A stretch of 64,000 nt of DNA, from positions 1 through 64,000 of the forward strand of contig NW_025766581.1 of the NCBI RefSeq assembly GCF_003918875.1, given 5' to 3'. A program made the position numbers and the translations under genes. The notes under the pieces are model-generated. The model was not told where the DNA came from and did no database searches. It worked only from the letters and a program-made list of their open reading frames with translations. Below, piece after piece: positions 1-64,000 of this stretch (its first letter is position 1; each line of letters starts with the position of its first letter). This stretch comes from Haliotis rubra. Taxonomy: Eukaryota.

Positions 1-1136
1 TGGTAGCTACGTTCAGTTGGGTACTAAACACAACTGTTGGATGAACTGAATAACATGCTGTACGAATTCTACGCCGACCAGCTCGAGCTGACGTGAAGCT
101 GGAAGAGATCAAGATGCGGATGTACAGACAACATTGTGAGTTCATCGACCAGACCTTGGTGTCGGACTGTGAGATGGACCTGTATGAAGCGTATCAGGCC
201 ACCAGGGTGGAGCTGTAGGGAACTGGAGGATGCCAGGGATACAGGGCAGCAGACATCAGAGGCATCTTTTACTAACAATGACAACGTCCTGAGGTCCTAG
301 ATAATACGGTTGGGGAGATAGACGTCACATACCAGGATCAGGGTACTTGTCTGTCTTCGGTGCTGGTTGACACCATAGATGGGAGGGAGGTGTCCGGGTG
401 GAAGGGAGAAGCCACAAACTGCAAGACCTTAACAGTTCTGGTTTGTAGATGGTGTACAGACATGTGTTGTTGGACAGCAATAACAAGTGTGAAATCTTTA
501 TTCACAAGAAAGATCATTCATGCCATAGGGAAGCTTCCCTGGATAACTCTCAAACAGGGATGTTCTTACCTACAGTTGAATGAAACGGGTGATGGTTGCT
601 GTCCCTTTATCGATCAGATTGTACAATAAAGTGATGACCCCTGACCTGGGTGTTGGGTGTGGGATGGCGGGTTGGTGGACGGGACGACGGCGTTGAAGGA
701 CGTTGATATCCGTGACATGGCTGGACACGATGACGAGGTCAGCCCTACATTCAATGATGACTCCTTTCTGTTTCCTGTCCCTGGTACATGTGTGTCAGCA
801 ACAAAGAACAACAACCATAGTGTCTGACTGTGAGAAAGAAGTCTGTGACATGTCTGACGCCAGAGGATGTTGTGTGGAGATACGCCCCTGATTAAGGCTT
901 ACTCTACAACTCGTGGTATCCCACAGCTACCACCTGAGGAGACATGCTACAGGGCTGGAGCACGTGTAAGATTGATACAGCTGACAGTCAGGAGTTTGTC
1001 AGAGAACACTCACGTTAAGAAGGGGATGATAAGGGAATAGAGGAAGACATGTGTGCAGTGGTATATTCTGGCGGTGAGAACTGGTTTCGTATTTCTAGCC
1101 ACCAACTCGGAAGTGAAAGAGTAGATGTTTATCTGA
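1..1136 (+). pseudogene. TRIM-NHL copy A, 3' part only (coiled coil + NHL), heavily frameshifted
   Basis: Colinear with exon 2 of copies C-G (e.g. gatgaactgaataacat, gtacagacaacattgtgagttc, gtgctggttgacaccatagatgggagg, gaagtgaaagagt...tctga) but with many small indels; the 5' part lies outside the window. Could be low-quality consensus rather than real decay. Confidence 0.85.
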
Positions 1137-1383
1137 CGCCAAAACATAGAACAAAAAGAAGTTAGTGCAGAGCTGGGATTAGCCCTAACAACTAAGCTGT
1201 GGTTTAAAGCGTTTTGTCATTGAATATCGTGACCATACTGTGCATGGGGTTAGTCTGGAAATGTTTGTCTCTTTTACAAACGTATGGGCATCGCTTTGTC
1301 GGTGAATTGCAGACATGCAGTATTCAAAGGGTCATTTCAGCAAGAGGTAAAATAGTCCACATCGGTATAGGTGAAACATGCCA

Positions 1384-2300
1384 ACAGGTTACCAAATACT
1401 GTATTTATTTTTGGCATTGTTTGGTGTTTGGCTTTAATTATGAGCTTTAAAATATTAATTTCATAATGATGTAGGGGCCCTCGGGACTACTCATTTGAAC
1501 CTTACCACCTATGTGGGATAGTTCACAGTTCATATTTTTATACCAACTGTGCTTATTGGCTTTAGGTTTATGAATAAGCTTTGAAACCTCTCATTAGCTG
1601 TAAGTTGCTGCTCAAACTTTTCATGTGCAAAGACAAGATGCTCGGTATTTGTCCATTCTGGCTGAAAGCAGCTTCATCAGGGACATGTGTTTTGGTCTTG
1701 AGAACCTGAAGGTTAGTTTTATGTATTATAATGTGTATTTTATTAAGGATAAACAGGTACAAAATATTTCAATTGGTTTATGGTATTTTAAGGAATTGTT
1801 GAAAGTATTTGGAATGTTGAGATAAATACTTTCAATATCTTAATTGATCTTATTTCGAAAACAATTTGCATTGCACTTGTGATGTAATTTTTATACTAGT
1901 GTTTTACATAACATTTATAATTTTAATGTGTGTTTAGATATACTAGTGAGAGGCGTTCTGATGGAAGCACCAGCCATTTGATTCAGCCATAGCTGGTAGT
2001 ATAATGTAATTTGGTAGTTTTATCCATGAAATACTATTTTCAATAATTAATAGCTGTCACTGGCCACATGTATATTCATTTTAATGTTTCTGTAATGTTC
2101 CTTAAATGGTAAGTTATATTTATTTAATGTTTATGGAATATTTAAAGATACTGTATTTAAATGTTATATTCTTGTGACACACATTACGTAATGCCTGTAT
2201 ATTGCAGAATTGATCGCGAGTGTGTACCACTGTCTAGCTGGATTAAATAAAGAACTCTGGCCTACGGCTGGCCCTTGTCATCAATGGGACTGGTCCTTAC
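1384..2300. mobile_element. ~0.9-kb AT-rich insertion in the 3' flank of copy A (unclassified, possibly a retroelement 3' end)
   Basis: Interrupts a flank that is continuous in other copies; bounded by AAACATGCCA (1374-1383) and AAACATACCA (2301-2310), a candidate TSD with 1 mismatch. Confidence 0.45.
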
Positions 2301-2629
2301 AAACATACCAGTATATATAGCTCTTGTGGAGAGTCCTGGGATGACCTGAATACCTAACGACTACTTGATCTCAACAGTCTGCTGATCCTGGTGCTTAACA
2401 GGGGTATAACCGTCCTGGGTACGAAAGCTGATGTGTAACGACACCACAAAGGAAGGAAATATACCATTCTATTCAAAGCATGCATGAAGCCAGTGGTCAT
2501 ATATGTATAGACAATGTGTGTAAGCTGTGGACAAAGGACCGGGTCAGCCGGCCTGTGAAATACTAGTATATACGTCTTGGGCATGAAAGCTGAAGTGTAA
2601 AGAAACCCTAGAAGAAATATAGTTGATTG

Positions 2630-2871
2630 ATTGAATGATTGCTGTTTCACGCCGCACTCAGTAATATTCCAGCAATATGATTTGCGTCTATAAATAATCG
2701 AGTCTGGACCAGACAATCCGGTGATCAATATGAGCATTCATCTACAAAGAAGTGGGATACGATGACATGTGTCACCAAGTCAGCGAAACCTGACTACAGT
2801 GGTCCGTAAAGTCGCCTTTTACGACAGGTATGGGTTGTTGCAGATCAAAATCTAACCCGGATCTTCACTGG
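2630..2871 (-). mobile_element. Abundant ~240-bp SINE-like interspersed repeat (family B, RUDI-like motif)
   Basis: Shared motifs cgagtctggaccagacaatcc, gtcgcctcttacgacaagcatggg and ttctaacccggatcttcacggg. Further copies at ~6035-6250, 24230-24463, 31755-31980, 41650-41885, 49181-49420 (+), 52770-52985 (+), 56400-56622 and 57870-58080. Confidence 0.75.
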
Positions 2872-4504
2872 TAAAGAATATATATCTTCTACGTTCAAAG
2901 TATGCATAAAACCAGGAGACATGCGTATGGACAGATTTAATGGATGGATGGACAATGGCCACGGCTTGGGTGTATTTGGTCAGTTTCGAGGTTTCTTCCT
3001 CATAGAATATTCAGCATCGATACATCTGATCTTCACACCCAAGCCGGAGGGATAAAGCATTGTCCAGCAAAGGGACTTGGTGAAACACACCACTGGTGAC
3101 AGTGATTATGGAATATTTATACTTTTGACCATGAAGGACAGCGTGATCTTTACGAAATGGTGGTAATTTGTACTTTCATATGGAAAAGCAAAACTAACTT
3201 ATCTGTCCTTGTGGCCGTGGAAGCACTGTAAATGGCATGGGATTCAGCGTGATTGGATATGTATATTATATATATGACATGCCGCAAAAAACTAACTAAA
3301 CATTATGATTGCATGCACCGCCATTGTCATCCTGATTTTTGTTACTATAGGTCTGTGACCTCTTCGATTGGAATAAAGGATTTGGTAACGGGAAGGATAC
3401 AGTTCCCCTCACAACCACATACATGCACATTTTAAACATACACTTAATTGACTATTGTCGGTAACGTTCTGAATGAGCAGCTCTTTCCAGGAATATACTA
3501 TTGCTAACACAAGCGTGTGCTATGTAAAAATGAACGGAGCTACTGTTTAAGAATTGATGACTTGTAAACAGGCTGTTATTTTCATTAGACAGTCAGATAG
3601 TTACAGTCCGATTGTTTTTTCGGGGATAATAGTTAAAATTACACTTGAGTGTTTGCCAGTTCATTTGGCCAGCGTTAAGAAGCCGAGGCAACATTTTTCT
3701 TTTCAATGATCGTTCAATTATCTTTGCCAATGCCACTTCGCTGTTTCGCATAAATGTCTGGAATCGCCTACACTTAGCATGAGGTATACAGCATTAGGGT
3801 GTTGCACGAGCACTTTAGATTTGTGTGGTTCTTTAACTAAAATTTGGCTTCATTAAGTAGCATAACAGATGAGCATAACAGATTATTTACTTTGTCAAAA
3901 TGAGGGAACGTTAACGGTTTTCTTGAGCTTGACATAAACTGTCGTGTATTAATTCTGAAACTGCGCAAAAATAAAATGAAAAAGGGTCATGATGGTCTAA
4001 ATGGGCTTTGTTAAAATGAAGGTATTTGTACTTTCTAACAACCTGCAAGAGCAATATCAGCTGACAATTAAACTGAGGGTCAAGAAGTAGTGATAATTAT
4101 TCGTTTCGTGTCGGACTAGATAAAACGATTTACATTATGACCGAAGACGATGGAAATTTGCCGGAATTTCATTGTTCAAAAGAACGGACTGTGATCGTGT
4201 TGCACGTGCATTTTGCTAACTGGTAAAAGTATTTTCATATGGGAAAAAGTAATAATATACGGATTTCTGTGAAACATAGCAAGGTTTCAGCTTCATCGTG
4301 TGCCAATTTCCCATTGCAACTTTATGTTTGACATTATGTAGGAACCTAACAGTTGCAAACAGGAAAAGATACAACCACATAGTTTATATTGCACATCGCG
4401 GAAGTTGGTATCAATATGAACTCAACTTCTTTTTGGGGAAAACCGTTGGATCATTTACTAGCATCATCAAAACGCTGTTCACTGAGGGCATCTACTCCAT
4501 TACA

Positions 4505-5375
4505 TGACTACTCCCAATTATGACTACTCGTGACCATAAATATGTGATGTATACCCTATACTTAATAATGTACTGGCACATATAGCTGACAACTCCAGTT
4601 TGACTACTCTGACCATAAATATGTATTTAAGACCCTTAATAATGTACTGTACCTGTATAGCTGACTACTCCCAGATATGACTACTCGTGACCATAAGTAT
4701 GTAATGGAGCATTCTATACTTAATAATGTGTACTGTACCTGTATGACTGACTACTCCTAGTTTGACTACTCGTGACCATGAATATGTAATGGAGCACCAC
4801 CTACCTTAATAATGTACTGTACCTGTATGGTGACTACTCCCCAGTTTGTCTACTGTCTGACCATAAATGTAATGGAGCACTTTACTACACTTAATATTGT
4901 ACCTGTATAGCTGACTTCCTCCCAGTTTGTCTGCTGTCGACCATAAATATGTAATGGAGCACAATTCTACACTAATAATGTACTGTACCTGTGGAGTATA
5001 GGTGCTTCCTCCCAGTTTGCTCTACTGTCGACCATAAATATAGCTATGGAGCACACCTACACTTAAACAATGTACTGTACCTGTATAGTTGACTACTCCC
5101 AGTTTGACTACTCATGACCGTAAACATGTAATGGAGCACTCTATACACTTAATAATGTACCGTACATGCATAGCTGATTACTCCCAGCTTCTATCTACCA
5201 TGATAATAAATATGTAAAAAGAGCACCACTACACTTAATAGTATTACTGTACCTGTATAGCTGACTACTCCCCAGTTTGTCTACTCATGATTAATGCATA
5301 AATATGTAATGGAACACACCTACAATCTAATCAATGTACTGTACCTGTATAGCTGATTGCTCCCCGGTTTGTACT
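4505..5375. repeat. Minisatellite, ~10-11 units of ~80-85 bp
   Basis: Recurrent unit approximately gactactcccagtttgactactcgtgaccataaatatgtaatggagcac..ctacacttaataatgtactgtacctgtatagct, starting near 4506, 4587, 4662, 4749, 4832, 4913, 5003, 5091, 5177, 5263 and 5355. Confidence 0.9.
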
Positions 5376-7811
5376 CTTTGAAATACACCTATAAGGGGAG
5401 ACTCAGGAGCCTACCTGTAATTTGATTAGAAACCAAATGAATCTTCCGGGATCTTGTGATCATTCATTGTTTGTGACAATTGTATCCTGATGAACTCACC
5501 GCACCTGTAAACGAAGCTAAGGTCGCTGCCTTGCATACTGGGGATGATTGGAACTGAAATTATGAATTTAGTATTTGATACTGTCCTCCATGACTCTTAA
5601 GATATAGTTTACATTGTACATCTCATGGTGTCATGAACTAAGAAAACTTCCTGTTGAGAAACGAGGAATCGTTTACTGGCATCATCAAATACCGTTCACT
5701 AGAAGTTAGAGGAATATTTCTACTTTTCGGTAATTCTTTATTGTTACCCCAAACAGAAGTTCTGAAACAACTAAAACATACTGGGTAATTTACAAAACCT
5801 AATTTATGACATTGAATATGCACATCGTGAACTGACAACACACATATACTCAGTGCAATCCAACATAAAACATCCAGCAAGAAAGAGACCATGAAAGACA
5901 TGATCCCCATTTTATAACTAGAAACTTGCAATGGCAGAGAAAACCATTCATCTTATAGCCCTCATTTGGCGAGTGATATTAATTGTCACATAATGTCACG
6001 GGGATGTAATTATTTTGTCCCTGTTTGCTTGTTTGTTTGTTGTTTAACACTCAACTCAGCTGATATTCCAGCTATATGGCGGAATATTGTAAATAACGAG
6101 TTCTCGACCAGTCAATCCAGAGATCAACATCATGATAATCGATCTTAGCAATTGGGATACGATGACATTGTGTCAACGCTGATCCCGTTAGTCGTCTCTT
6201 AGGACAAGCATGGGTTCCTGAAGATCACTTCTAACCCGGATCTTCATGGGGTTTTAAGTACTTCACAGAGGGACATCCAGTTGCCCTAGTTAACTGGCCA
6301 ACGTCTGAGTGTTGAAAAATAGGTAGACTGAAAATAAACTAATCATTTTGAAGGATGTCTGATCTCTCCTTCATTGAAACAAAGAGACTGCGCAAAAAAT
6401 ACTGTGTCACTGAAAACCATTGGTGGATCTACAAAACAAAGTTTCAACCAGCGTGAAACATATTAGTTGTGCTAATATAGTGAATATTTCTGAGTGAAAT
6501 TCCATAGACTTGCATGTTAATTATCTTGCAAGATTAATTTTCATAAACTTAGTTTCAGTCGAATTGCTTGCTAAGTCTCGAATACGTATCTACCTGCTGA
6601 AAAATCATCTCAGCTACATACACATAATTTCCATTCAATTCTTCTGATGATTATTAAGAAAACTGCAACTATTAAAATAATATATAATAGGGTTACCAAT
6701 CTGGGTTTTACATGGCTGTCTATGGGATAGATTAAAAGTTGGCCCTTATGTATAGTAAGCTTAATCGGGTGCCATTCGAAAACATCAACGGAAGAGATGA
6801 AAGAAAATTATGTACACGTAGCTGAAGATGATTTCCAAGATGTTTGCAAAATATCAAAACAAAATGACTTCTACTAAATTTATAAAAAGTATTCTTACAA
6901 CGGTTAATTAACGTGTGGTATAATGGAAATTTCACAAATGATGATCACTTATAGGTAACTAACACGTTACCTGCAATCCTGGCGCGTTCATTACGTTCCA
7001 TTTTCCACACTACGAAGAAGCAACCCATGACTGCAGCAGGAAATAATTTATTTTACTTTCTGTTGTGACATCAGACCTGCATATAAAATAACTTGACTGT
7101 TGGAAGGTTGAAGACATCCCTCTTGTTATAGAGTCGTGTGAAAATGAGTCATCTCAAATATTTAGGGATAAATATGCAGAGGATGATCACACATCTCAAC
7201 CGGCCCTCGTACAATTCATTTGGGCAAATAGAGGTGGAGGAACTAGCTATTTGATGGCCACTGAATGATTTCAAAATCATCGCCTCTACCTCAAAAGCTT
7301 CAGGCTTTTATCTTAAAAGAAAGTAAAGCACATGTGTCGCTTTATAGGTAACTGTATAGGAAATGCATGCAGTCTCAAATCTGGGCACCACTTGCTTTGT
7401 GACAATTCAGTTTTGGTGTGTGTGTGTTTTGTTCCAGTCCTAAATTCATTTTTACAGTCTTCAGCGTTTTGCAATAATGAAGGGAAACAACACTACCAGA
7501 GATCATCTCCGAGGTTCCAACGGTGTAAATGCAACTCCATGGAGAAAATTGTTACCACATAAAGAGGCCAAACAACAGTCAAAAACATATACATGTGGAA
7601 CAAATTGAACCGAGGAGAGAGAGCGAGGAGATCGAACTTACTGACCCATCGTCACGGCTGATCTCACCCACCCAAACATTTCTTTATCTGAGATGTGCCT
7701 CTGTTAATACAATATTCTGAATAACCTTTTCATCACTGTATGACTTTACAACTGGTTTTGTTTTGGAATTTTGTGTTGACGAGTGATGGTATAGTTTCTA
7801 TTAAACTGAAT

Positions 7812-7973
7812 GGGTGAATCTCTAGTTTTTACCGCTTTAGCAATATTCCAAACAATATCCAGTCGGGGACACAGGAAAATGGGCTTCAACATTACTGAAA
7901 CCCATGTGGGAAAGCTGAACCCGGGTCTTCGGCGTGACGAGCACGCTTTTGTCACTGTTCTACCCCAACGCCC
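7812..7973 (-). mobile_element. Degenerate tRNA-derived SINE (family A)
   Basis: Aligns with the intact copies at 15293-15458 and 16572-16741 (aaatgggcttc, cccatgtggg, gaacccgggtcttcggcgtgacgag). Confidence 0.7.
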
Positions 7974-9368
7974 AAGTGTTCAGAAGTCAATCAATTTGAT
8001 TTATGATGATTCCAAATCGCATTACGTTCTTTCAAAACAATTGTTTGCACTGTGTATTATACTTTTTGTATTACTCCCCATAACATTTTAAGTTTTCAAT
8101 TTTGGGTTTTATAACACTGATATGAGTGCCTTTCTTTGGAAATTTTGTCCAATCACGGGAGGTGCCACCTCTACCAATTAGCAAGAGTTTACCTAATGGG
8201 CGACGACGTCTCCACTGCTGTATTTGGGAATATGAAGTTCAAATTCGAAAATTATGGGTAAAAGATGAAATAAAATACTCCAGTAGAGGTGCCCAGAGTG
8301 CTTGTTTCACGGACAGTCAGCAACAAAGGCCGATAAGCGCCCAACCGACATGAGCAGTTACGGAAAGGGGGCAGAGTTCAGCCGATTGTGACAAACCAGA
8401 CCGGATAACACAGCCAACCCGGAAGGTAGACTTCAAGTCATTACTTGTGATTTTCTTGTAGAGTGACGTATTGTCGGAACCTGATAACGGATACCAGTTA
8501 ATGTTTTGTCAAATGTTATTCAATATCTAAAGAGAAATATACCAGCGTTCCCAGATTACGTCTTTGGAATCCCGTGACCACATGAAGATTTAACGATGAA
8601 GGATTCTACTTTCTCTAATGCATTAAAACTGGTGTCCACTTGTTGATGTAACCTGCAGCATTAGAAGCTAACTGTATAATTCCAACATATATGGTATTGA
8701 CATTGACTGGTTCATAGAGTCAGTGTTCAGGTGTAATTTCGGTGAAGGTATCCGTTCAATCGTTCCTTCCTGCCGTGTTTTAAAGCGATACCTTACTACT
8801 GGTGGCTGGGGGCGTGGTCCATCATATGCATTGTGAGGTGTCTTGCCCACTTGAGAAGGTTCGATGATATCCGCGAGTGATTAGAAACTTGTCTTACAGG
8901 CTCCGAGTCATTGGCGGTGATCACGGAGGCTATATATCGATTTGTGTTTTCCAAACCTGAAGTGCATGTATCTGTAGCGGAATGTACGTTTTATTGAGAA
9001 CTTCCCTGTTAATATCCCATTCAATATTATAGACAGTCAGAGAAAATACTGTGTATATATCTTAATAGGGAACGGGGAGGCTAATCTCATGACATCATCA
9101 ACAGCGTTAGTAACAATATGGGATGGGGCTTGACGTTGTCCATAGTAACATGTCAGGACCATGTAGCTTCACATACATGGCAGAAGGATCGTCCTCCCCG
9201 ATGCTGTATGCATAAGTAACATCATCATGGACACTTGCCATATGTGTGTATGTATACTCACATAGATAGAGAGATAAGTAGATGAGCAGGAAGGGGTAGG
9301 TAGGTAGGTAGATAGATAGATGGATAAAGATTGTGTTAAACTAAAAGAACACAAGCTGCATGTTACCG

Positions 9369-11463
9369 ATGGCTTAACCGCCGGGCTGGCGGAGAAAGTA
9401 AAGGCTAATTTCCTGACGTGCTCCATCTGCTTGGAGACCGCCTGAGACCCGTGTATATTGAGGTGTGATCACACATTCTGCGAAATGTCACCTCATACAC
9501 ATCCAAACCAGACCTGATGCTGTACACAGTCCAAGACCGTCTCCCTGTCCCTGCTGTCGATCAGGGCACCAAGGTCCCTACATCCCAGCAAGGCCGGTGG
9601 AAGGAGGTGGGCGGGGCAGATCAACCAGTGGTAGACATAACATTTACATCTGCCATCCGTTAAAAAATACCCTACTTTCTTTAGTAGCCTTTCCAAAGTT
9701 GTGATAGAAAATAAGTACGTTAACTTGTGTTTACTCTAGAGAGACGTCGAGCACATATTTGGCACGATCTTACAGCAACCAGGAGACAACTCCAGGGCCT
9801 TGTGGTGTCTGAGGTGTAAAGGAGTGGCCCTCTGTGACAAATGTGTGAAGATACACCGGGTGACACCCAATTCATTGATCCACGTGACCTGTGTGACCCG
9901 GGTCGTCTGGGTCAGCCAGTCAAATGGAGGGATCACGCATTACACGGAAACACAAAGGTAACCGTGTTGAGTTCCACTTCTAATCGCGAGACTGTGGGAA
10001 GGCTACCTGTCAGACATGTTGTATCATCTACTCACAGAGCTTGCCGAAACTGTCGTCACTGTTGAGTCAATGAAGCTAGGGGATGAAGGGGCAGCAACTG
10101 ATGGAGAAAAGGGAGCTTGGCATGTGGAGAGCTGGAGGTGTGAGGTCGAAGAAAGTATGACATAAAACACGGGAAACTCAAAAGTGGTTCTAGAATCACA
10201 GAGTCAGCTGTTCAAACTATCAGATTTGATAGCACCAGACAGGTATTAACAAGATTAAACAGACAGAAACGCAACTCTTGGATGAACTGAAAAACATATC
10301 ACAGACGGCACGCCGACCAACTCCAGGCTGATGTGAAGCTGGAAGAGATCGAGATGCAGATGTACAGACAACATTGAGTTTATTGACCAGTACCTTGGTA
10401 TCGGACTGTGGGAGATGGACCTGTGTGACGCGTGCATCGGAGCCTGGGAGTCTGGAGCTGTGGGGTGTGGAGGATGTCAGGGGATACAGAGGCAACAGAC
10501 ACTGGGATAGATGACGTCATGTTTACATGAGACACTGACAACGTCCTTGAAGGTCCTAGATAACCTGCAGTTGGGGAAGATTTCATTGACGTCACATACC
10601 GGGATCAGGGTACATGTCTGCCATCTCCCTGATAACAGCTTGGACATTGTAGATGGGAGGGTGGCGGGTGATGAGGAGAACCTTTCCTACAAGACGGGAC
10701 AGTTCTGGTTTGGCCAGATGGTGTACAGGCAGTGTGTTGTTACGGACTATAATAACAAGTGCGTGAAATCTTTCTTTTCACAAGAAATAATCATTCATTA
10801 CCATAGTAAACTTCCCTGGATAACTCTCCAAACAGGATAACACAGTTGAATGAGAAGCAGGTGATAGTTGCTGTCCCAGACTCCTTTCAGATTCTAACAA
10901 TAGAAGTGACCCTGACCTGTTGTTTGCTCTCAACCATCACAACACGTGAATTACATGCTACCGCTGTCTGGCTGTTCTGAATCCTTCCTGTCCTGGCAGC
11001 AGGTACTTGGGAACGCATGAATTATCCCTGGACATGGCTGGGCACGTGTTGAGATCAATCACTACTTACAATGATGAATCACTGTTTACATACCCCTGGT
11101 ACATGTGTGTCAACAACAAGACGGCTTCCTTACTCAGTGTCTGACATGAGGGATCACGTCTGTGACATATCTACGACGTCAGAAGGGGATGTTGTAGTGA
11201 TACGCTGCCACCGAAGACGGGAGAACTCACCTTCCTTTGTGGTATCACAACTACCAGCAGAGGAGACATCCTGCTTGTGAACAGGCACACTCAACAAGGT
11301 GATACAACTGACCAGAGTCGGGGGATTATGTCAGGAACTCCTCACGATAGAATATGATGATGAGACAGGCATATTCACGATGTATACCTTCGTGATAAAT
11401 GTTGGTTTCCTATTTCTATGCAAGCGGATGGAAGTGAAAAGAGAAATTTTTATGTTTGTCTGA
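9369..11463 (+). pseudogene. TRIM-NHL copy B, full span but with many indels and a deletion removing the exon-1 splice donor
   Basis: Colinear with copy C from ATG 9369 to TGA 11461-11463; remnants of RING (tgctccatctgcttggag, tgtgatcacacattctgc), B-boxes and NHL. At ~9624 exon-1 sequence (gcagatcaa) is joined directly to intron sequence (ccagtggtagac). Confidence 0.85.
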
Positions 11464-12558
11464 TATATAAAGAATGAGGGTACATGCAGTTCTGTGGTTT
11501 AAGCTGTTTGTCACTTACGGTTCGTTATATACTGTGCATGTGGTTGGTCTGGAAATGTTTGTGTGTTCACTCAACTGCATGAGCATTGCTTTGTCAGTGA
11601 ATTACACACATTACAGTAATCAAATAGGTCATTTCAGAATGAAGTGAGAAATCGTCCACATGATAACCAGGTGAAAGACTTCAGTGGATATAGCTATTGG
11701 GAGAGTCCTAGGATGACCTGAGCTACACAGCAATTACTAATCTCAACAGTGTGCTGAACCTGGCGGTACCTGACGTATAAAACGTCCCGGGCACAGCTTA
11801 AATGTAAAGAAGTCCCCAAAGGAAATATACCTCTCCGTTTAAAGTATGCATGAAACACAGGAGGCATGTAGACTAATATATGGATGGACTAGGACAAGGT
11901 CAGCCTTCCTGCTACCTGAAGTATAAACGTCCTGGGCAAAGGAAACCCCCAAGATTGGTCAATTTTACAGTTTCTTCCTCTCAGAGTATTCAGTATCGAT
12001 ACACGTGATCTTGAGGATCTGAGGATATAGTTTATATTATTCAGCACAGGACCTTTACCATATACAAATTATATGTCATGTCTAGCAATTAAATGGAGTA
12101 TGATGACTAGGGTGAAAACACATCAGTGTTGACAGTGGTTATAGAGAGTGTTGACAGTGGTTATAGATATACTTAGACGGAGGACAATGTAATCTTAACA
12201 TAGAAGGTGAATGGACACCGATCCAGCTGCAGTAGGCTGTCTCAAAGCCATTATTTCCCCGATTGCTTAGCGCCATCTGCAATGCCGGTCCCTAAATGAC
12301 GCATGAAGTCTAGATTTCCTCACATTCTTTTTCGGGCTCTTTTTCAATTTAATTTACAGATTATTTGTAGCTATCAAAAATTATGGATATTCAGAGACAA
12401 AGCTTTATTATACCATCTGATACATATAACTCCAATTAAAATGAAAAGGAACTCATCTAGATCATTTCTGGCATTACATTGTGTTGAAGTGTAAATACGG
12501 TAATTCGGTGCTGCTGTGGACAAAATGTGAATGTAAATGCAAGTGCACGTGGGAAGTC

Positions 12559-13930
12559 TCTTTTTCTTTTCTTTTCGTAATTTAAATTTTATTTCTGAAA
12601 CCCTGTTACACTCAAGACTCAGCAGTCAGGGAACCGCTCAGTCAGAAGACATGCAGCAATCTAATGGGATACAGGTGTAAGTTTTACGAAACAAGACAAA
12701 CCATCCACTCACCATTCACACAAAGACAAGATTATTTCTAATTATCAAACAAATTAATTAAGAATATAATTAATTCAGTCGTCTTTGAATAAGTCATGAT
12801 ACAAGAGCCATTTAGAATAAAATTCGGTGTTACAGCTTTTGTAAAAGAAAATACATTTTTCAATACTGTATCTCAATCTCAACTTACTTCTGAACTGAGC
12901 AATATTTGGTGAAGCAGAATTGAGCATGCATTTGTACAAGTTATATTTTCGAAATGATATGAGCAAGTCAAAAACAGAGTCAGTAAAAACATTTTTCTTA
13001 CATCCAAAAATTACCAGTTCCAAAGTGAGTTTGAGATTATGGATGTGATCACAACCTTTCGTTAACCATGATAAATATGTTGACCAAAAGGTTTGCACAA
13101 ATTCACATTCCCATAACAAGTGACAAATAGATTCCTTTTCTTCATTAGAGGATGAACATAAATGAGAATCTTTTATTTTAATTTTTTAAGAAATGTATTG
13201 GTAGTTAAAATTCTATGGAGTATTCTCTGCTGATACATTTCATTAACATCAACCAATGACAGATAATTGTCATGTTCATTAACAAGATCACAAATTTGAG
13301 AGATACCCCTTTGAAACCACCCTTCATAAAAACATGTTTTCTAATTAATAACAATATTGCTATTATAAAATATATGATCAGACAAGAAATCTTCAAAATT
13401 GTCAGGTTCAATTTTACTTGAAAAATCATAAAAAGCATTGAAACAATCAATATAGAAGGGAATTTTTAGATTTCTGACAATTTTGTAAAAAAAAATCCTT
13501 TGCCATGCTCATCAAATTCACTACATTTACAGTAACTAACATTTAAAATATATTTCCACTTGCCATCTTTAGTAACTAGTTTTCTCATCCAAGTCACCTT
13601 CAAAGCTCGGACATATTCAAATACATGTATATTAATCATACCCAGTCCACCAACCTTAACTGGTCTACACATTGTTTATCACCCTTAGGAATACACCTAA
13701 TTTTTGTGTAATGGATAACTCGCCAATGTCGATAGCACTATTGATTGACCGCAACACAAAATAACCCAAATCTTGAAGAATTCTGCAGTAAAACCATCTG
13801 TAGCGGGACATTTGTTGTTTTTCATTCTTTTCAGCGACATCAATAATTCGTCATAAGTAATGTATCCTTCTAGAAAATCTGAATCGGGTTCAGGATCTCC
13901 CATCTTACTACAGCTCAATTTCAGTTTCAA
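12559..13930 (-). mobile_element. Non-LTR retrotransposon (L1/Tx1-like) ORF2 remnant with internal deletion and A-rich 3' tail
   Basis: Minus-strand peptides ITYDELLMSLKRMKNNKCPATDGFTAEFFK (pre-RT K.PG.DG...EF.K motif), CRPVKVGGLGMINI..RALKVTWMRKL and LWECEFVQTFW (C-terminal CCHC/zf-RVT region). AATAAA and an (AAAAG)n tail lie near 12560-12595 on the minus strand. Core RT motifs are missing. Confidence 0.85.
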
Positions 13931-15292
13931 TGGGATTATTTGTTACTATCCAAATTATGTATATTGAGACAAAGCGTTAGTAAAAGGATCCAGATGTAGG
14001 TATGGTAGACTAAAGCTTAGTGTCTGGATTTATAAGATACATATAAGTCCAATTAAATTAAAAAGGAACACCAGTGAACTCAAAGATTTAAAGAGACTTG
14101 ATCTAGAGCATCTACATTGCAAAAATGGATTGGTCGGAAGGAAACCTAATTACATATCAAGATGATATCTGGTTTATTTTTGTTTTATGGAGAGAATCTA
14201 AGTGAGTCTTCTGACACGAGGATCAAGAATGACCAGACCTTATATTTGTGAACGAAATTTACCGAGAAACAGAACTAGTTTCTTGCATTACAATCATTTA
14301 TATTAGTGTAAATACGGTTTGTGTACAAACCGTGAAGGTAAATGTGCGTTTTGTGCTGGAGTTATGCAAGGCTACATAAGACACGTGCACGTGGCATGGG
14401 GTATTTCAGGTTCACACCTGGCAGGGAGACAGGTTGTCCACCCACCCACCCGTGTCCATAGTCTTCTTTAGATCACACATCCCGAAACAAAACAGTCTGG
14501 AAAGGTGTCTTAAATCACTTCAAGTGTTACCACACACCCAGGTACCTAATGTACGACGCCTTTATCCTGACTTCTTGTATAATTATGTAGAACATGCCTT
14601 TCTATTTGTTTCATTATTACAGTATTGTTTTCCTGCTCAGTGTTGTTTTACCTTGAGCAAACATGTCCTCATCTAGAATACTTTGGTAAGCACTGAGCAT
14701 CAAGTGCTTTATCTTTTTTTCTGTATGCGTATTTAGAATGATCTTAGCACCCTTTTAACAAAGCCTGGGTCCAAAAATACACCAAAAGATATTTTTTAGT
14801 ATTGATCTTTGTGTCCAAGAACCATATTTATAATTAAATCTTGAGGTCAAGGGTACACCTTGTGTGCCTGTTTTCACAGACAACAATGTTGTAGTGTCAA
14901 TCCAAGACTGATTGTTCTTTTTTTCCGATTTTACTGCTTGTTGAGAGTGTATGATTAAATGGATGTACACAGGTTTTAGTTGTGTCCGTTTGATGAACCC
15001 GAAGATGAGAATGTGATAATATGGCTGAACAAGGGAATTTGGTGAGATTTCAAGTATTAAGCTACATTATTTCGTAGAACAATGCTGACGTTTGAAATAC
15101 TTGACGTCACGTTTATATTTTGTGACCCTATATTCACATTCTTGCACAGTAGACAATTATGTTGTGGCATCAACCAGAGATCTTTCCCGTATATTTCAGT
15201 TTTGGTTTCTGTTTTCTGTTTTGTTTTGTAGCTGAACACGAACATGTAGCTGTGAACAGTTGTACTATAGTGATTCAGTTAGATGAGCATGA

Positions 15293-15458
15293 CTGACTGA
15301 GTGAGTTTGGTTTTACGCCGCTTTTAGCAATATTCCAGCAACATCACGTCGGGGGACACCAGAAATGGGCTTCCGACATTGTACCCATGTGGGGATTCGA
15401 ACCCGTGTCTTCGGCGTGACGAACCAACGCTTTAACCACTAGGCTACCCTACCGCCCC
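15293..15458 (-). mobile_element. tRNA-derived SINE (family A), full length, 12-bp TSD
   Basis: Minus strand begins GGGGCGGTAGGGTAGCCTAGTGGTTAAAGCG (A box), has GGTTCGAATCCCC (B box) and a (TCAC/TCAG)n tail. TSD AGATGAGCATGA at 15281-15292 and 15459-15470; the empty paralogous site is at ~22275. Confidence 0.92.
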
Positions 15459-16571
15459 AGATGAGCATGAAGACGAGAGCCACACAAAATACTGTGAGTA
15501 GACTATACTAGTGTGGACAAGGGGATTTGGTGCCATTTGGCCCTTACTTGTATAGATGTATCTTCCAAATGTAATTGCTGGGACGAGATGACAAGTCTTG
15601 TGACATCAGTCTGAGATACTGTCAGTCCAGATTGGAAGTATATTTCAGCTGGTGACAGGTATTCTTTGACGGTGATACTTTGGAAAATAGAACTTGTGGG
15701 TAATTAAACTGGAAACACATAAAGTGCCATTTGTTCAAAGTATGTTTTTCTGTCGGTGTTAGTGAAAATGTGTATACGCTGGCATGTATATTTTTGAAAA
15801 CGCATGTAATTCGATTTTCATAAGATGATTACAATAATAGGAAGGATACATACGCTTAATTGACTATCTTGGGTAACGTTCTGGTTGAACAGCTGCTTTT
15901 AGTACAGTAACTATATTACCACTTAAACAAAAGCATGTTTTATGTGGATGAACGGAGCACGGTTCGAGGATTCATGACATGTAGGCTAATATTTTCTTTT
16001 GAAAACACACATGGAACAGTCCTATAGTAGCAATCCACAGTCCGATAATAACAATCCAGCAGGGGGTTTTGTCGGGGAAAATTATTAAAATTACACTTGA
16101 GTGTTTGCTAGTTCATTTGACCCGGCGTTAAACCAATGCAGCATTTTCTTGTATTTCTTTGTCAATATTCATTCACTTGTCTTTGGTCGATGTCTTTAAA
16201 CAAAGTAGAAACCATTTTGTCATATTCACTCTAAATCTGGAGATAAATATTGTGGTCAGTGTCACTCTAAATCTTTGGAGATAAATATAAATAGATGACA
16301 CGTCTCACCGGCCTCCTGTATCTCATCGGCGTCCCCGACTAGGCTACCCCACCGGCAAACAAATGGAAGGGAACTAGCTATTTGATAGCCATTGAACATA
16401 AAAGATCTTCGAAACTAAAGTTATATTCGTAACTGTACTGGAAATGCATGCATTTCACATTTGGTCTGTGACAATACTGTTTTGGTGTATGTGTTTTACA
16501 CATCACGACTAAGTTGTAAAATGTTTCAGCTTTATTTTCAACGGAGCCTTAAATTGATTAACAGTTTGGAA

Positions 16572-16741
16572 CTGACTGAATGACTGAGTTTGGTTTTACG
16601 CCGCTTTTAGCAATATTCCAGCAATATCACGGCGGGGGACACCAGAAATGGGCTTCACTCATTGTACCCATGTGGGGATTCGAACCCGAGTCTTCGGCGT
16701 GACGAGCCAACGCTTTAACCACTAGACTACCCCACCGCCCC
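16572..16741 (-). mobile_element. tRNA-derived SINE (family A), full length
   Basis: Nearly identical to 15293-15458; TSD AACAGTTTGGAA / AACAGTGTGGAA at 16560-16571 and 16742-16753. Confidence 0.9.
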
Positions 16742-17679
16742 AACAGTGTGGAAAGTGTTTTGCAATAATGAAAGGGGGGCAACACTACCAAGATATCCTG
16801 AAAGCGGCGTTAAAACATAATCTCTCACTCACTTCTATTACAATTATATGTTTGCATCTATGTAACTATGGGAATGGCTAAACAACACCACTAAGACAAT
16901 AAGGCATAAAAGAGGCCAAACAACAGTTAAACATATGGAACAAGTGAACTGAGAATGCAAGAGACAGACACTGATACTCCGTGTACGTGCGGAGTGTTGC
17001 TCCGCCTGCACCTCGCCAGCACCAGCTGACCTCGGCCTGATAAACATATGTTTTTCAATGTGTCTGTGTCAGTATAACATTTTGAATAACTCCTTTTGTG
17101 ACTGTAAGTTTTAGAATTAGAATTTGAATAAACACGGTATTTTCTCATCTATTTGAATTAATGTTCATAGAAGTTAATGTTGGTTGGTTGGTTAACGACG
17201 CACTCAGACCAATTCTAACCCGGATCTTCTGGTAGACAAGCATGGGTTACTGAAGACCAAGAGTTATAAGTAACCACTACACAACACAGGCATTCAGTTC
17301 TTGAACGGCATTTAAAAGTCGGATGAACATGAATACATAACATGGCTCACTTATTGTTTAGATACGTGTTCAAACTCAGTATACGTATGTGTAAAAGATT
17401 AAATCGCTTAGTTGGGAAACACAGGGAGTAGGTGTAGAACAGGGAAAGAATTGTAACCAGTATTGTTTATGTTGTTTCAAAGATTTTCTGAAAGTTGCTT
17501 TATGGGACATTAAGTTTGTTTGCCATTTTAATGAAAAAATATGATATTGTGCTGCTGCAATGTGCATGTCCTGAAAAGACGTTTCCTTTTGGCTATGTTG
17601 AATGTAAACATACCAACACTGGGGGCTTTTTTATGCTCAGTCAACAACGGCTGATAAGCGCCCAGCCGAGTTGAACATT

Positions 17680-17741
17680 TACGGAAAAGGTCGAGTACAA
17701 CCGATTGCAGCAAACCACACCCAAAACCACACCGGAAAGGT
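17680..17741 (+). promoter_or_regulatory. Putative promoter / non-coding first exon and its splice donor for copy C (conserved upstream of every copy)
   Basis: Motif ttacggaaaaggNcgagtNcaaccgattg...cggaaAG|GTAG recurs with GT at 8426, 17740, 25639, 33497 (diverged), 43088 and 59862. The ATG of copies C-G is directly preceded by an acceptor (tcttacag/tcttgcag), so an upstream exon is required. Confidence 0.45.
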
Positions 17742-17844
17742 AGGCTTAAGTCATTGCTTGTGATTTTCTGTAACGTACATATTGTTGAACTGATAACTGT
17801 TACCATTTATTGTGTTTTGTCAAATGTTATTCATTATCTGATAG

Positions 17845-18005
17845 GGGGCGGTGGGGTAGCCTAATGGTGAAAGCGTTGGCTCGTCACGCCGAAGACCCGG
17901 GTTCGAATCTCCACATGGGCACAATGGAAAAGCCCATTTCTGGTGTCCCCCGCCGTGATGTTGCTGGAATATTGCTAACAGCGGCGTAAAACCAAACTCA
18001 GTCAG
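17845..18005 (+). mobile_element. tRNA-derived SINE (family A), full length, 14-bp TSD
   Basis: GGGGCGGTGGGGTAGCCTAATGG...GGTTCGAATCTCC; TSD TCATTATCTGATAG at 17831-17844 and 18006-18019; the empty paralogous site is at ~43177. Confidence 0.92.
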
Positions 18006-18784
18006 TCATTATCTGATAGAAATATACGAGTGTCAGTACGTCTTGAAATCAGTGATAATTGTGAGGGTAGGTTGTCTACTTTCGTCATCAGTTTTAACCA
18101 TGGTAGCATTTGAGCTAAGTGGGTAAATCCAATTATACAAAGGTATTGACATTGACTGGTTCATTGGGTTGAATAATAATCATTGTTCTGATGTAATTCC
18201 GGTGAAGCTATCCATTCAATGGTTCCTCCTACCGTGTTTTGTGCGATACCTTAATACTGGCGGCTCGGGGACGTGTTGGTCATGTGCGTTGTCAGTGTTT
18301 GTTTAACTTTGAAAGGGTCGAGGTTAACGGTGAGTGAATAGATAACATATACATGCTCAGAATCGTGGCGGCGCAGATATGTGGGTTGTGTTATCCACAC
18401 CTGAAGTGCATATATGTGGCAGGAATATAGGTTTGGGCCGAACTACCCTGTTAATATACTGTTCAGTATAGACAGAGAAAACACTGTGCATACCTTAATG
18501 GGGAACGTGGAGGCCAGTCCATGACATCAACAGCAGCGTTAGTAATAACAGGGTGGGGCTCGACGTTGTCATAGTAACATGTCAGTCCAGGATCATGTAG
18601 CTGCATATATGGCAGAAGTTCGCGGGTGAAAACCTGGCTCCGATACTGTATTTAGTAACATATTCCTGGACGACAATCAGCTGAGACTGGCACCACTGGC
18701 ACGAATATGCTCCCAGAAGTATTATGAACTTGTATGGTAAATAATAAGGTCAATAAGATGTCAGTGTTCCCAGTCTGACTGCTC

Positions 18785-18875
18785 AGATACAGACAGATAG
18801 ATAGATAGATGATAGACATGTAGATAGATATCCGTTTATATTTACTATGTGTCTGTGTGTGTGTGCGCGTGTTCG
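18785..18875. repeat. (AGAT)n plus (GT/GC)n microsatellite in the 5' intron
   Basis: agatacagacagatagatagatagat followed by gtgtgtgtgtgtgcgcgt; paralogs at ~9260-9330 and ~60738-60820. Confidence 0.8.
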
Positions 18876-18989
18876 TGTACAGCTTCACATACAGATGCGC
18901 GTATGTTCAGATCTTTCATTGCTGCTTGTACTGAATCTAATTAATTTCTATTAAACTAAGAAGGCACAAACTGCATGTGTATCTTACAG

Positions 18990-21127
18990 ATGGCAACCGC
19001 CGGGCCAGAGAAGAAAGTAAAGGATAATTTCCTGACGTGCTCCATCTGCTTGGAGATGTACACAGACCCATGTACACTGAAGTGTGATCACACATTCTGC
19101 AAGAAATGTGTCACCTCATACATCCAAACCAGACCAGATGCTGTACAGTCCAAGACCATCCCCTGTCCCTGCTGTCGACAAGGCACCAAGGTTCCCCACC
19201 CCAGGAGGCCGGTGAAGGAGTGGGCTGGGCAGATCAAACCCAGCATCATTATACAGGGGCTGATTGACACCTATAGATCCGAGGTGGCTGTGCCAGGTAA
19301 AGTGAAAATATCATATGCGTGTGTACGTGTGCGTGTGCGTGTGCGTGTGCCTGCGTGTGTGTGTATTTAAAACCAGTGGTAGACTTAACATTGACATATG
19401 TGTGTGTAAAAAAATACCCTGCTTCCTTTATTAGCATTTTTAAATTGCAATGAAAATAAGTACATATGTACTTGTGTTTACAGGGACCTCAAGCACCTGT
19501 TGTACGATCTGTCAGCAACTAGGGGAAACAACTCCAGGGGTCTTGTTGTGTCCTGAGTGTGAAGTGGTCCTCTGCGACAAATGTGTGAAGATACACCGGG
19601 TGACCCCTACTCTATTGAACCATGACCTATGTGACCTGTCGTCTAGGTCAAAGGTCAAACGGAGGATCAAGTGTACGGAACACAAGAGTAACCGTGTTGA
19701 GTTCCACTGTCAAGACTGTGGGAAGGCTGCCTGTCAGACATGTTGTATCATCTACCACAGAGCTTGTAAAACTGTCGTCACCATTGAGTCTATGAAGCCA
19801 GGGATGAAGGCAGCACTGATGGAGAAGAGACTTGGCATGGAGAAGATACTGAAAGTGAGGTCGAAGAAAGTAGACATACGAAACGAGAAACTCCAAAGTA
19901 ATTCTAGAATCACAGAGTCAGCTGTTCAAAATATTAGGTTGATCTGCCAGACAGCTATTAACAAGATTAAACAGAAAGAAACACAACTCTTGGATGAACT
20001 GAATAACATATCACAGACATACGCCGACCGAGCTGATGTGAATCTGGAAGAGATCGAGATGCAGATGTACAGACAACATTGTGAGTTCATTGACCAGGCC
20101 TTGGTATCGGACTCTGAGATGGACCTGTATGACGCGTATCAGGCCTGGGAGTCTGGAGCTGTAGAGATTGAGGATGTCAGGGATACAGAGGCAGCAGCCA
20201 CCCGGAGAATAGATGACATCATCTTTACACCAGACACTGACAACGTCCTGAAGGTCCTAGATAACCTGCAGTTGGGAGAGATTGACGTCACATACCGGGA
20301 TCAGGGTACATGTCAGCCATCTCCAGTGCTGGTTGACACGATAGATGGGAGGGTGTCGGGTGATGAGGAGGAGCCTTACCTACAAGACGTGACAGTTCTG
20401 GTTGTAGATGGTGTACAGACATGTGTTGTTACGGACTATAATAACAAGTGTGTGAAATCTTTCTTCACAAGAAATAATCATTCATGCCATAGTAAACTTC
20501 CCCTGGATAACTCTCCAGACGGGATAACACAGTTGAATGAGAAGCAGGTGATGGTTGCTGTCCCTTTATCCCGTCAGATTGTAAAGGTAGAAGTGGCCCC
20601 CTGACCTGGTGCTGCTCTCTACCACCAAAACACGTGCCGAATATTACAGTCTGGCTGTTCTGAATCCTTCCTGTCTAGCAGCAGGTACTTGGGAACGCAT
20701 GGATATCCTTGACATGGCTGGACACGTGTTGAGGTCTGTCATTACAGAAAAGAAAGCGTTACTATTTGCCTACCCTGACTACATCTTCGTCACCAACAAG
20801 GGCAACCTACTCGTGTCTGACTGGGGGAAGAAGTATGTGACATGTCTGACGTCAGAGGAGGGGGATGTTTTATGGAGATACAACCGTACCGGAGACAAGG
20901 CACTCGTCTACCCTTGTGGTATCACAGCTACCAGCACAGGAGACATCCTGTTTGTAGACAGAGACACTGACAAGGTGATACAGATGACAGAGTCGGGAGA
21001 GTTTGTCAGGGAGCTGCTCACGTTAGAAGATGGCGGTGAGACAGGCATGTGCGATATATTCTGTGATAAATACGGTTTCTTATTTCTATGCACAGACACG
21101 GAAGTGAAAGAGTACGTGTTTGTCTGA
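18990..21127 (+). CDS. TRIM-NHL E3 ligase copy C (RING-Bbox1-Bbox2-CC-NHL, TRIM56/TRIM2/3-like architecture without filamin); exons 18990-19296 and 19484-21127; one +1 frameshift in the C-run at 20597-20601
   Basis: RING CSICLEMYTDPCTLKCDHTFCKKC...CPCCR; B-box1 CTIC...CPEC...LCDKC...H...H; B-box2 CTEH...CQDC...CQTC...HRAC; coiled coil; NHL-type repeats (GNLLVSDW, GITATSTGDILFVD, GEFVRELL). The GT-AG phase-1 intron joins the exons in frame. Removing one C gives 649 aa. Confidence 0.9.
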
Positions 21128-24100
21128 CATAAAAATCAAAAGAATGAAAGTCAGTGCAGAACTGTGGTTTATGACATTCTGTGCATGGTGCTAGTCTGGA
21201 ATGGCTCGTGTCTTCACCAAAACGTATGGGCATCGCTTTGTCAGTGAATTGCAGACGTGCAATATTCAAATAGGTCGTTTCCAGCATGAAGTTAAAAATT
21301 CCACCAGGTGAAAGATCACCCGCTGTTGTGGAGATTCCTGGGATGACCTGAGCTACACAACGACTACTTGATCTTAACAGTGTGCTGAACCAGCTGAAGT
21401 TTGAAGAAATGCCTAAAGGAAATATTCCTCTCCGTTATCCCTATGATAGACTAAAGCTAAGATAGAGTCTGGATATATTATTTGTTTTTTGAAACACGAA
21501 GAACATTTTGTGTTGGATAGAACTGAGGAATAACGAACCCGGTGCTGGTTAGGTTTTTTGTTACTCGGAAGTGTACATGTTTCCGTGTATATGACCACAC
21601 CAGTGTATGTGTATTTAGAATGATCTCATCATCCGGTCAACAAAGCATGGGCCCAAACAAATTCCAAACGATATTTCTAGTATAGAGCGATTTTTCCTAA
21701 AACCATATATAATTCCTTTCAAAAAGTTTAGACTCACTAGTGTAATATACTTCCCATCAAAAGTTTAGACTGTTTTAAGTGAGTCTAAACTTTTAAAAGG
21801 AAGTATACAAATTGAAGTCTTGAGGTCAAGGGTATACTGTATCTCTGTTTTCACATATTATACACAGGAGACACTATGTTGAAATGTCAACCCAAACCAA
21901 ATTGTTTTATTGCTTGTTAGGAAGTAAAATGAATGTGCGCAGTTTTTATTTCTGTCCGGTAGATGACTCTGAAGATGAGAAATTCATGTGATAATATGGT
22001 TGGACAAGGAAATTTAGTGAGATTTCTAGTATTAAATTATATTCTTTCGTAGAGCAATGCTAACATTTGAAATACTTGACGTCACGTTTCTATTTTGTGC
22101 ACCCATTTTCACATTACTATACATCAGACCATTATCTGACACATGTATATTTCAGCTTTTGTTTCTGTTTTGCTTCGTTTCTCTTTGTAGCTGCATGACG
22201 ATGAATGAACGAGTTGTAAGTCAATGGAATGTGGTGTAATGCCGCTTTGAACAGTTGTACTATAGTGATACAGTTAGATGGGCATGATGACGAGAGACAC
22301 AAAACACTGTGAGTAGACTATACTAGAGAGGAGGACAAGGAAATTATAGATGTAATTGCTGGGCCGAGATCGCAAATCTGGGATACCAGTCTGAGATACC
22401 AGTCTGAGATACTGTCAGTCCAGATTGGACGTACATATATTTCAGCTTGCGACAGTTATTCTTTGACGGTGATACTTGTGGTGAAAAAAGTTGTAGGTAA
22501 TTAAATTGAAATCACATAAAGTGTCAGTTTGTTCAAAGTATGTTTCTTTCGGTGTTAGTGAAATGGGACATAGTCAAGCATATTTGTAAGGACCCATGGA
22601 ATTCCATTTTCATAAGATATGTGATTACAAACATAGGAAGGACCCAGATTCCCTACCAACCACAAAAATGATCATTCCTGAAAATTTTAAACAAAACACT
22701 TTCCACATTCGCGGAAAAATTATTTAAATTACACTTGAGTGTTTGCCAGTTCATTTGACCCGGCGTTAAAATGAGGCAACATTTTCTTGTCTTTCTTTCT
22801 CAATATTCATTCACATGTCTCTGGTTAATTTCACTTCGCTGATTCAAACAAGTTTCCGGATCATATCAGATAAGTGGCTGTGCCCTCTATATATTACCTG
22901 ATTTATCAAGGCAATACGTCGAACTTTTGTAGAAGCATTTTGTTTCTTGCGCATGACATAAACTGTCTAGTAAAAATTCTGATATATGAGCGAAAAAACG
23001 AGAGAAAATATCCATGATAGCCTAATAGGGTCTTGTTCACACGAAGGTGTTTGTGTTTTTTGTTTAACTGCACCAAAAGCAATATTAAAGCTGACAATCT
23101 AAGCTGAGTTCAAGTAGTGCATGATATTTATTCGTATTTCATGATAGTTATTGACTAAGGTTAGGTCGCATTTCAGCCTGATTAGCAATGTGGCCCTTGA
23201 CGTAGAGCCGGACAAAACGGTTACCTTCATGATCCAAATAGGGCGATGAATTTGCTTGAATTGTCATTATTCAAACACGTGATGCACGTGCATTACAACT
23301 TTAACTGTGTAAAAGGTATGTTTATATGGAAAAGGTATTACTATATGCTGATTTCTGTGAAACGTAGCAAGAGTTTCAGCTTCATCGTGCATGTTGCATT
23401 TCAACTTTATGCTTGACATTGTGTAGGAACATAACAGTTGCAAACAGGAAAGCTGCAACATCTAGTTTAGATTGCACACCTCGGGAGGTGATATCATGAA
23501 CTCAACTTTTATTTGAAGTACCAAATCATTTGCTAGCATCATCAAAAACTGTTCACTAAAGTTGGGGAATATTTCATCAACTTCTCCCAAAACAAATGCA
23601 AAGCAGTATAACTAAAACATACTGGAGAAATTTACAAACGTAATGTTTGACACTGAGTATGCTCATCGTGGATTGATTTATGTCGGACACAACACATATT
23701 ATCAACATGAAACATCCTGTAAGAAAAGGCTAATAAAAGAAATCATCCCCATACTGTACATAGAAAATATTGCACTTTTGCATGAATCTTGGAATGGCAG
23801 GGAAAACCATTCATCTATTAGCCTGATATGCGGGTGATCTTAATTGTCACAATGTCACGGGGATGTAATTATTTCTGTCCTGTTTGTTTGTTTCTTGTTT
23901 AACGCTCAACTCAGCGATATTCCAGCTATATGGCGGAATATTGTAACTAATCGAGTCTGGACCGGTTAGTGCAGTGATCAACATCATGAACCGCGAGAGC
24001 GAGAGACATTGATACATCGTGTATGTGCCGAATGCTGCTCCGCCTGCACCTCGCCAGCAACACCTGACCTCGGCCTGATAAACATATGTTTCTCAATGTG

Positions 24101-26363
24101 TCTGTGTCAGTATAACATCTTGAATACCTATTTTTGTCACTGTAATTTTTAAAATTAGAATTTGAATAAAAAAGGTGTTTTTTCTCTTCTATTTGAGTTA
24201 GTGTTCAGAGAGGTCAATGTTGGCTGATTATGGTTTGTTTAACGCCGCACTCAGCTACGTTCCAGCAATATGGCGGCTATCTGTAAATAATCGAGCCTGG
24301 ACCAGACAGTGATCAGCATTATGAACATCGATCTTTGCAATGGGGATACTATGACATGAGTCAACCAAGTCAGCCAGCCTGTCCAACCGATCCCGTTAGT
24401 CGCCTCCTACAAGCCGACAAGCATGGGCTACTGAGGATCAATTCTAACCCGGACCTTCACGGGTGGGAGAAGTCAATCGGAGTTATAAGTAACAATTACA
24501 CAACACATGCATTTCAGTTCTTGGAAGGCATTTAGAAGTTGGATGAACATGAATACATGTGAACGGTCACTTACTGTTTAGATACGTGTTCAAACTCAGT
24601 ATACGTATGTGTAAAAGATTAAACCGCTTAGTTGGGAAACACAGGGAGTAGGTGTAGGACAGGGAAAGAATTGTAACCAGTATTGTTTATGTTGTTTCAA
24701 AGATTTTCTAAAAGTTGCTTTATGGGACATTTAGTTTTTTGCCACTTTAATGCATCAACGTTCTCTTTTGGTTATGTTGACACATTATCTGAATTTCTTG
24801 TAAGCATACCAACACCGGGTCGTGTTTTACAGACATTATAAACCTAACCCTATTTTTGTCCATTTTATTGAAGAGGTAGCTTAAAAGAATAAAGACCCCT
24901 AACCGGGTTTTACAAGTTGTAATACCTGTGACAAGATAAAATAACAAAATTCAAAAGATAAAATTGTTTGTTTAATTATTAACTGCTTAAAGCTTAGAGT
25001 GCCATGGAAAGTTTTGTGCCAGTCAGTAGATAGGATTTCGTGTTGTGAACGAGCCTTTCCAACAGCACATTCTGGCTGTGGGTCGGTCTTTGTAACCATG
25101 GTTACGGTGGTTTGCGGGTGGGCCTCGGCTGGTCTTGACTTTTCAGGTAGTTGGACACTGCAGCTTTCTGGTCGTCAGATAACCGTTTGTACACCCTTAC
25201 TGCCTCACTGCGATGTCCTAGACAATAGAAATATTTGCTATTTACACACCTTCAACAAAGTGTTTTCAGTAAATTCTGTAGATTCCAAGATCATATCACA
25301 TCCATATTTCCGTTTTAACAAGAGTTTAGAATCATTAAATATACTTTTTATTATAAGCCTTTTGGGAGCATTATTGACGTATATACCCTTTAAAACATAT
25401 CACGTACCATAGACTACAAGTAACCAAAGATTTACAATAATGGACCCACAAATCAGCGAAAAGGCCGACATAGACTCTTACCTGTTTGTCGGGCTAAAGC
25501 CCTTTATGTGTGTCATATACACAGAAACGTCCTTCACGTCAACAAAGGGCAATACGCGCCCAGCCGAGAGAACACTTACGGAAAAGGGCGAGTTCAACCG
25601 AATGCGACAAACCACACGAACACACAGCCACCGGAAAGGTAGTCGTTGCTTGTGATTTTCTGCAAAGTAGATATTGTTAAACTGACAACTGATACCATTT
25701 ATTGTGATTTTTCTGATATAAATGTACGAGTGTCAGTACGTCTTGAAATCAGTGATAATTGTGAGGGTAAGTTGTCTACTTCGCAGGGGCTTGTAACGCT
25801 AAAAACTGCCATCAAGGTATATACTGTCACTGACGGGGTCTTAGTACTATACTGCCATCAAGGTATATACTGTCACTGACGGGGTGCATTGTCAGTGTTT
25901 GAGGTTAAAGTTGAGTGAATAGATACCATGTATAGTCGTGGCGGTGCAGGTATGTCGGTTGTGTTCTCCACGCCTGTAGTGCATGTATCTGGCAGGAACG
26001 TAGGTTTGGGTCGAGAGTCCCTGTTCACCTGGTCCCGATACTGTATAGCAGTAACATTATCCTGGATGACAATCGGCTGAGATCGACCATTGGCACGAAT
26101 ATGCTCCCAAGATTATTAAGTACATGCATGGTCAATAATATGGTAACTATGATGACGTAAATCGAGTGACATTGACCTGTTCATTGGTTTGTGTAATAGT
26201 CGGTATTCAGGTATAATTTCGGTGAGGGTGTCCATTCAATCGTTGCCCCTACTGTGTTTTCTGCGATGCCTTACATCTGGTTGCTAGGGGGCGTGTCGAC
26301 CATGTGTAGTGTCAGTGTTTGCCTTTGAGTAGGGTTGAGGTTAACGGTGAGCGATTAGATTAA
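21128..26363 (+). repeat. Segmental duplication: spacer C-D, near-identical to spacer E-F (38467-~44030)
   Basis: Long runs of identity, including the same spurious ORFs (23267-23461 = 40757-40951; 23643-23837 ~ 41133-41327). Confidence 0.92.
21706..21807. mobile_element. ~100-bp hairpin, Tc1/mariner-like MITE remnant with three TIR copies
   Basis: ttcctttcaaaaagtttagactcact ... tacttcccatcaaaagtttagactg ... agtgagtctaaacttttaaaaggaagta, flanked by TA. Absent at the paralogous site ~14826-14835; duplicated at ~39045-39144. Confidence 0.65.
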
Positions 26364-26545
26364 NNNNNNNNNNNNNNNNNNNNNNNNNNNNNNNNNNNNN
26401 NNNNNNNNNNNNNNNNNNNNNNNNNNNNNNNNNNNNNNNNNNNNNNNNNNNNNNNNNNNNNNNNNNNNNNNNNNNNNNNNNNNNNNNNNNNNNNNNNNNN
26501 NNNNNNNNNNNNNNNNNNNNNNNNNNNNNNNNNNNNNNNNNNNNN
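26364..26545. other. Assembly gap (N run)
   Basis: Run of n characters. Confidence 1.
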
Positions 26546-26728
26546 TTTAAAGTGTGTCTCTGTGTGTGAGTGTGTTAGTATACAGCTTCACATGCAGATG
26601 CGTGTATGTTCAGATCTTCCTGCGTGTATGTTCAGATCTTCCATTGCTGCTTATGGAATCTGTAGTGAGTAAAGCGTAGTCTATTTGTATTAAACTAAAC
26701 AGGCACAAACTGCATGTGTATCTTACAG

Positions 26729-29272
26729 ATGGCAACCGCCGGCCTAGAGAGGAAAGTAAAGGATAATTTCCTGACATGCTCCATCTGCTTGGAGATGTAC
26801 ACAGACCCGTGTACATTGAGCTGTGATCACACATTCTGCAGGAAATGTGCCACTTCATACATCCAAACCAGACCAGATGCTGTACAGTCCAAGACCATTC
26901 CCTGTCCCTGCTGTCGACAAGACACCAAGGTTCCCCACCCCAGCAGGCCGGTGGAGGAGTGGGCGGGGCAGATCAAAGCCAGCATTGTGATACAGGGGCT
27001 GATTGACACCTATAGGTCCGAGGAAGATGTGCAAGGTAGAGTGAAAATATGATATGCGTGAGTGTATGTATTTAAAACTAGTGGTAGATATAACATTGAC
27101 ATCTGTGTGTGATGAACATAAGTATGTTTGTACTTGTGTTTACAGAGACCTCGAGCACCTGTTCTACGATCTGTCAGCAACTAGGGGAAACAACTCCAGG
27201 GGTCTTGTGGTGTCCTGAGTGTGAAGTGGCCCTCTGTGACAAATGTGTGAAGATACACCGAGTGACACCCAATTAATTGAACCATGACCTGTGTGACCTG
27301 TCGTCTAGGTCAAAGGTCAAACGGAGGATTAAGTGTACGGAACACAAGAGTAACCGTGTTGAATTCCACTGTCAAGACTGTGGGAAGGCTGCCTGTCAGA
27401 CATGTTGTATCATCTACCACAGAGCTTGTAAAACTGTCGTCACCATTGGGTCTATGAAGCCAGGGATGAAGGCAGCACTGATGGAGAAGAGACTTGGCAT
27501 GGAGAAGAGAGTGAAAGTGAGGTCGAAGAAAGTAGACATAAGCAACGAGAAGCTCCAAAGTAATTCTAGAATCACAGAGTCAGCTGTTCAAATTATAAGG
27601 TTGATCTGCCAGTCAGCCATTTACAAGATTAAACAGAAAGAAACACATCTCTTGGAAGAACTGAATAACATATCACAGACATACGCCGACCAACCCCGTG
27701 CTGATGTGAAGCTGGAAGAGATCGAGATGCAGATGTACAGACAACATTGTGAGTTTATTGACCAGGCCTTGGTATCGGACTGTGAGATGGACCTGTATGA
27801 CGCGTATCAGGCCTTGGAGTCTGGAGCTGTAGAGATGGAGGATGTCAGGGATACAGAGGCAGCAGCCACCCGGAGCATAGATCACATCCGGTTTACACCT
27901 GACACTGTAAAAGTCCTGAAGGTCCTAGATAGTCTGCAGTTTGGGGACATCGACGTCACATACCAGAACAGATGTCTGTCAACTCCTGTGCTGGTTGCCA
28001 CGAGAGACGGGAGGGTGGCGGATGATGAGAAGCCTGATCTATATGATATGATAAAAAGTCCTGGTTGTAGATGGTGTACAAACATGTGTTGTTACGGACT
28101 ATAATAACATCTGTGTGAAATCGTTCTTCACAAGAAATAATCTTTTATGCCATAGTAAGCTTCCCCTGGATAACTCTCCAAACGGGATAACACAGTTAAA
28201 TGAGAGGCAGGTGATAGTTGCTGTCCTTTTATCCCGTCAGATTGTAACGGTAGAAGGCACCCCTGACGTCATCTGTATGACGCGTATCAGGTCTGGGAGT
28301 CTGGAGCTGTAGAGATTGAGGCTGTCAGAGGTACAGAGGCAGCAGCCACTCGGAGAATAGATCACATCGGGTTTACACCTGACACTGACAACGTCCTGAA
28401 GGTCCTAGATAACCTGCAGTTGGGAGAGATTGACGTCACATACCGGGATCAGGTTACATGTCAGCCATCTCCTGTTCTGGTTGACACGATAGATTCGAAT
28501 GTGGCGAGTGATGAAGAGGAGCCTAATCTATTTTATATGACAGTCCTGGTTGTAGATGGTATACAGACATGTGTTGTTACGGACTGTGATAACATGTGTG
28601 TGACATCTTTCTTCACAAGAAATAATCTTTCATGCCATAGTAAACTTCCCCTGGATAACTCTCTACGTGGGATAACACTGTTGAATGAGAAGCAGGTGAT
28701 GGTTGCTGTCCCTTTATCCCGTCAGATTGTAACGGTAGAAGTGACCCCTGACCTGGTGCTGCTCTCAACCATCACAACACGTACCAAATACTACAGTCTG
28801 GCTGTTCTGAATCCTTCATCTCTAGCAGCAGGTGCTTTGAACTGTGTTGATATCCCGGATATGGCTGGACACGTGTTGAGGTCAATCACTACATACAATG
28901 AAGACTCACTGTTTGCCCGCCCCTGGTACATGTGTGTCAACAACAAGGGCAATCTACTCGTGTCTGACTGTGGTAACAAGTCTGTGACATGTCTGACGTC
29001 AGAGGGGGGATGTTTTATGGAGATACAACCGTACCGGAGACAAGACACTCAGTTACCCTCGTGGTATCACAACTACCAGCACAGGAGACATCCTGTTTGT
29101 AGATATGATCACAGGCAAGGTGATACAGATGACAGAGTCGGGAGAGTTTGTCAGGGAACTGCTCACGTTAGAAGATGGCGATCGGACAGGCATGCGCGAT
29201 ATATTTTGTGATAAATACGGTTTCTTATTTCTATGCACAGACACGGAAGTGAAAGAGTACGTGTTTGTCTGA
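26729..29272 (+). pseudogene. TRIM-NHL copy D; exons 26729-27035 and 27146-29272; nonsense codon, frameshifts and ~480-bp internal duplication
   Basis: TCA>TAA at 27274-27276 in B-box1; frameshift near 28050-28058; jump back at ~28268-28273 repeats the CC/NHL junction; G6 frameshift at ~29004-29009; B-box1 first Cys replaced by Ser. Confidence 0.9.
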
Positions 29273-29936
29273 CATAAAAATCAAAAGAATGAAAGTCAGT
29301 GCAGAGCTGTGGTTTATGACATTCTGTGCATGGTGTTCGTCTGGAATGGCTTGTGTCTTCACCAAAACGTATGGGCATAGCTTTGTCAGTGAATTGCAGA
29401 CATGCAATATTCAAATAGGTCGTTTCCAGCATGAAGTGAAATAGTCCACCAGGTGAAAGATCACCAGCTGTTGAGGAGATTCCTGGGATGACCTAAGCTA
29501 CACAACGACTACTTGATCTTAACAGTGTGCTGAAACAGCTGAAGTATGAAGAAATGCCTAAAGGAAATATTCCTCTCCCTTATCCCTATGATAGACTAAA
29601 GCTAAGATAGAGTCTGGGTATATTATTTGTTTTCGAAAAACGAAGAACATTTTGTGTTGGATAGAATTGAGGAATAATGAACCCGGTGCTGGTTAGGTTT
29701 TTTGTTACTCGGAAGTGTACATGTTTCCGTGTATATGACCACACCAGTGTATGTGTATTTTATATACTTATATGTCAATTAAATAGACGAAATGATGACA
29801 GAATGATCTTTATTTTATACCACCTGTAGTAAACCAGCCCAGTAAGCATTCTAACATCTCTGCTCATGAAACCCTGGTAGCATGGACATATGTATGACAT
29901 TGGATCCAGCAGCACGAAAGAGGGGAGTAAGTTGTT

Positions 29937-30678
29937 TTATTACCCACGTGGTCAATGTATGGGTAGTTGCATATTAATCTCGTACGTCACACGAGTGTCG
30001 TATCGCGTTGACCTGTGTCGTAACGACTTGACCTGAAATTCTAACGATTTGATTGGATAACTGATGACCTCTCAATTAGGTCACATTCTGACGTAACTTA
30101 TTTCCATTCATAACAAACACGTAAATTCATTCATTCTACAACTTAATGCATTGTGGGAATGTAAACATTGCGAACGTTGCCGTGTCGCTGTTTTAATTGT
30201 TAGTCGAACTGAGACATTATATCTGTCGAAAAACATAAACGCAATGTTTCCACCAGTGATGTTAGCCGAATGAAGCAACTGGAAACCAAGAAACGAGGTG
30301 CAAAGGAGTAGTTTACTGTAGGAGGCTGTACGAGGCGATGACAACTGACATGCATCGTGATGTCGGTTACAATGGCAGTGACGTTATTAGTGTGACGTCA
30401 TGCAAATATTGTACTACAGTACAAAACTCTTCCGCAACCTCTTTATGAAAACGTTTTCTGTTTGAAACCAAAAACCTAACAAAAATACCCTATTTTGGCA
30501 ATTTAAATGCATGTAAGACGTGGGTAATAAATAAAATACCACACTCGGTCTCATTACATACGAATTATACGAAACTCGTGACCTTCCTATGTTATCTGAC
30601 CTCGCTTTCGCTATACCATAGGAAGGACACTCGTTTCGTATAATTCCTATGTAATGAGACCGAGTTTAGTATTCTCTA
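29937..30678. mobile_element. Non-autonomous DNA element with inverted TATTACCCACGT motif and long 3' palindrome (Crypton-like by structure); second copy at ~34279-34990
   Basis: tattacccacgt (~29938) versus acgtgggtaata (~30518), then a ~140-bp hairpin (aataccacactcggtctcattacatacgaattatacgaaac ... gtttcgtataattc..gtaatgagaccgag..gtattctcta). Absent from the paralogous spacer at ~55500. Confidence 0.7.
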
Positions 30679-32418
30679 TGTATACAGAGCATGGACATAT
30701 ATATGACATTGGATCCAGCAGCACGTAAGAAGGGAGTAAGTTGTTGTATACAGAGCATGGACGTTTCGTCAGTATGATATCCTGTTTATTTGTTCTCTGG
30801 GGAGATTTTAAGTGAGTTCTCTGATTCAATCAAGAATGACTGGACCTGCAACTATATATAGGAAATGTACTGTGAAGCAGAGAGAGAAAGAGTCAGTTGC
30901 ATCACACCTTTACGTTTCTTTGAATATTACATCACAGTAATCATGCTCATACTTTGCTGAAATATTTTCATCCAACCGAAAAACAGTCCATAAAGAATTA
31001 GATGTGAAACCGACGAAATAAACCAAAGAAATGTGCTTTAATTAATTATTGCAGTTAAGGGTTGACCATGTTTTCAAATCACTGAGGTATGAATCGAAAA
31101 ACCATTGTGCAGAATGTATGCATCCGTATAGAGCAGCGAATTCATACAGTTTGCACATTGTTTTTTATTCATACCTCAGTGAACCGAGAAAAAAGGTACT
31201 CAGTCTATCCTTCTGATTCAATTGTTCCAAAAAAGATATCTACAACACTTTCATAAAAAAGCCCTATATATAAAAGCTGACAGAGAATACGTGAATGAAT
31301 TCATACTGTGGCGTAACGTGTGTAAGGTTATTGTTGTTAATTTATGCACATAACGTCAGTAGCCAATCAGCGGAGAGTAGCATAGGCCGACAGGACCCAT
31401 CAATCACATTAAGAGGCTAGCAGAACTACAAACGTCAGACTGGAACGAACGAACAAACATGTCAGGAAGAAGGTTTCTATTTTACATGAGATGGTCAGGA
31501 ACTGCCAAATTCAAGCATTTGGTTTCCTGAGAACGAGCGGACACATTTTAAAAAATGCTACTTGAGAATAGAACCCTAACACATGTCCTTTGTGTAACTC
31601 AAAATAAACACCAAGACAGCGAGCCTTCAGTCCCTGCAGGAATGTTAATGCATTCCTTTCAGGCTTCTGTATCGAAAGATGGGTGAGTGATCCTGCATAT
31701 ACATGAACATCACTTAAATGTCCTGTACACGATTGACACAGGTAAACAAAAAGGGTTGGTTGGTTGTTTACAGCTGCACTCAGCAATATTCCAGCTATAT
31801 GGTGGCGGTCTGTAAATAATCGAGTCTGGACCAGACAATCCAGTGATCAACAGCATGAGCGTCGATCTTCGCAATAAGAATGACATTTGTCAACCAAGTC
31901 AGCGAGTCTGACCACTCAACCGCCTCTTACGACAAGCATTAGTAGCTAAAGATCAATTTTAACCCGGATCTTCACGGGTCAAACAAAATGGGACTTGCCT
32001 CGATTGTAGATGAGATTCTCTAACAATCTGTAGCAGTAAAAGTAGTCCGTTTTGGTGGGCATTGCTTTGTTCACATTCATTGGGAAATTAATGGAAGAAC
32101 ACGTGACCAGTTCAGCCATAAGGAATGTAGTAACTGCAATGTTCACAAAGAAATTATTCTCAAATTAACTAAGATCACAAATCATTATAAGGGTAGCGCA
32201 GTAGTAGTACAGATTCAAACTCAGTAATAATAGAATCTATGTTCAACAATATTCCTACTTGCAAGAAATACAGAGTTTCCAGGGTACAATGATCATCACA
32301 GACAATGCTTGCCTTCGTACAGCTGTGAAATGTCATATGAGACGAGAGGCAAGAGTTAGCTCCCCTCATATACCGAAGACGAAGACACCAGTGGATTCTC
32401 CAATAACCTATGGGGCTT

Positions 32419-32680
32419 AACATATTTTATATTTGGGATTACACTTTCTTAGTAGAGTACATCTTCTAGTACTTTGTTTATGTTGACTCCCATCCGGGAT
32501 TCGAACCCACACCCTCAGAGTCAGGCACCTAATCGCCAGCACACAAAGTCAGCCGCCTAACTCGCTCATCCACAGTGACTCTGAAGGTGAGCATTCGAAT
32601 CCCGGATGGGACTCAACCCAACAAAAGTACTAAAATCAGTACTTTACTAAGAAAGTGTAATCCCAAGTATAACATATGTT
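32419..32680. mobile_element. MITE-like element with ~105-bp terminal inverted repeats enclosing a tRNA-like (Pol III box) sequence
   Basis: aacatat..tatatttgggattacactttcttagtagagtac...cccatccgggattcgaa...cagagtca is mirrored by tgactctg...ttcgaatcccggatggga...tactaagaaagtgtaatcccaagtataacatatgtt. A half copy lies at 57121-57252. Confidence 0.75.
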
Positions 32681-35600
32681 ACATTTGACCACTTCCTAAA
32701 TGGCATTGTGTTATCATAACCTTTGGATTGTAGTACCGTCGAGTAGCTTCCAGATGTTTGTACATGTATAAATATAGCACACCACTGTCCCTCACTGACT
32801 ATCCACTTGTGTAATGTATTGTACTTAGAACCTTGTATCACAATCACTAACACTACCACATAACACCTGAAAAAAATATCTATGCTTCAAACTCCCGACT
32901 TCAGCGAGTCAGTTTATGAACCCATCTTTTTTATAAATTTCCTGGAGTTGTATTATATTTTGAGCTTTCATTGTTTCCTTCAGAACGACCGCTCCCTCGG
33001 ACACTAGCATGAAGACTGGCGGACGAGTTTGATATTATTAAGTAGAAAGCTCTTTAAACCCCAGTGGAAAGTTTACAGTTTGGTAACAGTGTGGCAGTTA
33101 GGCTTTCCCGAAGATGAAAAACACAAAATAATCATTCGTGACCAACTCGTGTTATTCCGGTACATTACTGTTCTTGGGGCTTACGGAAAGGGGCGATCGG
33201 TGACGAATGACAAAATATTCTGAGTGGACAAAGCGATTTGGTGACATTTAAGCATACTATTTCCTATTTTGAAATTCCTGACGTCAAGGTCCTATTTTGT
33301 GAACATAGTCCCCAACTTTACTTTGTATCCCTGCAATCAGTGAGCTGTTAGTGCTAGGCCATGTTTTAACGGACCATGCCGAATGGCGACGATTTGGGAA
33401 CGGGCGAGTGAGGCCGAGTGCAGCCGAGTGAACGGTTACCAAAGAAAGCGACTCAAACCATTGCTGCAAATCACACCAGGACACGCCTGCCGAAAGGTAG
33501 TTTTTTTAGATACCATTTGATGGTTCTTTAAACGTATATACTGTCAACTGAAACTTTGTAAAACATTATAGTGATGTTAGAAGTATCCAAGCGTCGTGAT
33601 ATCAAAATGACAAATCTTATATGGAGACGTCACCAGCTTTAGCAATAACTTTATTCTCTCCTGGTGGTGTCATGTCACATAGCCCCGACATAGACTCAAT
33701 AGAGACAAAATAACAGAAAATTGATGAAATGGTTCACACATTTGAATAATATGAGTAACAGACAGTTCCATGTTGAATTTCGGCAAAGATATCTACTGAA
33801 CCGTTCCTCTTTAACGATGAGTCAATCTGTACCTAACAACTTGTTGCCAGGGAACGAGCAGATAATGTATACTACCTGTGTTCACTGGGCTGGCGTTACG
33901 TGTCGTAGAACAGACAGCTAGTATATACCCTAAGTTGCGTCGTGTTTGTCTTGATTTGATCACGATATTCTCCCACACGTTGTCTGTTTTCAAACAACAG
34001 ACACAACAATCAGGGATAAATAGTCTCCCTGCAACAACGAACTCTCCTGATAATAAGCCATCAATGTTTGAACACAACACTACGCCCGCTATCAGTATTA
34101 CGATATAAATGATTTCGGGTAAGAATCTGGGCCCTTGGTAAACCCAAGAGACGATTATGTGGATTGGGTGGTCGCGGCCTGTCTCTGTGATTTGGTTACT
34201 GCGTGTCATCGTGTGTAAGTGTACGTGGATCGACGCTCATGATGTCAATCACTGGAATGTCAGGTCCAGACATGAATAATTATTACCCACGTGGTCAATA
34301 TCGCGTTGACCTGTGTCGTAACGACTTGACCTGAGATTCTAACGATTTGATTGGATAGCCCATGACCTCTCAGTTAGGTCACAGTGTGACGGAACTACTT
34401 GTTCATTCATAACAAACACGTAAATTCATTCATTCTACAACTTAAATGCATTGTGGGAATTTAAACATTGCGAACGTTGCCGTGTTGCTGTTTAATTGTG
34501 AGTCGAACTGAGACATTATATCCGTCGAAAAACATAAACGTAATGTTTCCACAAGTTATGTTAGCCGAGTGAAGCAATTGCAAAGGGGTGCTACGGAGTA
34601 GTTTACTGTAGGAGGCTGTAGGAGGATGACAACTGACATGTATCGTGACGTCGGTTACCAAGGGGACAGACGAGAATGGCGTAGCGACGTCAATACAGTG
34701 TGACGTCATGCAAAAGTGATTACAGAACAAAATTCTTCCGCAACCTCTCTATGAAAACGGTTTCGGTTTGAAACCATAAGAATAAAAAAAATACGCTATT
34801 TTGTCAATTTAATGCATGTAAGACGTGGGTAATAAATAAAATACCACACTCGGTCTCATTACATACGAGTTATACGAAACTCGTGACCTTCCTATGGTTT
34901 CTGACCTCGCTTTCGCTCGGTCAGATACCGTAGGAAGGACACTCGTTTCGTATAATTCGTGTCTAATGAGACCTCGTGTAGTATTCTCTATACACCACAT
35001 GCATAATGTGTGCATGTGTGTGTTCTGCTGGCATGTCGGAGACACAGAGGCAATTGACGAGGTACCTTTGGTACAAAAAGCTTGGTTCACTAGGTCTGCT
35101 GCGCCGCGCTTCGACACTGATACCGACAATGGCGACCAATGGCGACCTTCACTACTGGGCGACACGCCATATATTTCTCATAGAAAAAATGAAAACAATG
35201 TCACCCCACATCCCCACTTTGGAGATATCGTTTTGACAGTAGATTTTGTACAAATGCCCTGACAATGCTATGATGTCACGAACTTGATGTCGTCACAATG
35301 CTATGACATCGCTGCACTGCAAGTCTCAGGGTAGTACAGCGTTGAGAGATATTCATTTGTTATTGAAAACTAATGAAGAGTGATTTGGATGATAATTAGA
35401 ATCTCACCCTCGTGTCTTCTGATATCAAATATATCAACACTCGTTGATAAAACTAAAAATATCCTCGGCAAGCCTCTGATACTTGTAACTTTATCAACTC
35501 GTGATATCAGTAGACACTTGGGTGAATATAATGATGTATGTATTTTAATGTAGCGCCAAGAACATTCTTATGAGCGTGGATGTGCGCGCATTATAAATAT

Positions 35601-35850
35601 GTGCAGATACAGTGGCCTGGACACCATGCACTCCAAGTGGCTTAGGTGTCAATGTATGCATGCACGCAAATGGGAGTACACATTCAACCTTGAGTTTAAA
35701 CTTGGTTGGAATGATTGCTCAGGAGGCAGACATACAACGATTCTGCTGGCAATATCTGCGCGTATGTTCAGATCTATCATTGCTGCTTGTACTGAATCTA
35801 ATTAATTTCTATTAAACTAAAAAGGCACAAACTGCATGTGTATCTTACAG

Positions 35851-38466
35851 ATGGCGACCGCCGGGCTAGAGAAGAAAGCAAAAGATAATTTCCTGACGTG
35901 CTCAGGGCGAATGAGGGCGAATCGGGGTTGTGACCCACGTGCACGCGTATGTGGTAGAAATGCTTGGAAATAATGCATCTCGTATGTAATTTTTGAACTA
36001 GAACAGGAACTCGTGAATTTTATAGATGGCGACCGCCGGGCTAGAGAACAAAGTAAAGAATAATTGGCTGACGTGCTCAATCTGCTTGGAGATGTACACA
36101 GACCCATGTACACTGAGGTGTGATCACACATTCTGCAGGAAATGTATCACCTCATACATCCAAATCAGACCTGACGCTGTACAGTCCAAGACCATCCCCT
36201 GTCCCTGCTGTTGACAAGATACCAAGGTTCCCCACCCCAACAGGCCGGTGGAGGAGTGGGCATCATTATAGAGGGGCTGATTGATTCCTATTGGTCCGAG
36301 GAAGATGTGCAAGGTAAATAGTCCTAGGCCAAATGTTAGAAAAGTCCCTATCTTTTAGGATCTCTCAGCAGCAGTAAAAGCGTTATCCAGTACTTGGTAT
36401 GACAACTCCCACCCTCCAGAGATCTTGTCAATGTGGAACTAGACACAGAATGTATCAGGTTGCTGAAAACAAACAAGGATTACCCCGCTGTTGAAACAGT
36501 GTCCACATGTTCATAGACCAACTTCATGAGTATTAACCGCATGGTTTAATGGACGGTGACAAGCAGTGGTGTTCAACATGATCAGGATATGCAGTATTGG
36601 TGATAAGGCCTGGTGTATCATATTACCTGATAATGATGTTATCTCTACATTTGGCCTAGGAGTAGTAAAGTGAAAATATGATATCCGTGTGTGTGTATGT
36701 ATTTAAAACTAGTCGTAGATATAACATTGACATTTGTGTTGTGTGAAAGAAAAACCTACTTCCTTTCGTAGCCTTTTCAAATTGCGATATAAATAGGTAC
36801 ATGTGCACTTGTGTTTACAGAGACCTCAAGCACCTGTTGCACGGACTGTCAGCAACTAGGGGAGACAACTCCAGTAGCCTTGTGGTGTCCTGAGTGTGAA
36901 GTGGTCCTCTGTGACAAATGTGTGAAGATACACCGGGTGACACCCAATTCATTGAACCATGACCTGTGTGACCTGTCGTCAAGGTCAAATGTCAAACGGA
37001 GGATCAAGTGTACGGAACACAAGAGTAACCGTGTTGAGTTCCACTGTCAAGACTGTGGGAAGGCTGCCTGTCAGACATGTTGTATCATCTACCACAGAGC
37101 TTGTAAGGCTGTCGTCACCATTGGGTCTATGAAGCCAGGGATGAAGGCAGCACTGATGGAGAAGAGACTTGGCATGGAGAAAAGACTGAAAGTGAGGTCG
37201 AAGAAAGTAGACATACGAAACGAGAAGCTCCAAAGTAATTCTAGAATCACAGAGTCAGCTGTTCAAAATATTAGGTTGATCTGCCAGACAGCTATTAACA
37301 AGATTAAACAGAAAGAAACACAACTCTTGGATGAACTGAATAACATATCACAGACATACGCCGACCAACTCCGAGCTGATGTGAATCTGGAAGAGATCGA
37401 GATGCAGATGTACAGACAACATTGTGAGTTCATTGACCAGGCCTTGGTGTCGGACTGTGAGATGGACCTGTATGACGCGTATCAGGTCTGGGAGTTTGGA
37501 GCTGTAGAGATGGAGGATGTCAGGGATACAGAGGCAGCAGACACCCGGAGAATAGATGACATCATCTTTACACCAGACACTGACAACGTCCTGAAGGTCT
37601 TAGATAACCTGCAGTTGGGGAAGATTGACGTCACATACCGGGATCAGGGACATGTCAGCCATCTCCAGTGCTGGTTGACACGATAGATGGGAGGGTGTCG
37701 GGTGATGAGGAGGAGCCTTACCTACAAGACGTGACAGTTCTGGTTGTAGATGGTGTACAGACATGTGTTGTTACGGACTATAATAACAAGTGTGTGAAAT
37801 CTTTCTTCACAAGAAATAATCATTCATGCCATAGTAAACTTCCCCTGGATAACTCTCCAAACGGGATAACACAGTTGAATGAGAAGCAGGTGATGGTTGC
37901 TGTCCCTTTATCCCGTCAGATTGTAACGGTAGAAGTGACCCCTGACCTGGTGCTGCTCTCTACCACCAAAACACGTGCCGAATACTACAGTCTGGCTGTT
38001 CTGAATCCTTCCTGTCTAGCAGCAGGTACTTGGGAACGCATGGATATCCTGGACATGGCTGGACACGTGTTGAGGTCTGTCATTACAGAAAAGAAAGCGT
38101 TACTATTTGCCTACCCTGACTACATCTTCGTCACCAACAAGGGCAACCTACTCGTGTCTGACTGGGGGAAGAAGTATGTGACATGTCTGACGTCAGAGGG
38201 GGGATGTTTTATGGAGATACAACCGTACCGGAGACAAGGCACTCGTCTACCCTTGTGGTATCACAACTACCAGCACAGGAGACATCCTGTTTGTAGACAG
38301 AGACACTGACAAGGTGATACAGCTGACAGAGTCGGGAGAGTTTGTCAGGGAGCTGCTCACGTTAGAAGATGGCGGTGAGACAGGCATGTGCGATATATTC
38401 TGTGATAAATACGGTTTCTTATTTCTATGCACAGACACGGAAGTGAAAGAGTACGTGTTTGTCTGA
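35851..38466 (+). pseudogene. TRIM-NHL copy E; duplicated start (35851 and 36026), exon 1 36026-36313, exon 2 36821-38466
   Basis: CGA>TGA at 36212-36214 right after the RING; 19-nt deletion at ~36261; MITE in the intron donor; -1 at ~37650 (gggaca vs gggtaca); G6 +1 at ~38198-38203. The NHL region is nearly identical to copy C. Confidence 0.9.
36319..36664. mobile_element. 346-bp MITE inserted in the 5' splice site of copy E, 5-bp TSD GTAAA
   Basis: TIRs TAGTCCTAGGCCAAATGT / ACATTTGGCCTAGGAGTA (1 mismatch); GTAAA at 36314-36318 and 36665-36669; absent from the introns of C, D, F and G. Confidence 0.9.
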
Positions 38467-41400
38467 CATAAAAATCAAAAGAATGAAAGTCAGTGCAGAG
38501 CTGTGGTTTATGACATTCTGTGCATGGTGTTCGTCTGGAATGGCTTGTGTCTTCACCAAAACGTATGGGCATAGCTTTGTCAGTGAATTGCAGACATGCA
38601 ATATTCAAATAGGTCGTTTCCAGCATGAAGTGAAATAGTCCACCAGGTGAAAGATCACCAGCTGTTGTGGAGATTCCTGGGATGACCTGAGCTACACAAC
38701 GACTACTTGATCTCAACAGTGTGCTGAACCAGCTGAAGTTTGAAGAAATGCCTAAAGGAAATATTCCTCTCCGTTATCCCTATGATAGACTAAAGCTAAG
38801 ATAGAGTCTGGGTATATTATTTGTTTTTTGAAAAACGAAGAACATTTTGTGTTGGATAGAACTGAGGAATAACGAACCCAGTGCTGGTTAGGTTTTTTGT
38901 TACTCGGAAGTGTACATGTTTCCGTGTATATGACCACACCACTGTATGTGTATTTAGAATGATCTCATCATCCGGTCAACAAAGCATAGTCCCAAACAAA
39001 TTCCAAACGATATTTCTAGTATTGAGCGATGTTTCCTAAAACATTATATAATTCCTTTCAAAAGTTTAGACTCACTAGTGTAATATACTTCCAATCAAAA
39101 GTTTAGACTGTTTTAAGTGAGTCTAAACTTTTGAAAGGAAGTATACAAATTGAAGTCTTGAGGTCAAGGGTATACTGTATCCCTGTTTTCACATATTTTA
39201 CACAGGAGACACTATGTTGAAATGTCAACCCAAACCAAATTGTTTTATTGCTTGTTAGGAAGTAAAATGAATGTGCGCAGTTTTTATTTCTGTCCGTTAG
39301 ATGACTCTGAAGATGAGAACTTCATGTGATAATATGGTTGGACACGGAAATTTAGTGAGATTTCAGGTATTAAATTATATTCTTTCGTAGAAATGCATGA
39401 CATGACGTCACGTTTCTATTTTATTAACCCATTTTCAAATTTCCTATACAATAGACAATTTTGTTGTACCTGTATTTTTTAGGGTTTCTTTGTTTCGGGT
39501 TTTTGTGGGTTTTTTTGCTCCGTTTCTCTTTGTAGCGATGAATGAGCAAGTTAGTAACATTTGAAATACTTGACGTCACGTTTCTATTTTGTGCACCCAT
39601 TTTCACATTTCTATACATCAGACCATTATCTGGCACATGTATATTTCAGCTGTTGTTTCTGTTTTGCGTCGTTTCTCTTTGTAGCTGCATGACGATGAAT
39701 GAACGAGTTGTAAGTCAATGGAATGTGGTGTAATGCCGCTTTGAACAGTTGTACTATAGTGCTACAGTTAGATGGGCATGATGACGAGAGACACAAAACA
39801 CTGTGAGTAGACTATACTAGAGAGGAGGACAAGGAAATTATAGATGTAATTGCTGGGCCGAGATCGCAAATCTGGGATACCAGTCTGAGATACCAGTCTG
39901 AGATACTGTCAGTCCAGATTGGACGTATATTTCAGCTTGCGACAGTTATTCTTTGACGGTGATACTTGTGGTGAAAAAAGTTGTAGGTAATTAAATTGAA
40001 ATCACATAAAGTGTCAGTTTGTTCAAAGTATGTTTCTTTCGGTGTTAGTGAAATGGGACATAGTCAAGCATATTTGTAAGGACCCATGGAATTCCATTTT
40101 CATAAGATATGTGATTACAAACATAGGAAGGACCCAGATTCCCTACCAACCACAAAAATGATCATTCCTGAAAATTTTAAACAAAACACTTTCCACATTC
40201 GCGGAAAAATTATTTAAATTACACTTGAGTGTTTGCCAGTTCATTTGACCCGGCGTTAAAATGAGGCAACATTTTCTTGTCTTTCTTTCTCAATATTCAT
40301 TCACATGTCTCTGGTTAATTTCACTTCGCTGATTCAAACAAGTTTCCGGATCATATCAGATATGTGGCTGTGCCCTCTATATATTACCTGATTTATCAAG
40401 GCAATACGTCGAACTTTTGTAGAAGCATTTTGTTTCTTGCGCATGACATAAACTGTCTAGTAAAAATTCTGAAATATGAGCGAAAAAACGAGAGAAAATA
40501 TCCATGATAGCCTTATAGGGTCTTGTTCACACGAAGGTGTTTGTGTTTTTTGTTTAACTGCACCAAGAGCAATATTAAAGCTGACAATCTAAGCTGAGTT
40601 CAAGTAGTGCATGATATTTATTCGTATTTCATGATAGTTATTGACTAAGGTTAGGTCGCATTTCAGCCTGATTAGCAATGTGGCCCTTGACGTAGAGCCG
40701 GACAAAACGGTTACCTTCATGATCCAAATAGGGCGATGAATTTGCTTGAATTGTCATTATTCAAACACGTGATGCACGTGCATTACAACTTTAACTGTGT
40801 AAAAGGTATGTTTATATGGAAAAGGTATTACTATATGCTGATTTCTGTGAAACGTAGCAAGAGTTTCAGCTTCATCGTGCATGTTGCATTTCAACTTTAT
40901 GCTTGACATTGTGTAGGAACATAACAGTTGCAAACAGGAAAGCTGCAACATCTAGTTTAGATTGCACACCTCGGGAGGTGATATCATGAACTCAACTTTT
41001 ATTTGAAGTACCAAATCATTTGCTAGCATCATCAAAAACTGTTCACTAAAGTTGGGGAATATTTCATCAACTTCTCCCAAAACAAATGCAAAGCAGTATA
41101 ACTAAAACATACTGGAGAAATTTACAAACGTAATGTTTGACACTGAGTATGCTCATCGTGGATTGATTTATGTCGGACACAACACATATTATCAACATGA
41201 AACATCCTGTAAGAAAAGGCTAATAAAAGAAATCATCCCCATACTGTACATAAAAAATATTGCACTTTTGCATGAATCTTGGAATGGCAGGGAAAACCAT
41301 TCATCTATTAGCCTGATATGCGGGTGATCTTAATTGTCACAATATCACGGGGATGTAATTATTTCTGTCCTTTTTGTTTGTTTCTTGTTTAACGCTCAAC

Positions 41401-44400
41401 TCGGCGATATTCCAGTTATATGGCGGAATATTGTAACTAATCGAGTCTGGACCGGTTAGTCCAGTGATCAACATCATGAACCGAGAGAGCGAGAGACATT
41501 GATACATAGTGTACGTGCCGAATGCTACTCCGCCTGCACCTCGCCAGCAACAGCTGACTTCGGCCTGATGAACATATGTTTCTCAATGTGTCTGTGTCTC
41601 TCTTCTATTTGAATTAGTGTTCAGAGAGGTCAATGTTGGCTGATTATGGTTTGTTGTTTAACGCCGCACTCAGCTACGTTCCAGCTATATGTCGGCTATC
41701 TGTAAATAATCGAGCCTGGACCAGCCAGTGATCAGAATTATGAACATCGATCTTTGCAATGGGGATACTATGACATGAGTCAACCAAGTCAGCCAGCCTG
41801 TCCACCCGATCCCGTTAGTCGCCTCCTACGACAAGCCGACAAGCATGGGCTACTGAGGATCAATTCTAACCCGGACCTTCACGGGTGGGAGAAGTCAATG
41901 GGAGTTATAAGTAACAATTACACAGCACATGCATTTCAGTTCTTGGAAGGATTTAGAGATGAACATGAATACATGTGAACGGTCACTTACTGTTTAGATA
42001 CGTGTTCAAACTCAGTATACGTATGTGTAAAAGATTAAATCGCTTAGTTGGGAAACACAGGGAGTAGGTGTAGAACAGGGAAAGAATTGTAACCAGTATT
42101 GTTTATGTTGTTTCAAAGATTTTCTGAAAGTTGCTTTACTGGACATTTAATTTCTTTGCCACTTTAATCCATCAACGTTCTCTTTTGGTTATGTTGACAC
42201 ATTATCTGAATTTCTTGTAAGCATACCAACACCGGGTCGTGTTTTACAGACATTATAAACCTAACCCTATTTTTGTCCATTTTATTGAAGAGTTAACTTA
42301 AAACCTTGGAATAACCTCCAGTTGGAGATTTTACCAGTTGTAAAACCCGGTACGAGGTGTTACTTTTTGAACAAAGACCCCTAACCGGGTGTTACAAGTG
42401 GGAATACCTGTGACAAGATAAAATAACAAAATTCAAAAGAGGAAATCCTTTATTTAATGATTAACTGCTTAAAGCTTAGAGTAACATGGACAGTTTTGTG
42501 CCTGTCAGTAGATGGGATTTCGGGTTGTGGAACAAGCCTCTCCAACAGAACATCCTGGCTGTGGGTCGGTCTTTGTAACCGTGGTTACAGTGGTTTGCGG
42601 GTGGGCCTCGGCTGGTCTTGACTTTTCAGATGTCAGACACTGCAGCTTTCTGGTTGTCAGATAACCGTTTGTACACCCTTACTGCCTCACAGCGATGTCC
42701 TAGACAATAGAAATATTTGCTATTTACACACCTTCAACAAAGTGTTTTCAGTAAATTCTGTAGATTCCAAGATCATATCACATCCATATTTCCGCTTTAA
42801 CAAGAGATTAGAATCATTAAATATACTTTTTATTATGAGCATTGTGGGAGCATTATTGACGTCTATACCCTTCAAAACATATCACGTACCATAGACTACA
42901 AGTAACCAAAGATTTACAATAATGGACCCACAAATCAGCGAAAAGGCCGACATAGACTCTTACCTATACACAGAAACGTCCTTCACGTCAACAAAGGGTA
43001 ATACGCGCCCAGCCGAGAGAACACTTACGGAAAAGGTCGAGTTCAAGCGAATACGACAAACCACACGAACACACAGCCACCGGAAAGGTAGACTTAAGTC
43101 ATTGCTTGTGATTTTCTGCAAAGTAGATATTGTTAAACTGACAACTGATGCCATTTATTGTGTTTTGTCAACTGTTCATTATCTGATAGAAATGTACGAG
43201 TGTCAGTACGTCTTGAAATCAGTGATAATTGTGAGGGTAAGTTGTCTACTTCACAGGGGCTTGTAACGCTAAAAACTGCAATCAAGGTATATACTGTCAC
43301 TTAGTACTATAGTCTACTTTCGTTATCACTTTATACGATATCCTCGCGATGGTGTTGTAACACGTAGCACTGGAGCTAAGTGGGTAAATCCAATTATACA
43401 AAGGTTTTGTCATTGACTGATTCATGGACTTGAATAATAGTGTTCAGGTGTACTTTCAATGAATGTATCCGTTTAATCGTTCCTCCTACGTACTGTGCTT
43501 TTAGCGATACCTTACTACTGCTGGCTGCGGGGCTTTCCGATCATGTGCATTGTCAGTGTTTGAGGTTAAAGGTGAGTGAATAGACACCATGTATAGTGGT
43601 GGCGGTGCAGATATGTCGGTTGTGTTCTCCACGCCTGAAGTGCATGTATCTGGCAGGAACGTAGGTTTGGGTCGAGAGTGCCTGTTCACCTGGTCCCGAT
43701 ACTGTATAGCAGTAACATTATCCTGCATGACAATCTGCTGAGATCGACCATTGGCACGAATATGCTCCCAAGATTATTAAGTACATGCATGGTCAATATT
43801 ATGGTAACTATGATGACGTAAATACGATCTGACATTGACCTGTTCATTGGTTTGTGTAATAGTCAGTGTTCAGGTATAATTTCGGTGAGGGTGTCCATTC
43901 AATCGTTCCTCCTACTGTGTTTTGTGCGATACCTTACTTCTGGTGGCTAGGGGGCGTGTCTACCATGTGTAGATTCAGTGTTTGCCTTTGAGTAGGGTTG
44001 AGGTTAACGGTGAGCGATTAGATTAAATATATGTACATGATCCAATTCATGGCGGTGCAGATATGTCGGTTGTGTTTTCCACACCTGAAGTGCATGTATC
44101 TGGCAGGAATGAAGGTTTTGGCCGAACTTCCCTTATGATATACTGTTCATTAGAGACAGTCAGGGAAATCGTGTGTATACCACAATTGGGAACGGGAAGG
44201 CCAGTCCATGACGTCAACACCAGCGTTAGTAACAACAAGGTGGGGCTCGACGTTGTCATGGTAACATGTCAGTCCTGGATAATGTAGCTGCTTATATGGC
44301 AGAAGAACGTGGGTGAAGACCTGTCTCCGATACTGTGTGGCAGTAACATCCTGGACGACAAGCAGTTCAGATTGGCACCCATGTGCACGAATATGCTCCC

Positions 44401-44494
44401 AAGATTACTACCGACTTGCATGGTAAATAATATGGTAACTATGGTAAGGTAAAAAAGATGTCAGTGTGCCCAGTAGACTGCTCGGGTACAGAGG

Positions 44495-44636
44495 NNNNNN
44501 NNNNNNNNNNNNNNNNNNNNNNNNNNNNNNNNNNNNNNNNNNNNNNNNNNNNNNNNNNNNNNNNNNNNNNNNNNNNNNNNNNNNNNNNNNNNNNNNNNNN
44601 NNNNNNNNNNNNNNNNNNNNNNNNNNNNNNNNNNNN
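44495..44636. other. Assembly gap (N run)
   Basis: Run of n characters, located where paralogs carry an (AGAT)n microsatellite. Confidence 1.
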
Positions 44637-44832
44637 AGAGAGAAAGACAGGTAGATAGACATCAGTTTATATTTAAAGTGTGTCTGTGTGTGTGAGTGTG
44701 TTTGTATACAGCTTCACATGCAGGTGCACGTATGTTCAGATCTTCCATTACTGCTTATTGAATCTGTAGTGAGTAAAGCGTAATTTATTTGTTTTAAACT
44801 AAACAGGTACAAACTGCATGTGTATCTTACAG

Positions 44833-46964
44833 ATGGCGACCGCCGGGCTAGAGAAGAAAGTAAAGGATAATTTCCTGACGTGCTCCATCTGCTTGGAGAT
44901 GTACACAGACCCGTGTACACTGAAGTGTGATCACACATTCTGCAGGAAATGTGTCACCTCATACATCCAAACCAGACCTGATGCTGTACAGTCCAAGACC
45001 ATCCCCTGTCCCTGCTGTCGACAAGACACCAAGGTCCCCCACCCCCGCAGGCCGGTGGAGGAGTGGGCTGGGCAGATCAAACCCAGCATCATTTTACAGG
45101 GGCTGATTGAAACCTATAGATCCGAGGTGGCTGTGCAAGGTAAAGTGAAAATATGATCCACGTGTGTGCGTGTGTGTATGTGTATGTATGTATTTAAAAC
45201 CAGTGGTAGACTTAACATTTACATCTGTGTGTGTTAAAAATACCCTGCTTTCTTGAGTGGCCTTTTCAAGTTGTGATGAAAATAAGAACGTGTGTACTTG
45301 TGTTTACAGAGACCTCGAGCACCTGTTGTATGATCTGTGAGCAACTAGGGGAGACAACACTAGGGGTCTTGTGGTGTCCTGAGTGTGAAGTGGCCCTCTG
45401 TGACAAATGTGTGAAGACACACCGGGTGACCCCTACTTTATTGAACCATGACCTATGTGACCTGTCGTCTAGGTCAAAGGTCAAACGGAGGATCATGTGT
45501 ACGGAACACAAGAGTAACCGTGTTGAGTTCCACTGTCAAGACTGTGGGAAGGCTGCCTGTCAGACATGTTGTATCATCTACCACAGAGCTTGTAAGACTG
45601 TCGTAACCATTGAGTCTATGAAGCCAGGGATGAAAGCAGCACTGATCGAGAAGAGACTTGGCATGGAGAAGAGACTGAAAGTGAGGTCGAAGAAAGTAGA
45701 CATAAAACACGAGTAGCTCCAAAGTAGTTCTAGAATCACAGAGTTAGCTGTTCAAAATATTAGGTTGATCTGCCAGACAGCGATTAACAAGATTAAACAG
45801 AAAGAATCACAACTGTTGGATGAACTGAATAACATATCACAGACATACGCCGACCAACTCCAAGCTGATGTGAAGCTGGAAGAGATCGATATGCAGATGT
45901 ACAGACAACATTGTGAGTTCATTGACCAGGCCTTGATATCGAACTGTGAGATGGACCTGTATGACGCGTATCAGGTCTGGGAATCTGGAGCTGTAGAAAT
46001 GGTGGGTGTCAGGGATACAGAGGCATCAGACACCCGGAGAATAGATGACATCAGGTTTATACCTAACACTTTCAGGGTCCAGGAGACCCTAGAAAAACTG
46101 CCGTTTGGGAAAATTGACGTCACATACCAGGGCACATGTCTACTGTCTCCAGTGCTGGGTGACACGATAGATGTGAGGGTGGAGAGTGATGAGATGAGCC
46201 CTGACTTAAGGTGCATAACAGTCCTGACTGTAGGTGATATACAGACACGTGTTGTCACTGACTTTTCTAACAACTGCCTGAAATCTCTGTACACTAGAGA
46301 CAATCATCCATGCCACAGTAAGCTTCCCCTGGATAACCCACCATCTGGGATAACACAGTTGAAGCAGAAGCAGGTAATGGTTGCTGTACCTTCGTCCCGC
46401 CAGATTGTAACAGTAGAAGTGACCCCCGACCTGGTGCTGCTCTCAACCATCCTAACTCGCAATAGTTACGACAGTCTGGCTGTTCTGAACCTTTCATCTC
46501 TGGCAGCAAGTGGCGAGGATTGTGATGGTTACGGCATTGTTGATATCCTTGACATGTCTGGACACCTGTTGAGGTCAATCAGTAAATACAATGGCGTCTC
46601 ACTGTTTGCCTACCCCTGGTACATGTGTGTCAACAACAAAGGCAACATACTCGTGTCTGACTGGGAACGTGAGTCTGTGACATGTCTGACGCAAGAGGGA
46701 GATGTTGTGTGGATACACGCCCCTACCGGTGACAGCGCCATTGGTTGCGCCTCTGGTATCACAACTACCAGCACAGGAGACATCCTGCTTGTAGACAGCC
46801 GCACTGACAAGGTGATACAGCTGGCAGAGTCGGGGGAGTTTGTCAGGGAGCTGCTCACGTTAGAAGATAGCGATGAGACAGGCATGTGCGATATATTCTG
46901 TGATAAATACGGTTTCTTATTTCTATGCACAGACACGGCAGTGAAAGAGTACGTGTTTGTCTGA
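44833..46964 (+). CDS. TRIM-NHL E3 ligase copy F; exons 44833-45139 and 45310-46964; 653 codons with a single in-frame TAG at 45714-45716
   Basis: All domains are present and ORFs 45231-45716 and 45765-46964 share one frame. AAG(K)>TAG relative to copies D and E; no frameshifts seen. Confidence 0.88.
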
Positions 46965-47217
46965 CATAAAACAAAAGAATGAAAGTTAGTGCAGAGCTGT
47001 GGTTTAAGCGTTTGTCACTTCACTGCTCGTGATCTACTGTACGTGGGGTTAGTCTGGAAATGTTTGTGTATTCACCAAAACGTATGAGCATCGCTTTGTC
47101 AGTGAATTGCAGACATGCAGTATTCAAACAGGTCATTTCCAGGATGAAGGGAAATAGTCCACATGATCACCAGGTGAAACACACCAGCTGTTGTGGAGAT
47201 TCCTTGGATGACCTGAG

Positions 47218-47566
47218 ATGACCATGGTGTAGTGGTAAGAGCGTCCACACGGAGAGCGGAAGGTCGCGGGTTCGATCCCTGACCGCGTCATACCAAAAGA
47301 CGTTAAAATATGGTACTTGTTGGTCCCTGTCTGGCGCTCGGCATTAATGGGTACAACAAGGACTGGTCAGCTAGGAGTCAGTATAATGTGTCTATGTGGG
47401 GTATTCATGCTTCACTGCGGCATGGTATCTCAGTGGGCTAGCACTATAAAACCAGCTTAAGTCTGGGCTAGTACAAGCAACCGCACATACACATACACAC
47501 GCATGCACGTCGTCATATGAGCGAAATATTCTCAAGCACGAAGTTGCCTAATTTCACCTCACCTCA
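47218..47566 (+). mobile_element. tRNA-derived SINE with a Meta/MESC-like central domain
   Basis: A box TGGTGTAGTGG, B box GGTTCGATCCC, core cgcgtcataccaaaagacgttaaaatatggtacttgttggtccctgtctggcgctcggcattaatggg...gtcagtataatgtgtc, (CACCT)n tail. Absent at the paralogous site ~63320. Confidence 0.8.
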
Positions 47567-48244
47567 ACTTGATCTCAACAGTGTGCTGAACCAGCTGAAG
47601 TTCAAAGAAACCCCATGCATGAAACCCTGGAGACATATATACATTGACTAATGTATGGATGGACTAGGACCACAGGAACTCTGAAACTGTTGGTCAGTTT
47701 TCGGAGTTTCTTCCTCATAGAATATTCAGTATCCATATAAACGATCTTCACCCAAACCTGATGATATAGCTTATATTGTCTAGTTGAGACATACCATATT
47801 CACTTAAAGGTCACTTCCAGCAACTAAATGGACCGCATGATGACTCGATGAAACACATCAGTGGTGATAGTGGTTGTACCTACACTTAGACAGGACAATA
47901 TGATCTTAACATAGTATGATAATGCACACCACTTATGGTTAAAAGCCGAGGCATGTGGTGAAAAGGAAACCTTACGTCTCTGCTCATTACTTGCGTGAAA
48001 CGCTGTCAACATAGAAAGGTGTATGGCATACGATCCAATAGTCTGTCTCAGTGTCTGTGAACCACATTTTGTCCCCTGTTGCTTAGCCCACCCTGTAATG
48101 CCAAAGCCATAAATGCACAAGTCTAGATTTCCTCAGGTCCAGGATCTCCCATCTCATCAGTGCTCCTTATCTAGTTAATGGACCAAAACTATTTTACTTC
48201 ACTTCATTCAATCTTGTGCTAGTTTATCACGAGTAAACCCAAGT

Positions 48245-48430
48245 ATGGAGAAGATTGAGGCGCGCAGTGTTATCAAGTTTTTGCACTTGAAGGGTTGCAC
48301 TTCTCGACAGATTCACGAGGAGATGAAATCTGTATTTTGTGAAGATATTATGATAGTGTTGTGAGATGGAAAAGGGATTTTCAAACCGGTCATATGCTAC
48401 TCACAGATGAGCCAAGAAGTGGACGCCGTT
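48245..48430 (+). mobile_element. Mariner transposase N-terminal (HTH) remnant
   Basis: MEKIEARSVIKFLHLKGCTSRQIHEEMKSV ... RWKRDFQTGHMLLTDEPRSGR is typical of mariner HTH domains; frameshifted and truncated. A scrambled paralog lies at 63775-64000. Confidence 0.85.
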
Positions 48431-48789
48431 TTGACGATATCAATGAGGTCATTCAAGAGGTGGGGTTGGTTTTCAATGAAATCAGGGGTTCTATTCAGGC
48501 GTCTGCACAAGGTCAAGAAATGTTAGGAGAACTCTGGATTGGGCCTATGTATATAGAAGTCTTAAGGACAAGAAATCAAGATAAAGTTTTTACCCTGAAT
48601 ACGTCTTGGTGATAATTAGAATTTTTTTATACCCTCTCGTAACTCAAGCAAGTGCTATGTGGATTAATTGAGCACTGTTCAAAGATTCATGACATATAGG
48701 CTATAGTTTTCATTTGAAAACAGACATTAGATAGTGGGATAGTTAGAATCACATCTTTCAAATGAATAGTTTACCCTCAGACATCATAT

Positions 48790-50720
48790 ATTCAACACAT
48801 AGTCGTTGTCCGTTAGCTAAGGCACCGGACGTCCTCTGTGTAGTACTTAAAACCCCATGAAGATCCGGGTTAGAAGTGATCTTCAGGAACCCATGCTTGT
48901 TCTAAGAGGCAAATAACGGGATCGGGTGGTCAGGCTAGCATGGTTGGCACATGTCAATCAGTCAAACAGTCCAATCTCACTAGGTGGGTACATTGTCACC
49001 TCATTCTCCTCTCAGCAGGAGAGTCGTCAAACGTCTCACCATGGTGGGTAGTCATACTTACATACTTACACTTCACTACCTGGGTTATAAGACTTGGACT
49101 GTAGGACCTTTATTTTTATACCTGTATTCTTACATTTTCTTATGGTTTGTTAGAAGCATGCTGTGTTTCACTTAAGCCGAGCCGTGAAGATCCGGGTTAG
49201 AATATTGATCTTCAATAATCCATGCTTGTCATAAGAGGGAACTAACGGGATCTGGTGGTCAGGCTCGCTGACTTGATTGACACATGTCATCGAATCCCAG
49301 CTGCGTAGACCGGTGCTCATGATGTTGACCACTGGATTGTCTGGTCCAGACTCGATTATTTACAGTATTCCGCCATATAACTGGAATATCGCTGAATTGA
49401 GCGTTAAACAAGAAACGAACAAGACAAAAGTAATTGCATCTCCACGACACCGGTGTACATGACAGTAGAATCCACTGAATTTCATTGGTCATCTTTCAAG
49501 ATGACCAGTATATCATATTTCATGAATGGGTTTCTCTGCCATTCCAAGTTTCATGCAAAGAGTGCAATGATTTCTAGTTATAAAATGGGGATCATTTCTT
49601 TCCATGGTCTTTTCTTGCCGACTGTTTCATGTTGTTAATCTGTTGTGTCCGGCATAATCAATCCACGAAGAGCTTATTCGATGTCATACATTGCGTTTGT
49701 AAATTCTCCACCATTCTCCAGTATGTTTTAGTTGTAGTATTTGGCATTTGTTTTGGGTCACTTAAATAAATACCGAAAAAGTGAAGAAATATTCCCCCAA
49801 CATTAGTGAACAGTGTTTGATGATGCTCATAAATGATTCCTCGTTTTCAAATAGAAATTGAGTTCATGATATCACCTCCCGGGATGTGCTGTCTAAACTA
49901 TCCTGTATGCAACTGTTCTGTTCCTACATAATCTGAAAATGTCAAACAACAAACGCGATGGAGCTGGAACTCCTGCTGTATTTCATAGAAATCCGTATAT
50001 TATTACTTTTTCCATATGAAAATACTTTTTACCCAGTTAAAGTTGTAATGCACGTGCAACACGATCACAGCCCGTGCTTGAACAATGAAAATTCAAGCAA
50101 ATTTCCATTGCCTTATCCGGACCATGAATGTAACCGTTTTGCCTAGTCTCGCTAGATGTCAAGGACCACGTTGCTAATCAGGCTGAAAAACGCCCTAACC
50201 TGAGTCAGAAACTATCATCGAAAACGAATAATTATCACAACTTGAACTCAGTTTGGATTGTCAGCTTATTATTGTCCTGGTGCCGTTACACAAAAAGCAC
50301 AAATGCCTTCTTTTTTAACAAAGCCAAATAGGATATTATGGATATATTTGTCTTGTTTCTTTTGTTCGGTTTCAGAATGAATATTAGACAATTTATGTCA
50401 TGCTCAAGAAATAAAAATGTTTCCACGTTTCGACGAAAGTCGACGACATACTGCCTTGAAAACGCAAATAATCCAAAGCAGCTCATCTGTTATGCTCCCG
50501 AAATGAAGTCAAACTATTGTTAAAGAATCACATGAATCAAAAGGCTCTTGGAGGAATTTAATGACGTGTATACCTTACGCTCTGTAGGTGATTCCCATCG
50601 ACATCGACATTCACAAAAGACAAGTGAACGAATATTGAGAAAGAAAATGTTGCCTCGGTTTAACGCCGGGTCAAATAAACTAGCAAACTCTCAAAAGTAA
50701 ATTTAATCTTTATCCCCGAA
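48790..50720 (-). repeat. Inverted copy of the inter-TRIM spacer
   Basis: For example, 50641 aagaaaatgttgcctc..tttaacgccgggtcaaa is the reverse complement of ~22755-22787; the block mirrors ~22720-23990 and ~57260-58140. Confidence 0.85.
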
Positions 50721-50912
50721 ACAACCCAGTTCGTTTATTTCTTGAGATGGATGACTACAGAACTATTGTGATACTGTGACCTTGGTGTTGATGTCTTGGT
50801 TGATATTCCTTTCGGGTTTCAAAAGTTTAATCCAGTTTGAAAAATCAACTTTAGAAAGATTAACAGGACAATGAATTCAACGGAAACGGAACAAAAACAA
50901 ACATGACATCAC

Positions 50913-51703
50913 ATGTCCGACTCATTAATGTGTCGAACCACTGTTGCCCTAAAGAATGACTTTCGAGAGACTGGCTACGTATTTGATATAATTATCCTTG
51001 ATGTTGAAGGCATCAAGACCATTGTTGTGTCCGACCTTCACAATACATCTGTGAAGTCCTTTTACGTTAGAAATGACAAATCTTGCCACAGTGAGTATGG
51101 CGTGGCCACACCTCATGATCTAACACACCTGGAACAAAACCAAGTGATGGTGTCGGCCCCCGATTCCTTCAGGATATCGATACTAGCTGTCACGCCTGAC
51201 CTCATTTGCCTCTCTGATATCAACACGTCGTTACATTGGCCTACGTATGTTAACCCCTTCCACGCTAGTAGGGTGTAAGTATGATACAGCAGCCATTGAT
51301 ATCCTGGACATGGAGGGGAAGGAACTCCAACTCGTTCTGTCTGGAAGTATTAAGGACAAAAGTATTTATAACAGGTTGTGTGTTTCAAGTACTCGTATCC
51401 AACTGGAATAGTAAGTCTCTCGTTTGCCTGACACCACAGGGAGATGCATTGTGGGAGCACTCCCCTGCTGAGAATGGGGAGTTCAGCAGACCCTTCCGTG
51501 TGAAGACTACCAGAACTTGGGAAATCCTTCTGGCAGACTATGAAACCAGCAGGGTGATCCAGCTGACCGAGTCTGGGCGGTTTGTCAAGGACATTCTTGT
51601 GCCTGAAGATGGACTGGCTTCTCCCACTGCATTGTATCTATACAATGAGAGACATTTATTTGTTGGTGTTGGTGGAGAAGTGAAGGAGTATCTTTTGCCC
51701 TAA
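50913..51703 (+). pseudogene. Divergent NHL/beta-propeller-only fragment of the same family, frameshifted
   Basis: DIIILDVEGIKTIVVSDLHNTSVKSFYVRNDKSCHS ... QVMVSAP ... VTPDL and VLVSNWNSKSLVCLTPQGDALW ... RVIQLTESGRFVKDIL ... VKEYLL align with the copy C-G propeller; disrupted at ~51230-51390. Confidence 0.82.
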
Positions 51704-52839
51704 ATGAACATAACAAGGAAAGTTAATATATGCCATCACACACTATATACGTTATTACAAGCATAAAACGTTGAGTGTTGCTTCATATTTTGTTGATTGT
51801 TTAACTAATTAATTTCTTTATGTATTTAGGCCTACGGTAGATCTTGTATTGTGTGTATGTGATGGTGTCGACATAGTGTTAAATCCTTCATATAACCTAC
51901 ATAATATACAGTCAACACTGTTGTGTCGAAGTTGAAGGGTTGTACGTAAATACTTCGAGTTATCCGAGCTTCGACATACATCATACGAAGGGACCAAACC
52001 TTTGCTTCGAGACAACCATGAGTTCGACACAACGTATTTGACTGTGCCATGTATTGACACTTCTGGAAAGTAATTTTAGATGTCGACTATACATTAAGTG
52101 ACTATTTTCTTTTGTTAGTATTACGATTTATTCCAGAATTATATTTTAGAGTCAGTCATAGGCCAGGATGTGTCTATCGGAGTCACATCTAGAAGGGAGG
52201 GCTTGAGGTCTGCTGACCTCATGTTAGTCTAAGCTGGTAACTAAGAGAGGTTATTTCGCACGTTATGTATTTGATGAGTTAGATTGTTGCGTCAATATCA
52301 ACGGAACAAAAACAAACATGACATCACATGTCCGACTCATCAATGTGCTAATGCGTTCACAGGCGTAAGAGTGGCATTGTAAATTTGCAAAGCTTTTCAT
52401 GTTTTGTTTGGGTTGTTTGTTTGTTGTTGTTTTTTTTCATTCTTCTATATTCTCTCCTAACCGTCGATTTATTTAAGTGCGGTTTGCATCGATATCAGCG
52501 TAATTCAGCAAATATTTTTAACTTGAACCCTGACTGTCAGTGACTCATGGATCACAGTCCTGGGTAGCTTGGTACAAGATATGTCCTATCAGTTTATCAG
52601 TAAGGGGGCGTTTTCCATTAAAGTAGGTCACACCGATGAAACCTGACCCGCTGTTAATCCCACTGACCACATCGCGTGTTGAGGATCTGAATACTGCGAG
52701 CACGCTGTGCACACTTGCCTTCAGTCTGACCAAGGTGTAAGTAGGTAAGTACATCACTTTCACGTTGACCCGTGAAGATCTGGGTTAGAATTGGTCTTCA
52801 ATAACCCATGTTTGTCGTAGGAGGTGACTAATGAGATCG

Positions 52840-52941
52840 GGGTGCCGTTGTACAAAACAACCTTAGCGCTAAGTCTACCTTATGTCTATGTTAAGGTATG
52901 GGAGTTACAGTCACCTAAGATCGCTTTGTACAACGGCACCC
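52840..52941. mobile_element. ~100-bp MITE nested inside a family-B repeat
   Basis: TIRs GGGTGCCGTTGTACAAA (52840-52856) and TTTGTACAACGGCACCC (52925-52941) interrupt the gatcgg|gtggtcaggctcgctgac segment of the host repeat. Confidence 0.8.
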
Positions 52942-53624
52942 GGATGGTCAGGCTCGCTGACTTGGCTGACCACATGTCATTGTATCATTCTATTAATTGT
53001 GTAACTTAGTTTATGTTCTAAAGTTTAGAACACGTGGCGTCAGTCTTTAAATGTATTATAACGGGACAGATCGAGTTTGTTTTGGACACGAATCTTTTAA
53101 CAAAAGGTAAATGAAAATCAAGCGGACCGAGGGCTACGGGAAAAGTATTTTTCTATTTCATGGGGGCTTGAATTTTCTCATGTGGGGGAATGGCGACATA
53201 GGAAAAACTTATTTTATGTCAGAACAAATATTCAGTGGGGGCTAGAGATCAGAAGTACAGAACAAAATAAATACAGCCTCAGTGGGATCTCCGTCTCGCT
53301 ATACACGTACAGGAGTTGAATGCATCAACATTACCATGCATGCACACAGTGGCACGAGATGATCATTCTGTGTACTACCCACGAAGATGGAATATTGCTG
53401 ATTCTGGCGTTAAACAACAAGCAAACAAACATTTTGCATACAGTAAGGTTGGTTTTCTTCCACAAATTTTAAGCGACCTCGGAAAGCTGAGCGCCCTATG
53501 CTTTACCTTAACCCTTTAGCAGTTGATGTAACTAATCGAAATACAGCAAGTAACGTGAATTACAACGTTTTTATAACTGATTTCATCATTGAAAGTAGTG
53601 TATTTTGTAGGCACCAGTGCAAAG

Positions 53625-55131
53625 ATGCCTCAAACTCGGTCCAGTCGCAAACGTGACCTCGGTAATCCAGCGATGGGGGTTGAAGTTAAGATGGGTCGAA
53701 TCAGAAGGAATCCCAAATTGCCAAGTGTTGGCAATTCAGAAACAAGTAAGCCGTCTCAACAATCCAACGACAGCGTCGCCATTACGACTCATCCCACGAC
53801 GTCAGACCTCAAGTGTGTCCTGGTGGACCAAGTGGAGTCGTTCTCCAAGGAGGTGGACAAACGGTCAGCGTACGTACAACATTAACAGAGAGTCGTTACG
53901 GAGGCCCGTGAACGCAAGGAATCCAATCAAGCTCGCATTGTGGAAATTGTCAAGGATGCCGTGGATATGATTAAGCACGAGGAAACGAAGCTGATGACAG
54001 AGCTGGATGAAATGACGGAGAAGCAGCTTCAGCAGCTGAATGATGAATTGCTGAAGGAGGAAGCAGACCTGTACAGGTTCCAACAACAATCTGACTTTAT
54101 CAACAAAGCTATGCAGGATGGTAATGGGGCGAATTGTCAGACTTTTCTGGAAGACTTGACGGACATTGGGGATGGGGCGAGCCAGGGGGATGTTGTTCGT
54201 TCAATAAACACAATCACTTTCAATCATGAATCTGAGAAAGTTGGCAAAGCCGTTGAGAACCTGCGCCTGGCGGAGGTTGATTTCACGTACCACGATAACC
54301 CCTTATATGTACCGGTGTTAGTGAACACGATCACCTACACATCTTTGAATGAGAAAGCCCGGGCTATAGATGCAACAGATGTCACTGTTCTCGATGTCGA
54401 TGGGTCGCAGGTACTTGTCGTCACCGATGATAGAAACAACCAACTGATATCTTTCTACACAAGACACAATGGGCCTTGCTATAGTGTTCTTCCACTGGAC
54501 CATTATCACCCGTGGGATTACACGTCTCACAGAGAACAGGGTGATAATAGCTCTACCAAAGATTGCCCAGCTTGTAACAGTAAAAGTGGCCCCTGAACTG
54601 ACCCTCCTGTCAAAAATCACCTGTAAGCGATATTACAACATGGCTGTTCTCAGCCCTTCATCTTTGGTAGCGGGGGGAGGTCAGCACGCTACTGGCTACT
54701 GTGTCGACGTCATTGACATGGAAGGCAATATATTGAGATCAATAACCGGCTCCCTCATCTACCACTCGGCTTACCTCTTCCTCAACAACAGTGGCAACAT
54801 CGTTGTGTCCGACAAAAGTACAAATTCAGTGTTTTGCATGACCCCCGATGGTGACGTGGTGTGGAAACACGACCCCAGCAGGAGCACGCCGTCAATTGGG
54901 TACCCTTTAGGGATCGTCCAGACCAACACCGGGGACGTCCTTGTGTCAGGAGAGAACGGCGGCAACAAGGTGATGCTTCTCACAGGGACCGGGGAGTTTG
55001 TCAGAGACGTCCTCACGGCGGACAATGGTCTTCAGACACCATCTGGACTGTGTCTTGATAAACGTGGTCATTTATTCGTATGTGACGGAAATCATATAAA
55101 AGAGTTTTCCTTCGCTGTACAGAAGCAGTGA
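53625..55131 (+). pseudogene. Divergent coiled-coil + NHL gene lacking RING/B-boxes in this exon; in-frame TAA at 53883-53885 and +1 frameshift at ~54506
   Basis: Acceptor ttttgtag ends at 53610 and ATG is at 53625. ORFs 53589 and 53940 share a frame. The coiled coil (IKHEETKLMTELDEM..LQ..EE..LYRFQQQSDFINKAM) and propeller (TVLDVDG..VVTD..NN..SFYTR..C.S.LPLD; GNIVVSD; GEFVRDVL; IKEFSF) are homologous to copies C-G. Confidence 0.85.
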
Positions 55132-55419
55132 TACCTACCTCGTCATGTGCGGGTCTTCGGTGTGACGAGCGATTGATTAACCCCTAGCCTACCCCACCGC
55201 CCCTCGTAAGTTATTGACATCAAGTGATGTAATGAATCTGATCAATCTCTCCCTCTCTCTCTCTCTCTCTCTACTTATATTGTAGACGTCCCGAAACACT
55301 TGTCCAGTTTCTACTGATAAATGATTCAAACTGTCGTTAATGGCAAATATTGCTTCGATGTCATGTTTAATGTGAACAAATAAATAAAGGTTTGTGTCAC
55401 CATCGAATGTGAGTATTGG

Positions 55420-57252
55420 TATTCTAACATCTCTGCTCATGAAACGCTGATAGCAAGGACATATGTATGACATTGGATCCAGCAGCACGTAAGAGTGGAG
55501 TAAGTTGTTGTATACAGAGCATGGACGTTTCTTCAGTATGATATCCTGTTTATTTGTTCTCTGGTGAGATTTTAAGTGAGTCCTCTGATTCAATCAAGAA
55601 TGACTTGACCTGCAACTATATATAGGAAATGTACTGTGAAGCAGAGAGAGAAAGAGTCAATTGCATCACACCTTTACGTTTCTTTGAATATTACATCACA
55701 GTAATCATGTTCATACTTTGCTGAAATATTTTCATCCAACCGAAAAACAGTCCATAAAGAATTAGATGTGCTTTAATTAATTATTGCAGTTTGCAGTTTG
55801 CAGTTTGCACACCTTTTTTCGATTCATAACTCAGTGAACCGAGAAAAAAGGAACTCCGTCAATCCTTCTGATTCAATTGTTCCGATAAAGATATCTACAA
55901 CACTTTCATAAAAACGCCCTATACATTAAAGCTGACAGAAAATACGAGAATGAATTCATACTGTGGCGTAACGTGTGTAAGGTTATTGTTGTTAATTTAT
56001 GCACATAACGCCAGTAGCCGATCAGCGGAGAGTAGCATAGGCCGACAGGACCCATCGATCACAGTGGGAGGCTAGCAGAACTACAAACGTCAGACTGGAA
56101 CGAACGAACAAACATGTCAGGAAGAAGGTTTCTATTTTACTTGAGATGGTCAGTAACTGCCAAATTCAAGCATTGGTTTCCTGAAAACGAGCGGACACAT
56201 TTAAAAAAATACTACTTGAGAATAGAACCCGAACACATGTTCTTCGTGTAACTCAAAATAAACATCAAGACAGCGAGCCTTCAGTTCCTGCAGGGATGTT
56301 AATGTATTCCTTTCTGTATCGAAAGATGGGTGAGTGATCCTGCATATAGATGAACATTGCCCAAATGCCCTGTAGACGATTGACACAGGTAAAAGGAAAG
56401 GGTTGGTTTGTTGTTTAAAGCTGCACTCAGCAATATTCCAGCTATATGGCGGCGGTTTGTAAATAATCGAGTCTGGACCAGACAATCCAGTGATCAACAG
56501 CATGAGCGTCGATCTTCGCAATTAGAATGACATTTTCGAACCAAGTCAGCGAGTCTGACTGCCCAACCGCCTCTTACGACAAGCATGGGTTGCTGAAAAT
56601 CAATTTTAACCGGATCTTCACGGATCAAACAAAAAGGGACTGGTCTCGATTGTAGCCGATATTCTCCAACAATCTATAGCAGTAAAAGTAGTCCGCTTTG
56701 GTCCGCTTTTCACATTCATTGGGAAATCAATGCAATAACACGTGACCAGTTCAGCCATAAGGAATTTAGTAACTGCAATGTACACAATGAAATTATTTTT
56801 TATCAAATTAACTAAGATCACAAATCATTATAAGGTTAGCACAGTAGTAGTACAGATTCAAACTCGGTAATAATAGAAGGGCAGTGATTACAGCAATGTG
56901 GTAATATTCACTTTCATCATCAATATTCCTGCTTGATTGGCATTTTAGAAAATGCTATTTGATGAATCTATGTTCATCAATATTCCTACTTGCAAGAAAT
57001 ACAGAGTTTCCAGGGTACAATGACCATCACACACAATGCTGAGACGAGAGGCAAGAGTTAGCTCCCCTCATATACCGAAGACGAAGACTCCAGTGGATTC
57101 TCCAATAACCTATGGGGTTTAACATATGTTATATTTGGGATTACACTTTCTTAGTAGAGTTCATATTCTAGTACTTTGGGGTGGGGGGGTGGGTGGGTTG
57201 AGTCCCATCCGGGACTCGAGCCCACATCCTCAGAGTCAGGCACCTAATCGCC
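55420..57252 (+). repeat. Segmental duplication of ~29848-32535
   Basis: Colinear high identity (attctaacatctctgctcatgaaac ... cagagtcaggcacctaatcgcc), minus the element inserted at 29937-30678. Confidence 0.88.
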
Positions 57253-60200
57253 TGATGGAATTTTCATTGTTCAAGCACGGACTGTGATCGTGTTGCACGT
57301 GCATTACAACTTTAACTGAGTAAAACGTATTTATATATGGAAAAAAGTAATAATATACGGATTTCTATGGCATATAGCAAGAACTTAAACTTCATCGTTT
57401 ATGTTCCATTTTAACTTTATGTTTGACATTATGTAGGAACCTAACAGTTGCAAACAGGAAAGCTGCAACATATAGTTTAGAACGCATACCTCGGGAGGTG
57501 ATATCATGAACTCAAACGAGCAATCATTTACCAACATCATAAGTGATGGGGGCATATTTAACTTTATCGGTAATTCTTTGCGTTACCCCAAAACAAATGC
57601 AAAACAGTACAACTAAAACATACTGGATAATTTACAAACGTAATTTATGACATTGAATATGCTCATCGTGGACTGATTTTATCGGACACAACACAAACAT
57701 GAAACATCCAGTAAGAAAAGGCCATGGAAAGAAATGATCACCATTTTATAACTAGAAATTAATTGCAGTCTGAGATTTGGAATGGCAGAGAAAACCATTC
57801 ATCTTATACCCTGATATGCGGATGATCTAATCGTCACCAATGTCACGGGGATGTAATTATTGTTGTCCTGTTTGTTTGTTTGTTTGTTGTTTAACACTCA
57901 ACTCAGCGATATTCCAGCTCTATGGCGGACTATTGTAAATAATCGAGTCTGGACCAGTCAATCCCGAGATCACCATCATGATAATCGATCTTGGCGATTG
58001 GGATACGATGACATGTGTCAACCTGTTAGTCGTCTCTTAGGACAAGTATGGGATCACTTCTAACCCGGATCTTCATGGGGTTTTAAGTACTACACAGAGG
58101 ACGTCCGATCCTGGCAACGACTATATGTTGACAATAGGAAGACTGAAGGTAAACTAATCATTTGAAAGATGTCTGATCTCTCCTTCTGGAAACAAAGAGA
58201 CTGCACAGAGAAAGAATACTTTATCACTAAGACATTAGTGGATCTTCAAACAATATTTACCTGTGTGAAACATACCTGTAGTCCTGACGCGTTCGCTACG
58301 TTCCGTTTTCCATACACAGAGAACAACACATAACTGCAGAAGGAAATAATGGCTTATACTTTCGATATGACATTTGACTTGCACATAAATAACTTGACTG
58401 TTGGAAGGTTGAAGACATCCTCTTGTTATAAAGTCGTGTGGAAAGTGTCATTCTAAATCTTTAGGGATAAATATACAGAGATGACACGTTTCACCGGCCT
58501 CGTGCATTTACAGTTCATTTGGGCAAAGGGAAGTGGAAGGGAACTAGCTATTTGGTGGCCATTGAATGATTTAAAATATCGCTCTACCTCAAGCTTAGGA
58601 TTTTTATCTTAAAAAAGAAAGTAAGCACATGCCGCTTCATCGGGAACTTTATAGGAAATGCATGCCGTTCAACTCTGGTTTGTGACACTTCAGTATTGCT
58701 GTGTGTGTTTTCTTCAGTCCTAAATTCATTAACAGTGCAGGAAAGAGTCTTGCAATAATGGAAGGGAGACAACACTACCGATATTATTTCGAGGTCCCAG
58801 CGAGCGGTGTTAATGTACTCCATAGAGGAAGTAAGCGCTTAAAAGAGGCTAAACAACATATACATGTTGAACAAGTGAACCGCTAGAGCGAGAGACACTG
58901 ACACATCGTGTACGTAGGGAGTGCTGCTCCGCCTGCACCTCGCCAGCAACAGCTGACATCAGTCTGCTAAACATGTTTCTCAATGTGGCTATGTCAATAT
59001 AACATTCCGAATAACTTTTTCCTCACTGTATTTTTTAAAATTAGAATTTGAATAACCAGGGTATTTTTTGTTCTCTTTGAATTAGTGCTCCGAGAAGTCA
59101 ATGGGAGTAACAGTTACAAAACATATGCATTTCTTGATTTTAAAAAACGGTTTGCAACATGTCATACTTTTTCAGACTTCCCATAAGATTCTAGCTGTTC
59201 GGGATTTTAAAACACTAAAATTATTGCCTTTGGTTGGAAAGTTTGTCGAGTGAAAGGAGGTGTCACCGTGCCAATTCATTACAAGAGTTAGCCTAATTTG
59301 AGAGAACGCATGTCCCAGAATCGATATTAAACTCAAATATAGTAGACAATTTGAGTTTGAAGAATAGAGTACTAAATTGTTTGAGCTCTTTTATTTTAAA
59401 AAGGCAGCCAAGTTAGAAATTCAGCTGTTTCAAATTGTAAAACTCAGTTTGAAATTGGAGTAAAAACTTAAATTTGTTTCGAGAAATCGGGTCCAGATAC
59501 AGCCTACAAATTCAGTATATGTGACCCATGTAATCACTAAGTAGGGAACACAGGGAGTGGGTGAAGGACAGGGAAATAATTGTAACAAGTATTGTTCATG
59601 TTGTTTCCAACTTTTTCTGAAAGTTGTTTTATGGGACATTTAATTTGTTTGGTACTTCAATGAAAATGTGATACTGTGTTGCTGCTGTGTAGATGCCCTG
59701 CGTCGACGTTTCCTTTGGGTTGTGTTGACAAATTACGTGAATTTCCTGTGAACGAGTGGGGCGAGTGGTGGCGAGTGGTGACGAATGCATAATATTATAC
59801 GGAAAAGGGCGAGTTCAACCGATTGTGACAAACCATGCTCGAGCACACAGCCAGCGGAAAGGTAGACTTTCTGAAGAGTACATGTTGTGAAACTAACCAC
59901 TCCTACTGGTATTGTGTTTTGTCTATTGTTATTCATTATCTAACAGAAGTCTACGAGTGTCAATACGTTTTGAAATCAGTGATAATAGTGAGAATTTAAC
60001 AGGGAAGTTGTCTACTTTCGTTATCACTATAAACGATGGCCTCGCGATGGTGTTGTAACATGCAGCAATGGAGCTAACTGGGTAAATCTAATTATACAAG
60101 GCTATTATCATTGACTGGTTCATTGAGTTGAAAATTTATCAGTGTTCAGGTGTTATTTCGGTGAAAGTATCCATTCAATCGTTCCTACTTCTGTGTTTTG

Positions 60201-60937
60201 TGCGACAACTTACTGTCTGTGGCTAGGGGGCGTGTCGAGCATGTGCATTGTGAGTGTTTGCCTTTGAAAGGGGTCGAGGTTATCCGTGAGTGAATAGATA
60301 ACATGTAATGCTCCAAGTCGTGGCGGTGCAGATATGTGTGTTGTGTTTGCCACGCCTGATCATCATGACAGGAATGTAGGTTTTGTCCGAACTTCCCTGT
60401 TAATATACTGTTCAATATAGACAGTCAGAGAAAACACTGTGTATACCTTAATAGGGAACGGGAAGGACAGTCCATGACATCATCACCAGTGTTAGTAATA
60501 ACATGGTGGGGCTCGACGTTGTCATAGTAACATGTCAGTCCAGGACCATGTAGCTGCATATATGGCCGAAGATGATGGGTGAAAACCTGGTCTCGATACT
60601 GTATGGTAGTAACATATTCCTGGACGACAATCAGCTGAGATTTCGACCATTGGCACGAATACGTTCCCAAAATTATTACGGATTTGCATGGTAAATAATA
60701 AGGTCAATAAGATGTCAGTGTTCCCAGTCTGACTGCTCAGATATAGATAGATAGATAGATGATAGACATGTAGATAGATATCTGTTTATATTTACTATGT
60801 GTCTGTGTGTGTGCGCGTGTTCGTGTACAGCTTCACATACAGATGCGCGTCTGTTCAGATTTTTCATTGCTGCTTGTACTGAATCTAAGTAATTTCTATT
60901 AAACTAAGAAGGCAGAAACTGCATGTGTATCTTGCAG

Positions 60938-63073
60938 ATGGCGACCGCCGGGCTAGAGAAGAAAGTAAAGGATAATTTCCTGACTTGCTCCATCTGCTTG
61001 GAGATGTACACAGACCCGTCTACACTGAGGTGTGATCACACATTCTGCAGGAAATGTGTCACCTCATACATCCAAACCAGACCTGATGCTGTACAGTCCA
61101 AGACCATCCCCTGTCCCTGCTGTCGACAAGACACCAAGGTCCCCCACCCCAGCAGGCCGGTGGAGGAGTGGGCGGGGCAGATCAAACCCAGCATCATTAT
61201 ACAGGGGCTGATTGACACCTATAGGTCCGAGGTGGCTGTGCAAGGTAAAGTGAAAATATGATATGCGTGTGTGCGTGTGCCTGCGTGTGTGTGTGTGTAT
61301 TTAAAACCAGTGGTAGACATAACATTGACATATGTGTGTGTAAACAAATACCCTGCTTCCATTCGTAGCCTTTTCAAATTGCGATGAAAACATGTACATA
61401 TGTACTTGTTTTACAGGGACCTCAAGCACCTGTTGTACGATCTGTCAGCAACTAGGGGAAACAACTCCAGGGGCCTTGTGGTGTGCTGAGTGTGAAGTGG
61501 CCCTCTGTGACAAATGTGTGAAGATACACCGAGTGACACCGAATTCATTGAACCATGACCTGTGTGATCTGTCGTCTAGGTCAAAGGTCAAACGGAGGAT
61601 CAAGTGTACGGAACACAAGAGTAACCGTGTTGAGTTCCACTGTCAAGACTGTGGGAAGGCTGCCTGTCAGACATGTTGTATCATATACCACAGAGCTTGT
61701 AAGACTGTCGTCACCATTGAGTCTATGAAGCCAGGGATGAAGGCAGCACTGATGGAGAAGAGACTTGGCATGGAGAAGAGACTGAAAGTGAGGTCAAAGA
61801 AAGTAGACATACGAAACGAGAAACTCGAAAGTAGTTCTAGAATCACAGAGTCAGCTGTTCAAAATATAAGGTTGATCTGCCAGACAGCGATTAACAAGAT
61901 TAAACAGAAGGAAACACAACTCTTGGATGAACTGAATACCATATCACAGACATACGCCGACCAACTCCAAGCTGATGTGAAGCTGGAAGAGATCGAGATG
62001 CAGATGTACAGACAACACTGTGTGTTCATTGACCATGCCTTGGTATCGGACTGTGAGATGGACCTGTATGACGCGTATCAGGCCTGGGAGTCTGGAGCTG
62101 TAGAGATGGAGGATGTCAGGGATACAGAGGCAGCAGACACCCGGAGAATAGCTGAGATCAGGTTTATACCTAACACTTTCAGGGTCCTGAAGACCCTAGA
62201 TAAACTGCAGTTTGGGAAAATTGGGGTCACATACCAGGGCACATGTCTACTGTCTCCAGTGCTGGTTGACACGATAGATGTGAGGGTGGAGAGTGATAAG
62301 ATGAGCCCTGTCTTAAGGTGCATAACAGTCCTGGCTGTAGATGATATACAGACATGTGTTGTCACTGACTGTTATAACAATTGCCTGAAATCTTTGTACA
62401 TTAGAGACAATCATCCATGTCACAGTAAACTTCCCCTGGATAACTCACCATTTGGGATGACACAATTGAAGCAGAAGCAGGTGATGGTTGCTGTCCCTGA
62501 ATCCCGCCAGATTGTAACGGTAGAGGTGACCCCCTGACCTGATGCTGCTCTCAACCATCCTCACTAACAATACTTACTACAGTCTGGCTGTTCTGAACTT
62601 TTCATCTCTGGCAGCAGGTGGCAAGGATTGTCATGGTTACGGTATTGTTGAAATCCTGGACATGTCTGGACACGTGTTGAGGACAATCACTGCACACAAT
62701 GATGTCTCACTGTTTACCTACCCCAGGCACATGTGTGTCAACAACAAGGGCAACATACTCGTGTCTGACTGGGGGAACAAGACTGTGACATGTCTGACGT
62801 CCGAGGGGGATGTTTTATGGAGATACAACCGTACCGGAGACAAGCCACTCAGCTACCCTCGTGGTATCACAACTACCACTACAGGAGACATCCTGGTTGT
62901 AGATAGGAACACAGACAAGGTGATACAGCTGACAGAGTCGGGGGGAGTTTGTCAGTGAACTGCTCACGTTAGAAGATGGCGATCAGACAGGCATGTGCGA
63001 TATATTTTGTGATAAATACGGTTTCTTATTTCTATGCACAGACACGGAAGTGAAAGAGTACGTGTTTGTCTGA
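60938..63073 (+). CDS. TRIM-NHL E3 ligase copy G; exons 60938-61244 and 61417-63073; two +1 homopolymer frameshifts (C5 at 62530-62534, G6 at 62940-62945)
   Basis: All domains are present and the intron is canonical. Correcting both runs gives 653 aa, the same length as copy F. Confidence 0.88.
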
Positions 63074-64000
63074 CATAAAAATCAAAAGAATGAAAGTCAG
63101 TGCAGAGCTGTGGTTTAAGCGTTTGTCACTTTACTGCTCGTGATCTACTGTACGTGGGGTTAATCTGGAAATGTTTGTGTATTCACCAAAACGTATGGGC
63201 ATAGCTTTGTCGGTGAATTGCAGACATGCAATATTCAAATAGGTCGTTTCCAGCAAGAAGTGAAAAAGTCCACCAGGTGAAACACACCAGCTGTTGTGGA
63301 GATTCCTGGGATGACCTGAGCTACACAACGACTACTTGATCTCAACAGTGTGCTGAACCAGCTGAAGTTCAAAGAAACCCCATGCATGAAACCCAGGAGA
63401 CATATATACATTGACTAATGTATGGATGGACTAGGACCACAGGAACTCTGAAACTGTTTGTCAGTTTTCGGAGTTTCTTCCTCATAGAATATTCAGTATC
63501 AATATACACGATCTTCACCCAAACCTGATGATATAGCTTATATTGTCTAGTTGAGACATACCATATTCACTTAAAGGTCATTTTCAGCAATTAAATGGAC
63601 CGCATGATGACTCGGTGAAACACATCAGTGGTGATAGTGGTTGAACCTATACCTAGACAGGACAATATGATCTTAACATAGTATGATAATGCATACCACT
63701 TATGGTTAAAAGCCGAGACATGTGGTGAAAAGGAAACCTTACGTCTCTGCTCATGATCATGACTTGCGTGAAACGCGCGCGCAGTGTTATCAACTTAGAA
63801 AGGTGTATGGCATACGATCCAGTAGTCTCAGTGTCTGTGAAACGTCCCCTGTTGCGCGCAGTGCCAAAGTTATCAAGTTTTGCACTTGAAGGGTTGGCAC
63901 TATTTACTTCTTCACAGAGTTTATCACGAGGAGATAAAATCTGTATATTGCACTTGAAGACTTCTCAGATTCACGAGGAGATAAAATCTGTATATTGTGA

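What the first reader, a model, noticed from the sequence alone, without database searches (positions are those of the whole stretch)
18990..63073. Tandem TRIM-NHL array with hypervariable patches on the predicted ligand-binding face of the beta-propeller: candidate diversified recognition/E3 system
Seen in the sequence: RING, B-boxes, coiled coil and the final propeller segment (..CDIFCDKYGFLFLCTDT.VKEYVFV) are nearly invariant in C-G, but radical substitutions recur at two equivalent spots per NHL repeat. Before strand A: PYLQDV (C,E), PDLYDM and PNLFYM (D), PDLRCI (F), PVLRCI (G); SPDGI, SPNGI, SLRGI, PPSGI, SPFGM; AEYYSL, TKYYSL, NSYDSL, NTYYSL; YPDYIF, RPWYMC, YPWYMC, YPRHMC; VYPCGI, SYPRGI, GCASGI. 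After strand B: DYNN, DCDN, DFSN, DCYN; GTWER, GALNC, GEDCDGYG, GKDCHGYG (with indel); DWGK, DCGN, DWER, DWGN; DRDT, DMIT, DSRT, DRNT. Established: in NHL propellers such as Brat and LIN-41/TRIM71, these D-A and B-C loops form the top face that binds RNA or protein, and tandem TRIM families (TRIM5, fish finTRIMs) diversify their C-terminal recognition domain under pathogen pressure. Inference: a constant ubiquitin-ligase module coupled to a variable sensor, i.e. an invertebrate analogue of TRIM5/finTRIM that uses NHL instead of B30.2.
Basis: partly seen in the sequence, partly recalled or inferred. Interest (0 to 1): 0.9.

Follow-up and report, generated by a model that had tools for sequence, protein, structure and literature searches.

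The report
Abalone TRIM-NHL array: diversified, but broken

Summary
They lie in the D-A and B-C loops, the top face, of a confidently modelled six-bladed NHL propeller (pLDDT 92).

My own codon-model fits show positive selection:
- Five window copies: M1a/M2a LRT 31.
- Fifteen window, H. rubra and H. rufescens copies: LRT 161, with 15% of sites at omega about 4 and all 24 sites with P>0.9 on the top face.
- Twelve intact genes from four other Haliotis species, no window sequence: M1a/M2a LRT 157, M7/M8 LRT 167.
- Control: B-box plus coiled coil shows no signal (LRT 0.3).
- Bottom loops and strands have omega 0.4-0.8.

The family is a large expansion so far seen mainly in abalone. At least 190 proteins match, all 120 listed are Haliotis, and canonical TRIM-NHL families have 3-5 members.

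- All nine units in the window (A-I) are disrupted. F, D and E have nonsense substitutions, C and G have 1-bp insertions, D and E are rearranged, and A, B, H and I are decayed or truncated.
- The "invariant" parts also have low synonymous divergence, so mosaic gene conversion contributes to their sameness.

An immune role is inferred, not tested. The two N gaps lie in intron 1, outside coding sequence. First-stage notes report the same pattern on other pieces of this genome.

The parts
26..1136 (+). Copy A: coiled-coil end plus NHL, cut by the window edge; old pseudogene
   Evidence: tblastn pieces fall in frames 1,3,1,2,3 at 41-65% identity to F; about 71-73% nt identity.
9331..11595 (+). Copy B: heavily decayed full-length pseudogene (5' exon homologue at 8410-8564)
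   Evidence: Many indels in the DNA alignment; matches spread over three frames; 76% nt identity to F; a -1 deletion in the same C-run that carries +1 in C and G.
18990..21127 (+). Copy C: RING exon 18990-19296, intron 2 of 187 nt, main exon 19484-21127. Its single lesion is a 1-bp insertion in a C-run that creates TGA at 20602-20604.
   Evidence: Both the upstream ORF 19450-20604 and the downstream ORF 20609-21127 are open.
26364..26545 (.). Assembly gap (N) in intron 1 of copy D, outside coding sequence
26729..29272 (+). Copy D: RING exon 26729-27035 and main exon 27146-29272. Lesions: TAA at 27274-27276 (B-box 1), a 4-bp insertion near 28055, an internal tandem duplication of about 474 bp (D1 ends at 28272, D2 starts at 28273), and a 1-bp insertion in a G-run near 29005.
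35851..38466 (+). Copy E. Lesions: duplicated 5' stub of the RING exon at 35851-35904, RING exon 36026-36313 with TGA at 36212-36214 and a 19-bp deletion, intron 2 enlarged to 507 nt, and main exon 36821-38466 with a 1-bp deletion near 37650 and a 1-bp insertion near 38200.
43192..43236 (+). 5' exon of copy F (alternative start, GTAAGT donor). The H. rubra model P0001 uses the same exon.
44495..44636 (.). Assembly gap (N) in intron 1 of copy F, outside coding sequence
44833..46964 (+). Copy F: RING exon 44833-45139 and main exon 45310-46964 (653 codons; codon i of the main exon starts at 45000+3i). Its single lesion is the nonsense codon TAG at 45714-45716 (codon 238, coiled coil). It is the positional orthologue of the intact H. 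rubra gene P0001.
46149..46961 (+). NHL six-bladed propeller of F (codons 383-653). Top-face loops carrying the selected sites: codons 391-403, 421-424, 443-449, 463-466, 485-488, 504-510, 527-539, 554-557, 573-584, 599-602, 620-629.
   Evidence: AF2 model with pLDDT 92.2 and 24 strands; Foldseek top hits are TRIM3, TRIM2, Thin, Lin41 and Brat NHL at target-normalised TM 0.74-0.81, except the longer filamin-NHL Lin41 chains at 0.56-0.57; selected sites.
50988..51694 (+). Fragment H: divergent NHL-only relic with a frameshift
   Evidence: 38-44% identity to F, two frames.
53844..55113 (+). Fragment I: divergent coiled-coil plus NHL relic with a frameshift. No RING or B-box was detected upstream.
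60938..63073 (+). Copy G: RING exon 60938-61244 and main exon 61417-63073. Two lesions: a 1-bp insertion in the same C-run as C, giving TGA at 62535-62537, and a 1-bp insertion in a G-run near 62941-62946.

Best explanation
The window is a stretch of a large tandem cluster of RING / B-box1 / B-box2 / coiled-coil / NHL genes (TRIM-NHL without a filamin domain). So far the cluster is seen mainly in abalone (Haliotis), and it evolves by birth and death. Shown here: the architecture and fold; a scaffold under purifying selection (N-terminal E3 and oligomerisation module, propeller strands, bottom loops); strong diversifying selection confined to the D-A and B-C loops on the top face of blades 1-5; blade-scale mosaicism from gene conversion or unequal crossover; and frequent pseudogenisation. 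All nine units in this window are disrupted, whereas about half of the orthologous H. rubra array is intact. Inferred, not shown: in intact members the RING recruits an E2, the coiled coil dimerises the protein, and the variable top face selects a target that is ubiquitinated. The selection pattern suggests that the targets themselves change quickly, most plausibly viral or other parasitic proteins or nucleic acids, making this a convergent NHL-based counterpart of TRIM5/finTRIM. The window copies look like recently lost or polymorphic-null members, because their scaffold still shows omega 0.2-0.45 against H. rubra copies.
For: Architecture: Pfam finds RING, B-box, ANCHR-like B-box and NHL. 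AF2 of G codons 104-475 shows two B-box folds, a 110-residue helix, and no filamin domain before blades 1-2. AF2 of the NHL region has pLDDT 92, and Foldseek matches TRIM2/TRIM3/Thin/Lin41/Brat NHL domains.
Family: at least 190 homologues with E<=1e-5, and all 120 listed are Haliotis. Ten representatives were looked up: the eight down to about E 1e-32 are Haliotis, and the two at about 1e-23 to 1e-25 are Aplysia and Bradybaena. The collinear H. rubra array is 88-93% identical in nucleotides.
Selection: 15 sequences give M1a -5216.8 vs M2a -5136.2, with 14.8% of sites at omega 4.0 and 24 of 24 sites in the top class. Partition omegas are top 1.40-1.48 (p 0.011 and 4e-4 against 1), bottom 0.44-0.50, strands 0.5-0.75. 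Twelve intact genes from other species give LRT 157 (M1a/M2a) and 167 (M7/M8), with 21 of 23 sites in the top class. Three NHL segments fitted with their own trees give LRT 50, 67 and 34, and the N-terminal control gives LRT 0.3. The window alone gives LRT 30.8. NG86 by class agrees. Entropy across 92 proteins is 2.05 bits in top loops against 0.94 in bottom loops.
Mosaicism. Lesions. H. rubra copies R2, R3 and R7 are also pseudogenes.
Against: No copy in the window is intact, so nothing here need be expressed as protein. The codon models are my own simplified implementation: branch lengths are fixed from M0 up to a scale factor, and sites are called by NEB rather than BEB. Recombination is evident and can inflate such tests. 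In the intact-only set the strict top-loop partition (omega 1.23) is not significantly above 1 (p 0.13), and only the site-class tests are decisive. Face assignment comes from strand order in the DSSP string, not from coordinates. No data on expression, induction, binding or E3 activity were available, and the literature search found nothing on mollusc TRIM-NHL function.
Confidence: 0.75

Rival explanations
1. The variable patches are neutral decay of pseudogenes, or simply relaxed constraint in surface loops, with no adaptive diversification.
For: All window copies are disrupted. The domain-wide M0 omega is about 0.95. Loops are generally the least constrained part of propellers.
Against: Neutral decay predicts omega near 1 everywhere. 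Instead bottom loops have 0.44-0.50 and strands 0.5-0.8, while a class of 13-15% of sites has omega 4-5. The same sites are selected in 12 intact genes of other species. Bottom loops are not variable (entropy 0.94 bits against 2.05).
Confidence: 0.06
2. The omega>1 signal is an artefact of gene conversion or recombination, loop misalignment, or my simplified likelihood code.
For: Clear mosaicism, low bootstrap support in the trees, an indel in the B3-C3 loop, and fixed branch lengths with NEB site calls.
Against: The B-box and coiled-coil region recombines at least as much, was run through the same code, and gives LRT 0.3. Three NHL segments fitted with their own trees all remain significant. 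Tree-free NG86 gives top-class omega 1.2-5.6 for the closest pairs against 0.14-0.45 elsewhere. Most selected sites lie in ungapped columns. Two disjoint data sets pick 16 of the same codons.
Confidence: 0.1
3. Some lesions, especially the single ones in C, F and G, are assembly or consensus errors or null alleles of the sequenced individual, so the array holds working genes in the species.
For: The lesions in C and G are 1-bp insertions in homopolymer runs. The sequence CCCCCTGAC could be a consensus blend of the two paralogue states CCCCCGAC and CCCCTGAC. The scaffold omega of these copies against H. rubra copies is 0.2-0.45, so constraint acted until recently. F's positional orthologue in H. 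rubra is intact.
Against: F, D and E carry substitution-type nonsense codons. D and E have large rearrangements. The number of lesions rises with divergence (A and B are heavily decayed), which fits real decay rather than uniform error. An independent H. rubra assembly has comparable pseudogenes and the same C-run insertion.
Confidence: 0.25
4. The diversification serves endogenous or genomic-conflict targets (mRNA regulation, transposon or retroelement control, gamete or self recognition) rather than pathogens.
For: Canonical TRIM-NHL proteins are RNA regulators that use the same top face. No evidence of immune induction was found for abalone TRIM-NHLs in the open-access literature searched.
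Against: The top-loop charge averages -2.2 and ranges from -15 to +7, unlike the electropositive RNA-binding faces. Large tandem expansion with positive selection on a recognition surface and high pseudogene turnover is the signature of conflict-driven families such as finTRIM (PMC2657112). This does not tell viruses from transposons.
Confidence: 0.3

Closest known systems
Teleost finTRIM (ftr) and bloodthirsty-like TRIMs; primate TRIM5/TRIM22
   Same: RING/B-box/coiled-coil E3 module held constant. Tandem multigene arrays with many pseudogenes. Positive selection concentrated in surface loops of the C-terminal recognition domain (PMC2657112; TRIM5 from my own knowledge).
   Different: Their recognition domain is B30.2/PRY-SPRY, not an NHL propeller. 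They are vertebrate-specific and their antiviral activity has been demonstrated; nothing functional is known here.
Canonical TRIM-NHL proteins (TRIM2, TRIM3, TRIM32, TRIM71/LIN-41, Brat, Mei-P26, Thin, Wech)
   Same: Same overall architecture and the same six-bladed NHL fold (target-normalised TM 0.74-0.81 to the NHL-only chains). In those proteins the same top face is the ligand or RNA-binding surface.
   Different: Those families have 3-5 conserved members per genome, against dozens per abalone genome. The abalone genes lack the filamin domain of TRIM2/3/71. Sequence identity is only 14-18%. Top-loop charge is variable and on average acidic. They evolve under diversifying rather than purifying selection.
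Nematode and plant F-box / MATH-BTB ubiquitin-ligase adaptor expansions (Thomas 2006; from my own knowledge, not checked here)
   Same: Large lineage-specific expansions of E3 substrate-recognition proteins, with positive selection on the substrate-binding surface and a conserved ligase-docking part.
   Different: Those are separate adaptor subunits of cullin ligases, not single-chain RING E3s, and the folds are unrelated.

Membership tests
TRIM (RBCC) family | N-terminal RING finger | tested here: met
   Pfam zf-C3HC4 (E 1e-9) and zf-RING_UBOX (E 4e-10) match over their full length. The RING exon is intact in C, D, F and G.
TRIM (RBCC) family | One or two B-box zinc fingers after the RING | tested here: met
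   Pfam ANCHR-like B-box plus zf-B_box. The AF2 model shows two small zinc-finger folds, and the Cys/His columns are at least 90% conserved in 65 homologues.
TRIM (RBCC) family | Coiled coil after the B-boxes | tested here: met
   AF2 predicts one continuous helix of 110 residues (codons about 203-312) followed by shorter helices, pLDDT 87-97. This is a prediction only.
TRIM-NHL subfamily | C-terminal six-bladed NHL beta-propeller | tested here: met
   Pfam NHL; phmmer against PDB finds TRIM2 and TRIM3 NHL at E 6e-9; the AF2 model has 24 strands and pLDDT 92; Foldseek top hits are all TRIM NHL domains.
TRIM2/TRIM3/TRIM71 orthology (names given by automatic annotation of homologues) | Filamin/Ig domain between coiled coil and NHL; high conservation across animals | tested here: not met
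   No filamin fold or Pfam hit in the linker, which is about 60 low-confidence residues. Identity to those NHL domains is only 14-18%. The closest relatives at E below about 1e-30 are all Haliotis.
RNA-binding TRIM-NHL | Electropositive top surface | tested here: inconclusive
   Residue counting in top loops gives a mean net charge of -2.2, range -15 to +7, and -10 for F. No electrostatics were computed on coordinates.
Diversified antiviral TRIM arrays (TRIM5 / finTRIM type) | Tandem lineage-specific expansion | tested here: met
   Nine units in 64 kb. At least 8 units in about 150 kb of H. rubra. At least 190 family proteins in four Haliotis species.
Diversified antiviral TRIM arrays (TRIM5 / finTRIM type) | Positive selection in surface loops of the C-terminal recognition domain, with a conserved RBCC module | tested here: met
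Diversified antiviral TRIM arrays (TRIM5 / finTRIM type) | B30.2/PRY-SPRY recognition domain | tested here: not met
   The C-terminal domain is NHL.
Diversified antiviral TRIM arrays (TRIM5 / finTRIM type) | Antiviral activity or induction by infection | not testable with these tools
   No expression data were available, and no relevant paper was found.
Functional gene (in this window) | Uninterrupted reading frame across all coding exons | tested here: not met
   Every unit A-I has at least one stop codon, frameshift, rearrangement or truncation.

The most novel reading that the evidence does not exclude
Abalone carry a germline repertoire of dozens of TRIM-NHL E3 ligases. In these the propeller's top face is diversified by positive selection and blade-scale gene conversion, so that they act as intracellular restriction factors or sensors of viruses (for example haliotid herpesvirus) or other genomic parasites. 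That would be an NHL-based, convergently evolved counterpart of TRIM5/finTRIM, with this window showing its pseudogene-rich turnover edge. A much less likely extra (about 3%) concerns the recurrent CCC-CCC-TGA-C insertion shared by C, G and an H. rubra copy. It could be a +1 ribosomal frameshift site rather than a slippage hotspot.
Probability: 0.35. Interest if true: 0.75.

Novelty: new variant of a known kind. Interest (0 to 1): 0.55.

Why it matters
TRIM arrays with positively selected recognition domains are a textbook feature of vertebrate antiviral defence, and there they use B30.2. In model animals the NHL propeller is instead a conserved RNA or protein-binding module with 3-5 family members. 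Here the NHL top face is the target of strong diversifying selection in a family of dozens of genes, in a mollusc of aquaculture and conservation importance that suffers lethal herpesvirus outbreaks. This gives a concrete candidate set for invertebrate intracellular recognition. It also names residues to test and a natural series of variants to compare. The result is also a warning for annotation. Automatic names such as TRIM2-like, TRIM71-like or lin-41-like do not reflect orthology, and many array members are pseudogenes or are merged across copies in gene models.

Tried and rejected
1. Neutral pseudogene drift as the cause of the patches. Rejected by class-specific omegas and by the intact-gene data set.

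2. Recombination artefact. Addressed with per-segment trees and an N-terminal negative control. It is not fully excluded.

3. Programmed +1 frameshift at the shared CCCCC-TGA site (C, G, H. rubra R6). It looked attractive because the downstream frame is open in C and R6. I now prefer a slippage hotspot: copy B has a -1 deletion in the same run, G has a second frameshift, and C's near-identical sister E lacks the insertion. A consensus blend of two paralogue states is also possible.

4. Literature. Nine full-text searches were run. Six of them looked for mollusc or abalone TRIM-NHL expansion or selection, and a seventh targeted haliotid herpesvirus plus TRIM. They found nothing specific, and many hits were only 'Trimmomatic'. 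One oyster paper lists TRIM genes among OsHV-1-associated loci (PMC9437489).

5. The look-up of encoding contigs failed for P0002 and P0008.

6. I could not obtain model coordinates, so face assignment rests on strand order, not on measured geometry. No electrostatic surface was computed.

7. Species identity was not resolved beyond Haliotis. The window is not identical to the H. rubra, H. rufescens, H. cracherodii or H. asinina references (best 79% aa, 88-93% nt to H. rubra).
Full report
WHAT IS THERE. A self-comparison of the window shows seven + strand copies of one gene unit, spaced about 8-9 kb apart. They are A (26-1300, cut by the window edge), B (9331-11595), C (18872-21242), D (26626-29387), E (35757-38581), F (44701-47100) and G (60820-63211). 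A tblastn with F adds two divergent relics, H (about 50988-51694) and I (about 53844-55113).

Each full unit has three exons:
- a short 5' exon (F: 43192-43236, GTAAGT donor), which H. rubra gene models also use;
- a RING exon starting right after a ttacag acceptor (ATG at 18990, 26729, 36026, 44833, 60938);
- after a phase-1 intron of 110-187 nt (507 nt in E), one large exon ending at 21127, 29272, 38466, 46964 or 63073.

The coding sequence is 653 codons. In F, codon i of the main exon starts at 45000+3i.

GAPS. The N runs 26364-26545 and 44495-44636 lie between the 5' exon and the RING exon of D and F, that is, in intron 1. No reading frame crosses them. Their flanks are collinear, in the same order and strand, with a single H. 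rubra gene. I did not fill them.

DOMAINS AND FOLD. Pfam finds RING (zf-C3HC4, zf-RING_UBOX), an ANCHR-like B-box, a B-box and NHL. An AlphaFold model of G codons 104-475, built with 64 homologues, shows two small zinc-finger folds, a single 110-residue helix (the coiled coil), shorter helices, a low-confidence linker and the first two blades. There is no filamin domain.

A model of F codons 346-653, built with 123 homologues, has pLDDT 92.2 and 24 strands, which makes a six-bladed propeller. It is closed by the N-terminal strand acting as strand D of blade 6. Foldseek ranks the NHL domains of TRIM3, Thin, TRIM2, Lin41/TRIM71 and Brat first, with target-normalised TM 0.74-0.81 for the NHL-only chains and 14-18% identity. 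So this is a TRIM-NHL architecture of the TRIM32-like kind, without filamin.

ORGANISM AND FAMILY. At least 190 database proteins match the C-terminal 399 residues of F at E<=1e-5, and all 120 listed are from Haliotis (H. rubra, H. rufescens, H. cracherodii, H. asinina). Identity is at best 79%. The automatic names are inconsistent: TRIM2-, 3-, 36-, 56-, 71-like, wech-like, lin-41-like.

An exhaustive search of 50%-identity representatives gives 2037 hits at E<=1e-3 and 35 at E<=1e-30. Ten representatives were looked up. The eight down to about E 1e-32 are Haliotis, and the two at about 1e-23 to 1e-25 are Aplysia and Bradybaena.

The H. rubra scaffold QXJH01000252.1 carries a collinear array that is 88-93% identical in nucleotides, including intergenic DNA. 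F is the positional orthologue of the intact H. rubra gene P0001. Canonical TRIM-NHL families have 3 members in flies, 4 in C. elegans and 5 in mammals (PMC4015489), so this is a very large lineage-specific expansion.

THE OBSERVATION. I projected the copies onto F's frame, dropping frameshifting bases and masking stops for analysis only.

I used the strand order of the model and the published definition: loops b-c and d-a form the top surface, and loops a-b and c-d form the bottom surface (PMC4015489). By that definition the variable patches fall in the D6-A1, B1-C1, D1-A2, B2-C2, D2-A3, B3-C3 (with the 5-codon indel), D3-A4, B4-C4, D4-A5 and B5-C5 loops or their first flanking strand residues. 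Bottom loops are short and conserved. Across 92 Haliotis proteins, mean column entropy is 2.05 bits in top loops, 0.94 in bottom loops and 1.10 in strands. Of the 30 most variable positions, 27 are in the top class.

SELECTION TESTS. No PAML or HyPhy was available, so I wrote a GY94-F3x4 likelihood implementation. Topologies came from IQ-TREE. Branch lengths were optimised under M0 and then rescaled by one factor in the site models. Sites were called by naive empirical Bayes. The results were as follows.

1. Fifteen sequences (window C, D2, E, F, G; H. rubra R1-R9; H. rufescens U1), codons 383-653. M0 omega is 0.95. M1a gives -5216.8 and M2a gives -5136.2, so LRT 161. In M2a, 14.8% of sites have omega 4.0. 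There are 24 sites with P>0.9: 19 in strict top loops and all 24 within two residues of them.

2. Partitions defined before looking at the results. Top loops have omega 1.40 (p 0.011 against 1), or 1.48 when two flanking residues are included (p 4e-4). Bottom loops have 0.44-0.50 and strands 0.51-0.75.

3. An independent set of 12 intact genes from the four other species, with no window sequence. M1a/M2a gives LRT 157 and M7/M8 gives LRT 167. About 13% of sites have omega 4.7-4.9. There are 23 sites with P>0.9, 21 of them in the top class, and 16 codons are shared with set 1. In this set the strict top-loop partition (omega 1.23) is not significantly above 1 (p 0.13), while the extended partition (1.28) is (p 0.029).

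4. Controls. The B-box plus coiled-coil region (codons 104-345) gives LRT 0.3, M0 omega 0.57 and tree length 1.43, against 3.7 for the NHL. The linker is not significant. The NHL cut into three segments, each with its own tree, gives LRT 50, 67 and 34.

5. Window copies alone give LRT 30.8, with 10 of 10 sites in the top class.

6. Tree-free Nei-Gojobori estimates. The top class has omega 1.2-5.6 for the closest pairs and 0.75-1.1 for the most diverged pairs. Bottom loops have 0.14-0.67, strands 0.17-0.77 and the N-terminal part 0.3-0.8.

Together these results reject neutral decay and mere loop relaxation. They also make a recombination artefact unlikely, though a recombination-aware re-analysis with standard software is still needed.

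First, every unit is broken:
- F has TAG at 45714-45716.
- C has a 1-bp insertion in a C-run, giving TGA at 20602-20604.
- G has the same insertion (TGA at 62535-62537) plus a 1-bp insertion in a G-run near 62941-62946.
- D has TAA at 27274-27276, a 4-bp insertion near 28055, a 474-bp internal duplication (junction 28272/28273) and a 1-bp insertion near 29005.
- E has a duplicated 5' stub, TGA at 36212-36214, a 19-bp deletion and two 1-bp indels.
- A and B have many frameshifts.
- H and I are truncated and frameshifted.

The number of lesions rises with divergence. The independent H. rubra assembly also has pseudogenes in this array (R2, R3, R7) next to intact genes (R1, R4, R8). This fits real birth-and-death turnover better than uniform assembly error. 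The single lesions of C, F and G could still be errors or null alleles. Their scaffold omega of 0.2-0.45 against H. rubra copies shows that constraint acted until recently.

Second, the "invariant" parts are not only constrained. They also have low synonymous divergence: dS 0.03-0.15 in the RING, B-box, coiled coil and last blade, against 0.2-0.3 in the NHL core. The copies are mosaics:
- C and E differ at 13-16 of 150 nt over the first 450 nt, but at 0-6 per 150 nt afterwards.
- G's blade 4-5 segment is like C and D2 (11-15 differences per 150 nt), not like F (39 per 150).
- Among C, D and E the 3' flank differs by 2-5%, while the NHL core of D differs from C and E by about 13%.

Gene conversion therefore homogenises the constant parts and shuffles blades. 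Selection keeps or promotes differences on the top face.

MECHANISM.

Shown: the architecture, the fold, the expansion, site-specific positive selection on one face, mosaicism and pseudogenisation.

Inferred from what is established for TRIM proteins: the RING gives E2-dependent ubiquitin-ligase activity, the B-boxes and coiled coil mediate dimerisation and assembly, and the NHL top face binds the target.

Inferred from the evolutionary signature: the targets change fast, which points to viral or other parasitic molecules, as for TRIM5 and fish finTRIMs (PMC2657112).

The top-loop charge is on average slightly acidic and very variable (mean -2.2, range -15 to +7, and -10 for F). This differs from the electropositive RNA-binding faces of Brat-type NHLs and argues against a uniform RNA ligand. 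The measure is crude.

NOVELTY AND VERDICT. The genes are already in public annotation under misleading names, and TRIM expansions in molluscs are broadly known. The full-text searches aimed at mollusc or abalone TRIMs found no description of diversifying selection on the NHL face of a mollusc TRIM family. I rate this a new variant of a known kind: a diversified TRIM array that uses NHL instead of B30.2. First-stage notes of this scan report the same pattern on other pieces of this genome.

Noticed in passing
window 20597-20604 (C), 62530-62537 (G), 10900-10915 (B); L004 11555-11580 (H. rubra copy R6): The same C-run at CDS position about 1420 carries a +1 insertion in window C, window G and H. 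rubra R6. All three converge on ...CCCCC-TGA-C..., although their lineages start from two different ancestral states (CCCCTGAC and CCCCCGAC). Copy B carries a -1 deletion in the same run. In C and R6 this is the only lesion, and the +1 frame stays open to the natural stop. The cause is a slippage hotspot, a consensus blend of paralogue states, or (unlikely) a +1 frameshift site resembling antizyme-type CCC/UCC-UGA sites.
   Followed up: partly
window 18990-21127 vs 36026-38466; 62650-62800 (G blades 4-5): The copies are blade-scale mosaics. C and E are about 10% different over the first 450 coding nt but nearly identical from the B-box 2 and coiled-coil region to beyond the stop codon. G is F-like in blades 1-3 but like C and D2 in blades 4-5.
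   Followed up: yes
window 27799-28272 and 28273-28746 (copy D): Internal tandem duplication of about 474 bp, covering the coiled-coil end to blade 2. The two halves (D1, D2) carry different top-loop variants, so the duplication is either old or arose by unequal exchange between different paralogues.
   Followed up: partly
window 35851-36026 and 36314-36820 (copy E): The first 54 nt of the RING exon are duplicated about 175 bp upstream. Intron 2 is enlarged to 507 nt by an insertion of about 340 nt that is absent from the other copies.
   Followed up: no
L004 10001-38245 (H. rubra QXJH01000252.1): The public gene model for P0005 spans 28 kb. It joins the RING exon of the frameshifted copy R6 to the main exon of a copy two units downstream, skipping a whole unit. 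This is probably an annotation artefact in the array. A 1176-aa model in L002 likewise appears to merge neighbouring units.
   Followed up: no
window 21128-21527, 29273-29672, 38467-38866: The 3' flanks of C, D and E differ by only 2-5%, while D's NHL core differs from those of C and E by about 13%. The coding propeller is more diverged than its own adjacent non-coding DNA.
   Followed up: yes
window 19318-19390, 45161-45200, 61266-61300: An imperfect (GT/GC)n microsatellite sits in intron 2 of C, F and G. Its length differs between copies, and it is shortened in D.
   Followed up: no
window 44495-44636 and 26364-26545 vs L001 about 11470-14400: The flanks of both N gaps match H. rubra sequence about 2.9-3.4 kb apart, whereas the gaps are written as 142 and 182 N. 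Either the gap lengths are underestimated or H. rubra has extra intron sequence. The gaps were not filled.
   Followed up: no

What the first reader, a model, noticed from the sequence alone, without database searches (positions are those of the whole stretch)
44833..63073. Propeller domains are mosaics: blade-scale shuffling by gene conversion or unequal crossover
F and G share the linker and first blades (IPNTFRV..TL.KL.FGKI.VTYQGTCLLSPVL.DTIDVRVESD.MSP.LRCITVL; ..DC.GYGIV) that differ from C and E. Later, G switches to the C/D/E type (VLWRYNRTGDK; SYPRGIT and EDGD.TGM, as in D) while F has a unique VVWIHAPTGDSAIGCASG. D has a C/E-type linker but the F/G-type MCVNNKGN segment. In exon 1, D and E end EEDVQ while C, F and G end EVAV(P/Q). 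These conflicting groupings imply segmental exchange that creates new combinations of variable loops.
Basis: partly seen in the sequence, partly recalled or inferred. Interest (0 to 1): 0.75.

Follow-up and report, generated by a model that had tools for sequence, protein, structure and literature searches.

The report
Mosaic abalone TRIM-NHL gene array
Neighbouring copies of an abalone-specific family of RING/B-box/NHL-propeller genes have swapped pieces of sequence by gene conversion and unequal crossover, which is the usual behaviour of tandem gene arrays, and every copy in this window carries a stop or frameshift, so no functional gain is shown.

Summary
The window holds a tandem array (A-G plus two divergent relatives) of RING, B-box, coiled-coil and six-bladed NHL propeller genes from a Haliotis species about 5% diverged from H. 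rubra.

A single tree does not fit:
- The PHI test gives z=-17.
- Topology tests per segment reject the global tree.
- Synonymous divergence jumps between segments. F-G dS runs 0.12, then 0.35, then 0.10.

G carries F-type blades 1 to 4a. It then has a 250-390 bp D-like patch (62756/62774 to 63007/63143) covering blades 4b to 6, and F-type 3'UTR after that. Forcing G to group with F in the patch costs 16-18 lnL (pAU 0.002-0.006).

Three other points bear on the reading:
- F's "unique" segment is 98-99% identical to its H. rubra ortholog, so it is ancestral.
- C and E share a 7.5-kb block at 94-99% identity.
- D is an out-of-register fusion of two paralog lineages.

One cited conflict, MCVNNKGN in D, is simply the family-majority state.

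Exchange tracts run from about two blades to whole genes and are not blade-periodic. Every copy from B to G has a stop or frameshift in this assembly. Only short contigs were available, so G's mosaic is not verified by reads.

This is ordinary concerted and mosaic evolution in a new family.

The parts
44833..45139 (+). Copy F, exon 1 (RING finger; ends ...SEVAVQ, donor AG|GTAAAG)
   Evidence: Pfam zf-RING_UBOX and zf-C3HC4, E 3e-10. Exon end placed from the alignment and from G's splice.
45310..46964 (+). Copy F, exon 2 (two B-boxes, coiled coil, disordered linker, six-bladed NHL propeller). In-frame TAG at 45714-45716.
   Evidence: Pfam B-box and NHL. AF2 model has pLDDT above 94 for the propeller. 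Foldseek matches the TRIM2/TRIM3 NHL domain at TMt 0.78-0.81. The TAG is absent from all other copies and from the H. rubra ortholog. Collinear with H. rubra L001 15834-19274 at 94.8%.
46031..46647 (+). F: deep 'F/G-type' lineage segment (linker, blades 1-3, first half of blade 4)
   Evidence: F-G identity 87-95% against 62-88% (mostly below 80%) to C, D and E. Clade (F,rF,G,rP1) has UFBoot 100 on a branch of 0.197. dS between the types is 0.31-0.34.
60938..61244 (+). Copy G, exon 1 (RING). The codon at 61019-61021 is TCT (Ser) where all other copies have a zinc-ligand Cys.
   Evidence: Reading frame across the exon junction checked.
61245..61416 (+). G intron 1 (GT..AG)
   Evidence: A contig of run X7 (guessed to be RNA) joins 61242 to 61415 with GT..AG ends. 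The frame across the joint reads ...EVAVQ|GTSSTCC.
61417..63073 (+). Copy G, exon 2. One-base frameshifts in the C run 62530-62534 and in the G run 62940-62945.
   Evidence: ORFs break at 62537 and 62958. Both runs are one base longer than in every H. rubra homolog.
62138..62755 (+). G: F/G-type segment (linker to first half of blade 4)
   Evidence: Coordinates mapped.
62774..63007 (+). G: conversion patch of C/D/E type, closest to D (minimum extent; maximum 62756-63143). It covers the last strand of blade 4, blade 5 and at least half of blade 6.
   Evidence: The block holds 38 D-type against 6 F-type sites; no one of 20000 permutations reached this. The ML tree puts G with D, and forcing G with F/rF costs 15.9-18.4 lnL, pAU 0.002-0.006. 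dS is 0.345 for F-G against 0.121 for G-D. Blades mapped.
63118..63181 (+). G 3'UTR, F-type again (shares a 23-bp stretch with F and B that is missing in C, D and E)
   Evidence: FG sites at F 47033-47070. (F,rF,G) has UFBoot 99 in 46801-47100. Alignment.
18990..21127 (+). Copy C (exon 1 18990-19296, exon 2 19484-21127). One-base frameshift in the C run 20597-20601. The 5' part is G-like and the propeller is E-like.
   Evidence: The H. rubra ortholog L003 5548-11181 matches window 15290-20977 at 95.5% and lacks the frameshift.
26729..29272 (+). Copy D, a fusion gene. The 5' half runs through blades 1-2 (D1, 27793-28267; 93-94% to H. rubra rP5/rX over linker and blade 1, 90-92% over the rest). 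It is joined at 28260-28284 to a C/D/E-type 3' half that restarts in the coiled coil (D2, from 28273). It also has TAA at 27274-27276 and a one-base insertion in the G run 29004-29009.
   Evidence: Alignment. TRF finds a 485-bp unit in 2.0 copies at 85%. D1 affinities. Lesions.
36026..38466 (+). Copy E, a pseudogene. Lesions: TGA at 36212-36214, a 19-bp deletion at 36259, an insertion of about 400 bp in intron 1, a one-base deletion near 37649 and a one-base insertion in the G run 38198-38203. Its propeller is 97-100% identical to C.
19352..26363 (+). Block shared with 36688-44026 at 94-99% identity (C intron 1 to upstream of D equals E intron 1 to upstream of F). Both ends lie inside genes.
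   Evidence: Self-BLAST. The DF split in the upstream region 44757-44804.
36688..44026 (+). Second copy of the 7.5-kb block
   Evidence: The stretch 22061-24108 against 39555-41598 is 98.7% identical, higher than the 95.5% between C and its H. rubra ortholog.
9331..11460 (+). Copy B, a heavily decayed pseudogene of the same family with many small indels
26..1362 (+). Copy A, a partial copy (coiled coil to propeller) cut by the window edge. It is 67-80% identical to the others.
50913..51703 (+). Divergent NHL-propeller fragment between F and G, in two ORFs
   Evidence: No Pfam hit at E<=0.01. The sequence resembles blades of the family.
53940..55131 (+). Second divergent coiled-coil plus NHL gene between F and G. 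Its two ORFs overlap, which indicates a frameshift.
   Evidence: Pfam NHL at 2e-08. Weak DNA match to F 46269-46507.

Best explanation
The interval belongs to a tandem array of lineage-specific abalone (Haliotis) genes. Each encodes a RING finger, two B-boxes, a coiled coil and a six-bladed NHL beta-propeller, which is a TRIM-NHL-type E3 ligase architecture. The copies are mosaics because paralogs in the array recombine with one another.

Shown:
1. A short gene-conversion tract in G of 250-390 bp, running from the last strand of blade 4 to blade 6. It is copied from a D-like paralog into an F-like gene and is flanked on both sides by F-type sequence.
2. A long exchange or duplication of about 7.5 kb that makes C exon 2 through D's upstream region nearly identical to E exon 2 through F's upstream region. 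Its ends lie inside genes, so C/E and D/F are chimeric relative to their 5' ends.
3. An out-of-register fusion, D, that joins two paralog lineages.
4. The RBCC half and the 3' end are kept similar between all copies (dS about 0.03-0.14). The linker plus blades 1-3 retain deep lineages (dS about 0.34) that are also present in H. rubra.

Inferred:
- Exchange is homology-driven. It starts and ends in conserved stretches, such as the NKGN(I/L)LVSD strand motif where G's patch begins.
- Differences concentrate in propeller loops, so exchange reshuffles loop combinations.
- In this window all copies carry stops or frameshifts, so here the process acts largely on pseudogenes or on assembly-damaged genes.
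For: Domains and fold. The family is abalone-specific and large, with 190 Haliotis hits and named orthologous clusters.

Incongruence:
- Site splits cluster along the gene.
- PHI z=-17.
- AU tests on eight consecutive segments: the global tree loses 33.4, 3.7, 8.2, 10.0 (B-box 7.9 plus coiled coil 2.1), 0, 0, 7.5 and 1.2 lnL, about 64 in total.
- Triplet tests: no one of 20000 permutations reached the observed value.
- With H. rubra taxa added, the F/G-type clade (F, rF, G, rP1) has support 100 in 46031-46600. G groups with D in 46601-46800, and the constraint of G with F is rejected at pAU 0.002-0.006. The clade (F, rF, G) has support 99 in 46801-47100.

Synonymous sites follow the topology.

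Not an assembly chimera for F and C. F exon 2 plus its flank is collinear with an independent H. rubra assembly at 94.8% over 3.4 kb. C plus its upstream region is collinear at 95.5% over 5.7 kb.

Structural events.

Loop bias: 26-39% of loop residues differ against 15-25% of strand residues, and family entropy is 1.67 against 1.07 bits.
Against: - G's mosaic has no independent confirmation. No H. rubra ortholog of G was in the three loci fetched. The public runs are held only as 100-250 bp contigs that cannot span a breakpoint.
- No in-window donor is identical to G's patch. D is 91-94% identical there, so the true donor is elsewhere or the event is old.
- Some of the conflicts are weakly supported on their own. 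For exon 1, the B-box and coiled-coil segments and the 3' end the pAU is 0.08-0.34.
- Four of the frameshifts are +1 changes in homopolymer runs and may be assembly errors. The pseudogene status of C and G is therefore uncertain.
Confidence: 0.8

Rival explanations
1. Assembly or polishing artefact. Paralogs or haplotypes were collapsed or mis-polished, so G's patch, the near-identity of C and E, and the frameshifts are products of assembly and not of biology.
For: - Two N gaps lie just upstream of D and F.
- Four frameshifts are +1 changes in homopolymer runs that are absent from all H. rubra homologs.
- Contigs one G shorter at 62940 exist in all four runs laid.
- G's patch lies where many near-identical paralog contigs pile up, with depth 5-20 times that of the neighbouring F/G-type segment.
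Against: - F and C are collinear with an independent assembly of another species at a uniform 95%.
- G's patch is flanked on both sides by F-type sequence, which needs a double switch within 400 bp. It is identical to no copy in the window (91-94% to D), which is not what a misjoin or over-polishing with a neighbour's reads would give.
- C, D and E share a derived indel at the same G run, +3 in C and +1 in D and E. This looks like real history.
- D's two repeat units differ by 15%.
Confidence: 0.1
2. No exchange. The conflicting groupings arise from shared ancestral states, uneven rates and diversifying or convergent selection on propeller loops along one duplication tree.
For: - MCVNNKGN in D, F and G is the family-majority state.
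- The CE|DFG split is compatible with the global tree.
- dN/dS is higher in the propeller (0.6-0.8) than in the RBCC half (0.3-0.6).
- Differences are enriched in loops.
Against: - Synonymous divergence changes about threefold between adjacent segments for the same pair of genes. F-G runs 0.117, then 0.345, then 0.10. G-D runs 0.308, then 0.121.
- Incompatible splits (DG against FG, CG/DF against CE/FG) are spatially clustered, with PHI z=-17.
- The constraint of G with F is rejected in the patch.
- Non-coding flanks show the same switches.
Confidence: 0.05
3. A dedicated diversification system. Decayed copies act as donor cassettes whose blades are copied into a few expressed TRIM-NHL genes to generate a recognition repertoire.
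For: - Many disrupted copies sit beside a large expressed family.
- Variation is concentrated in the loops.
- There are deep lineages of blades 1-3 shared across species.
- An RNA-like contig shows that family members are spliced.
Against: - There is no sign of a special mechanism. The tracts also cover the promoter, the intron and the UTR.
- The recipient seen here, G, is itself disrupted.
- Overall dN/dS is below 1.
- There is no expression or somatic data.
Confidence: 0.05

Closest known systems
TRIM-NHL proteins (TRIM2, TRIM3, TRIM32, TRIM71/LIN-41, Brat, Thin/Wech)
   Same: The domain order is RING, B-box, coiled coil, then a C-terminal six-bladed NHL propeller. The best sequence and fold matches in the PDB are the NHL domains of TRIM2 and TRIM3.
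   Different: - Sequence identity to the solved NHL domains is only about 14-18%.
- There is no filamin/Ig domain between the coiled coil and the propeller. The linker is predicted to be disordered.
- The genes are a large tandem expansion specific to Haliotis, not single conserved developmental regulators.
Tandem TRIM clusters of vertebrates that evolve by duplication, gene conversion and positive selection: the TRIM5/6/22/34 cluster, primate chromosome 11 TRIM 'reservoir' genes, and fish finTRIM/btr. Papers PMC2151084, PMC3228819 and PMC3137616 were seen only as titles and abstracts.
   Same: These are lineage-specific tandem expansions of RBCC ligases. The N-terminal half is conserved, the C-terminal recognition domain is variable, and there is exchange and birth-and-death among neighbours.
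   Different: The variable module here is an NHL propeller and not B30.2/SPRY. The host is a mollusc. The immune role is only an analogy. Oyster TRIM genes are candidate loci for herpesvirus resistance (PMC9437489).
Concerted evolution and interlocus gene conversion in multigene arrays in general (MHC, KIR, globins, plant NLR clusters; from general knowledge)
   Same: - Short conversion tracts of a few hundred bp flanked by the original sequence.
- Hybrid genes from unequal crossover.
- Homogenised constant parts alongside old variable lineages.
- Many pseudogenes.
   Different: Nothing mechanistic differs. This is a new family and taxon for the same process.

Membership tests
TRIM / RBCC family | N-terminal RING finger | tested here: met
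   Pfam zf-RING_UBOX at 3.2e-10 and zf-C3HC4 at 1.2e-09 on F exon 1. In G one zinc-ligand Cys is replaced by Ser.
TRIM / RBCC family | One or two B-box zinc fingers after the RING | tested here: met
   Pfam zf-B_box at 2.2e-07, above its cut-off. ANCHR-like B-box at 1.2e-05, 25.8 bits, just under its 27-bit cut-off.
TRIM / RBCC family | Coiled coil following the B-boxes | tested here: met
   The AF2 model has a continuous helix at residues 2-58 of the F ORF starting at 45765, directly after the B-box region. No coiled-coil predictor was run.
TRIM-NHL subfamily | C-terminal six-bladed NHL beta-propeller | tested here: met
   Pfam NHL repeat at 1.5e-07. The model has 24 strands in six blades with pLDDT above 94. 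Foldseek top hits are the NHL domains of TRIM3 and TRIM2, E about 1e-13, TMt 0.78-0.81.
TRIM2/TRIM3/TRIM71 orthology group | Filamin/Ig domain between the coiled coil and the NHL domain | tested here: not met
   There is no filamin hit in Pfam. Residues 75-124 are predicted to be disordered. The NCBI names given to the homologs ('TRIM2-like', 'TRIM71-like', 'wech-like', 'TRIM56-like') are inconsistent with one another.
Interlocus gene conversion | Adjacent segments of one gene have significantly different phylogenies | tested here: met
Interlocus gene conversion | The switch is seen at synonymous and non-coding sites, not only in amino acids | tested here: met
   dS per segment. The upstream region, the intron and the UTR show the same switches.
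Interlocus gene conversion | A short tract flanked on both sides by the recipient's own lineage | tested here: met
   G is F-type at 62138-62755, D-type at 62774-63007, and F-type again at 63118-63181.
Interlocus gene conversion | An identifiable donor copy | tested here: inconclusive
   The closest copy in the window is D at 91-94%. The H. rubra protein P0002 is 88-90% identical. No near-identical donor was found in the sequence available.
Interlocus gene conversion | The mosaic is present on single DNA molecules (not an assembly artefact) | tested here: inconclusive
   The runs are held only as Logan contigs of 100-250 bp. F and C are backed by collinearity with the H. rubra assembly. G is not.
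Unequal crossover / non-allelic recombination in a tandem array | Hybrid genes and duplicated blocks whose ends lie inside genes | tested here: met
   D is a fusion with its junction at 28260-28284, and its two units are 85% alike. The 7.5-kb block runs from intron 1 of C/E to the 5' end of D/F. Array layout differs from H. rubra: F's upstream flank matches the flank of rP1, while F's body matches rF, and rP1 and rF lie about 56 kb apart.

The most novel reading that the evidence does not exclude
The abalone TRIM-NHL arrays might work as a germline cassette system. Deep, trans-specific lineages of blades 1-3 would be recombined with alternative blades 4-6, partly from decayed donor copies, to build a repertoire of propeller-based recognition modules for innate immunity. 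That would be an NHL-propeller analogue of B30.2-TRIM or pseudogene-templated diversification.
Probability: 0.07. Interest if true: 0.7.

Novelty: new member of a known kind. Interest (0 to 1): 0.33.

Why it matters
The finding documents, with formal tests and an outgroup species, how a large mollusc-specific TRIM-NHL expansion evolves. The ligase half is homogenised, the first propeller blades keep old lineages, and the last blades are exchanged by short conversion tracts. This is useful background for anyone annotating abalone immune-type gene families or using these genes as markers, because orthology cannot be assigned gene by gene. It does not reveal a new mechanism. The copies in this window look non-functional, so no claim about new binding specificities follows.

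Tried and rejected
- Read check. The look-up of sequencing runs gave 15 holders with at most 37% of the words, all stored as Logan contigs. Read laying on 59900-63900 returned only pieces of 100-250 bp, so no breakpoint could be bridged and the homopolymer frameshifts could not be settled.
- A loose end at 62288 that continues as C/E-type sequence is just another paralog sharing a conserved stretch of about 30 bases. It is not a recombinant.
- A majority-consensus lesion scan gave spurious stops where the two linker types differ by a 6-bp indel. I replaced it with direct ORF and alignment inspection.
- The first iqtree run failed and the standard bootstrap was slow, taking about 64 s for one short segment. 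I used AU tests and UFBoot instead.
- Look-ups for the loci of P0002 and P0008 found nothing on record, so G's possible donor or ortholog could not be examined as DNA.
- The search of earlier findings returned nothing for this place or for these words.
- Literature searches found no paper on TRIM-NHL expansion or conversion in abalone.
- I considered D to be a simple internal tandem duplication. I now prefer fusion of two lineages, because D1 is 93-94% identical to the H. rubra rP5/rX type but only 82-89% to D2.

Full report
WHAT IS THERE

The window is a tandem array of one gene family on the + strand:
- A: a partial copy at 26-1362.
- B: a decayed copy at about 9331-11460.
- C: 18990-21127.
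- D: 26729-29272.
- E: 36026-38466.
- F: 44833-46964.
- Two divergent NHL genes at 50913-51703 and 53940-55131.
- G: 60938-63073.

Each unit has a RING exon, an intron of about 170 bp, and one large exon. The large exon encodes two B-boxes, a coiled coil, a disordered linker and an NHL propeller (Pfam). A contig of run X7, guessed to be RNA, joins 61242 to 61415 with GT..AG ends. This fits the intron I place at 61245-61416.

An AlphaFold model of the F ORF 45765-46964, built with 94 Haliotis homologs, has mean pLDDT 85.5 and above 94 over residues 125-399. It shows 24 strands in six blades. Its best structural matches are the NHL domains of TRIM3 and TRIM2, with TMt 0.78-0.81. These are also the best sequence matches in the PDB.

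The word search found 190 proteins, all from Haliotis (rubra, rufescens, cracherodii, asinina). They carry inconsistent 'TRIM2/3/36/56/71-like, wech-like' names and mostly sit on one chromosome or contig per species. None is identical to a window ORF. Orthologous DNA of H. rubra is about 95% identical. The window therefore comes from another abalone species close to H. rubra.

CHECK OF THE OBSERVATION

In 120-bp windows:
- F and G are 87-95% identical over F 46020-46560, where both are mostly below 80% to C, D and E.
- At 46620-46740, G drops to 75-79% against F and rises to 93-94% against D.
- In the 3'UTR, F and G are 96% alike again.
- Upstream of exon 1, G is 95-96% like C, and F is 92-94% like D.

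Among 175 biallelic 2|3 sites the supported split changes in blocks along the gene. The PHI statistic is 0.199 against 0.355 +/- 0.009 for shuffled site order, which is z=-17, and 0 of 2000 permutations reached it.

A likelihood comparison of all 15 five-taxon trees in eight consecutive segments shows that the global best tree (CE)(FG) is not the best in six of them. It loses about 64 lnL in total, although branch lengths were free in every segment.

Triplet scans give sharp blocks. G(F,D) has 38 D-type against 6 F-type sites in 46666-46987. C(E,G) has 82 G-type against 10 E-type sites up to 45365, and then 186 E-type against 13 G-type. In each case no one of 20000 permutations reached the observed value.

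OUTGROUP TEST

I fetched three H. rubra loci.
- L001 15834-19274 matches window 45337-48750 at 94.8%. This is F's ortholog, called rF here.
- L003 5548-11181 matches window 15290-20977 at 95.5%. This is C's ortholog, called rC here.

The architectures of F and C therefore exist in an independent assembly of another species and are not chimeras. F's supposedly unique VVWIHAPTGD... segment is 98-99% identical in rF and 97% identical in protein P0010. It is the original partner of the F/G-type blades.

With the H. rubra genes added:
- Segment 46031-46600 gives a clade (F, rF, G, rP1) with support 100 on a long branch.
- Segment 46601-46800 puts G with D inside the C/D/E group. Forcing G to join F and rF costs 15.9-18.4 lnL (pAU 0.002-0.006).
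- Segment 46801-47100 gives (F, rF, G) with support 99.

G is therefore an F-like gene with an internal D-like patch.

rP1 (protein P0001) shares the F/G-type first blades but has a third, divergent type in 46601-46800. This part of the propeller has thus been replaced more than once.

SELECTION OR EXCHANGE

Synonymous divergence per segment, in the order RBCC, S5, S67, S8:

| Pair | RBCC | S5 | S67 | S8 |
|---|---|---|---|---|
| F-G | 0.13 | 0.117 | 0.345 | 0.10 |
| G-D | 0.123 | 0.308 | 0.121 | 0.031 |
| F-C | 0.083 | 0.344 | 0.356 | 0.032 |

Selection on amino acids cannot do this, and non-coding flanks show the same switches. dN/dS is 0.3-0.6 in the RBCC half and 0.6-0.8 in the propeller, and never clearly above 1. 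Differences are commoner in loops (26-39%) than in strands (15-25%), and family-wide entropy is 1.67 against 1.07 bits.

OTHER EVENTS

Shared block. The stretch 19352-26363 matches 36688-44026 at 94-99%. It runs from intron 1 of C and E, through exon 2 and the whole intergenic region, to the upstream region of D and F. Part of it (98.7%) is more alike than the C-rC orthologs (95.5%), so at least part of the exchange is younger than the species split. E's exon 1 is a decayed, unrelated-looking 5' end. C's 5' end is G-like.

D as a fusion. D contains a 485-bp unit twice, at 85% identity. The first unit is 93-94% identical to the H. rubra rP5/rX type over linker and blade 1, and only 82-89% identical to the second unit. 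D is therefore best read as an out-of-register fusion of two paralog lineages, with its junction at 28260-28284.

Difference from H. rubra. F's upstream flank (43312-44494) matches the flank of rP1 at 93%, whereas F's body matches rF. In H. rubra those two lie about 56 kb apart. The array has been rearranged between the species.

Exon 1 dimorphism. The EEDVQ/EVAV difference is three changes within four bases. Both forms occur among H. rubra paralogs.

SCALE

The F/G-type lineage covers the linker, blades 1-3 and the first half of blade 4 (residues about 90-296 of the model). G's patch starts just after the conserved NKGNILVSD strand of blade 4 and runs through blade 5 and at least half of blade 6. 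Tracts thus range from about two blades to 7.5 kb. Their ends are not at blade boundaries, and exchange is as evident in the promoter, exon 1 and the intron as in the propeller. 'Blade-scale shuffling' overstates the modularity.

CODING STATE

- F has one TAG, at 45714-45716.
- C has a one-base insertion in a C run (20597-20601).
- G has a one-base insertion in a C run (62530-62534) and another in a G run (62940-62945). It also has Ser in place of a RING cysteine (61019-61021).
- D has TAA at 27274, the fusion, and a one-base insertion in a G run.
- E has TGA at 36212, a 19-bp deletion, a one-base deletion and the same G-run insertion as D.
- B is riddled with indels.

None of these lesions is present in the H. 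rubra homologs. The four +1 homopolymer changes could be assembly errors, but the substitutions and rearrangements cannot easily be explained that way.

At the D/E G run, C has +3 where D and E have +1. This points to a real, shared history.

F-rF dN/dS is about 1 in the RBCC half and S5, as expected for a pseudogene.

READS

Only Logan contigs were available. Laid on 59900-63900, they are 100-250 bp long and cannot bridge a breakpoint. They show three things:
- G's F/G-type segment exists in three DNA runs at low summed depth, while the conserved parts and the patch pile up 5-20 times deeper. This fits a large family.
- No indel is reported at 62530-62534.
- Contigs one G shorter at 62940 exist in all four runs, but these may come from paralogs.

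G's mosaic therefore remains unverified by independent molecules.

WHAT WAS LEFT OUT

No N stretch was filled. Exon 1 and the start of exon 2 of G were joined once in a script, only to check the reading phase at the junction.

VERDICT

The process is the ordinary one for tandem arrays. The family (an abalone TRIM-NHL expansion) is a new example of it. A functional reshuffling of binding loops is not demonstrated, because all local copies are disrupted.

Noticed in passing
window 20597-20601, 29004-29009, 38198-38203, 62530-62534, 62940-62945: Five frameshifts are +1 changes in C or G homopolymer runs that are absent from all H. rubra homologs. This may signal homopolymer errors in the assembly. 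At the D/E site, C has +3 instead of +1, which restores the frame.
   Followed up: partly
window 48751-50728 versus L001 19281-21283: About 2 kb downstream of F is inverted relative to the H. rubra contig (93.7% identity on the minus strand).
   Followed up: no
window 50913-51703 and 53589-55131: Two much more divergent NHL-propeller genes lie between F and G. Neither has a RING or B-box ORF nearby, and both are split into two ORFs. The flank downstream of the second (55452-56878) is 90-97% identical to the flank downstream of D (30688-32235).
   Followed up: partly
window 36330-36690: E carries an insertion of about 400 bp in intron 1 that no other copy has. It sits exactly at the left end of the 7.5-kb block shared with C. 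It could be a mobile element or a recombination junction.
   Followed up: no
window 4505-5364: A tandem array of an 86-bp unit, 10 copies at 74% match, in the A-B intergenic region.
   Followed up: no
window 26364-26545 and 44495-44636: Both N gaps sit at the same relative place, just upstream of D and F, next to (GATA)n/(GACA)n and (GT)n microsatellites that precede exon 1 in every copy. (GT)n also sits in intron 1.
   Followed up: no
L001 9800-12250 and 15834-17741 (H. rubra): The NCBI model for P0010 appears to splice exon 1 of a truncated F-like copy (rT, which lacks the coiled coil to blade 4) to exon 2 of the next copy (rF), which has no exon 1 of its own. A stretch of about 2 kb resembling the upstream region of B lies between them.
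   Followed up: partly
window 61242-61415 (run X7): An RNA-like contig shows intron 1 spliced out, but X7 has no depth over G's copy-specific segment 62178-62713. The transcript is probably from another paralog.
   Followed up: partly
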